Source: a virus (lineage: Duplodnaviria; Caudoviricetes). From it: a stretch of 43,548 nt of DNA. The notes under the pieces are model-generated. The model searched no databases. It saw only the letters and a list, made by a program, of their open reading frames with translations, and was not told where the DNA came from. The first letter of the stretch is position 1. Every line of letters begins with the position of its first letter. The position numbers were made by a program, and so were the translations under genes. Shown here piece by piece: positions 1-43,548 of the stretch. The stretch is taken from positions 1 to 43,548 of IMG/VR virus record IMGVR_UViG_3300026187_000029; one strand, given 5' to 3'.

Positions 1-192
1 GCTGGCTCAACTGCTATTGGCCGAAGCAAGAATGCTTTGGACGCTAGCTCAATCGCAACCACCAACACGTTCCCGCTTCGTATCATCGACTTTGTGGACG
101 GTCCTAACAGTGCGGTAGGTGATTCGTTCACCGACTGCGTTGTAACGTACCTCCCCTTGAGTCATGCCTACGAAACGGCACTTGGCGTTTAA
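1..192 (+). CDS. 3' end of a virion gene upstream of the capsid (probable head decoration/cement-type protein), truncated by the window edge
   Basis: Frame 1 is open from base 1 (AGSTAIGRSKNALDASSIATTNTFPLRIIDFVDGP...LGV) to TAA at 190-192; lies directly before the capsid gene. Confidence 0.7.
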   Translation, partial: AGSTAIGRSKNALDASSIATTNTFPLRIIDFVDGPNSAVGDSFTDCVVTYLPLSHAYETALGV

Positions 193-205
193 GGAGATTT
201 AGGTA

Positions 206-1114
206 ATGGCTATTTCACGCGCACAAATGCTGAAAGAACTGCTCCCCGGCCTTAACGCTTTGTTTGGGTTGGAGTACGAGCGGTACGATGACGAACACAC
301 GATGATTTACGAAACTGAATCATCCGAGCGTTCGTTTGAAGAAGAAGTGAAGTTGTCCGGCTTTGGTGCCGCACCAGTTAAAGCTGAAGGCGCGGCCATC
401 AGCTATGACTCGGCGCAGGAGTCGTTCACTGCTCGCTATAACCACGAAACCATTGCCCTTGGCTTCTCCATCACTGAAGAAGCCATGGAAGATAACCTGT
501 ATGACTCTCTGTCTGCTCGTTACACCAAGGCGCTGGCTCGGGCTATGGCTCACACCAAGCAGGTCAAAGCGGCTAACCCGCTTAACGACGGCTTCACGTC
601 TTACAACTCTGGTGACGGCGTAACGCTGTTCAGCACGGCTCACCCACTGGTAAACGGTGGCACTAACGCTAACCGTCCTACCGTTGCGGCTGATCTGAAC
701 GAAACCTCATTGGAAGATGCTGTGATTAACATCGCCGCATTCACCGATGAGCGTGGACTGCTGATCGCGGCCCGACCCCGTCGTTTGATCGTTCCACCCG
801 CACTTCAGTTTGTAGCAACTCGTTTGCTTGAGACTGAAGGTCGAGTTGGCACGGCTGACAACGACATCAACGCCCTTCGCAACAACGGTTCGATCCCAGA
901 AGGCTATTCTGTCAACCACTTCCTGACAGACACCAACGCCTTCTTCATCATTACCGATGTACCGAACGGAATGAAGCACTTCAACCGTACTGCGTTGGAG
1001 ACTTCAATGGACGGCGACTTTGACACCGGCAATGTCCGGTACAAGGCTCGTGAGCGATACAGCTTCGGCGTATCCGATCCGCTGGGAATCTACGGCTCGC
1101 CCGGAACTTCCTAA
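206..1114 (+). CDS. major capsid protein (Mu gpT-like, HK97 fold)
   Basis: 302 aa, MAISRAQMLKELLPGLNALFG...DFDTGNVRYKARERYSFGVSDP typical of this capsid family; SD AAGGAG at 191-196; followed by a terminator. Confidence 0.9.
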   Translation: MAISRAQMLKELLPGLNALFGLEYERYDDEHTMIYETESSERSFEEEVKLSGFGAAPVKAEGAAISYDSAQESFTARYNHETIALGFSITEEAMEDNLYDSLSARYTKALARAMAHTKQVKAANPLNDGFTSYNSGDGVTLFSTAHPLVNGGTNANRPTVAADLNETSLEDAVINIAAFTDERGLLIAARPRRLIVPPALQFVATRLLETEGRVGTADNDINALRNNGSIPEGYSVNHFLTDTNAFFIITDVPNGMKHFNRTALETSMDGDFDTGNVRYKARERYSFGVSDPLGIYGSPGTS

Positions 1115-1120
1115 TAGTAC

Positions 1121-1143
1121 GGGGGCTTCGGCCCCCTTTCTTT
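1121..1143 (+). terminator. rho-independent terminator after the capsid gene
   Basis: GGGGGC-TTCG-GCCCCC followed by TTTCTTT. Confidence 0.85.
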
Positions 1144-1153
1144 CCTGACTAAT

Positions 1154-1169
1154 TGTTCCACATGGAACA
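1154..1169. promoter_or_regulatory. parS-like 16-bp palindrome
   Basis: TGTTCCACATGGAACA, one mismatch to the canonical parS TGTTCCACGTGGAACA; intergenic. Confidence 0.6.
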
Positions 1170-1198
1170 TTAGACACTAGCCAAGACAGGAGAACCTC

Positions 1199-1414
1199 AT
1201 GGCCAACACTACTTTCAACGGACCCGTCCGCTCAGAGGGCGGCTTCAAGGAAATCACCAAGAATGCCACGACTGGCGCTGTTACTGAAAACATCTCCATC
1301 ACTCACGATGGAACCAACAGCGTGGTCATTATCAAAGACCTGCCCACGTCTGACCCTAGCGTTGCCGGACAGCTTTGGAGCAATTCTGGCGTAGTCACCG
1401 TATCTGCCGGTTAA
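1199..1414 (+). CDS. small virion protein
   Basis: 71 aa, MANTTFNGPVRS N-terminus and LPTSDP..AGQLW motif of phage structural proteins; SD AGGAG at 1188-1192. Confidence 0.75.
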   Translation: MANTTFNGPVRSEGGFKEITKNATTGAVTENISITHDGTNSVVIIKDLPTSDPSVAGQLWSNSGVVTVSAG

Positions 1415-1420
1415 TGAATA

Positions 1421-1439
1421 GGGGGCTAGCGCCCCCGTT
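1421..1439 (+). terminator. GC hairpin, weak terminator or processing site
   Basis: GGGGGC-TAGC-GCCCCC with a poor U-tract (GTTAT). Confidence 0.5.
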
Positions 1440-1453
1440 ATCTGGAGGAGAAT

Positions 1454-1861
1454 ATGGCTGACACAGTTACCAGTCAGACTATTGAAGACGGTCCCCGCAC
1501 TGCAATCCTAGCATTCACAAACGTCAGCGATGGAACCGGCGAGTCCGCCGTGACCAAAATCGACGTGTCCGCTCTTTCAAACAACCCCGTTGATGATGGC
1601 GCATGCACCAGCGTAAACATTGAGCGCGTTTGGTACTCAACCATTGGCATGGGCGTTGAGATTTTGTTTGACGCAACGGCTGACGTTTTGGCGTGGGAGC
1701 TTCCTGCTGACTATTCAGACTCACTGGACTTTTCTTCTTTTACAGGCATCCGCAACAATGCTGGCGCCGGTAAGACGGGCGATATTAAGTTCACAACTGT
1801 AGGCCACACGCTGGGCGACTCTTACACAATCGTCCTGCAAGTGAAAAAGAACTACGGCTGA
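1454..1861 (+). CDS. virion structural protein
   Basis: 135 aa beta-rich acidic ORF, SD GGAGGAG, located in the head operon. Confidence 0.75.
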   Translation: MADTVTSQTIEDGPRTAILAFTNVSDGTGESAVTKIDVSALSNNPVDDGACTSVNIERVWYSTIGMGVEILFDATADVLAWELPADYSDSLDFSSFTGIRNNAGAGKTGDIKFTTVGHTLGDSYTIVLQVKKNYG

Positions 1862-2064
1862 TGAGACAGTACTACGCAAAGGGGGGCAAGACGAAATCCC
1901 GTGTCAATGAAGCTGGAAATTACACTAAGCCCTCCTTGCGTAAGCGCCTGTTCAATAAAATCAAGGCAGGCGGCAAGGGCGGTAAGCCCGGACAGTGGTC
2001 TGCTAGAAAAGCACAGATGCTCGCCAAACAATACAAAGATGCGGGCGGAGGCTACAAAGACTGA
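1861..2064 (+). CDS. small basic protein (resembles the N-terminal part of DUF5872)
   Basis: 67 aa, K/R-rich, GGKPGQWSARKAQ motif; TGATG coupling. Confidence 0.7.
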   Translation: MRQYYAKGGKTKSRVNEAGNYTKPSLRKRLFNKIKAGGKGGKPGQWSARKAQMLAKQYKDAGGGYKD

Positions 2065-2318
2065 TGGCGCTCAAAAAGCCACAAAAGTCCCTCAAGAAAT
2101 GGACAAAACAGAAGTGGCGCACCAAGTCGGGCAAGCCCAGCACCCAAGGCTCGAAAGCAACGGGAGAAAGGTATTTGCCTGAAAAGGCGATTAAATCGCT
2201 ATCCGACAAGGAATATGCCGCTACCACCCGCAAGAAGCGGGCGGACACCAAGAAGGGCAAACAGCATTCTAGCCAGCCCAAGAAGGTGTCTAAAAAGACA
2301 GCGAGGCACCGCAAGTAA
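2064..2318 (+). CDS. small basic protein (resembles the C-terminal part of DUF5872)
   Basis: 84 aa, QKSLKKWTKQKW...RYLPEKA motif; TGATG coupling. Confidence 0.7.
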   Translation: MALKKPQKSLKKWTKQKWRTKSGKPSTQGSKATGERYLPEKAIKSLSDKEYAATTRKKRADTKKGKQHSSQPKKVSKKTARHRK

Positions 2319-2632
2319 TGCGACTTTACTACAAGAAAGGTGGTCGCGTTGACAAGGGCGCGATGGCATGCAACAAGCCAAAGCGGACTCCGGGCCACTC
2401 TAAGAAATCGCACATCGTCAAGGCGTGCGAGGGCGGCAAGGAAAAGATTATTCGCTTTGGACAGCAAGGCGTAAAGACGAACCAGACGGTTGGTCAGCGC
2501 AAGGCGTTCAAGTCTCGTCATGCGAAGAATATCAAGCGCGGCAAGATGTCTGCGGCTTACTGGGCGGACAAGGTCAAGTGGAGCCCAAGCAAGACCAAGT
2601 CAAAGTCCACTAAGTGGAAGAAGGGTAGCTAG
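2318..2632 (+). CDS. small basic protein (DUF5754-like)
   Basis: 104 aa, KIIRFGQQG...RKAFKSRH...SAAYWA. Confidence 0.65.
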   Translation: MRLYYKKGGRVDKGAMACNKPKRTPGHSKKSHIVKACEGGKEKIIRFGQQGVKTNQTVGQRKAFKSRHAKNIKRGKMSAAYWADKVKWSPSKTKSKSTKWKKGS

Positions 2633-2905
2633 ATGACCATTAGTAGGGCGCAGGCCGCACAGCAGACAAGGAACGCTCCGGCCTCTCGGAAGGTAGAGAA
2701 GGTCATGAAAGAGTTCAAGTCTGGCAAGCTCAAGTCTGGCGGCTCTGGTAAAAAAGTGACCAACAAAAAACAGGCTGTTGCTATCGCGCTGTCCGAAGCG
2801 GGATTGAGCAAGCCAAAGAAAGCGGCGCATGGCGGGCAAATGCCAAAGGCCAAGTGCCGGAACGGCATTGCTGTTCGGGGCAGGACTAGGGGAAGGATGG
2901 TCTGA
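2633..2905 (+). CDS. small basic protein (DUF6496-like)
   Basis: 90 aa, KVEKVMKEFKSGKLKSG...KQAVAIALSEA. Confidence 0.7.
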   Translation: MTISRAQAAQQTRNAPASRKVEKVMKEFKSGKLKSGGSGKKVTNKKQAVAIALSEAGLSKPKKAAHGGQMPKAKCRNGIAVRGRTRGRMV

Positions 2906-3600
2906 TGGCTACCAGCGGAACGACAAACTTCACGCTAGACCTTGCCGACATTTTTGAGGAAGCGTTTGAGCGTGCAGGATCTGAGCTACGAAGCGGCTAT
3001 GACTACAAGACCGCCCGTAGGAGCTTGGATTTGCTCATGCTTGAGTGGCAGAACCGTGGTCTTAACTTGTGGACAGTAAGGGATGCAACCCAGACGCTGA
3101 CCGCAGGCACAGCGTCGTATGACCTGACTTCGGAGAAGCAAGATATCATCGAGGGTCTGTTGCGTACCGACGCAGGGGACACCTCTAAGCAGTCCGACCT
3201 GACCATGCAGAGAATCTCGGTGAGCCAGTACGCGCACCAGACCAACAAGCTGACTCAGGGCAGGCCGCTACAGTATTACGTTGAGCGCAAGCCGACAGGG
3301 TTGACGATCCACTTCTGGCCCGTGCCAGACGCAACAACAACTTACACGTTTGCGTATTACTACTTAGATCGCATCGAGGACACTGGAAAGCCAGCGTCCA
3401 ATAACATGGATGTGCCAGCCAGATACCTGCCTTGCATGGTTGCTGGGCTGGCGTATCAGATAGCCAGCAAAAAGCCAGAGTCTATGGGGATAGCCCCGGC
3501 CCTCAAAGAGGTCTATGAGGAGCAGTGGAATTTGGCGGCGGATGCCTCTAGGGAGAAAGCATCGCTTTACATGGCTCCCGGTGGATATAACAATTTATGA
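2905..3600 (+). CDS. head-tail adaptor-like virion protein
   Basis: 231 aa, MATSGTT..., G.P.QYY, WPVPD, P.RY...V.GLAY motifs typical of adaptor proteins. Confidence 0.7.
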   Translation: MATSGTTNFTLDLADIFEEAFERAGSELRSGYDYKTARRSLDLLMLEWQNRGLNLWTVRDATQTLTAGTASYDLTSEKQDIIEGLLRTDAGDTSKQSDLTMQRISVSQYAHQTNKLTQGRPLQYYVERKPTGLTIHFWPVPDATTTYTFAYYYLDRIEDTGKPASNNMDVPARYLPCMVAGLAYQIASKKPESMGIAPALKEVYEEQWNLAADASREKASLYMAPGGYNNL

Positions 3601-3941
3601 GTAGCTACGCCAAGGGCTCCAAGGCGTTTGGGTTTTGTGACCGGACTGGATTCCGTTACCCCCTGCGCGACTTGGTCAGACAGATTGAGGATGGCCGCTG
3701 GAACGGCCTGCTAGTTGGCAGGGACGTTGTTGATCAGGATCAGCCTCAACTAAAGCTGGGGGATGTCAATGCGAATGATCCGCAAGCTCTTCGGTTTCCG
3801 AGGCCTGATAACAGCCTCGACGAAAGCCGTGCGCTTTCTGCGTTCGATCCTGTCGGGGGAGGCAATACGGCGCTTGGAAGCCGAACTGTCGGCCTTGACA
3901 TGGCGGGTGTTGTTGGGCGCGTAACGGTGGAGACATCCTGA
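3597..3941 (+). CDS. conserved phage protein
   Basis: 114 aa, CDRTGFRYP and DPQALRFPRPD motifs; ATGA overlap. Confidence 0.7.
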   Translation: MSSYAKGSKAFGFCDRTGFRYPLRDLVRQIEDGRWNGLLVGRDVVDQDQPQLKLGDVNANDPQALRFPRPDNSLDESRALSAFDPVGGGNTALGSRTVGLDMAGVVGRVTVETS

Positions 3942-4582
3942 TGGCGTTTACTTACACCACGCTAAAGCAGGCCATACAGGACTACATGGAGTCCAATGAG
4001 ACCAGCTTTGTAAACAACCTGCCGACCATTATTCAGCAGGCGGAAGACAAAATACTCAAGACCGTACAGTTGCCAGACTTCAGGAAAAACGTGTCCGGAT
4101 CGGTGGCAAGCGGCAATCAGTATCTGGTTATGCCGTCAGATTTTCTGACCCCCTACTCGCTGGCTATAGACAACTCGGGCTTTGAGTATCTGATATTTAA
4201 AGACGTAAACTTTATACGTCAGGCGTATCCGCTGACGACAACGCAAGGGGCGCCCAAGTATTACGGCATATTTAGCCGCACCGCGTTTATCCTCGGCCCT
4301 ACCCCAGACTCTGCATACGATGCAGAACTGCACTACTTCCACAAGCCAACTTCAATCACAGCGTCCGCTGACGGCACAAGTTGGCTAGGCACTAACGCCG
4401 AGTCCACACTGCTTTACGGATGTCTTGTCGAGGCATACACCTACCTCAAGGGCGACCCAGACCTAATGCAAACATACACGCAAAGGTATCTGGAGGCGCT
4501 GAGCAAGCTGGAGGAGTTGGGCGAAGGCTACAGCACAACAGACAGTTACCGTAGCGGAGAAGTAAGGAAGCCTAGGGCATGA
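3941..4582 (+). CDS. head-tail adaptor / tail tubular protein A-like
   Basis: 213 aa, G.PKYY, PTPD..Y, LLYGCL.EA motifs. Confidence 0.7.
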   Translation: MAFTYTTLKQAIQDYMESNETSFVNNLPTIIQQAEDKILKTVQLPDFRKNVSGSVASGNQYLVMPSDFLTPYSLAIDNSGFEYLIFKDVNFIRQAYPLTTTQGAPKYYGIFSRTAFILGPTPDSAYDAELHYFHKPTSITASADGTSWLGTNAESTLLYGCLVEAYTYLKGDPDLMQTYTQRYLEALSKLEELGEGYSTTDSYRSGEVRKPRA

Positions 4583-4869
4583 TTAGTGTTAGCACCACGA
4601 TGGACGTGGGTAGCGTCCTTGTTGAGACAACGGACAGAAGGGGTTTTACCCCAGAAGAGATTGCCGAGAGATGCTTAAACAGGGTCGTCTCGGTTGCCGA
4701 TACTGCGATGCCTGAGGTTCAGGCTCAAGCGCAGGCATTCAAGGATCAGATTAGGGCGGTCCTTGTTTTTTACATGAAAGAGGCCGCGAAAAGCGACCGA
4801 ACCACTGTGTATAACGCCCTCTTGGATGCTGGGCAAAAAGACTTAGCCGAACTTATCAGGAGAATGTGA
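4579..4869 (+). CDS. hypothetical phage protein
   Basis: 96 aa ORF, translationally coupled within the virion operon. Confidence 0.65.
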   Translation: MISVSTTMDVGSVLVETTDRRGFTPEEIAERCLNRVVSVADTAMPEVQAQAQAFKDQIRAVLVFYMKEAAKSDRTTVYNALLDAGQKDLAELIRRM

Positions 4870-4870
4870 T

Positions 4871-5317
4871 ATGGCTTTTAGCGGAAACTACATGTGTACC
4901 TCATTCAAGCAAGAGTTGCTTGTAGGCTCACACAACTTCACTGCCGGCACCGGAGATACCTTCAAGCTGGCTATGTATGACAACAATGCGAGCTTTACGG
5001 CGTCTACCACTGACTACACCGCAACCAATGAGGTGAGCGGTACGGGTTATACGGCGGGCGGCGGTACGCTTACCAATGTTACTCCTACCACGTCAGGAAC
5101 AACGGCGCTGACTGACTTCGCCGACTTGACGTTTAGCTCGTCAACGATCACTGCTCGCGGTGCGTTGATTTACAACACCACCACGGCTGGCGGCACAGGT
5201 ACTACGGACACGGTTGTCGTTCTGGACTTTGGTTCTGACAAGTCATCCAGTGCGGGCGACTTCACCATTGTGTTCCCAACTGCTGACGCATCTAACGCTA
5301 TTATTCGGATTGCATAA
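4871..5317 (+). CDS. virion structural protein
   Basis: 148 aa, SFKQELL...NEVSGTGYTAGG...ARGALIYN family motif. Confidence 0.75.
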   Translation: MAFSGNYMCTSFKQELLVGSHNFTAGTGDTFKLAMYDNNASFTASTTDYTATNEVSGTGYTAGGGTLTNVTPTTSGTTALTDFADLTFSSSTITARGALIYNTTTAGGTGTTDTVVVLDFGSDKSSSAGDFTIVFPTADASNAIIRIA

Positions 5318-5319
5318 TC

Positions 5320-5790
5320 ATGGCTCTGGTCGTTGCTGATCGCGTAAAAGAAACCACCACCACGACAGGCACGGGGGCGATTTCGCTTGCCGGAGCAGAG
5401 GCGAATTTTATTGCGTTCTCAGCGGCCCTGTCAGATGGTGACACAACCTACTACGCCATTATCGATAATGTGAATCAAGCCTACGAAGTGGGCCTTGGCA
5501 CATACACGGCGGGTGGGAACACGCTGGCCCGGACGACAGTGCTGGCCAGTTCAAATGGCGGATCTGCTGTTAACTTTTCAGCAGGAAGCAAAGATGTATT
5601 TATCAATTACCCTGCGGATAAGTCGGTATATCTGGACGACTCCAATCAACTTGTTATCAATAGCACGGCGGTTACCGCAACAGCCGCAGAGCTTAATTTT
5701 GTTGATGGCGTAACGTCCAACATTCAAACCCAGCTTGATGTAAAGGCAAGCACCGGAAAGGCCATCGCAATGGCCATTGTGTTCGGATAG
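5320..5790 (+). CDS. tail fibre-associated protein
   Basis: 156 aa, DRVKETTTTTGTG N-terminus, TAAELN..DGVTSNIQTQL repeat, KAIAMAIVFG C-terminus. Confidence 0.7.
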   Translation: MALVVADRVKETTTTTGTGAISLAGAEANFIAFSAALSDGDTTYYAIIDNVNQAYEVGLGTYTAGGNTLARTTVLASSNGGSAVNFSAGSKDVFINYPADKSVYLDDSNQLVINSTAVTATAAELNFVDGVTSNIQTQLDVKASTGKAIAMAIVFG

Positions 5791-5800
5791 GAGATAAATA

Positions 5801-6175
5801 ATGGCCGCACCAAACATTGTAAACGTATCGACAATTACGGGTAAGTCGTTTTACCTCGCATTGTCCACTACAAGCGCAACAGAGCTTGTCAGTAATGCCG
5901 CTTCTAGCGGAAAGGTATTCAAGATCAACATGATCCAAGTGGCTAACGTCGATGGCGCTAACGCTTGCGACGTGACCGTGGATTATCACACTGCGGCGGC
6001 GGCTGGAGGAACGGCATACTCGCTGGTTTCTACCGTGTCCGTTCCAGCAGATGCTTCACTGGTTGTACTGGATAAAAACACCGCGATGTATCTTGAAGAA
6101 GACCGCTCTATCTCGGTCACGGCTGGCACTGCCAACGATCTTGAAGTTCTCGTTAGCTACGAAGAAATCAGCTAA
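5801..6175 (+). CDS. virion structural protein
   Basis: 124 aa, MAAPNIVNV...VANVDG...YLEE...SYEEIS; SD AGGAG. Confidence 0.7.
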   Translation: MAAPNIVNVSTITGKSFYLALSTTSATELVSNAASSGKVFKINMIQVANVDGANACDVTVDYHTAAAAGGTAYSLVSTVSVPADASLVVLDKNTAMYLEEDRSISVTAGTANDLEVLVSYEEIS

Positions 6176-6187
6176 TAGGAGCCTTTC

Positions 6188-8161
6188 ATGGCTACAAACG
6201 ACGGCGGTTTTATTGGTCAGGACGGGCTAAACGCCCCAGACTCGCCTACTGGCGTGTCAGCTACGGCTGGTGATACCCAAGCGACCATATCGTTTACTGC
6301 GCCTTCTGATGTCGGCGGGTCGGCTATTACTGGCTACAGCGTACAGTCTGACAATGGCGATGGGACGTTCCTTTACAGTTACAGCCTTGAAAACGCGGCA
6401 TACAATTCTGTCTCTTTCGGGATAACTCAACCGCACACAGTAAGGCTTAACAACGACGGCACAAAAGCCTATTTCTTGCTGGCGACAGGCTCGGCAAGCC
6501 AATACAGCTTAACAACAGCGTATGACATAAGCACGGCAACTACTGACTCAAAATCGTTTAGTTTTACAACGCAGGACGCATCTCCGCGAGGCATAACTTT
6601 TAATGGCGACGGCACTAAGGTTTATATGGTGGGATATACAAATGCCACCGTTTATCAGTACAGCCTTAGCACCGCATTTGACATTTCAACAGCAAGCTAC
6701 GACTCGGTTAGCTTTAGCCTTTCAAGCCAAGGCACACAGCCTGACGAGATAATATTCAATAATGACGGCACTAAGTTTTACGTTTGCATGATCAACAATG
6801 AGACGGTGTTTCAGTACAGCTTGAGCAGTGCATACGACATGAGTACCGCCACTTATGATTCAGTTAGTCTCGATGTCTCAGGGCAGTCAAATAACCCAAG
6901 AGGAATTGCTTTAAACGGCGATGGCACTAAGTTTTTTGTTTTGGGCGAAGTTAACGATGCTGTTTATCAATATTCGCTAGGCACTGCTTACAGTTTAAGC
7001 GGGGCGTCTTATGACAGCGTTAGTTTCGACGTTTCGGGCCAAGTTACCCTACCAACAGGTCTTGTTTTTGGGGACAACGGCACAAAAATGTATATTGCGG
7101 GCTATAGTGCAGATAACGTCTACCAGTACACAACTGGCCTTAACACTTACCCCACCGCCTCACCCATCACAGTCACGGGCCTAACCAACGGCACAAGCTA
7201 CACGTTTAATGTATGGGCACTCAATGCGTTTGGTTGGTCTGGCCCGAGTGATGCGAGCGGGAGTGTCTCTCCTGCCCCTCCAAGAGGCATATTTGCTGGC
7301 GGCACATCTGCATCCGATACAACGACAAATGTTATTCAGTACATTGATATAAGCTCTACAGGGAACGCCACAGATTTTGGAGATTTGACCCTTGCAAGAA
7401 CTAACCTAGCAGGCGGATCAAGCTCAACCAGAGGCGTGTCTATAGCAGGAATTGTTTATCCTACAATTACTGCTCAAAACACCATTGACTATGTGACGAT
7501 TGCCAGCACTGGTAACGCTACAGATTTTGGGGATGCAACAGAAGCCTTGAACCCCAACTCAGATGCTGGCGCGGCTAACTCGACGCGATGTTTGTATACA
7601 GGAAGGAATCCAAGCGTCATCAATAAAATTGAGTACATTACGATAGCCACGACAGGAAATGGGTCAGATTTTGGAGATTTGACTTCAAACAGAGATCCTT
7701 CGGGCGCGGCATCCCCCACTAGAGCGGTATTTTGGTGCGGAGGAAACCCTGCAACCAATGTAATTGATTACGTCACGATTGCATCTACGGGCAATGCTAC
7801 GGACTTTGGCGATGCAACCTACACAATTAGTCAAGGCGGTGCGGTTTCAAGCGAGACAAGAGCTTTATGTATTGGAGGCAATGCAGGAAGTAGAACAAAC
7901 ACCATTGACTACATAACAATCGCTTCTACAGGCAACGCATTAGATTTTGGGGATCTGTCCGTTTCGCGCCGATATGGAACTGGTTGCTCATCGTCTACGA
8001 GGGGTGTTTTTGGTGGGGGTAACACCGCTACAAATACATATAGCGACATAATGGACTATGTAACGATAGCCTCTACGGGTAACGCCGCAGATTTTGGTGA
8101 TTTAACCATTGGGGTTAATAGTAATTGCGGGTTTTCATCTGATCATGGAGGGGTTCAATAA
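6188..8161 (+). CDS. tail/receptor-binding protein: split FN3 domain + 5 x ~52-aa repeats + 6 x TGNAxDFGD repeats
   Basis: 657 aa; FN3 halves (APDSPTGVSA / TVTGLTNGTSYTF.V.A.N..G); two distinct propeller-type repeat families. Confidence 0.75.
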   Translation: MATNDGGFIGQDGLNAPDSPTGVSATAGDTQATISFTAPSDVGGSAITGYSVQSDNGDGTFLYSYSLENAAYNSVSFGITQPHTVRLNNDGTKAYFLLATGSASQYSLTTAYDISTATTDSKSFSFTTQDASPRGITFNGDGTKVYMVGYTNATVYQYSLSTAFDISTASYDSVSFSLSSQGTQPDEIIFNNDGTKFYVCMINNETVFQYSLSSAYDMSTATYDSVSLDVSGQSNNPRGIALNGDGTKFFVLGEVNDAVYQYSLGTAYSLSGASYDSVSFDVSGQVTLPTGLVFGDNGTKMYIAGYSADNVYQYTTGLNTYPTASPITVTGLTNGTSYTFNVWALNAFGWSGPSDASGSVSPAPPRGIFAGGTSASDTTTNVIQYIDISSTGNATDFGDLTLARTNLAGGSSSTRGVSIAGIVYPTITAQNTIDYVTIASTGNATDFGDATEALNPNSDAGAANSTRCLYTGRNPSVINKIEYITIATTGNGSDFGDLTSNRDPSGAASPTRAVFWCGGNPATNVIDYVTIASTGNATDFGDATYTISQGGAVSSETRALCIGGNAGSRTNTIDYITIASTGNALDFGDLSVSRRYGTGCSSSTRGVFGGGNTATNTYSDIMDYVTIASTGNAADFGDLTIGVNSNCGFSSDHGGVQ

Positions 8162-9141
8162 TGCCTAATTATCAAGGCGTTTGGTCGCTCTCCGCGCAGT
8201 ATCAAAATGCAGAACTGTGGGGTGTCCAGCTTTTGGGGTCGGGAACAGCGGTTGCGTTTGGCGGTGTTTCGGGCAATGGTAGCCCTGAGTGGGCCAACGC
8301 AGACTATATAAACATTGCCACAACTGGAAATGCCGCCGACTTTGGTGATATGCCATATACTTGCGAAAGAGGGGCAAGTTGCGCGTCATCTACCAAGTTT
8401 ATTTACTTTCCCGGTCAAAAAAATAATTCCCAAAGCCAAACAATGTCGTCGCGTTTTTTTGCGTCAGGATCGGACACTGTTGATTTTGGAAGCTATACGC
8501 CAGAAAACAGCTATCTTGACGCCCCGTCGGGGTGTTCAAACTCAACTAGGGGCGTTCTTGGCGGCGGCAGTGGAGCTAATTCTCCTTATCAAATGAACAC
8601 CCTTTACTACATAACGCTTGCCTCTCTTGGTGATGCAAGTGATTTTGGGGATTTAAGTGCGGGACGTAGTTTTTTATCAGGTCTTGCATCTTCGACTAGA
8701 GGTGTTTTTTCGGGAGGCCGTGAAGAGACAACCAACCCGACAAACAGGATGGATTACGTCACGATTGCGTCTACTGGGAATGCGACAGATTTTGGCGACC
8801 TTACTGCCGCAAGAAGAGAGGTGGCTGGGGCGGCATCCTCTACTCGCGGTGTAAATGGCGGCGGCAACACCGGAACGTATTCCAATATTATTGATTACAT
8901 CACCATAGCAACTACCGGAAACGCCACAGATTTTGGCGACCTGACTCTCTCAATGTTTGGGACAGCGGCGGCATCAACAGAGTCGCGGGCGGTTTGGTTT
9001 GGCGGGTATACCGGATCAACGCGAAACGTTATTCAGTACGTCACTATAGCGACCACTGGAAACGCGGTTGACTTTGGTGATTTAGCGCAAGGAAGGTGGC
9101 GTTTGATGGCGGCATCTAACGCCCACGGAGGGCTGTCCTAA
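8161..9141 (+). CDS. six-repeat beta-propeller (kelch-like) virion protein
   Basis: 326 aa, GVWSL N-terminal motif, 6 x IDYxTIAxTGNAxDFGDL-like repeats, ends SNAHGGLS. Confidence 0.75.
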   Translation: MPNYQGVWSLSAQYQNAELWGVQLLGSGTAVAFGGVSGNGSPEWANADYINIATTGNAADFGDMPYTCERGASCASSTKFIYFPGQKNNSQSQTMSSRFFASGSDTVDFGSYTPENSYLDAPSGCSNSTRGVLGGGSGANSPYQMNTLYYITLASLGDASDFGDLSAGRSFLSGLASSTRGVFSGGREETTNPTNRMDYVTIASTGNATDFGDLTAARREVAGAASSTRGVNGGGNTGTYSNIIDYITIATTGNATDFGDLTLSMFGTAAASTESRAVWFGGYTGSTRNVIQYVTIATTGNAVDFGDLAQGRWRLMAASNAHGGLS

Positions 9142-10166
9142 TGTCCAAGCGTTACCAAGGCAACATTATTACTGACTCTCCGGTTGAGCCAAGCGGCCCG
9201 TATGAAGACAGTGCCGCAAGCGGCGTTTGGAGTCTTGCAGAAGCAGAAGCATATACCCGAGGCGGTTTGTGGCCGACTGCTGGAAATCCTGCGCCAGTTG
9301 GCTTGTTTACAGGCGGCTACACAGGAAGCGCAAGCGTAGCAAGCATTGACAAGATTTTGTTTGCAACGGCTGGGAATGCAACTGATTATGGAGATATGAG
9401 CGCGGGGGGTTTAAGAAATGCCGCCGTGGGTTCTTCGACAAGAATGGTTACTCAGCTTGGAAATTCTGGCGGCAATGTAAACACTTTGGAGTATGGCGAG
9501 TTTGCTACGTCTGCGAACACTGTAGACTTTGGGGATTTGACTGTCGCTAGAAGTGCTGGCACTGCATTTTCTAGCTCTACTCGCGGTATTTGGGCGGCAG
9601 GAAGCAGTCAAAATACGATTGATTACATAACTATTGCGTCCACTGGCAATGCCCTTGATTTTGGAGATTGTCTTTCTCCTTTTAATGACACTCCCGGCGG
9701 CTGTGCATCTACGACTCGGGGCGTTATGGCGGGAGGTCAATCGAATACGCTTGGCGATTACTCTAACGTCATCCAGTACGTCACTATAGACACAACGGGC
9801 AATATGACGGATTTTGGTGATTTGACTGTAGGCCGCAACTCATTAACTGGGGCATCAAGCGCAACGCGGGGTGTTTTTGCTGGTGGAAACCCTCCGGGCT
9901 ACAGCAATGTCATTGACTATATAACTATTGCAACTACCGGAAACGCCACAGATTTTGGCGACCTTACCTTGGCTAGAAGAGAGGTTGGGGGCATGGCGGG
10001 ATCAACAAGGGCTGTTTTTGGGGGCGGGAATACGCCTACTGTGCAGAATGTTATGGATTTTATAACAATAGCAACAACCGGAAACGCATCAGATTTTGGC
10101 GATTTGACTCAGGCGCTTTACGGCATAAGTCAAGGCGCGTCTAACTCGCACGGGGGCATCGCCTAA
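9141..10166 (+). CDS. six-repeat beta-propeller (kelch-like) virion protein
   Basis: 341 aa, ASGVWSL motif, 6 repeats, ends SNSHGGIA. Confidence 0.75.
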   Translation: MSKRYQGNIITDSPVEPSGPYEDSAASGVWSLAEAEAYTRGGLWPTAGNPAPVGLFTGGYTGSASVASIDKILFATAGNATDYGDMSAGGLRNAAVGSSTRMVTQLGNSGGNVNTLEYGEFATSANTVDFGDLTVARSAGTAFSSSTRGIWAAGSSQNTIDYITIASTGNALDFGDCLSPFNDTPGGCASTTRGVMAGGQSNTLGDYSNVIQYVTIDTTGNMTDFGDLTVGRNSLTGASSATRGVFAGGNPPGYSNVIDYITIATTGNATDFGDLTLARREVGGMAGSTRAVFGGGNTPTVQNVMDFITIATTGNASDFGDLTQALYGISQGASNSHGGIA

Positions 10167-11014
10167 TGTTAAAAGCAAAAGACAAAAAAGAATTAGTCGC
10201 GCAGGATATTAATATCCACCTCCCTGCGGCAAAGCCAGAATACAAGTCCATGCTGGCTAACATACAGGAAAAAGCTCCTGCGATAGCGCAGGCGTCCAGC
10301 AACTTCTACAAGTCGCACTCACAAATGATGAGCGTGACACTGGATGTAACAGCCATTACCCCGATCCGCTCTGTCAAACACAGCTTGGCGGAGATTGAAA
10401 AGACCAAGGCGGCTTTGCAGGAAGGTTACTTCCGCATGAAAAAGGATGAGGTCAAGCTCAAAAAGATTGAGCGCAAGATCACTCAGGAAGAGGATCATTT
10501 GGAGCGCGAACTGCTTGAAATTAAGCGCGATGAGTTGATTGCTAAGGCTGAGTCATCACGGGGTTATGTAGAGGGCGCAATTCGCAAGCTGAATTTCTTT
10601 ACCAACCAGTATGACAGCCTGATGGAAAAGCTGGGCAAAGACACCCTGACCGAAGAAGATTACGAAGAAGAAGAGATCAAATACCACATTATGACCTGTA
10701 TGAAGCAGGCGCTAAATGCCGCCAGAAGTCGTAATGGCATGATTGACGAAGGCAACTTGATCTACATATTCGATCTGGGCATTAACGCCGCCCAAGCGCA
10801 AGCCGAGGTGTTTTCATACCTTCAATGGGAGAACGAATTGGTCAAGCAGGGTAAAGCGCCAGAGCATCATCACACGGTGCAATGGCTAGAAGGCTGTGCT
10901 GAAAAGTGGAAGCATTGCCCAACAAATTTTGCAAGCAGTAGAGGTTTCCAGATTATGGATAGAACCTCATTAACAAACACTCCGCTATTAAAGGACGCTA
11001 GTGATGCCGCATAA
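10166..11014 (+). CDS. coiled-coil hypothetical protein
   Basis: 282 aa, helical and charged, TAATG-coupled to the propeller genes. Confidence 0.7.
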   Translation: MLKAKDKKELVAQDINIHLPAAKPEYKSMLANIQEKAPAIAQASSNFYKSHSQMMSVTLDVTAITPIRSVKHSLAEIEKTKAALQEGYFRMKKDEVKLKKIERKITQEEDHLERELLEIKRDELIAKAESSRGYVEGAIRKLNFFTNQYDSLMEKLGKDTLTEEDYEEEEIKYHIMTCMKQALNAARSRNGMIDEGNLIYIFDLGINAAQAQAEVFSYLQWENELVKQGKAPEHHHTVQWLEGCAEKWKHCPTNFASSRGFQIMDRTSLTNTPLLKDASDAA

Positions 11015-11354
11015 AGTAGTGAAGTACAGGCTTACGGAGTCTGGAACAATTCCAACGTTTTTAAAGTTTGGTGTACCGCAATGTACGGGCGGAATGTATG
11101 CCGTGCCTGACAGTGAAACAGCCAGCCCACAAGATTGGATTCTGTTAGGAATTTCTGACGATGGCGCAGACATTTCTGGCGCTATTGAGGAAGTTGCCTC
11201 GCAAGCAGACTTGGAAACATACCTGTCTACTCAAGCCACTGCAAATAGCTGGACAGATCCAGACCCTAATGACCCAGACGCAACAGTGGCGTTTGACGCG
11301 GCGGCTCATGCCACTCGCGTGTGGGATGACCTGACCGCGCTAAATGGCGGTTAA
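11001..11354 (+). CDS. hypothetical protein
   Basis: 117 aa acidic ORF overlapping the previous stop. Confidence 0.65.
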   Translation: MMPHKVVKYRLTESGTIPTFLKFGVPQCTGGMYAVPDSETASPQDWILLGISDDGADISGAIEEVASQADLETYLSTQATANSWTDPDPNDPDATVAFDAAAHATRVWDDLTALNGG

Positions 11355-11369
11355 TTGAGCAACTAATGA

Positions 11370-11846
11370 ATGGACCCTTTGAGCTTGGTAGCAATGGCCT
11401 CGACCACATTCAAGGGGTTGCAGGTACTGGTTAGTAAAGGGGCCGAAATAGAGCATGTGGCTCAGAAGCTGGGCCACTGGTACACGCTGGTATCTGATAT
11501 TAATCAAGCCGAGCGCGAAGCGGAAAATCCGCCCCTCTTCAAGAAAATGTTTGACGGCTCTTCTGTCGAGGAGCAGGCGTTAAATGCTGTTATTGCCAAG
11601 AAGAAAATAGAAGAGCAGAACAGGCAAATCCGCGAACTGATCATGTACGCATACGGCGAAGAAACCTACCGCGAAATGCTACAAATGCGTAAGGACATTA
11701 GGGCCAAGCGGGAAAAAATGATTTACAAACAGCGGCGGAGACAGCGTCGTATGCTTGACGTGTCAGCATTAGTAATGGCGCTTATTTTTTCTGGCGGCGT
11801 CATTTATTTCACACTCAACCTTATTCAATCACTGAGGAGCGCGTAA
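11370..11846 (+). CDS. hypothetical protein with C-terminal transmembrane helix
   Basis: 158 aa, coiled coil, then RRRQRR and a hydrophobic segment. Confidence 0.65.
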   Translation: MDPLSLVAMASTTFKGLQVLVSKGAEIEHVAQKLGHWYTLVSDINQAEREAENPPLFKKMFDGSSVEEQALNAVIAKKKIEEQNRQIRELIMYAYGEETYREMLQMRKDIRAKREKMIYKQRRRQRRMLDVSALVMALIFSGGVIYFTLNLIQSLRSA

Positions 11847-11876
11847 TGCGTAAGCTACTTGCACTTGGAGGTGGTA

Positions 11877-12128
11877 ATGGATCAGGGCATGATTAACACA
11901 ATTATCACCCTTGCTGGCGGTGTTTTTGGCTGGTTGCTCAAGACGCTATGGGACTCTGTGCGTATGCTGGAAAGGACAGACGACATGATCATCGAAAAGG
12001 TCAACAGGGTTGAAGTCTTGGTCGCTGGGGAATATGTCCGCCGCGAAGAGTTTCAAGATGGCATTCAGCGCCTTTTTAGCAAGCTGGACCAGATAGAGGC
12101 CAAGATCGACCAAAAGGCGGACAAGTAA
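11877..12128 (+). CDS. small membrane/coiled-coil protein
   Basis: Start moved to ATG 11877 (SD GGAGG at 11867-11871); N-terminal TM, EYVRREEF motif. Confidence 0.65.
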   Translation: MDQGMINTIITLAGGVFGWLLKTLWDSVRMLERTDDMIIEKVNRVEVLVAGEYVRREEFQDGIQRLFSKLDQIEAKIDQKADK

Positions 12129-12134
12129 TAAGCC

Positions 12135-12917
12135 ATGCTCGGGTCTCGTAGCTTTTCGGCATCGGCATTCAGCGAAAGCCCAGATGGCCCAGTAGGCGTT
12201 CAAGGCGTTTCCGCAACAGGCGCCGTTGATTCGGTGACCGTTACTGGCGATGCTGTCGTTTCGGTCACCGGGGTTGAGGCCACTGGTGGTGTTGGCACAG
12301 CAACGGCCCAGTTTCCTGTTGGTGTAGCGGTTACGGGCATATCTGGCACAGCGTCAGTTGGCTCGGCAATAGGATCAATTCCCGTTTCTGTTAGCGTAAC
12401 GGGAGTTGGCGCTACCACACCCATGACTGCCGCAGGGGCTGGAGGCCCGCTGTTTGGTGGGATGGCGTTCAGTCAGGAATCGTTCTCCTCTCTGGCAGAT
12501 GGCCCTCTTGACATTGTAGTCCGCGAAGGCGCAGGGGCGATTTTGACAGGCGTCGAGGCTACTGGCGAAGTTGGCTCTGTGGCAGTCGATGGGGCCGCGA
12601 ATGTTCCCGTCACCGGCCTCTCTGCAACGGGATCAGTAGATAGTGTCAGTGTCATCGGCGAAGCCAACGTCAGCCCGACAGGACTAGCCGCCACAGGGGT
12701 TGTCGGCACCGCCACGGTTGTCGAGGGGACTGGCGTCAACGTCCTGCTTAGCTCCCCAAGGCTTCAGGGCTCTGTCGGCATTGTCCAGCCCAACGCACAG
12801 GTCAAGGTGTTCCTGACGGGCGTTGCGGGGACAGGCGAGACATCTGGAGCATCTGTTGTTTCGTGGAACGAAATCATTCCTAACCAAGACCCGAACTGGG
12901 TTGAAATTGCGGCGTAG
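12135..12917 (+). CDS. virion protein with VTGVxATGxVG repeats
   Basis: 260 aa, ~20-aa V/G/T/A repeats, C-terminal WNEI...W. Confidence 0.7.
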   Translation: MLGSRSFSASAFSESPDGPVGVQGVSATGAVDSVTVTGDAVVSVTGVEATGGVGTATAQFPVGVAVTGISGTASVGSAIGSIPVSVSVTGVGATTPMTAAGAGGPLFGGMAFSQESFSSLADGPLDIVVREGAGAILTGVEATGEVGSVAVDGAANVPVTGLSATGSVDSVSVIGEANVSPTGLAATGVVGTATVVEGTGVNVLLSSPRLQGSVGIVQPNAQVKVFLTGVAGTGETSGASVVSWNEIIPNQDPNWVEIAA

Positions 12918-12925
12918 GGGAAACC

Positions 12926-13897
12926 ATGCCTAGTACATATACAACAAATCTCGGCATCGAAAAGATCACAACCGGCGATCAGGCTGGCTTGTGGGGTGCC
13001 ACCACCAACACAAACTTCGACATCATTGATCAGGCGGTCAACGGGATTGTTGCCGCAACGCTTGCGTCTGCTGGCTCCTCAGGCGCTCCTAACACGTTAG
13101 ATATAACAAATGGTTCTACGTCAGACGGCAGAAACAAGTTTATTGAGCTTACGGATGGTGGCGATTTAGGGGCAACTGCCTACGTCCAGCTTACTCCAAA
13201 TGATGCAGAGAAGATCGTCTTTGTAAGAAACAGTCTTTCCGGCGGCAGGGCGGTGATTATCTTCCAAGGGACGTACAGCGCGTCCAACGACTTTGAGTTA
13301 GCGAATGGGAAGGATGCTGTCCTGAAGTTTAATGGGGCGGGCGCTGGCGCTACAGTGACGCAGGTGTTTGAGGATCTTGTTGCCACCAATGTAACGGCTA
13401 GTTTGACGGGCGATGTGACAGGCAATGTGACAGGAAATGTCACTGGTGCGGTTACAGGTAACGTGTCAGGAAATTTGACAGGCAACGTGACCGGAGACGT
13501 TACGGGCAATGTCACAGGCAATATCACTTCATCTGGAACGTCATCCTTCTCCAATATAGATGCGAATGGCGGGGCAATAGACGGGGTAGTGATTGGCGCC
13601 AACTCTGCGGCGGCAGGCACATTTACCAATCTAACGGCATCAGGAACGTCAACCCTTACCACAGTTGACATAAATGCCGGTGACATCGACGGGACTAACA
13701 TTGGTGCGGCCACCCCCGGCGCAGGCACTTTTAGTGCGCTTGCGACAACGAGCGATCACGTCAGGATTGATACCCCTCAAACACCAGCAAGTTCCTCTGC
13801 ATCCGGCACAGCCGGAGAGATAGCGTGGGATACAAACTACATATATGTGTGTGTCGCAACAAACTCATGGAAAAGGGTCGCACTGTCCACATTCTAA
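12926..13897 (+). CDS. tail fibre protein
   Basis: 323 aa, MPSTYTT.LG.E...WG.TTN.N N-terminus, GNVT repeats, GxIDGxxIG repeats, GEIAWD.NYIYVC...WKR C-terminus. Confidence 0.75.
   Translation: MPSTYTTNLGIEKITTGDQAGLWGATTNTNFDIIDQAVNGIVAATLASAGSSGAPNTLDITNGSTSDGRNKFIELTDGGDLGATAYVQLTPNDAEKIVFVRNSLSGGRAVIIFQGTYSASNDFELANGKDAVLKFNGAGAGATVTQVFEDLVATNVTASLTGDVTGNVTGNVTGAVTGNVSGNLTGNVTGDVTGNVTGNITSSGTSSFSNIDANGGAIDGVVIGANSAAAGTFTNLTASGTSTLTTVDINAGDIDGTNIGAATPGAGTFSALATTSDHVRIDTPQTPASSSASGTAGEIAWDTNYIYVCVATNSWKRVALSTF
13409..13528 (+). repeat. 12-bp tandem repeat encoding about ten G[ND][VL]T units
   Basis: GDVTGNVTGNVTGAVTGNVSGNLTGNVTGDVTGNVTGNIT. Confidence 0.85.
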
Positions 13898-13906
13898 GGA
13901 GGTGCC

Positions 13907-14281
13907 ATGTTACAAGCACTGATAGGGCCGGTAGCTAATCTTGTTGGCGGTTTTCTCAACAACAAGCATGAACAGGCGCAGGCCAAGCACCAAGCAAAAC
14001 TACAGGTAATTCAGAATGATGCCGATTGGGAAAGCAAGATGGCGGCGGCGTCCGGCAATAGCTGGAAGGACGAGTTCTGGACGATTGTTCTCGCGGTTCC
14101 GCTCTTTTGCCTTGGATATTCTGTTGTGGTTGATGACCCCGCTATTCTTCAGCGCGTTTCTGACAGCTTTGACGCTCTGGATACTCTGCCTGATTGGTAT
14201 CAGTATTTATTGTTCCTTGCGGTATCCGCGTCCTTCGGGATCAGGGGTGCTGATAAGCTGATGAAGCTGAGGGCGAAATGA
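13907..14281 (+). CDS. holin-like membrane protein (3TM/GTA-holin type)
   Basis: 124 aa, SWKDE.WT, LPDWYQY...ASFGIR; SD AGGAGG; upstream of the endolysin. Confidence 0.65.
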   Translation: MLQALIGPVANLVGGFLNNKHEQAQAKHQAKLQVIQNDADWESKMAAASGNSWKDEFWTIVLAVPLFCLGYSVVVDDPAILQRVSDSFDALDTLPDWYQYLLFLAVSASFGIRGADKLMKLRAK

Positions 14282-14478
14282 CACCTGAGCAATTAAATTC
14301 ATGGCGCGTTATTCCCAGACTGCTGATGCTGGCAATGCTGGTGATGACCTACCGCGTAGTTGAGTGGTTTATGGCGCTACCTGAGCCCACGCTTGAGCAG
14401 GCGGGTCTGGTTTCTGTCATGACTGGCGCACTGACGGGCGCGTTTGGCTTGTTTCTTGGGTCTGGCAAAAAAGAATGA
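14278..14478 (+). CDS. small two-TM membrane protein in the lysis cassette
   Basis: 66 aa, WRVIPR...WFM.L..PT.EQ. Confidence 0.6.
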   Translation: MTPEQLNSWRVIPRLLMLAMLVMTYRVVEWFMALPEPTLEQAGLVSVMTGALTGAFGLFLGSGKKE

Positions 14479-14825
14479 GCGAGTTTAAGTATTTCAAGCT
14501 GTCTGACTTCGACTGTCAAGAGACAGGCGAGAATGAGATGGACTTGGATTTCATCATGGATCTGGATGAGCTACGTGAAGCCTGTGGGTTCCCGTTTATT
14601 ATCACCTCGGGATACCGCTCAAACAGGCATAGCTTGGAGGCGAAGAAGGAAAAGCCGGGAATGCACGCCTATGGCATAGCGGCTGACATTCAGGTTCGGG
14701 ACGGCTCTGAGCGCATGCTGATCGTCCGAAAGGCGATTGAGATGGGATTTGGTGGGGTGGGAGTGGCCAAGTCATTTGTTCATGTAGACAAACGTCAATC
14801 GACGCCAGTGATGTGGGTATACTGA
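14475..14825 (+). CDS. endolysin, peptidase M15A family
   Basis: 116 aa, ITSGYR, H..G.AADI, GVGV...FVHVD zinc-peptidase motifs. Confidence 0.85.
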   Translation: MSEFKYFKLSDFDCQETGENEMDLDFIMDLDELREACGFPFIITSGYRSNRHSLEAKKEKPGMHAYGIAADIQVRDGSERMLIVRKAIEMGFGGVGVAKSFVHVDKRQSTPVMWVY

Positions 14826-16682
14826 GTGGCTCTTACCAAGATACAGTTCAAGCCGGGGATAGACAAAGAAGGCACCGAATACAGTGCTGACTCTGGCTGG
14901 TTTGATGCAGATAGGGTGCGGTTTAGGAAAGGCCGAGCGGAAACAATAGGCGGCTGGACTAAGTATGTCAGCACCGCGATTAAGGGCGTGGCGCGGTCCC
15001 TGTTTGACTGGGGTTCTGCGGATGGCAACAAATACCTCGGCATAGGCACAAACCTCAAGGTCTATGTCGAGACTGGCGGCATCATCTCTGACATCACGCC
15101 AATAAGGGCGACAACAGCCGCCGGAGACGTGACCTTCGCCGCGACTAACGGCTCGTCTACGCTGGTTGTCAGCGATACGGCGCACGGCGCTGTGGAAGGG
15201 GACTTTGTCACCTACTCAGGCGCGGTCTCTCTGGGCGGCAATGTTACTGCTGACGTGTTAAATCAAGAGTATCAGATAGACCTGATTGTTGACGCTAACT
15301 CGTACAATATTACCGCCAAGGACACCAGTGGGGCCACGGTCACAGCGAATGCTAGCGATACCGGCAATGGCGGCGCATCTGTGGTTGGCGTTTACCAGAT
15401 TAACACCGGCACCAACTTCTATGTGGACAGCACGGGATGGGGCGTAGGCGGTTGGGGTATCCCTGCTTTTGGCGAGTCCGTGGATCTGACGGTATCGAAC
15501 CAGCTTCGGCTGTACAGTCAGGACGCTTTTGGAGACGACCTGATTTTTAATCCAAGGGCTGGCGGAGTGTACTACTGGGACGAAAGTAGCGGCACGTCAA
15601 CTAGAGCAATACCGCTATCATCTCTTGGCGGCGCATCAAATACACCGACATCTGCACTACAAGTCATGGTCTCTGACATTGACAGGCACGTCATCTGTTT
15701 CGGGTGCAATCCACTAGGCTCATCGAGCATAGACCCGCTCTTGATCCGGTGGTCGGATCAGGAGAATGCTGGAGTTTGGACGCCAACGGCGACAAATAGC
15801 TCTGGCGGTCAGGTGCTGTCAACCGGAACCACCATTGTTGGCGCAATTAAGACAAGGCAAGAAATCCTGATCTTCACGGACGTGGGCATACAGGCCATGC
15901 GTTTTGTCGGCGCCCCGTTCATCTATTCTTTCTCTCCAGTGGCGGAGAATGTCAGCATAATCTCCCCGAAGGCTGGGGTTGCGGCGGCTGACGCGGTCTT
16001 TTTCATGGATCGAGAGGGGTTCTATGTGTACCGAGGTGCGGTGCAAAGACTGCCATGCTCGGTGCTGGACTATGTGTTTTCAAATCTCCAGTTTGACCAG
16101 AGGTTTAAGATATTTGCCACAACCAACCCTGATGACTCGGAAGTCACATGGCACTACCCCGTGGGGGGCGCAAGCGCAGACATCACAAACTACGTTACTT
16201 ATAACTATCTGGAAGAAAACTGGACAATCGGGACGCTGGATAGGGGCGCATATATCCACGCACCAACCAAAGAGTATCCGGTTGCGGCGTCAAACAGTAT
16301 TACTGACATAAACAATAATTACCTGTACATTCATGAGTTCGGGCACACCGCTGACGGAGAGCCCATGAACGCATACATTTCATCTGGGGGGATTGGGCTC
16401 GGAGACGGAGAGTCCTTTGTTTCTGTAAGGCGGGTAATCCCTGACTTCACCTTTAGGGGAAGGTCGTCTGCGGCAGACCTGTCTTTAGAGGTCAGGGGCA
16501 AGGACTTTCCACTGGACCCTGAGGCGGTGTTAGATACTGCCACCATTAATAGCTCAACAGGGCAGTACCATCTTCGGGCAAGAACCCGAGAGATGATAAT
16601 TAAAATATCGACAAACGGTTCTGAGTACGGCTGGACGCTGGGCGACTTGCGTTTTGACGTGAGAACGGACGGACGCCGCTAA
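14826..16682 (+). CDS. tail nozzle / tail tubular protein B-like
   Basis: 618 aa, FKPGI.KE...W.D.D.VRFR.G N-terminus, IRWSDQE, C-terminal G..R.D.R.DGRR; precedes the ejection genes. Confidence 0.7.
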   Translation: MALTKIQFKPGIDKEGTEYSADSGWFDADRVRFRKGRAETIGGWTKYVSTAIKGVARSLFDWGSADGNKYLGIGTNLKVYVETGGIISDITPIRATTAAGDVTFAATNGSSTLVVSDTAHGAVEGDFVTYSGAVSLGGNVTADVLNQEYQIDLIVDANSYNITAKDTSGATVTANASDTGNGGASVVGVYQINTGTNFYVDSTGWGVGGWGIPAFGESVDLTVSNQLRLYSQDAFGDDLIFNPRAGGVYYWDESSGTSTRAIPLSSLGGASNTPTSALQVMVSDIDRHVICFGCNPLGSSSIDPLLIRWSDQENAGVWTPTATNSSGGQVLSTGTTIVGAIKTRQEILIFTDVGIQAMRFVGAPFIYSFSPVAENVSIISPKAGVAAADAVFFMDREGFYVYRGAVQRLPCSVLDYVFSNLQFDQRFKIFATTNPDDSEVTWHYPVGGASADITNYVTYNYLEENWTIGTLDRGAYIHAPTKEYPVAASNSITDINNNYLYIHEFGHTADGEPMNAYISSGGIGLGDGESFVSVRRVIPDFTFRGRSSAADLSLEVRGKDFPLDPEAVLDTATINSSTGQYHLRARTREMIIKISTNGSEYGWTLGDLRFDVRTDGRR

Positions 16683-16879
16683 TGCCAAGATATACGACCC
16701 TGCCGGTAGCCAGCAAAGAGTACGAGCAACAGAATGAGCAGGTTGCCCGCAGGACGATAGAGCAATCGTTGCAGGATATATCCAGCACGGTAGAGGGCAA
16801 CACAAACAAGACCAATAAAGACTCGTCACTGGCCCTGCGCCGGTTTCAGTTCTTGTTGATGGGAGCTAGCAGTGGCTGA
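16682..16879 (+). CDS. small virion protein
   Basis: 65 aa, coupled, ends FLLMGA. Confidence 0.6.
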   Translation: MPRYTTLPVASKEYEQQNEQVARRTIEQSLQDISSTVEGNTNKTNKDSSLALRRFQFLLMGASSG

Positions 16880-17201
16880 CGTAATCAAGGTTCTTGGTCA
16901 AAGCGCCCCATCTGCCACAACCACAACAACGCTATACACAGTCCCGAATCTCAACCAGACCACCGTAAGCTCTCTGGTTATCTGCAATAGGACTGGAGGC
17001 GCCTTGACGTACCGGGTAAGCGTTCATGTGGCGGACGCGGCGGCGTCTAACGAGCAATACCTGTATTACGACAAGACGATAGCGGCAAATGAAACATTCT
17101 CTGCCGTGTTAGGACTAACTCTTAATCAAAGCGACGTGGTCAAGGTGTATGCTAGTAACACGGGCCTCAGCTTTAACATGTTTGGTGTAGAGACAAGCTA
17201 A
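16872..17201 (+). CDS. virion protein
   Basis: 109 aa, KVLGQSAP.ATT.TTLYTVP...SFN.FG.E. Confidence 0.7.
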   Translation: MADVIKVLGQSAPSATTTTTLYTVPNLNQTTVSSLVICNRTGGALTYRVSVHVADAAASNEQYLYYDKTIAANETFSAVLGLTLNQSDVVKVYASNTGLSFNMFGVETS

Positions 17202-19525
17202 TGAATCAATATCCAGCAAAACCGTTAATGGATCAGATGGCGCAGTATGGTCGCTATGGCGACACCATGCTGGTTCACATGAACCCTGCCGAGGTTGCGG
17301 GGATAGCCTCCTTGGTTCCGGGCGGCTTGACCACCAACCCCGTGACCGGACAGCCGGAAGCCTTCGCATTCCTTATCCCAATGCTGGCTAGCGCCGCGGG
17401 CATATCCATGTCGCCTCTGGTTGCTGGCGCTGTGACGGGTGCGGTCACCGCTATAGCAGAGAAAGACATAGGAAAGGGTCTTCTAGCTGGCATTGGCGGC
17501 ATGGCAAGCGGTGCTCTTGGAGAGGGCTTAGGCGAATTGCTTGGTACGGGCGCCGATGCGGCGACACAGACGGCGTTGCAAACCGGAACGGAAGGTGCGG
17601 CAGAGCTTGGTCAGGCGCTTGCTGGAACAACCGAGGCGGCGGCAAGTGCGGCTCAGGGGGTGCCAACAGAGATACTGGGGGCGGAGCTTGCGTCCAACGC
17701 TAACACAGCCGCTACAGCGGCTCAGATGGCTCAGGCGCAACAGCTTGCCACCCCCACGGCAGATATGCTTGCGAAGTTGCCATCACCAAATGACGCTGTT
17801 CAAGGCTCTATGTTCAACAGGGTAGACGCAGGCATAAGAAGCCTCGGAACAATGGGCCAGCTTGGGATTCTTGGCGCCTCTCAAGGTGCAATAGGTGACA
17901 TGGAGATGCGTGAGGCCCAGAGAAGACAGGCAAGCGCGCTGAGAAAAGAAGGCGAAGCATCCAGACAGGAAAGTTACGACGACCTTCAGATGGCTTATGG
18001 CGTGGGCCAGCCCGGGGTTGCGTCTGGAATATCCCCGTACAGGTCAGAGATGAGCAAGCGAACACTCCCGCCCATGTACGCGGCCCAAGGCGGACAAGTA
18101 AGACGCATGGCGGAGGGCGGCAAGGCAGAAGACAGCAAAAGCACCGCCACGACCAGCTACAACGTCAACTACACAGATCCGTATGCAACTGCGCTTGGAG
18201 CGGCCAGATTCTTCGGTGTAGGGGGTCGAGGGTATGGCGGCATAGACCCAGTCGCAGTTCAAGCAAACCTGCGCCCTAGGGATGTTGTTGCTCCCCCTAA
18301 AGACTACATGGCAGGGTTTGAACCTGAGTTTAGTTATTTCCAAGACACGTCGGAGGGGATCATGGTGCCGGACAGGTCGTACAGACCTCTTCGGCAAGGC
18401 GTGATCAATCAGGGTAGCTATTTTGACCCGATCCTTCAGGCGCCTCAGTCCAACGCTCAGATGCAGGAGTATTATCGCACTTTGTCCAAGCTGGACCCCG
18501 GCCCGACAGATCCAGAGTCGGTAATGGGATTGGCGTCTAGGCGCTCGGTCTTGTCTCCAGTGCAACAGAGCATGCTTGAGTCGTATTACTCACAGCCACC
18601 TGAGGAGCCGGAAACCACCACCACAACGGGGACTGAAACACCATCAACTGACCTCGGCGAGTTTGAGCTAACCGACACGGTTAGAGGCTATTTCCCCGGC
18701 AAGACAGACCAAGAAATACGAGATCTTCTTGCGTCATACCAAAGCGGCAATATTTTCAATTTCGCCGCCAACATAGCAGACCCAACTGCAATTAATGCAA
18801 TTGCTCTTTCAATGCAGGCGGGTTTGGGCCCAAATGATGTTAGCCCTTTGAGTAGCCCAGAGGCGCTCATGGCGCTCTACCCAAGCCTTACCGAGGCTCA
18901 GGCTAGGTCGCTTGCCTCTTTAAGCATCAACCCGATTCCTTTTAGTGCGGGCGGGGATGTGCCGGAGGTGACTTTAAAAACGTCTCTTGGCGAAACATCT
19001 GTGCCAAGCGGCGGTATCGCTCAGGTTCCCACGGAGTTCACGGGAGCGTCAGAGCAACAGAAAAGACTCAACAAGATGACCGGACTGCCTTTCGACGAGG
19101 AAGGTGAAGACGTGAAGAGAGACGTTCAAGCTCTTGAGTCTGCTGTTTTGGGCGAAATTGAAGAGGGTCTGGCAAATGAGATCATCGAGATGTTCGTGCA
19201 GAAGTACGGCCCAGACATATACAGGGTGGCTAGGGAGTCAATACTAAGGCGAGCAGTTCCAAATGCCCAGACAGAAGGCATGATTTCTGGCCCCGGAGGG
19301 GGCATGGATGACATGGTTCAGGGTATGATAGGCAACGAACAGCCTGTCGCGGTGTCGCCCGGAGAGTTCATTGTTCCGGCTGATGTAGTGTCTGGTCTTG
19401 GAGACGGTAGCTCTGATGCTGGCGCAGAAAAGCTAGACATGATGATGGAAAGGGTGCGGATGGAACGCAACGGAACAACAAAGCAGGCTCCTCAAGTAAA
19501 TGAAAGGAGAGTGATGCCTGCATGA
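17201..19525 (+). CDS. internal virion / DNA ejection protein
   Basis: 774 aa, GRYGDTMLVH...TNP.TG.PE N-terminus, A/G-rich, GPG.GM.D...GEFIVPADVVS C-terminus. Confidence 0.65.
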   Translation: MNQYPAKPLMDQMAQYGRYGDTMLVHMNPAEVAGIASLVPGGLTTNPVTGQPEAFAFLIPMLASAAGISMSPLVAGAVTGAVTAIAEKDIGKGLLAGIGGMASGALGEGLGELLGTGADAATQTALQTGTEGAAELGQALAGTTEAAASAAQGVPTEILGAELASNANTAATAAQMAQAQQLATPTADMLAKLPSPNDAVQGSMFNRVDAGIRSLGTMGQLGILGASQGAIGDMEMREAQRRQASALRKEGEASRQESYDDLQMAYGVGQPGVASGISPYRSEMSKRTLPPMYAAQGGQVRRMAEGGKAEDSKSTATTSYNVNYTDPYATALGAARFFGVGGRGYGGIDPVAVQANLRPRDVVAPPKDYMAGFEPEFSYFQDTSEGIMVPDRSYRPLRQGVINQGSYFDPILQAPQSNAQMQEYYRTLSKLDPGPTDPESVMGLASRRSVLSPVQQSMLESYYSQPPEEPETTTTTGTETPSTDLGEFELTDTVRGYFPGKTDQEIRDLLASYQSGNIFNFAANIADPTAINAIALSMQAGLGPNDVSPLSSPEALMALYPSLTEAQARSLASLSINPIPFSAGGDVPEVTLKTSLGETSVPSGGIAQVPTEFTGASEQQKRLNKMTGLPFDEEGEDVKRDVQALESAVLGEIEEGLANEIIEMFVQKYGPDIYRVARESILRRAVPNAQTEGMISGPGGGMDDMVQGMIGNEQPVAVSPGEFIVPADVVSGLGDGSSDAGAEKLDMMMERVRMERNGTTKQAPQVNERRVMPA

Positions 19526-19941
19526 ACATAAGTCTAGTCCCGTTAGAACACGCCCACTCGGCATGGAACGATGTCCGAGCTTATTTGGAACCAGCGGTGG
19601 AGCGATGCAACGGGCGCTGGACGATGGAGCATCTATGCGCCGCAGTGGCGATGGGCAGTACCCAGCTATGGGTCGCCTTTGATGATGAAAAGGTTTGGGG
19701 TGCCTTAACCACGGAAGTCACCTACTACCCCGGCAAGCGAATACTCTCCATGCACTTTCTAGGCGGGGAAGACTTCGACAAGTGGTATCACCTTCTTTTG
19801 GAGCAAATCAGCCGTTACGCCCGAGACATGGGCTGTCAGAGCATTGAAGGCGTGGCTAGGTTTGGGTTTTGGAAATTTTTAGAGGCTGACGGCTTCGAGA
19901 AGTCGGCGGCGTTTTATGAAAAGGAACTAGGCGATGAGTAA
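19522..19941 (+). CDS. GNAT-fold-like protein among the ejection genes
   Basis: 139 aa, F.GG...W...GC..IE...R.G.W..L...GF. Confidence 0.55.
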   Translation: MNISLVPLEHAHSAWNDVRAYLEPAVERCNGRWTMEHLCAAVAMGSTQLWVAFDDEKVWGALTTEVTYYPGKRILSMHFLGGEDFDKWYHLLLEQISRYARDMGCQSIEGVARFGFWKFLEADGFEKSAAFYEKELGDE

Positions 19942-20929
19942 GGGCGGCGGCAGTAGCGGACCTACTGAGTCCAAGGTAGTCCAGTCAAACCTACCGGAAT
20001 ACGCAGAACCATATTACAGAGACCTTCTTGCCCGTACAGGGTATGAAAGCTCGGTTCCGTACACTCCGTACCCCGGACAGCGCCTTGAGTACTTCACTCC
20101 TTCGGAGCAGGAGGCAATGTCTCGGTTCACTCAGATGGGTGTTTCTGGAACCTCACCTGAGCTAGATGTGGCGGGCAACATCGCTGGCACCATTGGGATG
20201 GGCAGTCCTTATGCGGGCACCATGCTTGAGACAACCCGCCGAGCGCAAGAAATGCCGTCAATGGCAGACCCATACGCAATGTCTTCGTACATGAACCCTT
20301 ATCAGCAACTTGTTCTGGATAACCAGATGCGGGAAGCTCGGAGACAGTCCGACATCATGGGTCAGCAGATGGGTCTTCAGGCGGCTGGTCAGGGGAGCCT
20401 CGGAGGATATCGAGAAGGCATCATGCAGGCAGAGCGCCAGCGCAACCTAGAGCGTCAGCTTGGTGACATCTATGGCGCCGGAATGCAACAGGCATTTGGT
20501 CAGGCACAGCAAGGTCTTGAGCTTGACAGGGCATATGCCCAGCAGGCGGCGCAACTCGGCCAAGGTGCGTTTGGTCAGCTAATGGGAGCAGATGCACAGC
20601 GTCTTGCGGCGGCTGGCATGCTTGGTGATTATGCCTCTCAACGACAGAGGATGGAGATCGAGAGACTCCGCAACATGCAAGCGGCAGGCGAGGCAGAGAG
20701 AAGACTGCTCCAGTCTAGCTTGGATATCGGATATCAGGACTTTCTCCGTCAGCGGGCGTTCCCGCAGGAACAGCTTGGCTACTACAGCCAGATGTTGCAG
20801 GGGACACCCATATCTCCGGGGCAGACGGCCACTTCATTCGGAATGGAGCCGTCTACCATGCAACAGTTGCTGGGCACCGGCATCGCCGCGGCTGGCCTGT
20901 ATAACGCATTTGGAGGGGGCCGAGGATGA
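19934..20929 (+). CDS. DNA transfer/ejection protein
   Basis: 331 aa, MSKGGG, LPEYA.PY, YMNPY, Q/A/G-rich helical sequence, hydrophobic C-terminus. Confidence 0.7.
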   Translation: MSKGGGSSGPTESKVVQSNLPEYAEPYYRDLLARTGYESSVPYTPYPGQRLEYFTPSEQEAMSRFTQMGVSGTSPELDVAGNIAGTIGMGSPYAGTMLETTRRAQEMPSMADPYAMSSYMNPYQQLVLDNQMREARRQSDIMGQQMGLQAAGQGSLGGYREGIMQAERQRNLERQLGDIYGAGMQQAFGQAQQGLELDRAYAQQAAQLGQGAFGQLMGADAQRLAAAGMLGDYASQRQRMEIERLRNMQAAGEAERRLLQSSLDIGYQDFLRQRAFPQEQLGYYSQMLQGTPISPGQTATSFGMEPSTMQQLLGTGIAAAGLYNAFGGGRG

Positions 20930-22557
20930 TGATGAACCTTCTTGAGATCGAAGATGCCGTAAAGGGCATGTCCGATCAGCAGTTGTTGCAGGAGGCCATG
21001 AGCCCAAGCGGCAACATTCCTCAGTTCCTGATCGTCTCCGAGAAGCAGAACAGAGACAAGGTGCGGAAAGAGTATGCCCAGAACAAGCCGCAGGAGGGCA
21101 CTGTCGCTCAGCGCATCATGGCGGGAGACTCTGGAATCATGGGGGCTATGCCACAACAGATGGCGATGGCTCCGCAAATGCCGCAGAGAATGCCTCAGAT
21201 GCCTCCCCCTCAGATGCCTCCGCAGGGCATACAGCAGGCTATGCCACCACAGAGAATGGCAGGCGGCGGGATTGTGCGGATGGCTAATGGCGGGTTTCTT
21301 GACGAGATTGTTGTAAAGGCGCCAAATCTAAGCGACCAAAAGCTAGAAGAGCTAATCATAGATGGGGTTCCAACTGTCGACCTGATACAGATGGGGTTCA
21401 CTACCGATGATATTTCCCGTGTTGGTTCTGCGATAGATCCAAGGGCGATCAGGGAAGGGAAAAAAATACTGAGTGCGGCCCCAGACGCAATATACAACAC
21501 CCTCACATTCGACCCAGATCGCGCTCAATCTATTGTAGAAAGGGGCCGAGGGGCGCAAGAGCAGGCAGTGCAAAGCGCCCAGCAGTCATTCTTGGGAAGG
21601 ACCGACATGCCCCGAGCAGAAGACCCAGCTAGGCCATTTCGCACCAGCCTCCAACTGCCTTTTGATCTCTCTTTGCAGGGCACAAAGTTTGAGCCAATCG
21701 CTGACCTTATTGGCTCAGGCATAACGAGCGTTGGTAACGCATACGACAGATTTATGGATCGGTCAGATAGCGTGGCAGAAAGAGCGGAAGATAAGCCCGC
21801 AGTTTTACCCGGAGGTATTGCTGACACCAAGCAAGGCAGTGGGAGTGTTCCCGCGGAAAAACTAGGCTTACTGCAAATTGACCCCAGCACGAATAAGCTC
21901 GCAGGGAACGAGGTTCTCGTTCCTAATGATGAAAGCGGCGCAGATAAAGCTATTGATGAAAAGGGCGGCTACGACGCCGCACGGGTTGATTATGGCGATG
22001 CAACTCTGCCATTTCTGCCCTCAACCGGATCTGGCGCTGACTTAGCCGCGTCAAATCTTGAGAGCCTGATGAGCATCATAGAGGAGCGGTCAGCAAGGAA
22101 CAGTGCGACATCTAGGGGGCTGGCTCTCGCCAACATAGGCGCAGGCATGATCGAGGGCAAGACGGGGCAGGGAATCAGAGACGCCGCCAAGGTTCTCTCA
22201 GAGGACGCCAAGGCTCAGGGACAAGCCCAAATGGAAATGGCTAAACTGAGGACCGCGGATGCCCGCGAAGGCCAGAAGCTGGCGTTAATGAAGCAAGACC
22301 TTGTTAACAAGTTAGGCATAACAGATAGGCAAAGCGCAATGGCGGCTTTGAAGAGCCTTGGCGATGACATAAGAATCCTCTCTGCCGACAGGGCGTACAT
22401 GATGACGCAGGAAGGAAAGGATGCGGTTGGCAGGCTGATTGAGCAACAAAAGCTACTTAGAGCTATGCTTGTTCCCGATGTGTTTCCAAAGATCGACCCT
22501 CAACAACAGGCGCCAACCACCAGTCCATCGGGTTTTAGCATTAACAGGCAGGCCTAA
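20926..22557 (+). CDS. internal virion / DNA ejection protein
   Basis: 543 aa, M/P/Q low-complexity linker, MAxGG motifs. Confidence 0.6.
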   Translation: MMMNLLEIEDAVKGMSDQQLLQEAMSPSGNIPQFLIVSEKQNRDKVRKEYAQNKPQEGTVAQRIMAGDSGIMGAMPQQMAMAPQMPQRMPQMPPPQMPPQGIQQAMPPQRMAGGGIVRMANGGFLDEIVVKAPNLSDQKLEELIIDGVPTVDLIQMGFTTDDISRVGSAIDPRAIREGKKILSAAPDAIYNTLTFDPDRAQSIVERGRGAQEQAVQSAQQSFLGRTDMPRAEDPARPFRTSLQLPFDLSLQGTKFEPIADLIGSGITSVGNAYDRFMDRSDSVAERAEDKPAVLPGGIADTKQGSGSVPAEKLGLLQIDPSTNKLAGNEVLVPNDESGADKAIDEKGGYDAARVDYGDATLPFLPSTGSGADLAASNLESLMSIIEERSARNSATSRGLALANIGAGMIEGKTGQGIRDAAKVLSEDAKAQGQAQMEMAKLRTADAREGQKLALMKQDLVNKLGITDRQSAMAALKSLGDDIRILSADRAYMMTQEGKDAVGRLIEQQKLLRAMLVPDVFPKIDPQQQAPTTSPSGFSINRQA

Positions 22558-22561
22558 TTAG

Positions 22562-25500
22562 ATGCCTACCACGATTGTCAACTCCCCAGACGGGAGGTTG
22601 ATTGATGTCAATCATCCTGATGGGGCAACTGACGAACAAATACTTTCGTATGCGGCACAGCAATATGCGCTAGACCCCTCTATAGCCTATGACGCTTCTG
22701 ATGCAGACGATGGCACCACGGCCCTCGGCGCATTAAGTGAGTTCGGCAAAAGGGCTCTGGGCGGTATCGGCACTGGTTCCGCACGGGTAGTGTCGGGTCT
22801 TGGACAGCTTCTCCCCGGTGTTGACGACCAGTCTATGATCGACATGGAGATGGGTGTTAGGCGGTCAATATCCGACACTCTCGACTACGACCCAGCCTAC
22901 GACGAAAACTACATAGCCCAGCTTGGAGAGGTTGCTGGGGAAATGGTGCCTCAGGTGGCGTCCTTCTTCCTTCGCGGCGGCATCCCTGCAAGAGCGGCCC
23001 AACTGGCGACAATGATTGGCCCAGCGGTTTCTGAGGGCGGCATGGATCGCGCCACAGAGGAGCAGGAGCGGGGCGAGGCACTCACCGATTACGAAAGACT
23101 GGCATCCAAGGGTGCTGATGTTGTTCTAGGCAGGCTTGAGCAGTTTGGTTTGCCCAGCAGGATACTGAAAGGACTGCCCAAGGGCTTTTTCCAGACCGCA
23201 GATGGCAACCCAATACTCCGCAGAATTGAGTCCATGGTTATGTCAGGCCTGTCTGAGGGCACTCAAGAAGCCGCGCAGGGCATACTCAGGGACATCACAA
23301 CCAAAGCCATTTATGACCCAGACAGGGCAATCGCTGATAGCGTAGTCGAAGACTTCCAGCTAGGCGGCGGCGCTGGTGCGTTGTTCGACTTTATAATTAG
23401 CTCTGTTACTGGGGGCAACAGGCGCACACCTAAAGTTGACGCTCCTGAAGAGATGCGTCCTCCCACTGACGAGGAGATAGAGGCAGAGCAACAGGCCAGA
23501 GCAAAGGAAGCCACCAAGGAAGACAGACGCCGAAAAGCAATGGACCGTGCGCTTGCCGCTCAAGCCCCCACCACCCCGCCCGACCCCAGAGACACTACAG
23601 GTATAGATCCAGAGTTATCAGTCGATGAGATAACCGCTCAGATTGTGGAGATTGCTGGCGCGTATCGCGGCAGGACAACCATCCCCACGGGCTCTCTTTT
23701 TGAGGTTCAAGAGCAGGAGGGCAAGTTCTACGTTACCCATGAGGGCGAGCAGTTTGGTCCGGCGATGCGCGACCCTATCAAGGCGCAGGAGGTCAAGGCC
23801 GCTCTCAGCGAGGTTAGCGACAATTTAAACGTCGAACGCACAATCGTAGAGTCAGGAATAGACTACACCCCTCAAGAATCCGCCAAGATTATGCGGTTTT
23901 ACCAGCAGATCAGGAACGCGGGCAGGCGATACACCCCAGAAGATCCGGCAGAGCCGACAATCCCCCGGCAACCAGAGCCTCCTGCTCGGATTAACTTGTT
24001 AGAGAATAGGATAAATACCGCCCTAAACCGGAAAGGTATTGACACCCCGATCAACTCAGCAGAAGGGGCGGCGGTAGTTCAGACCATCATTGGCCGTCCG
24101 GTGTCAGAATCTACTCCGCTAGCAGACCTTTCTGCTGTTGAGCAGGATTATGTCCTTCAGACTATAATCGAGGCTGACGCCCTTACCCCCCAAGCGAGAG
24201 CCACCACTGAAGCCAGAGAACAGGTTGACCCTGTGACTGGCCTTGTCGTTCCTAGTCAGCCTCGGGTGACAGGGCCGCGAGCCACCCTTTCCCTCCCCAA
24301 CTTTGCGGCTATCGCTAAACCTGTTGAGCCTACCGTCCCTTCAGAGCCGGTTGAAGCGGGAAAAGAAATCGTCCCGTTTGAGCCAGAACAAGAAACCCTG
24401 CAAGACAAAGCAATAGAAAGCACGATTGCAAGACAGTTGCAGGCGATCCTGAAGTCTGTTGGCCTTGCGGATGATTTTGTGGTCAAGACGGTAGATCAGG
24501 TTGGCAGGGCGAGAAGAGACTCCGCTGGCAACGTGTATATATCGCCCATCAAAAAGAAGTCTGGAGACCAAGAAAACTACGTCACATTTGGTAGTGCTCA
24601 GTTGGCGGCAAAAGTTATCCAGATATCGACGGACGGCATCAAGTATCGAGTTGACCAAGGCATGTCGTTTGAAGAGGCGACTGCCGCTGTAATGAACCAT
24701 GAAATACTGCACGCGCTACGCGGCATGGATTTGTTCACGGCTCAAGAATACAGCCTGCTTGAGAGACTTACGCGCCAATACAGCAAGCCGGGAACCGACA
24801 TGACCTATGGCCAGTGGGCGGTTAAAACATACCCAGAGTTGTCCGCTGTCGCTCAACAGGAAGAAGCGATTGCGGAGATGATCTCCGACTCCCTGACCAA
24901 CAACGTGTTGATAGACGGCAAGGCGCAGGCGCTGTCCGGCAAACCGGCAGGCATAATCAGGCGGATTGTGGATCTGTTTAAGCGTCTTGTTGGTTTTGCC
25001 CGGGACAATGACATCAACTCCTATCAGGAACTTGTTAACGCCATACAGACTGGGCAGGTTGGTGCGAGAGAGCGAGGTCAGGTACGCACCCTGATGAAGA
25101 CCGAAAAGGAGCGCGGCCAAGTTGAGGAGCGAAGCCTTACGACTGAGGATCTTCAGTTTAGAACAGGCACTCGCCCAACCAAAGAGCAACTCGATGCGGT
25201 TTACAACAACCTAGTTCAGCAGGTTAAACAGCAAGTTGGGGACGCCCCTGAAGTGGTTGCTGACTCTGAGCTTGAGGAGGTTATTGAAGCAAGGGGGCTG
25301 AAGTTCCCAAAGAAAGATCAAACCATACCCAGACTCGCCAGAGCAATAGAGCAGGGGTTTAATGTAGACACCGTTTATTATCACGGGACAAGTGTGCCCG
25401 ACATAAGGCGATTTGATGGCAGTGTGGGCATGGGTGTCGTGTCCGGTCACTTTACGACAAGGCCGCGTTTTGCTAATCAGTTTGCGCCAGCGATAACAAT

Positions 25501-28500
25501 ACCCGACCTAGGTCAGATTCCGACTGTGTATCCAGTGTTCCTGAGGTATGGGCGGGAAAACGAGCTTGGCGGCATCGCTGAAATAAGGTCTCTCATACAA
25601 GACGAAGATAATCCTGTCAGGTTTTCGTTGAGCAAGCCCTTGAGCCGTCAGCCAAGACTAAAGGCTGACTTAGAGGCATTTTTTGCCGCGGAGCTAGAAA
25701 AGGGCAGGCTTTATGGCCCCGACGAGACAAAGCTAAAGAGCTTTGAGCAACAGGACTTGGCGCGGTTTTATTACGAAGGGGTCAGACCTGTTGAGTCTGT
25801 CGCAGAGGACTTGGCAGAAGATTTTCACAACAATGCGGCGCAAGTCGCTTATGCGGAGATCACAGAAGGTCCATATGATGTAGATTTTGCTCAGCTTGAA
25901 GTTATCGCTCCCTATATGAAGGAGGCTGGGTTTAAGGGCTACTACGACATTGAAGAGGCGGGCAAATCATACAGCGGCATTGCCATGTTCAACAGCGAGG
26001 ACATCAAGGGCGTATTCGCTGATTTCGACCCCGAGTCCGTGCCAGAGGGCAGTCGCTACGAAGACGACATCATGTACAGCAGGTCTGCTGTTGACATGTT
26101 TGAAGAGAAAGCATTCGATCATATTGGCACATCAGGGCGAGAGACGCTGATTCCGGGGCGCATAAATCCGGCGCACAAAGCTAGGCATACCATAGTGGAC
26201 ATGCCGATTGATATGTTTTTGGGGCTGGCACAGGTCGGGCATCAAGACAGAAAGGAAAAGGGGGTTGAAGACCTTGTCAGGAGGGGCGTGAAATTTAGCG
26301 AATTGCCCCAGCTTCACACTAAGCCGGTTGACTCAGAGGATTATGGGCCGGTCCTGCTTGTTGGTGGTCATGAGGGAAGGCATCGAGCAAGGGCGCTCAA
26401 AGCCGCTGGCTACACAACAATGCCTGTCCGAATTTTCGACCAGACAATACGCTGGGGAGAGCAAGACAACCCCAAGAGCTTTGACTATCTGGATTACTGG
26501 CCTGAGATGGTGATCTCTGAGGCGGATATAAATAGGAAGACGGACCCATCTAAGGCTGGATACCAGCCTGTCGGCCTTTACACATACCCGATGTTCATTA
26601 ACAGAGACGGTACGGTCAACTTTGGCTCTCCAATCGACAGGCCGTCCGTTATTTTTGAGGTTGCGCCAGACCCAAGAAACGAAGAGCTATCAAATAGATG
26701 GAACAGTCTTAGTGATGATGCGCGTTTAGAGATATCTGAGCGAGTGGCGAGGCTGGTGGTGCCGTCTGCACTAGCGGAGGTGAGCGCAAGTGGGGAGATT
26801 GTCAGTCAGATAGGCAGTTATTACGACGACACAAACCCGTCGTTTGCCGTGCGCCTTACCAGTGGAGACCCAACGGATGCCGCGTCCGCCGTGGGCTTTA
26901 TCTTACAGCAAGAGTCCATGATGATCGTCTCGCCCCGTCCATACGAGGGCGCAGATAGCCAGTTTGATCCTCGTCTTGAGCAGGAAACTCGCTCAATCCC
27001 CGCTGTGTTTATCAGAATTGGCGACAAGCCTTTGGCTGAGGTGAATAAGATATACCAGAGGCTGAGAGCGGTTGAGGGAGTTCCTGAGTTTAGTGGCCAG
27101 ACCACCATCGACGGAACGATGATGATACTTTTGGGGGCGGATGCAGACGCTGATGCGGTGGTTGATGCGTTTGACAACGCTCTTGATGGCATATACCCTA
27201 TTGACTCAACTGTTGTATTTTCTTCATTTCCAGAGTCTAAGGACTACGACTATGAGACAAAAGTTCCTGACACCAGAATACGTCGAGAAACTGCTCGGGA
27301 ACGGCTTATTGATCTCCGCGCCGAGGCGCAAAACGAAGTCGCCAGAGCAATCGAAAGGCTCAAGGGAACCGCTCTTGACGCCAGAAGCGGTAGCGCAAAT
27401 TCGCCAGATTATGAACAAACAGTCAGGGGAGCAATAACCCCCGACGGCAGACTGGCATTAACGCACTTCGCCACAAAGCAACTAGACAGAACAGACCCCA
27501 CGCTTGCTGGCACTGGCGCAGACAGGGCCAAGAGAAACAGGCCCAGAATAGGGACGTGGTTTGGCGTAGTTGACGCCGAAGTCGACCCGTATATAAAAGA
27601 GCCAATGATCGGAAACGTCCCCAATGAATTTTTTGTGGACCCCGCCCAAATATACGTCATTGACGATGCAAGCAACCCCTCCGCTCCTTCTGATCCAGAG
27701 AAGGTCTGGACGACCCATCCAAACGGCGACCCTAATTATGAGGCAATCGGCGAAAAGGTAAGGGAGCTTGGGTTTAATGGATACCTAATCAACGCCCCAG
27801 CCCTTGGTAAAGTCGTGGTTATGCACGCACCTCTGAGCAAGGACGGCTCAGACGACATCATGGAAAGTCGCAGGTCTATCAGGCCAATAGATCAGGCCAA
27901 ACTAGACAAGGCTGTAGAGCAAAACGAAAAAGAAGCGCGTAATGCTGGGTTCAGCGTGCCTCTTTACAGCGTTAAGGCATCTCCAGAGGCTCAGTACATC
28001 GCAAGGAACCCAGAGGCCGCGGCTGAGCCAGAGGAAATCCTTGAGTCTCGGGCGCCAGAGTACAACACAAAGACAAAGTCTTTTATCAATCGGCTAATTG
28101 AAAGCACGCCGGAGCGTGCAGACCCCATGCGCCAGTATATGGACGTTACTGGGGATAACAGCACTATTGACTACAAGTTAACACAGGCAAAGCAGGCGCT
28201 TGTCAATCGCTATGCTCGACTAGAAAAGCTGAATCAGAGGTACTTCAAAGACTACCTAGCAGACAGTAGTTCTATCGCCGCAGTTCTTTTTGCCGACAGA
28301 TCCGCTGGCGTCACTGCTGAAGCAATCAAGAGTGGCGTTCCTCAGTACAGGAATGGACTGACCAAGGTTGTCGATTTTTCCTACAACGGAAAACAGTACC
28401 GGGGTCTTGTTGATATCATTAACCTGTTAAGAACAAAAAAATACGGCGACATCAGCGAGTTTGCTCAGGCCTACGCAATCGCCATGCGAGGCGAAAGGCT

Positions 28501-30715
28501 CAACAAGGAGGGCAAGCCAACGCCCGTCTCACAGCAGGACATAGACGAGGCCCGAGAAAACATAAAGCAGTTTACCGACACGAACGGGTACAACCCCGTC
28601 GTTGAGTGGTATGGCGCTTGGCAGGCATACAACAATCAGGTCATTACATTCCTAGAAGATACTGGCGTTATAGACGAGAAAGGCGCCGAATCTTGGAGGC
28701 TTGCATCAGACTACATACCGTTCTACAGGGCGCTTGAGCCAAACTACGACACCGGCAAGATAACCAACCACCCCTTCGGTGATCTCAAAAAGCTGGGGGC
28801 ATTCAAGCCATACAAGGGCAAGACGGACAAGATCAACGTGCCTTTGGTGGAGTCGATTGTAAAGAACACCGCCGCCGCGATTGACTTGGGCATGAGGAAC
28901 GTAGCTCAACAGCGCATTGCGCGAGACATGCAGAAGCTACAGCTTGCCAGACAGGTTAAGTACGGCACGCAAGGGCCAGACATAGTTACCCTCAAGGTTC
29001 GCGGTAAGCCCGTGTCATTCCGCATATATGACCCTCTTATCCTTGACTCGATGACGGCGATAGACGGTAGCGGGATTGAGGAGATATCCCGCATATTCTT
29101 TGGGCCAGCGTCAACACTGCTCAGAGAAACGGTCACACGAACCCCCGGGTTCATGCTTGCTAACATGTTAAGGGATAGCCTTTCCGCTTTTGTTACCTCT
29201 GGCTCCAGCTTCGTCCCCTTGATCGGGACGACCAAAGGGTTCTTTTCTAACATCAACAACCTAGAAAGAACCGGCGTTATCGGGGGCTACGACTTCAAGG
29301 TTGATCAACAGGATATAGGCAAGACGTTCCAAGAAGAGGCGGAAAGAAGAAAACGTAACGGAATGCCGGTTAACATGTTCAAGACGCTGTGGGATGCGTC
29401 TGGCAGGCTTACGACAAGATCGGATGCGGCAACACGGCAGGCTGTTTACGACGAGGTTTACGCCAGAACTGGAAACGAAGCAGAGGCTTACTTCCAAGCA
29501 ATGGAGGTGCTTAACTTCTCCAGACGCGGAAGCAATGGAGTGGTGAGGGCCATAACCGCGGCGATACCATTCCTGAACGCAAGAATACAAGGCCTCGATG
29601 TTCTTTGGCGTAGCGGGCTGGGCGTAAACACTGCCAAGCGAGGCGTCCCTAGGGGGACGGCGGCTCTTTCTTTCGCCATGAGAGGAGCGATCATCAGCTT
29701 TGCCACCGCCTTGTACTGGATGATGGTAAGCGATGACGATGAGTATAGAGAGGCGAGCAGGGAGGAAAGAGATAACAACTGGCTGTTCCCTGTGCCGTGG
29801 CTTGAGGGCGTCGGCGCAATAGCTATCCCCATTCCCTTTGAAGTTGGCCTGATATTCAAGACCATTCCAGAAGTAATGCTCGACACCACCGCTGGGAACA
29901 GAACATCTCGCCAAGCATTCCAGAGCTTCAAGCAGGGACTTGGGTCAACACTTGAGCTTAACTTGTTGTATGGAATACAGGCATATGCCCCCCTTCTTGA
30001 GGCGCACTCAAACTACAACAGCTACACAGGACGCCCGATAGTTCCCATCTGGCTGACAGGTCAGAGGCCTGAATACCAGAGGACAGAGTCAACGTCAGAA
30101 ACCGCCATATTCTTGCAGAAGGCAACCCCCTATCTAGCGGCTATCCCGATGCTTGGTATGGACGAGGGCGGCACATCGCCGATGAAGATAGAGCACGTTA
30201 TCAAGGGCTACACGGGTAGCATGGGCGGCTTTATCCTTAGCTGGACTGACAGGGTGATGAGAAGCAAGTCGGGCAGAGAGGCGATGGCTAACGCTGGATA
30301 TGATGTTAGCCAGCCAGAAATGCCCAGCTTGGCGTTATACGACTATCCAGTGGTGAAGAGGTTCTTAACCGCCCCAGAGGGAACGGGCTTGAAAGAGCAG
30401 TTTTACGACCTGTCCAACGAGGTCCGTCAGGACTACAACACAATCAACCAGATCCTAGAGCGCGGTGATGAAGACGAGTTCAATAGCCTTTACCCCAAGA
30501 TAGAAGGATTGCTTGAGGTCAGGAATGATGTTGAATACATCAGGAAGGTGCTTTCTGACATAAGGCAGGACAAAAAGGCAATTATGCGTTCTGAGATGAG
30601 CGCGGAACAGAGACGCTACATGCTTGACCAACTGAAAGCCTATGAAAATCAGATGCTGAAAGTCGTCCCATTGCTTGAGGCTCGTGCTGACAGGTCAGCG
30701 ATAAGAGGGTTGTAA
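22562..30715 (+). CDS. giant polyvalent virion protein (zincin-like peptidase, ART-like, ParB-like, LPD38-like domains)
   Basis: 2717 aa; HEILH at 24698-24712 with downstream EE; YYHGT..HFT..VYPVFL at ~25376-25545; EGRHR at 26372-26386; IPIPFE.G at ~29825. Confidence 0.8.
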   Translation: MPTTIVNSPDGRLIDVNHPDGATDEQILSYAAQQYALDPSIAYDASDADDGTTALGALSEFGKRALGGIGTGSARVVSGLGQLLPGVDDQSMIDMEMGVRRSISDTLDYDPAYDENYIAQLGEVAGEMVPQVASFFLRGGIPARAAQLATMIGPAVSEGGMDRATEEQERGEALTDYERLASKGADVVLGRLEQFGLPSRILKGLPKGFFQTADGNPILRRIESMVMSGLSEGTQEAAQGILRDITTKAIYDPDRAIADSVVEDFQLGGGAGALFDFIISSVTGGNRRTPKVDAPEEMRPPTDEEIEAEQQARAKEATKEDRRRKAMDRALAAQAPTTPPDPRDTTGIDPELSVDEITAQIVEIAGAYRGRTTIPTGSLFEVQEQEGKFYVTHEGEQFGPAMRDPIKAQEVKAALSEVSDNLNVERTIVESGIDYTPQESAKIMRFYQQIRNAGRRYTPEDPAEPTIPRQPEPPARINLLENRINTALNRKGIDTPINSAEGAAVVQTIIGRPVSESTPLADLSAVEQDYVLQTIIEADALTPQARATTEAREQVDPVTGLVVPSQPRVTGPRATLSLPNFAAIAKPVEPTVPSEPVEAGKEIVPFEPEQETLQDKAIESTIARQLQAILKSVGLADDFVVKTVDQVGRARRDSAGNVYISPIKKKSGDQENYVTFGSAQLAAKVIQISTDGIKYRVDQGMSFEEATAAVMNHEILHALRGMDLFTAQEYSLLERLTRQYSKPGTDMTYGQWAVKTYPELSAVAQQEEAIAEMISDSLTNNVLIDGKAQALSGKPAGIIRRIVDLFKRLVGFARDNDINSYQELVNAIQTGQVGARERGQVRTLMKTEKERGQVEERSLTTEDLQFRTGTRPTKEQLDAVYNNLVQQVKQQVGDAPEVVADSELEEVIEARGLKFPKKDQTIPRLARAIEQGFNVDTVYYHGTSVPDIRRFDGSVGMGVVSGHFTTRPRFANQFAPAITIPDLGQIPTVYPVFLRYGRENELGGIAEIRSLIQDEDNPVRFSLSKPLSRQPRLKADLEAFFAAELEKGRLYGPDETKLKSFEQQDLARFYYEGVRPVESVAEDLAEDFHNNAAQVAYAEITEGPYDVDFAQLEVIAPYMKEAGFKGYYDIEEAGKSYSGIAMFNSEDIKGVFADFDPESVPEGSRYEDDIMYSRSAVDMFEEKAFDHIGTSGRETLIPGRINPAHKARHTIVDMPIDMFLGLAQVGHQDRKEKGVEDLVRRGVKFSELPQLHTKPVDSEDYGPVLLVGGHEGRHRARALKAAGYTTMPVRIFDQTIRWGEQDNPKSFDYLDYWPEMVISEADINRKTDPSKAGYQPVGLYTYPMFINRDGTVNFGSPIDRPSVIFEVAPDPRNEELSNRWNSLSDDARLEISERVARLVVPSALAEVSASGEIVSQIGSYYDDTNPSFAVRLTSGDPTDAASAVGFILQQESMMIVSPRPYEGADSQFDPRLEQETRSIPAVFIRIGDKPLAEVNKIYQRLRAVEGVPEFSGQTTIDGTMMILLGADADADAVVDAFDNALDGIYPIDSTVVFSSFPESKDYDYETKVPDTRIRRETARERLIDLRAEAQNEVARAIERLKGTALDARSGSANSPDYEQTVRGAITPDGRLALTHFATKQLDRTDPTLAGTGADRAKRNRPRIGTWFGVVDAEVDPYIKEPMIGNVPNEFFVDPAQIYVIDDASNPSAPSDPEKVWTTHPNGDPNYEAIGEKVRELGFNGYLINAPALGKVVVMHAPLSKDGSDDIMESRRSIRPIDQAKLDKAVEQNEKEARNAGFSVPLYSVKASPEAQYIARNPEAAAEPEEILESRAPEYNTKTKSFINRLIESTPERADPMRQYMDVTGDNSTIDYKLTQAKQALVNRYARLEKLNQRYFKDYLADSSSIAAVLFADRSAGVTAEAIKSGVPQYRNGLTKVVDFSYNGKQYRGLVDIINLLRTKKYGDISEFAQAYAIAMRGERLNKEGKPTPVSQQDIDEARENIKQFTDTNGYNPVVEWYGAWQAYNNQVITFLEDTGVIDEKGAESWRLASDYIPFYRALEPNYDTGKITNHPFGDLKKLGAFKPYKGKTDKINVPLVESIVKNTAAAIDLGMRNVAQQRIARDMQKLQLARQVKYGTQGPDIVTLKVRGKPVSFRIYDPLILDSMTAIDGSGIEEISRIFFGPASTLLRETVTRTPGFMLANMLRDSLSAFVTSGSSFVPLIGTTKGFFSNINNLERTGVIGGYDFKVDQQDIGKTFQEEAERRKRNGMPVNMFKTLWDASGRLTTRSDAATRQAVYDEVYARTGNEAEAYFQAMEVLNFSRRGSNGVVRAITAAIPFLNARIQGLDVLWRSGLGVNTAKRGVPRGTAALSFAMRGAIISFATALYWMMVSDDDEYREASREERDNNWLFPVPWLEGVGAIAIPIPFEVGLIFKTIPEVMLDTTAGNRTSRQAFQSFKQGLGSTLELNLLYGIQAYAPLLEAHSNYNSYTGRPIVPIWLTGQRPEYQRTESTSETAIFLQKATPYLAAIPMLGMDEGGTSPMKIEHVIKGYTGSMGGFILSWTDRVMRSKSGREAMANAGYDVSQPEMPSLALYDYPVVKRFLTAPEGTGLKEQFYDLSNEVRQDYNTINQILERGDEDEFNSLYPKIEGLLEVRNDVEYIRKVLSDIRQDKKAIMRSEMSAEQRRYMLDQLKAYENQMLKVVPLLEARADRSAIRGL

Positions 30716-31165
30716 GTGCTGTTAACATATTTATACAAAGCGACAGTGGTCAGGTGCATTGACGGCGACAGCGTCGTGTTTGATATCGACTGCGGCTTTG
30801 ACATTCAGCTAAAGAATCAATCTGTGAGACTGTTCGGCATAGATACCGCAGAAACCCGCGGCGGCACGGAAGAGCTAAAGGCTCTGGGGAATTTGGCGAA
30901 GGATTATGTCAGCCAGATGCTACCGGAAGGCTCTGAGGCGCTCCTTAAAACACATCTGGACAGAAAGGGTAAGTTCGGACGCATACTGGCTGAGGTGTTT
31001 ATGCCAGAAGCGCCCGACAATGAGGGCTATCAGCCCAAGAGCCTAAACGACATACTGCTGGAAGAGCTTCTTGCTGTGCCGTATCACGGCCAATCCAAGG
31101 AGGACATCATGAACCAGCACCTAATCAACCTAGATCATCACAGGGTGGCTGGCAGAATCCCTTAG
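30716..31165 (+). CDS. thermonuclease (SNase-like) family nuclease
   Basis: 149 aa, IDGDS, VRLFGIDTAE, GKFGRILA. Confidence 0.85.
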   Translation: MLLTYLYKATVVRCIDGDSVVFDIDCGFDIQLKNQSVRLFGIDTAETRGGTEELKALGNLAKDYVSQMLPEGSEALLKTHLDRKGKFGRILAEVFMPEAPDNEGYQPKSLNDILLEELLAVPYHGQSKEDIMNQHLINLDHHRVAGRIP

Positions 31166-31500
31166 CCTCGGCAGGCTCGCTCATAAGTCTGATCGTCGAA
31201 GGTGTAGCCGTTGACATACAGGTAGGGCGCGTATGCCTTACACCACTCCTCTGACCCCTTCTCTATCCCGTCATACGGCTGTGCTTCGTAGTCCACTTCC
31301 TCGTTAGGCAATAGGTGTTTGAAGTGGACGTTCCCGTTCTTGTACGCCTGCTTCCTGTACATCTTCCCGACAGTAGACACAAAAACATTTTCGTTGGGCT
31401 TTAGCGTGTAAACAGAACCGTCTTCGTAATAGATAACGGTCTGACCAAAGACAAAAGAAGAAAACAACAAGGCGACAGCGGCTAAATATTTTGGCATCAC
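31162..31500 (-). CDS. exported hypothetical protein
   Basis: 112 aa, signal-peptide-like N-terminus, two Cys; SD AGGAG. Confidence 0.6.
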   Translation of the reverse strand: MMPKYLAAVALLFSSFVFGQTVIYYEDGSVYTLKPNENVFVSTVGKMYRKQAYKNGNVHFKHLLPNEEVDYEAQPYDGIEKGSEEWCKAYAPYLYVNGYTFDDQTYERACRG

Positions 31501-31615
31501 AGGCTCCTACTGGTTAGACAGATGCCAAGTGTATCAATACTTTGGTGCGATCACCAACATGGTGTAAATGCTGATAAAGCAGATTATCCACAGTGCGACG
31601 TAATGCTCTGGTAAG

Positions 31616-32068
31616 TCATCCATTTATTACTCCTAACTTGTTCTGAGGAACAAAGTACGCCGGACGACCTCCGGCTGGGTCGGTCCAGAACTCGCTTCTT
31701 TTCCCGTCCCTGCCATACATCCCGCCGACACAGCGGTATCTTCCATTGCCTCCGATCAGCAGAAAAAAGAACCTGTCATCGGGATCTGACTCATGAATGA
31801 TCAGTCTGGCAGAGTCCCTCACCGACGTTCTCACGTCCACGTTGCCGACATCAGGCGCCCTCATCTGGCCTTTGCCGTCCCAATAGATACCTAAATGCTT
31901 TGCCAGCGCCATCTCACCAAGCGCGCCCTCGACATGCAGTTGCCAGTCGTTGGACGAGCCAGCCCCGTATGCCGGTCTGGCGTTGTTCTTGAGGTTCTGT
32001 AGCTGTCTTTGTATCCCGACATGGGCGGCGATCTGCATCTCTGACAGGGTTAGCCTGATCTCAGTCAT
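31616..32068 (-). CDS. putative PD-(D/E)xK-like nuclease
   Basis: Likely start ATG 32068 (MTEIRL); GALGE...PDV..VDVRT. Confidence 0.5.
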   Translation of the reverse strand: MTEIRLTLSEMQIAAHVGIQRQLQNLKNNARPAYGAGSSNDWQLHVEGALGEMALAKHLGIYWDGKGQMRAPDVGNVDVRTSVRDSARLIIHESDPDDRFFFLLIGGNGRYRCVGGMYGRDGKRSEFWTDPAGGRPAYFVPQNKLGVING

Positions 32069-32279
32069 CGGATAACGCGGCTTTTGCCTCTTCCAAGTCC
32101 TTGATTGCGGCGCGGATATCATCGAGCGCATCGGCATTCATGTTGGTGAGGTCGAGGATGTTGTCGGTGATCTTGTCGATCCGGTCAAGTCTCTCGGTCA
32201 TCAATGCCAGAAACTTGTCAGCAGTAGCAAGTCCGTCTGCGTAGGCTTCGCCCTCTAGCTCAATCGTTAGCTTTGTCAT
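32061..32279 (-). CDS. small coiled-coil hypothetical protein
   Basis: 72 aa, overlaps both neighbours in the operon. Confidence 0.55.
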   Translation of the reverse strand: MTKLTIELEGEAYADGLATADKFLALMTERLDRIDKITDNILDLTNMNADALDDIRAAIKDLEEAKAALSDD

Positions 32280-32628
32280 TATTGCCCCCCCAGAACCTGT
32301 AATTCACAGGCTCATCAACTGTTTGATATTGAACGTATCGCTTAATCGTCTGCATTTTAAGTAACTGCCAACCTGTCTCTTGGTTGCCATAACGCTCATG
32401 GCTCTCGTCTATAATTGAGTTGGACTCAATGTCATACCAGTCGCCTTTTGAGGTAGCGCCGTATACCCCTTTGACCAGCCGTTTTTCGGGGCCAACTAAC
32501 TCCCCAAAAGAGTGAGAAACACTTGGCTCAGATCCCATGCCGTTGCACTCCGTCTCCCCGACTGGGTGGGTGCATTCCGCATCTAACCAAGCCACATAGT
32601 CTACATAGCTGGCCCAGAAGCTACCCAT
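32260..32628 (-). CDS. hypothetical protein
   Basis: Likely start ATG 32628 (MGSFWAS), overlapping the upstream stop. Confidence 0.5.
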   Translation of the reverse strand: MGSFWASYVDYVAWLDAECTHPVGETECNGMGSEPSVSHSFGELVGPEKRLVKGVYGATSKGDWYDIESNSIIDESHERYGNQETGWQLLKMQTIKRYVQYQTVDEPVNYRFWGGNNDKAND

Positions 32629-33046
32629 CTTCCATCTCTGGTGGCGGCACGCTGTATCCCATCTCTGACGCCACACGGCACAGAGTCTCAATAAGCTCGG
32701 AATAGTCGCCTCGGGTCGCATCATTGCTTCGCTTGACCGGACGGCGCACCATCCCGAACTTGGTGTCTACCTCCTCTGAACCATAACATTGGCAGAGAAG
32801 CTCGTTGTGCATTTCGTCAGGGGTCAAGCCGCAGAACTTTGCGAACCCACCGCACCACTTTCTGTAGTAGTTTTCTTGCGGTCTGGAGCGGCGAGTCTTT
32901 AGCGGCTTCACCTCTATCGTCACCCCGTGTTTCGCCCGAAGGTTGACCTCCAGTATTTGAGGCGCCACTTGCGGAAACTCCTGACACAGTGACTGCAACA
33001 CTCGCATCCGCTGAATCGTCCTGCTTTCCGGTAGGTGTATCTCCAT
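32621..33046 (-). CDS. NinB/YbcN-like recombination accessory protein
   Basis: 141 aa, RS..Q..YY.KW...A...G....EMH; YSELIE. Confidence 0.6.
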   Translation of the reverse strand: MEIHLPESRTIQRMRVLQSLCQEFPQVAPQILEVNLRAKHGVTIEVKPLKTRRSRPQENYYRKWCGGFAKFCGLTPDEMHNELLCQCYGSEEVDTKFGMVRRPVKRSNDATRGDYSELIETLCRVASEMGYSVPPPEMEDG

Positions 33047-33255
33047 TACTCATCCTTTCCCCCCTTCGCTTGATATGGTCTGAACTGGTGCAAAGGGCAT
33101 TTTACGGACACACAGTCGCGTATGCACCGCCTAAAACCGGGCTCTAGCTCTTCTTTTGTACATCCCATGCACGCCGCACACATGGCCTTGATCGCCTTGG
33201 CGCGGGTGGGGTGTCTCTCTAACAAGATAAACGGGTTGATTTCACTCATTGTCAT
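33046..33255 (-). CDS. small Cys-rich (Zn-binding) protein
   Basis: AIKAMC..CMG...IRDC....CPLH.FRP. Confidence 0.6.
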   Translation of the reverse strand: MTMSEINPFILLERHPTRAKAIKAMCAACMGCTKEELEPGFRRCIRDCVSVKCPLHQFRPYQAKGGKDE

Positions 33256-33565
33256 AGCCTTTGATTGATATAACGCCTTGGTCTACTCGCCTCATTAGCG
33301 TCTTAATTATGTTGAACAAGAACTGCTCTGACTTGTCGATTTTTTTTTCAAAGGTCGCTCCACCGCCGCCCACGTCAAACTGGTAATGGCATTTGTGGCA
33401 TAGGTCTGCAACGCACAGGTCGTGGGGCTTGTGTCCAGTCCCTTTTCCTAACAAGTTAGCTCTAAGTCCGGTGTAATGCGCCGCAACTACGGTGCCATCT
33501 CTGACACCGCAGTTGACGCAGGACTGATCCCGCGCCGCATCTAGCAGTTTCTTTGACCTAATCAA
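33242..33565 (-). CDS. DUF1364/YbcO-like HNH-type nuclease
   Basis: Likely TTG start at 33565 (IRSKKLLDAARDQSCVNCG); V.AH, G.G.K.HD, LCHKCH. Confidence 0.65.
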   Translation of the reverse strand: MIRSKKLLDAARDQSCVNCGVRDGTVVAAHYTGLRANLLGKGTGHKPHDLCVADLCHKCHYQFDVGGGGATFEKKIDKSEQFLFNIIKTLMRRVDQGVISIKGYDNE

Positions 33566-33870
33566 AACGGAATATCTTCCTCTTTGAACTCGATGGGCTG
33601 AGGCTTTGGCGGCGGGGGCGGAGCGGCTTGCGCTTCCGCATCCCAGTAAACCTCTGCGGTGACGTACTGGTATTCCTGCCCAGTGTCTTTGGCCTTTCGA
33701 TTCCATGAGGCAAGCTGAATCTTGGGCGTCTTGCCCTCCTTCGCCATGGCAATCAAACCCTTCACCTGCTCAGGGCTGACCTCCACACGGCCCTTCATGT
33801 CAGGGTGTGAGGGCTTTGATTTGTCGTCGTTCGGCCAAAGCCCGCCTTCGGTCTTGTGATACTTACTCAT
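33562..33870 (-). CDS. single-stranded DNA-binding protein-like
   Basis: 102 aa, G.LW.N..K....HPD.KG, acidic EEDIPF tail. Confidence 0.7.
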   Translation of the reverse strand: MSKYHKTEGGLWPNDDKSKPSHPDMKGRVEVSPEQVKGLIAMAKEGKTPKIQLASWNRKAKDTGQEYQYVTAEVYWDAEAQAAPPPPPKPQPIEFKEEDIPF

Positions 33871-33882
33871 TGGCGCTCTCCT

Positions 33883-34086
33883 TTACCATGGCTGAGGGCA
33901 AACGCCGTAGCCGGATGTTGTTGTGTAGTGGGTTGAATTACCGATCCCACACTTCCACTGGCAGACCACTTGGCCGTTGACGCCCTGTTGCTGGGTAATT
34001 TTCTGCCAGAGATGCGCGTGGGCATACGCAGACACAGAAATTACAGTGACGGCCAAGATAGCCGCGATTGATGCTCTTCTACTCAT
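33883..34086 (-). CDS. small secreted Cys-containing peptide
   Basis: 67 aa, signal peptide ending AYA/AHA, C.WKC...CP. Confidence 0.55.
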   Translation of the reverse strand: MSRRASIAAILAVTVISVSAYAHAHLWQKITQQQGVNGQVVCQWKCGIGNSTHYTTTSGYGVCPQPW

Positions 34087-34801
34087 CGTTACTCTCCTTT
34101 AGTGATGCTCTTAGCGCAGAGAAATGCGCCTTGAGTTGGTTGAAATGCTCTGGATACCCCTGATCAAGAAGGTCTATCGTCTTCTTGTTGTTTTTCCAGA
34201 ACTCAATCAGATCGTTCTCGGTTGCTGTTGCGAACGTGTCAGCAGTACTGCACAGGAAGCTGAGCACCCCGTCTGCTTCTTCTTCGTTCGCAATGGTGTC
34301 GCCCTGAGGCTCGGCTGGTGCTTCCGCTTTGGGTTCTGCCTTGGGCTTGGCCTTGGCTTTCGGCTTGGGCTTCTCCTTGGGGGCGGGTTTTTCCTCTGCG
34401 GCGTCACCGCTAGGGGGAAGGTCTTCGCCAGCGTAGATGTAGTGGCCCAGCCCGTACATCGCCAGACACTTGGTCAGACATCGCATGCGGGTGTCTGAGA
34501 TGGCTCTGGCGTCTGGATTAATTATTGCCTTGTTCTTGTAGTCCATAACGGGGAGCCACATCAAACGCTCAAGGTCATTGATGATGACTTTGCACCAGAC
34601 GGTACAGGTTTGGGCGTCATCCCGCTCCTCGACAAGGAAGTCATACCGCGCCTCGGGGTAATGCTCCATCATGATGCCCCACGCCCACGCCCATGACAGA
34701 TAGGTCAGCCCGTTTTTCTTTTCGGCCTTCTCGGAGCAGTCTATGGCGCTGAGAGTCTTCCATACGCTGGCGTATGTGTGTTGTGATTTAGGCGCAGTCA
34801 T
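34079..34801 (-). CDS. Sak3/DUF1071-like single-strand annealing protein
   Basis: Likely start ATG 34801; KNGLTYLSWAWAW, MWLPVMDYKN, RCLTK..A..GLG.YIYAGEDLP. Confidence 0.85.
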   Translation of the reverse strand: MTAPKSQHTYASVWKTLSAIDCSEKAEKKNGLTYLSWAWAWGIMMEHYPEARYDFLVEERDDAQTCTVWCKVIINDLERLMWLPVMDYKNKAIINPDARAISDTRMRCLTKCLAMYGLGHYIYAGEDLPPSGDAAEEKPAPKEKPKPKAKAKPKAEPKAEAPAEPQGDTIANEEEADGVLSFLCSTADTFATATENDLIEFWKNNKKTIDLLDQGYPEHFNQLKAHFSALRASLKESNDE

Positions 34802-35183
34802 GCAAAACCTCCCCTTGAGAAACCTTCGTCCAATACTCGGTGCAACGGCGTACCCCAAGGGCGTTTGCCAGCCAGCGTGAGTCTAGCTTGGTGATGTCAT
34901 CCTCAAGGAAAAGATCAGCGATTGCGCCATCACCGTACTCTTTTTGAATGGTGAGGACGCTCCACTGAGGATGGCTTGGGTAGTCTTTTGGATCTACACA
35001 ATCTGCGGGGAGGTCAGCGGTTATGCTACTGCAAATCTGCCCAGCCTTCGTGTAGGCATCCTCATCTTCATACCCAGATATTCGCAGGACAACACATTCC
35101 CGTATCATTCCCGACACCTTGAGTGTTAATACCGCGAGGTATTCCTGCGGCTCTTCATGAGAGCCAGTCTTTTTTGTGGTCAC
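34788..35183 (-). CDS. hypothetical protein
   Basis: 131 aa ORF filling the operon gap. Confidence 0.5.
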   Translation of the reverse strand: MTTKKTGSHEEPQEYLAVLTLKVSGMIRECVVLRISGYEDEDAYTKAGQICSSITADLPADCVDPKDYPSHPQWSVLTIQKEYGDGAIADLFLEDDITKLDSRWLANALGVRRCTEYWTKVSQGEVLHDCA

Positions 35184-35382
35184 TTGATACTCCTAGGGTT
35201 TGCCAGATTTCTTGTGGTGTCAGGCGGAAAAACAGCCCAGTAGCCATATCTCCAACATGTTTATCGGAAAGATAGAACCGGACGGTGTCGCCGCTGACGG
35301 TTATTTTGAGTAGGTGCTTTGATGTTTGGTTCATCGCCACAACCTTGCGGTAAAACTCAGGGTCTTGCTCGATCACGACCAT
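35155..35382 (-). CDS. hypothetical protein
   Basis: 75 aa ORF overlapping the exonuclease stop. Confidence 0.5.
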   Translation of the reverse strand: MVVIEQDPEFYRKVVAMNQTSKHLLKITVSGDTVRFYLSDKHVGDMATGLFFRLTPQEIWQTLGVSSDHKKDWLS

Positions 35383-36245
35383 GCCTCGTTTTCATACTGC
35401 TCGCACCATTGCGCCACACGGCACCAGTTGTCATCGCACCGGACGCACTTGCCTGACCGCTCCTCGATCTCACGATCAGATGACTCCTCAGCAAAGGCCT
35501 CTGCCTCTGCCATGCTGTTGAATACACGCAGTGCTCGCTTGTTGCCCTTTTTCTTGACAGCAAACGTGTCCTCACGCTTCCAACGCTCCTCGTCACTACA
35601 GTGGGGTATGTGACCGCCTGTAAGCCGTTCGTACTCGGCTTCCTGATGGATTTTCACCCTGCCGCGGACATAGTCATCCCTTTCCTCTGGCGACCAGAGC
35701 GGAATGTCCACGATAACGATTGGCGCCAGCGGGTAATTGGTTTCGATCTTGGCCTTCGACCTCTGCCAGTCGCGCAGGACTGCAACAATCTGCAAGCCAG
35801 TCACCTCGACCCCATCCTTCTGCTCGGCAAGCCATGCGTAGAAATTGAGTTGTTTGTGCCATTCAACCTTGCCATGAATCACAGACCACACTGAGGTGCA
35901 TTTGTAATCCATGATGGTCATCGTGCCGTCAGCCTCGGAACGCTGTAAATCAATCGCCCCACTGATACTCCACCCGTCAACCTCTGCAAACAACCGCTCT
36001 TCAACGATATGCCCCTCGGGTTGATGCCGTTCAAACATCGTGTGTACTGACGTGCCCAGAACACTCCACAACATGTCAGACACATCCTCCGTGATCTCGT
36101 CGTCATGCTCCTTTCGGAGAATGCGAACACGGGGACTGTCTATCAGTTGGGTGACTGAGCGGTTGCTGTGACCCCTTGAATAGTCACTGTGCGTCAGCGC
36201 CTTGAATACAGGCTCGGGTAAGTTTGTGTGGTTGGTGATTATCAC
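35373..36245 (-). CDS. PD-(D/E)xK exonuclease (RecB/Cas4-like, recombination)
   Basis: 290 aa, SVTQL, GT..H, E.RL, SG.ID, DYK.T, QLN.Y, C-terminal Cys cluster. Confidence 0.85.
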   Translation of the reverse strand: MIITNHTNLPEPVFKALTHSDYSRGHSNRSVTQLIDSPRVRILRKEHDDEITEDVSDMLWSVLGTSVHTMFERHQPEGHIVEERLFAEVDGWSISGAIDLQRSEADGTMTIMDYKCTSVWSVIHGKVEWHKQLNFYAWLAEQKDGVEVTGLQIVAVLRDWQRSKAKIETNYPLAPIVIVDIPLWSPEERDDYVRGRVKIHQEAEYERLTGGHIPHCSDEERWKREDTFAVKKKGNKRALRVFNSMAEAEAFAEESSDREIEERSGKCVRCDDNWCRVAQWCEQYENEAWS

Positions 36246-36475
36246 GCGACTCTGAACACCCTCATCTGCTCGCCATCACGAACGACGGAGAATTTCATCG
36301 GGTATCGGTCCCGTTGCCAGCGGGAGATGCGCTGTCTCAGAGCCCTCACCTCCGTCTGATCGCTCGCATTGATTGGCGCCACAAACGAATCCCCAACCTC
36401 CATTGCCGCTAGTGGCAACTCCGGTATCTTCGTCCGCTTCGGCATCGGTACATGCTTTTCGATTTGAATGTCCAT
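36242..36475 (-). CDS. small putative DNA-binding protein
   Basis: 77 aa, IEK.VPMP...P...MEVGDSF...RVFRV; SD GAGGAG. Confidence 0.7.
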   Translation of the reverse strand: MDIQIEKHVPMPKRTKIPELPLAAMEVGDSFVAPINASDQTEVRALRQRISRWQRDRYPMKFSVVRDGEQMRVFRVA

Positions 36476-36585
36476 AAAACTCGGCCTCCTCAGCCACTTG
36501 TAAATCGTAGACGTAACGTCCCATTTTGCTCACCGTGATACACTCCTCAATGTGGGACGACGGATGTTAACGTAGGAGAAAATAT

Positions 36586-36942
36586 ATGTCAAAGGTGTCT
36601 ATGGTGATTCTTGGAGAGCCCTGTAGCAAGGCAAATAGTCGTAGACTTGTTAAGAGTAAGAGTGGACGACCCATGTTCATCAAATCCAGCAAGGCGCTGG
36701 CTTACGTCAAGTCATTTGAAAAACAATGTGCAAAAAGTGACACGCTGATCGAGGAGGATGTCTCGGTTTCGATCACAATTTACTACGCGAGCCGCCGACC
36801 TGACCTCGATGAGTCGTTAATTCTGGACTGCATGCAGGGATTGATATATAAGAACGACAGGCAGGTCAAAGAGAAGCATATCTATTGGGGGGGAGTGGAC
36901 AAAGACAATCCACGCGCAGAGATAAGTGTCGAACACCTATAA
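36586..36942 (+). CDS. rusA: RusA-like Holliday junction resolvase
   Basis: 118 aa, SKANS, RRPDLD, D..QG..Y.NDRQV, DK.NPR. Confidence 0.8.
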   Translation: MSKVSMVILGEPCSKANSRRLVKSKSGRPMFIKSSKALAYVKSFEKQCAKSDTLIEEDVSVSITIYYASRRPDLDESLILDCMQGLIYKNDRQVKEKHIYWGGVDKDNPRAEISVEHL

Positions 36943-37177
36943 AATCGTTTACAGCAAGGTCATTTTTCAGGCCATCAAAGACTTGGTTTGCAACTACCAA
37001 GATGACCGTGAAGCCGCGATTAAGTATCTGAAATCCCCAGCTTTTATTAACCATTGCCATATGGCAGGGTTCCCTGTCGGATTGCAAGACGCACTAGATG
37101 AAATGCTTCTTCTGAGCCGCACGCAACAGAAGGTCGTTGCGCGGATGGTGATGGAGGAGTTGTCGCAGTGTGCATAA
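36926..37177 (+). CDS. hypothetical protein
   Basis: 83 aa, VI.QAI.D...A..Y..S..F...C..AG. Confidence 0.6.
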   Translation: MSNTYKIVYSKVIFQAIKDLVCNYQDDREAAIKYLKSPAFINHCHMAGFPVGLQDALDEMLLLSRTQQKVVARMVMEELSQCA

Positions 37178-37197
37178 AAAAGCCCCCTTGCGGGGGC
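37176..37197 (-). terminator. rho-independent terminator oriented on the minus strand
   Basis: Minus strand reads GCCCCC-GCAA-GGGGGC-TTTTTT. Confidence 0.7.
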
Positions 37198-37221
37198 GTT
37201 AAGGCTCAAGAGAGTATCAAT

Positions 37222-37292
37222 CCTAGAAAGGTTCTAGGCTAGGTATATACCTATATTTAAATAGGAATATTCTAGTCTAGTACATTTCTAGG
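37222..37292. other. putative replication origin (AT-rich nested palindromes)
   Basis: Six CTAG, several palindromes, directly upstream of the primase-helicase. Confidence 0.5.
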
Positions 37293-37329
37293 GCTACCAA
37301 TAGCATGAAATTAGGAGGTAGTCAAACAA

Positions 37330-39078
37330 ATGAACAGCTTGGAAGACTTCGTTCTGAGTCACAACCAAGACGCCAGAGAGCGTTGCCCCGATTGCTCAGA
37401 CGCACGCAAAAAGAAAAGCATAAAGACACTTTCAATCACTGTTAAGCCCGACCAAACACTGTATCACTGTCACCACTGCGGACTGTCGGGGTCATACAGG
37501 CGTAAAAAATTCTATGAGGCTCACATGAATAAAGAGAAAGTAGTAAAGATACCAACTCAACTAAATTACAATGTAGAACTTGTTAAGAGCTTTTTCTCTG
37601 CCCGCGGCGTGGAGGTAGATAATCTCAACGAACTCCCACTGATGACCACCGGCACCAAATTCTTTGGCGGCGTCGAGAAGCAGGCTGTCGGGTTTGTGTA
37701 CGGCACGCGGGAGAGTCCATCTGCCATCAAGTGGCGCTCTGTTGAAGGTAAGGGGTTCACCTGTGATGGGGCGCCAAGATCATTTTACGGCATCGAAAAC
37801 ATAGAGGAAGAGGCCGAGGAATTAACGATAGTCGAGGGCGAGTGTGATGTTATCGCTCTGGCTAGCATCGGAATCAAGGCTGTTTCCTGCCCCAATGGGG
37901 CGCCGATAAAGGTATCCCACAACCGCATCGACCCCGAAGAGGACAAGAAGTTTGCGTTTATCTGGAATGAACGCGAGCGTTTGGACCGTTGCAAGAAGGT
38001 CGTGCTGGCAACAGATGCGGATGAGGCAGGGGAGGCGCTGGCAGAAGAGATCGCCCGTCGAGTGGGCAGAGCAAAATGCTGGCGGGTCAGGTTTCCCGAG
38101 GGCGCCAAGGATGCAAATGATGCCGTTAACAAGTTAGGTGCAGATGAAACCCGCCGGATCTTTGACAATCCCGAGCCAGTTCCATTGTCTGGAGTGTATG
38201 GCGCCAGTGAGTACCTCGACGCGGTAAAAGATATCTATCAGAATGGTCACGGCAGGGGAGCGTCTACTGGGTTTGATGCTATTGATGACCTGTTCACCAT
38301 CGCAGAAGGCCAGCTTTCGGTGGTCACCGGCATGCCATCAAGCGGCAAGTCAGAGTTCATCGACCAGATCATGATCAACCTAGCACGGCGAGAGTCATGG
38401 AAGTTTGCGGTCTGCTCGTTTGAGAACCCTCCCCACATGCACATAGCCAAGCTCGCCGAGAAGGTTTCGGGCAAGCCGTTCTACACCGGACTCAGTCAGC
38501 GCATGACAGAGGATGAGCTTGGGGAAGCTGTCGAGTTTATCAATGACCATTTCGTGTTTCTGGAGTCTAAGGATGGGGGTCTCAGCACGATAGACTCAAT
38601 CATCGACAGGGCTAAGCAGGCGGTCATGCGTATGGGGGTCAGGGGTCTGATCATCGACCCGTACAACTACATCGAGTCAAGCAGTCAGGAAGAGCATAGC
38701 AATATCAGCCAGATGCTGACCCGAATCACCAGCTTCGCCAAGGCCCACGGCATCCACGTCTGGTTTGTCGCCCACCCCCAGAAGATGTATCCCCGAGAGG
38801 ACGGAAGCTACGCGGTGCCCAAGGGCATGAATATTTCCGGTTCGGCGGCATGGTTTGCCAAAGCTGACCTAGGGGTGACAGTTCACCGGACAGATGAATC
38901 GGTTGAGATTCATTGCTGGAAGTCGAGATTCAAGTGGGTGGGATCGCAGGGTGTCGCCTATCTTAATTACAACATGTCTAACGGTACATACACGGAGCAT
39001 GTTGCCACACCCGAGCCTTCGCCCAAGGCGCTGTCCAAATTGCGTGGTCGGGAGTGGGATGACTTCGATGAGTTTTAG
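37330..39078 (+). CDS. primase-helicase (T7 gp4/Twinkle-like)
   Basis: 582 aa; Zn finger CPDC/CHHC, TOPRIM (VEGE.D, D.D.AG, KDAND), Walker A GMPSSGKS, IIDPY, VAHP; SD AGGAGG. Confidence 0.92.
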   Translation: MNSLEDFVLSHNQDARERCPDCSDARKKKSIKTLSITVKPDQTLYHCHHCGLSGSYRRKKFYEAHMNKEKVVKIPTQLNYNVELVKSFFSARGVEVDNLNELPLMTTGTKFFGGVEKQAVGFVYGTRESPSAIKWRSVEGKGFTCDGAPRSFYGIENIEEEAEELTIVEGECDVIALASIGIKAVSCPNGAPIKVSHNRIDPEEDKKFAFIWNERERLDRCKKVVLATDADEAGEALAEEIARRVGRAKCWRVRFPEGAKDANDAVNKLGADETRRIFDNPEPVPLSGVYGASEYLDAVKDIYQNGHGRGASTGFDAIDDLFTIAEGQLSVVTGMPSSGKSEFIDQIMINLARRESWKFAVCSFENPPHMHIAKLAEKVSGKPFYTGLSQRMTEDELGEAVEFINDHFVFLESKDGGLSTIDSIIDRAKQAVMRMGVRGLIIDPYNYIESSSQEEHSNISQMLTRITSFAKAHGIHVWFVAHPQKMYPREDGSYAVPKGMNISGSAAWFAKADLGVTVHRTDESVEIHCWKSRFKWVGSQGVAYLNYNMSNGTYTEHVATPEPSPKALSKLRGREWDDFDEF

Positions 39079-39234
39079 TTTTTACAGTTTTACGCAGGCT
39101 GAAAGCGTTGCAGTTATTGGGTTTGATCAGTTTGATCAGTTTTTCACACACCCCGAAAAACCTACTGCTAACAAGTTCTCAGCAGGCATTTTGATTATCC
39201 GGGGACAAATCCCGGGCACCCGGGAAGGATTCTT

Positions 39235-39714
39235 ATGACTAACAAGTTACACACAGACTTAGGAACCAAGGAAATCCACAAGCGCCATGCTGTGATGGTC
39301 GAGGGCGGTACGATGCCTCGGGCCAAGGTGATGGATCAGACGCTGATTGATCGGTATCTGATGAATGGCTTGCTGACACTGGGCGAGCACCAAGCGGGAG
39401 AATACCTCCTCAATCAGGCGATGAAGGCGGGTATCTTTACCAAGCCGCTAAGGTATGAGGCGGGTTCTGGCGAGGCCAACCCAGACTCAATGGCGTCTGA
39501 CGCCCTGATGCGCTACGGCAGGACGCTCAATCTGGTCGGCAAACGGTACGGGGATTTTGCAAAGTACCTTGTCGAAGAGGTTGTGATCCACGGGTGGGAT
39601 GTGTCGAAATCCAAGGACCGGCTTGTCACCCTGAAGAAAGGGCTGGAGTGGATCGCTGAGAGGAGGATGGCGGGGGGCCGAAACCCTACCCGTCATTTAA
39701 GGAGCGGTGGATGA
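39235..39714 (+). CDS. hypothetical protein, possible transcription regulator
   Basis: 159 aa helical; D.Y...G.L...E..AGE.L; follows the replication genes. Confidence 0.55.
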   Translation: MTNKLHTDLGTKEIHKRHAVMVEGGTMPRAKVMDQTLIDRYLMNGLLTLGEHQAGEYLLNQAMKAGIFTKPLRYEAGSGEANPDSMASDALMRYGRTLNLVGKRYGDFAKYLVEEVVIHGWDVSKSKDRLVTLKKGLEWIAERRMAGGRNPTRHLRSGG

Positions 39715-39795
39715 AGCTATGCTATATCACAGGGGATAGGGGCATACATAGCCTCTGACGACGCCACCGCTCGCCGTGTAGGAGTGTGCCCCAGA

Positions 39796-39975
39796 TCAGT
39801 CTACTTTACGAATCCGTTTTTTCAAAGGGGCGGGGCACCGCACTATCTCAAGTACGGTGCCCGTTGCCTCGGAAAGTGGCTTGACGCTGAGGTCAGACAT
39901 AATCGCAAAGTCCATCCCTCGCGCCTCGGCCATCTGGGTTGCCGCTTCCACGGCTATCTGCGCGTCTTTGCTCAT
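39796..39975 (-). CDS. small hypothetical protein
   Basis: Likely start ATG 39975 (MSKDAQIAVEAA...DLSVKPL...LEIV), ATGA-coupled. Confidence 0.55.
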   Translation of the reverse strand: MSKDAQIAVEAATQMAEARGMDFAIMSDLSVKPLSEATGTVLEIVRCPAPLKKRIRKVD

Positions 39976-40301
39976 CCAAATACCACAACAACTGAGAGTA
40001 AAACCAGTGTAGAAAACGAGCAAACTGCGCTTATCACTGCCGCTATGTCTGACAAGGTAGCAGTAGCGGACACGCGAACCTCGCCAGACTTCGCGGCATT
40101 TCTGCGGCGTAGATCCATGGTCTCCCGCCATGCCAAATGCAGTGCTTTTTTGGTGTTGATCCTGTTGTAGACAGCCGACTTCGAGCGGAAAGGAATGCGA
40201 GCGGCTATCTCGCCCAAAGGTAGCCCTTCCTTGATCAGCGAGAGGATGAATGCCTCTTCCTGATCCGTCCATTTTCTCCACTCGTTCTTTCTGCCGCTCA
40301 T
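39972..40301 (-). CDS. Myb/GcrA-like HTH protein with C-terminal TM helix
   Basis: WTDQEE..I...IKEG....EIAA.IP.RS.SAV.NR plus hydrophobic tail. Confidence 0.65.
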   Translation of the reverse strand: MSGRKNEWRKWTDQEEAFILSLIKEGLPLGEIAARIPFRSKSAVYNRINTKKALHLAWRETMDLRRRNAAKSGEVRVSATATLSDIAAVISAVCSFSTLVLLSVVVVFG

Positions 40302-40612
40302 GCGAACATTGCTCCGATGCAGATCAGGAGCGTGAGGAGGGAACAGAACGCCGCAATCGACGCGCTGACCATGCCAATCCAGATGCGGTTATCGTCGGCA
40401 ATCGAGCGGATCGCCTCAACCGAAACCTCGGGCTCCCTGTTGCGTCGGGTTTTATAGCGCGAATACTTCTCTCGCATGATGTGGGCTCGGTTTGATACCG
40501 CGCTCTCTGTTCGGCTTGGAAGGGCCGCGGCAATCTCCTTGTAGGTCAGCCCCGCCTTGATGCCGTTCTCGATGACATCATCCTCTTTGTTTGTCCATCT
40601 TTTCTTTGCCAT
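40298..40612 (-). CDS. Myb/GcrA-like HTH protein with C-terminal TM helix (paralogue)
   Basis: Start ATG 40612 with SD GAGGAG; WTNKED..I...IKAG....EIAA.LP.RT.SAV.NR plus hydrophobic tail. Confidence 0.65.
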   Translation of the reverse strand: MAKKRWTNKEDDVIENGIKAGLTYKEIAAALPSRTESAVSNRAHIMREKYSRYKTRRNREPEVSVEAIRSIADDNRIWIGMVSASIAAFCSLLTLLICIGAMFA

Positions 40613-40616
40613 GTGA

Positions 40617-40787
40617 TTACTCCTCACAGTTGATGTTGGGGTCGTAAGCAGGCCATACCTTGCTCTCAACCAGTTCGCAGTAGTGGCGCTCTCCGGCGAG
40701 TGCATCCTCGTGGTCCCCGCGTCCTACCACTCCCAAGATGAGCAGGAATGCCAACACCCCCGCCCAAATAGAAATTACGTTACTCAT
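40617..40787 (-). CDS. small membrane-anchored protein (56 aa, absent from the ORF track)
   Basis: MSNVISIWAGVLAFLLILGVVGRGDHEDALAGERHYCELVESKVWPAYDPNINCEE*; fills the gap and overlaps the upstream stop. Confidence 0.65.
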   Translation of the reverse strand: MSNVISIWAGVLAFLLILGVVGRGDHEDALAGERHYCELVESKVWPAYDPNINCEE

Positions 40788-41067
40788 CTCTGTTCGCCCC
40801 CGTTGCCAGCACTGCCACCGGAGGGTGATCGCTTTTCGCCTTTCTCAACAGCCACTTGGCAACTGCCCTGCGAAACTCAGCAGGGTCATCGCCCTTGTAG
40901 TCGATGTCGGTCAGCCTGACAGCGGACAGCGGCAGATTGCCAAAGTCTTTACCCGCCTTCACCCACTCGTCAAAGCTGGCGTACACCACATTCCGCACGT
41001 CAAGCATGCTCTCATCCCAGAATATCAACCGGCCAGATTGCTGACCCCTAATTACCGTCTGCATCAT
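40780..41067 (-). CDS. hypothetical protein
   Basis: 95 aa, SD GGAGG. Confidence 0.55.
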   Translation of the reverse strand: MMQTVIRGQQSGRLIFWDESMLDVRNVVYASFDEWVKAGKDFGNLPLSAVRLTDIDYKGDDPAEFRRAVAKWLLRKAKSDHPPVAVLATGANRDE

Positions 41068-41239
41068 TCCCCTCCTCCGGTCTCGTTAGATTGACTAATT
41101 GCCATGCAAGCTCATGCAACTGGCCCATTTCCTCTTCGGTGATTTCGCCATCCCCGAAAGAATCCTTCTTGTAGTACGATATCCAGCGCACCACTGAGGG
41201 AAGGTGCTCCATGATTTCCTGTAATGTCATATCCCTCAT
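41048..41239 (-). CDS. hypothetical protein
   Basis: 63 aa, SD GAGGAGG, ATGA overlap. Confidence 0.55.
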   Translation of the reverse strand: MRDMTLQEIMEHLPSVVRWISYYKKDSFGDGEITEEEMGQLHELAWQLVNLTRPEEGNDADGN

Positions 41240-41466
41240 GCCGCAACCTCCTCTTTTTTCAACGAAATAAATTCAGCCACAGTCAGGTCGGACTGGCTGG
41301 CCTCATCCCAGAGCTTGTGAATATCGTCGAGCGACCAATGGCTGTAATCCTCTACTCCTAACGAGTCAAGAATAAGACAGCAGTATGGTTCACCGGCAGA
41401 CCCTGAGATCGCAGAGCGCACCATCCGGTCAGTGTTGAGCGAATCTTTTTTCGGGAGCCTAATCAT
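41236..41466 (-). CDS. hypothetical protein
   Basis: 76 aa, coupled. Confidence 0.55.
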   Translation of the reverse strand: MIRLPKKDSLNTDRMVRSAISGSAGEPYCCLILDSLGVEDYSHWSLDDIHKLWDEASQSDLTVAEFISLKKEEVAA

Positions 41467-41734
41467 AAAGCCAGTCCCCCTCGCTCTCGTTAGCGTAGCA
41501 ACCGCCGATCACGATGCCGCACTCGTTTACGATGTCGGCCTCGCCCTCTGAGATGACTATGTTGGCGTCAAAGCCCAGCTTGCTGGCGGCGCTCCGCATG
41601 GCGCTCTCAGACCTGAGCACCGTGTCAACGGGGTGGCCCAATCGCCAAACGGTAAACGTGGAATCTGGCGCGTCTTCTGCCTCGGGGCAGTTGGGGTGAT
41701 GTCCGCTTGATCTCAAGCATTCTCTACAAAGCAT
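41459..41734 (-). CDS. hypothetical protein with N-terminal CxxC..HHxxC motif
   Basis: 91 aa, SD AGGAGG. Confidence 0.55.
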   Translation of the reverse strand: MLCRECLRSSGHHPNCPEAEDAPDSTFTVWRLGHPVDTVLRSESAMRSAASKLGFDANIVISEGEADIVNECGIVIGGCYANESEGDWLYD

Positions 41735-41798
41735 GATGATATCCTCCTACAGATACGTTTTGATGATAACAGGCAGTGATGCCCTCGTCTAACCTTTC

Positions 41799-41993
41799 TT
41801 ACCTACTATGGACAATTAGTTCCTTGTCGAGCCGCAAGCTGTCCACCTCTACCTCGATGCCCAGCAGTTTGCCATCGACTTCCACGTTGCTCGCCTCCTC
41901 CTCAGCCAAGCGTTTCGCTTCCTCCTCGTCGGGAGCCTCGACCTCGATCTCCCACTCGCGCATTTCTGTGACCCATACCGTATATGTATTCAT
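41799..41993 (-). CDS. small acidic hypothetical protein
   Basis: 64 aa, Y.V...E.....IEVEA..EEEA motif; SD GAGGAG. Confidence 0.6.
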   Translation of the reverse strand: MNTYTVWVTEMREWEIEVEAPDEEEAKRLAEEEASNVEVDGKLLGIEVEVDSLRLDKELIVHSR

Positions 41994-42003
41994 GTATCTC
42001 TCC

Positions 42004-42375
42004 TCAAAAAAGATTCAATTGCTCTTCGTCTGACAGCGACCTGATCCACATGTTGAACAGGCGCATCGCTTCGGCCTTGCTGATCCCGTACCAATCTTTT
42101 AACAAGTTAGGAGCATGACGCATGTCCGATTCTTCGTAACGTGCCATCTCATTCAGCACGTCGAGATAGCCCCCATCATCGGCTGGTTTCTCTGGGGGCA
42201 GGATGCTGGCGTATGCCGTCTTGCGGTAGCCAGTCTGGCGCGGGACGCCGCAGACATCTGAGTGCCTGCCGCTGACCCACGGCTGTCCCACCATCATGAA
42301 GTTCTTGGCATCCTCTGCTGAGTCTGCCTCGACCTCCAATTCATATGACTCGATGACTGTGACTTTGTACTTCAT
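42004..42375 (-). CDS. hypothetical protein
   Basis: 123 aa, N-terminal YKV.V.ES..LEVEADS.EDA motif similar to the neighbour. Confidence 0.6.
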   Translation of the reverse strand: MKYKVTVIESYELEVEADSAEDAKNFMMVGQPWVSGRHSDVCGVPRQTGYRKTAYASILPPEKPADDGGYLDVLNEMARYEESDMRHAPNLLKDWYGISKAEAMRLFNMWIRSLSDEEQLNLF

Positions 42376-42638
42376 GCGGCCTCCCCGCTCTCGTCGCGCA
42401 TTACATCCTTCAGGGCTTCACGCGCTTCGATAACCATCTGAACCATGGCCGCTTGATCTGCTGGCTTGCCCTCAAAACGTGAGATCAGGTCATGCAGAAG
42501 TTCGTCGATAACAACGACCATCGTGCCTTTACAAAAATCGTTCCCATCGTCAACGACCTCATTAACCTGAGAGGCGAAGTCCGCAGACTCGCGCTCAATT
42601 AATTTCTGAACCATTTTGCTGTCTTGAATAGAATCCAT
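42372..42638 (-). CDS. hypothetical protein
   Basis: 88 aa, SD GGAGG. Confidence 0.55.
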   Translation of the reverse strand: MDSIQDSKMVQKLIERESADFASQVNEVVDDGNDFCKGTMVVVIDELLHDLISRFEGKPADQAAMVQMVIEAREALKDVMRDESGEAA

Positions 42639-42671
42639 TTCAAATCCCTCCTACGGGATAACTTGTTAGTG

Positions 42672-42689
42672 AAAGGGGGCAGTGCCCCC
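42672..42689 (-). terminator. probable terminator after the vWA gene
   Basis: Minus strand reads GGGGGC-ACT-GCCCCC-TTT. Confidence 0.55.
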
Positions 42690-42690
42690 G

Positions 42691-43548
42691 TTACGCCGCC
42701 TCAGCGACGATGTAGTCGATGTTGTGACTGTCGAGGTCACGCTTGGTGTAGAGGTCAGGCTCACGGTCCAGCACGACCAGCAGATCATCCTGAGCGGCCA
42801 GACGGGCCCAGTCATCGCCCCACAACTCGCCATCGGTGAACACCATGATCAGGTCAGACTCGACGCCGTTCTGATCCAGCCAGTCGAGACCGGCAGACAT
42901 CTGGGTGCCGCCGCCCTTCCACGGCATGTCGATGTTGAGAAGCTCGTCGCTTGAGTAGGCCTCGTCTGCACGCTGGACCTCATGGTTAGTCCACAGGATG
43001 GTCACGCCCTCGATGGGGTTGACCGCATCCTGAATCGCGGCCAACTCATTGAGGTAGGCGGCGAAAGGCTCATCCCTGACAGATGACGAGATATCGCTGA
43101 TCACGGTCAGGCGGGTAAACTCGCCCAGCGTCTCAGGGCTGATCACGCCGATGGTCGCGTACTGACGCACCTTGATGCGGGAGAAGCTGGTGCGCTCGCC
43201 CTTGCCAACGCGCATGACGCGGTCAGCCAGTTCTGCGTTCCACGCCACATTGGACTGCTTGTCTGAGCGGTAGCGGTTGCCGCCATCCCTGATGTTGCTG
43301 GAGACCTTGGAGGTATCCTTGCCCTCAGCATCCATCTGGTCCAGACCGCGATCAATCGCCTCGCTGATATCGTGCTCGTCTTGAGCGGCGGCATCAGCCT
43401 GCTCGTCGGCATCGCCCTCGTACTCAGGGGTGAGGTGATAGTCGTGACCAGCGGGTGCAGGCAGGTCGCCTTCTCCTGACATGTTGCCAGTAGCGGAGCC
43501 ACCCTGCTGATCATCGCTGTCCTGCTGATCATCGCCACCCTGCTGATC
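42691..43548 (-). CDS. vWA-domain protein (DUF2201-type), N-terminus outside the window
   Basis: MIDAS DISSS, GGGT, VFTDG; frame stays open to the window edge. Confidence 0.75.
   Translation of the reverse strand, partial: DQQGGDDQQDSDDQQGGSATGNMSGEGDLPAPAGHDYHLTPEYEGDADEQADAAAQDEHDISEAIDRGLDQMDAEGKDTSKVSSNIRDGGNRYRSDKQSNVAWNAELADRVMRVGKGERTSFSRIKVRQYATIGVISPETLGEFTRLTVISDISSSVRDEPFAAYLNELAAIQDAVNPIEGVTILWTNHEVQRADEAYSSDELLNIDMPWKGGGTQMSAGLDWLDQNGVESDLIMVFTDGELWGDDWARLAAQDDLLVVLDREPDLYTKRDLDSHNIDYIVAEAA
43498..43548 (-). repeat. 18-bp tandem repeat (3 units visible) encoding DDQQGG/DDQQDS
   Basis: gccaccctgctgatcatc gctgtcctgctgatcatc gccaccctgctgatc. Confidence 0.85.

Follow-up and report, generated by a model that had tools for sequence, protein, structure and literature searches.

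The ten TAAC-NN-GTTA palindromes in the genome of an uncultured aquatic phage appear to be the strict form of a broader motif, TRAC-NN-GTYA, that is inherited together with three early genes for a DUF3150 protein, an ATPase of the AAA+ type and a peptidase-vWA protein (the trio). We observed enrichment of the palindromes, their conservation across amino-acid changes and their co-inheritance with the trio, and we see about an even chance that they are dispersed operators of a phage-made, dimeric DNA-binding regulator.

A direct motif count in the window, i.e. the whole stretch of 43,548 nucleotides that was analysed, returned ten TAAC-NN-GTTA copies at exactly the positions given in a previous sequence-only reading. 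The recount also agreed with that reading in that seven copies are TAACAAGTTA or its reverse complement and eight of ten fit YTAAC..GTTAR, while its figure of about 115 TAAC tetramers was too low (131 were found). Fourteen one-mismatch copies are present, including the four named earlier (~29959, 31634, 33220 and 39169), and the same arms with other spacers of 0-11 bases gave at most two matches each. No perfect copy lies within 1-13089, and the sites are randomly spaced, with no regular spacing found. Across the null models 0.2-0.35 copies are expected, which left the reported enrichment standing: the dinucleotide shuffle (n = 100) gave a mean of 0.20 and a maximum of 2, with 0/100 reaching 10, and permutation of synonymous codons with proteins and codon usage kept (n = 1000) gave a mean of 0.345 and a maximum of 4, with 0/1000 reaching the 9 coding copies. 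The strict copies, followed by seven that match the wider motif only and of which some are expected by chance, are located as follows.

13090..13099, TAACACGTTA, in a tail-related gene at 12926-13897 (P-N-T-L); kept in 0/7 aligned relatives
22305..22314, TAACAAGTTA, in the gene at 20926-22557 (V-N-K-L); absent from the single aligned relative
23992..24001, TAACTTGTTA, in the 2717-aa gene (I-N-L-L); kept in 0/2 aligned relatives
28420..28429, TAACCTGTTA, in the 2717-aa gene; the orthologous codons of G051 are TGACTTGTTA; kept in 1/6 aligned relatives
29161..29170, TAACATGTTA, in the 2717-aa gene; TAACTTGTTA in G051, with a Met/Leu change; kept in 1/6 aligned relatives
33449..33458, TAACAAGTTA, in an HNH-like gene at 33242-33706 (minus strand); kept in 1/11, G001 only
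38127..38136, TAACAAGTTA, in the primase-helicase gene; TGACAAGTTA in 6/7 motif-rich relatives and in 0/4 trio-less ones
39240..39249, TAACAAGTTA, codons 2-5 of the ORF at 39235-39714; orthologous site TGACAAGTTA or TGACAAGTCA in 7/7 motif-rich relatives and in 0/3 aligned trio-less ones
42100..42109, TAACAAGTTA, in the ORF at 42004-42375 (minus strand); kept in 2/2 relatives having the gene
42659..42668, TAACTTGTTA, after the stop codon of the vWA gene and ahead of the following early gene's RBS; counterpart at the same position in G051 and slightly farther from the stop in G114
5236..5245, TGACAAGTCA, wider-motif copy
11756..11765, TGACGTGTCA, wider-motif copy; kept in G114
13459..13468, TAACGTGTCA, wider-motif copy
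15251..15260, TGACGTGTTA, wider-motif copy; kept in G001 and G114
30054..30063, TGACAGGTCA, wider-motif copy, the sole coding one in phase 1
30688..30697, TGACAGGTCA, wider-motif copy
41359..41368, TAACGAGTCA, wider-motif copy; kept in G051 and G001

Nine of the strict sites are coding and every one reads xxT AAC NNG TTA, with AA at the coding-strand centre in three and TT in three; the copy at 42659 is intergenic. The shared phase had been described correctly, but it is no sign of selection: phase 2 takes 299 of the 345 chance matches (87%) in the codon-permutation null, so that nine of nine coding sites sharing it is unremarkable (~0.28). Chance, or a side effect of protein sequence and codon usage, would thus account for the phase, as well as for about 3 of the 17 wider-motif copies. 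As a whole this explanation retains practically no probability, being already refuted by the permutation null, by independent genomes in which the same motif ranks first, and by conservation across substitutions.

The motif of the family is broader than the TAAC form first described, namely TRAC-NN-GTYA with a centre that is mostly AA or TT (60/118 sites). The window holds 17 copies versus 2.98 expected, and the five longest motif-rich relatives hold 15-21. Observed and expected counts were 21/4.8 in G051, 15/3.4 in G001, 17/2.7 in G005, 16/2.4 in G053, 11/1.6 in G012, and 21/3.8 in G114, a genome picked up via its ATPase alone and not via the motif. These sites mostly lie in ORFs (16/17 in the window, where ORF coverage is 95%, and 20/21 in G114); G005 alone has many intergenic ones (8/17). 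Two other palindromes enriched in relatives, CTAG-N7-CTAG and CCGG-N8-CCGG, were set aside as local clusters or tandem repeats.

The expectation that the motif would be kept in orthologous genes of related phages was borne out at 38127 and 39240, two coding sites that relatives retain through Asn/Asp and Leu/Ser substitutions. Orthologous sites swap Asn/Asp, Leu/Ser and Met/Leu yet remain within TRAC-NN-GTYA, so that selection confined to the synonymous positions suggested earlier is not supported. Background TTA codons were retained at 7/26 to 19/36 in the same comparisons. Of the nine coding sites, three (13090, 22305 and 23992) have no counterpart in any aligned relative, and the best-conserved copies are those at 39240, at a gene start, and at 42659, which follows a stop codon and precedes the next RBS. 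GAC of G051 has become AAC in the window at 3/10 motif positions versus 11/340 elsewhere, and GAC of G001 at 2/8 versus 7/280. Judged from these aligned codons, the window's lineage has moved from the TGAC to the TAAC form of the motif. No cultured close relative of the phage was found.

The window ends within the trio, of which it holds the following part.

42691..43548, minus strand, 3' part of an HEXXH-peptidase/vWA (DUF2201) gene, the last gene of the DUF3150/AAA+/vWA trio

Beyond the contig end, records L409 and L410, which are 99.9% identical across the overlap, carry the DUF3150 (318 aa) and AAA (381 aa) genes, the latter with an 11th TAACAAGTTA inside it. On the evidence of these overlapping records, the phage has an intact early trio just past the end of the contig. 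The trio comprises three adjacent genes whose products are PF11348-like, a MoxR-like AAA+ ATPase and a PF13203+PF09967 protein, the PF11348 assignment having been made through close homologues and not through the query DUF3150 protein itself. In an unbiased palindrome scan the motif class ranked first in 7/8 trio-bearing and 0/6 trio-less family members. Apart from the trio, no credible gene set was found that occurs in motif-rich genomes and in no motif-poor one; other gene clusters with this pattern were patchy or apparent alternative frames. On the helicase tree, presence of trio and motif switches three times or more, and both are missing from the sister clade of the window, save for a weak motif excess in G031. 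The exceptions to the pairing of trio and motif are G031, trio-less yet with 8 sites versus 3.05, and G008, which has the trio and only 7 versus 1.74.

Two Myb/D5-like HTH ORFs with hydrophobic tails (39972-40301 and 40298-40705) were considered as readers and rejected; such ORFs occur in the trio-less, motif-poor G002, G003, G004 and G010 and were not found in the motif-rich G053. A search for sigma-70 promoters in 36000-43548 gave 4 sites versus 5.5 in shuffles, none of them on a palindrome. A structure search (VIA) with DUF3150 matched generic four-helix bundles only, over residues 163-301 in the C-terminal half, and showed no DNA-binding fold there.

A host transcription factor or nucleoid protein might instead bind the sites, in which case the trio phages would have a host group in common and a change of host would lie behind the TGAC-to-TAAC shift. 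This would suit a motif that stays constant although the trio proteins of the family are only 30-47% identical, and a window DUF3150 that is 94-95% identical to those of TGAC-preferring relatives; furthermore, the arms recur in a bacterial MarR-type operator, TTAACYRGTTAA. Host-encoded proteins also read the chromosome marks of matS/MatP, SlmA and Noc, dispersed palindromes that coding DNA tolerates and to which the sites had been likened; the matS centre has three bases, and the sequences of all three differ from the window motif. The window motif was not enriched in 61 genomes of a candidate host family, TRACAAGTYA lying below the reversed control in 55 of them, a weak test on a candidate host: the family is that of the sole bacterial MAG in which a relative occurs (Luminiphilus), and an archaeal MAG contains another. 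The likeness to a host mark is thus unsupported in this one family. Near-identical phages of a second family that switch palindromes also speak against a host reader, which we consider rather unlikely.

Other phages with the trio have dispersed palindromes of their own at 9/20 trio loci versus 0/57 random loci, and in the second family at 21/26; the matched trio-less control (1/27 loci) comprised too few cases. These palindromes are lineage-specific and lie mostly between stop codon and RBS at early-gene junctions, one directly upstream of the first early gene. Together with the positions of 39240 and 42659, this makes the earlier phrase "rather than an operator" too strong, while the sites do look like selected, genome-wide sites of protein-binding type that match no known factor tested. 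Between second-family phages whose palindromes differ, DUF3150 is 97% identical, AAA 99% and vWA 91%; the trio is therefore not the specificity factor there. Palindrome specificity in this family instead follows the first early gene, which is 37% identical between different-motif phages versus 62% between same-motif phages. No homologue of this gene was found in the window phage's family, and the first-early-gene families of the other phages are not significantly related to each other (best 6.7%). Among bacterial genomes, the DUF3150 regions of three were at noise level and that of a fourth, G463, had a loose GTTC-N5-GAAC. An ATPase match and no palindrome were found in G117, which had at first been classed as lacking the module.

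The palindromes of the other trio-bearing phages are long enough to fold, and they flank genes whose order varies. Both observations would fit sites that act in RNA or single-stranded DNA, in processing or recombination. With 4-bp arms and a 2-base centre, however, the window sites cannot form a stable hairpin, and a loop would not need the conserved AA/TT centre. A methyltransferase target is the other form of this proposal, and no methyltransferase family match was found among the 65 window ORFs. We regard either form as improbable.

A further explanation is that the palindromes are self-marks, bound genome-wide by DUF3150, which would load the AAA+/zinc-peptidase-vWA pair to strip or cleave host defence proteins on incoming DNA. 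Random, largely coding sites in the window's family and the co-inheritance of motif and trio fit this idea, as does a plasmid parallel: an IncC AAA_5 gene, in an operon region with DUF3150 and VWA genes, is described as promoting type I restriction resistance (PMC7498323). However, specificity does not track the trio in the second family; RHph_TM3_14A, G020 and G022 have strong palindromes and AAA+vWA with no detectable DUF3150; PEV2 and pVa5 have AAA+vWA and no palindrome; and the IncC stretch gave only G/C-run inverted repeats, its ATPase being likened to that of the trio by gene kind. We hold this explanation to be rather unlikely.

We return to dispersed operators. The twofold symmetry and A/T-rich centre, and a 4-bp stem with a 2-base loop that is too short for a hairpin, suggest that a protein dimer would read the sites as double-stranded DNA. 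The reader is probably encoded by the phage, given that loss of the trio goes with loss of the motif and that every phage lineage has its own palindrome. Once accumulated, such a regulator would damp early and read-through transcription. The weakest steps are the candidate reader, which might be DUF3150 as the only conserved head-of-operon candidate left in the window's family, and the function, which could be repression or a roadblock by analogy with stoperators and plasmid establishment regulons. Speculatively, the switch might be reset if the ATPase and peptidase strip off the bound protein. Several observations stand against parts of this model: sites in the window's family are unbiased toward intergenic DNA and random in spacing, neither of which is operator-like; second-family specificity does not track the trio; the structure search gave no DNA-binding fold for the C-terminal half of DUF3150; G031 and G008 depart from the pairing of trio and motif; and three coding sites have no counterpart in aligned relatives.

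Dispersed phage palindromes were previously on record (Cluster O) and tied to no gene; what is new is that, in phage families without relation to each other, they are linked to a common, uncharacterised module of three genes. We found no description of this link in the literature searched, mostly papers outside subscription and without supplements. The sites also provide a clear example in which protein sequence is steered by a DNA site. Natural experiments are at hand in sister phages with and without module and motif, in a lineage with a shifted preference and in near-identical phages whose palindromes are swapped, the last of which single out one candidate gene; MinM2 and RHph_TM3_14A are cultured, so that the link is testable. 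There is a rather small chance that aquatic trio phages write a private, fast-changing palindrome genome-wide as a self-mark where the trio loads and clears host defence proteins, an undescribed and widespread system. If so, DUF3150 would be a new DNA-binding fold in the window's family, the orphan repeats known from Cluster O phages, from MinM2 and from RHph_TM3_14A would be explained, and the trio phages would be writing their palindrome even at the cost of amino-acid changes.

Among known systems, the AdcR/ZitR operator TTAACYRGTTAA shares TAAC/GTTA arms and a 2-base spacer with the window motif (PMC6372160). It belongs to the zinc regulon of streptococci, where promoters of zinc-uptake genes have one or two sites each, whereas 9/10 window copies lie inside phage genes, 0/10 have a YR centre and 1/10 has the full TT..AA flanks of the 12-bp operator. 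Cluster A operator/stoperator arrays also have many sites per genome and motifs that diverge between related phages (PMC6550527, PMC4351075). As described there, however, stoperators lack symmetry, are oriented with transcription and are bound by the known immunity repressor of temperate phages, whereas the window sites are symmetric and none of the 65 window ORFs matched a repressor or integrase family (contig 77% complete). In the p576 Reg576 regulon, repeated operators on early counter-defence genes would provide shut-off after entry (PMC6294495), a layout that matches that of other trio-bearing phages; its operators are dual heptamers at promoters, where a ribbon-helix-helix protein reads them, whereas the window copies are mostly intragenic, including in late genes. 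The hde operon region of IncC plasmids has the three gene kinds of the trio (AAA_5 vcrx089-090 with DUF3150 and VWA downstream), which adjoin ssb, recombinase and exonuclease genes and are expressed on entry; unlike the window, the 40.7 kb of IncC scanned held no comparable spaced palindrome.

The 17-bp repeats of Cluster O mycobacteriophages (Corndog) are the closest precedent. They are dispersed palindromes with an A/T-rich centre and no assigned function, mostly at the same places in relatives and about one third coding; no integrase is reported, and an AAA ATPase is among the leftward genes (PMC4351075). Our scan recovered the Corndog palindrome (22 versus 0.2 in 19.7 kb). The Corndog ATPase is a 566-aa AAA of another type than the trio AAA. 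The candidate link of Corndog gp95 to DUF3150 was not shown by hhalign (probability 0-1.3%, no better than controls), although the N-termini align in register. TGTTCGG-NNN-CCGAACA, as published, has invariant 7-bp arms and a 3-bp spacer, whereas the window motif has degenerate 4-bp arms and a 2-bp spacer, and most window copies, unlike those of Cluster O, are coding. Both systems have many palindromic copies with an A/T-rich centre, in coding and intergenic DNA alike, at positions common to relatives.

The enrichment of the palindrome TAAC-NN-GTTA in the window is real. All ten sites listed in the sequence-only reading (13090, 22305, 23992, 28420, 29161, 33449, 38127, 39240, 42100 and 42659) lie at those coordinates, and the claimed excess was borne out by 100 dinucleotide shuffles, which gave a mean of 0.20 and a maximum of 2. 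Nine of the ten sites are in coding DNA, and 1000 synonymous-codon permutations that kept all proteins gave a null mean of 0.345 and never reached nine. The common codon phase, which had been taken as a sign of selection, lost its force: one phase would create a stop codon, and 299 of the 345 matches in the null fall in phase 2, so that a shared phase is expected. A related repeat, GTTA-N4-TAAC (13096, 13451, 16194, 17108 and 22311; 5 copies against 0.36 expected), partly overlaps true sites and has no significance after ~3,300 tests.

Relatives carry TGAC at orthologous codons where the window has TAAC, and the family-wide motif is therefore TRAC-NN-GTYA. Among the 26 records covered, observed/expected counts were high in the window (17/3.0) and its relatives G051 (21/4.8), G001 (15/3.4), G005 (17/2.7), G053 (16/2.4), G012 (11/1.6), G011 (11/1.5), G014 (10/1.2), G038 (10/2.9) and G008 (7/1.7), intermediate in G031 (8/3.1), and low in G004 (6/3.6), G016 (1/4.1), G003 (1/1.9), G002 (0/1.7), G010 (1/1.2) and G017 (1/1.3). 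Across seven genomes, 60 of the 118 sites have AA/TT as their centre. TAAC accounts for 23 of the window's 34 half-sites and for less than half in each of the six others.

The window, a virus record estimated to be 77% complete, represents a podovirus-type phage with capsid, SU10-type adaptors, a 2717-aa LPD38 protein, Sak, exonuclease, RusA and primase-helicase. The nearest cultured matches for one structural protein (DSL-LC04, HTVC027P, CRP-901 and MinM2) show 30-39% identity. Three of its features are:

22562-30715, giant gene for the 2717-aa protein, LPD38 domain at the C-terminus
37223-37291, gap upstream of the primase-helicase, cluster of CTAG-N7-CTAG units
39972-40301 and 40298-40705 (-), tandem small proteins, Myb/D5-like HTH plus hydrophobic C-terminal stretch

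Relatives differ strongly in the N-terminal two thirds of the giant protein and in the 543-aa gene before it, and the giant protein has no match in G001. The CTAG-N7-CTAG cluster is iteron-like and perhaps an origin; G001 and G004 have larger clusters, at two places. The MAG that contains one relative bears the title Luminiphilus, and a second relative sits in an archaeal MAG, so binning is unreliable for these phages. The archaeal MAG holds contig G051:C20 (L180, L182-L185), a 61-kb near-complete relative that accounts for 13 of the 21 TRACWWGTYA sites in the MAG. That a host protein reads the sites is considered unlikely. The motif was not enriched in 61 genomes of the candidate host family, a test made weak by these conflicting MAG placements.

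ORF clustering of the 26 records returned a single credible gene set present in motif-rich and in no motif-poor genomes, namely a trio encoding one DUF3150-like protein, one AAA ATPase and one HEXXH-peptidase/vWA protein. Completeness is 98% for the motif-poor G004 and G016 and 92% for the intermediate G031, while G003, G010 and G017 retain both genes flanking the trio position. The window ends within the vWA gene; loci L409 and L410, 99.9% identical over their overlap with it, have the trio intact and one more TAACAAGTTA, the eleventh. Genome G114, found through the ATPase alone, has 21 sites against 3.8 expected. When ~23,000 palindrome classes were scanned without bias in each genome, the motif ranked first in seven of eight members with the trio (p 7e-12 to 5e-5). 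It did so in none of the six members lacking the trio, where the top p-values (6e-6 to 2e-4) each belonged to another motif. In the helicase tree, in which G053 sits on a long branch, the sister clade of the window's own lacks the trio, with at least three changes in presence.

Conservation in orthologous genes of related phages, a check proposed in the sequence-only reading, was found at 38127 and 39240. The former, in the helicase gene, is kept in 6/7 motif-rich and 0/4 trio-less relatives and the latter, at the start of ORF 39235, in 7/7 and 0/3, counts that come from few clades and are not independent events; as background, TTA is kept at conserved leucines in 7/26 to 19/36 cases. The ORF 39235 site occurs in relatives as TAACAAGTTA, TGACAAGTTA or TGACAAGTCA and persists through Asn/Asp and Leu/Ser exchanges matching the motif degeneracy. 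Two giant-gene sites persist in G051 with altered residues, and sites 13090, 22305 and 23992 are kept in no aligned relative. GAC in G051 corresponds to AAC in the window at 3/10 motif positions versus 11/340 elsewhere, small numbers from a window selected for TAAC; the excess is consistent with a putative reader of changed preference.

The pattern holds more generally, beyond the window family. High counts were obtained for RHph_TM3_14A (TTAC-N8-GTAA, 30 copies versus 0.42 expected), MinM2 (GGTT-N7-AACC, 22 versus 0.30), G022 (AGTT-N6-AACT, 15 versus 1.1) and G116 (AACG-CGTT, 27 versus 2.2); the signal was weak in G028 and G115, and the N4-like PEV2 and pVa5, with AAA and vWA genes and no detected DUF3150, had no dispersed palindrome. 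MinM2 (L244) and RHph_TM3_14A (L214) are cultured, their 22-30 palindromes lie within the 50 kb scanned, and the database records examined carry no annotation of them. DUF3150 occurs in a further 22 viral loci. Of the 20 with a length of 8 kb or more, nine had a spaced palindrome at p<1e-7 versus 0/57 random loci (the ones reaching that size in a draw of 120; Fisher 1e-6), a comparison confounded by centring on early regions and by the mutual relatedness of some loci. The polymerase of a second family served to retrieve 80 loci, 27 of them with sufficient upstream DNA; 26 carried the trio, 21 of these reached p<1e-6 with many distinct motifs, and the sole trio-less locus ranked lowest. In the other families most palindromes occupy the gap from a stop codon to the following RBS, and some lie within genes. 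In L275 (693, 1811, 5093, 7778, 8314), L264, L270 and L262, a near-identical palindrome, RBS and start precede early genes whose order differs among phages, resembling cassette boundaries. A DUF3150-bearing plasmid-like contig (L279-L280, G463:C3) has a loose GTTC-N5-GAAC excess, mostly within genes.

The main evidence against the trio as reader comes from the second-family loci L451 and L454, whose palindromes differ while DUF3150, AAA and vWA are 97%, 99% and 91% identical. The first early gene has 37% identity between these two and 62% between L451 and the same-motif L459, and the mosaic L457 combines an L451-type first early gene with an L451-type site directly upstream. Since the trio is near-identical while this gene tracks the motif, the reader in the second family is likely the first early gene product. 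Two distinct 25-bp palindromes occur among the near-identical phages L451 (915-1628), L454 (426-1124), L457, L459 and L462, with L457 and L462 being mosaics that have both; the fast-changing gene (~235 aa) follows the motif among them and is the foremost candidate for a new family of DNA-binding proteins. Homologues were not found in the window's family, where DUF3150 and at most a few small ORFs that are not conserved open the early operon. The predicted DUF3150 structure is confident (pLDDT 85), with matches limited to generic folds in the C-terminal bundle. Corndog gp95 (L414, 7467-8267), which follows an AAA ATPase gene, aligns at its N-terminus in register with DUF3150, without significance. 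The Myb/D5-like pair, possibly membrane-anchored DNA binders, was rejected as reader because its presence, common in the family, does not follow the motif.

The results show that the motif is under selection, symmetric, dispersed, and inherited together with the trio. We infer that a phage-made dimer would bind it. At even odds, we favour the proposal that the sites are dispersed operators or roadblocks that would damp transcription once the early phase is over: of all copies, those at a gene start and at a stop-RBS junction are the best conserved, and such positions recur in the other families and in establishment regulons of comparable layout (PMC6294495). The coding bias and random spacing of sites in the window family leave room for reading them as loading marks for the trio, a view indirectly supported by an IncC AAA_5 gene that acts against restriction (PMC7498323); we consider such marks improbable.

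No publication that connects such palindromes with the DUF3150/AAA/vWA trio turned up in the literature searches. The AdcR/ZitR box shares its arms with the window motif but not its centre (PMC6372160), stoperators are asymmetric, unlike the symmetric window sites (PMC4351075, PMC6550527), and the Cluster O repeat is the nearest precedent for the dispersed palindromes (PMC4351075). Beside these systems, the window sites would be a variety of dispersed regulator sites of phages, for which the link to genes can be tested and the reader is putative.
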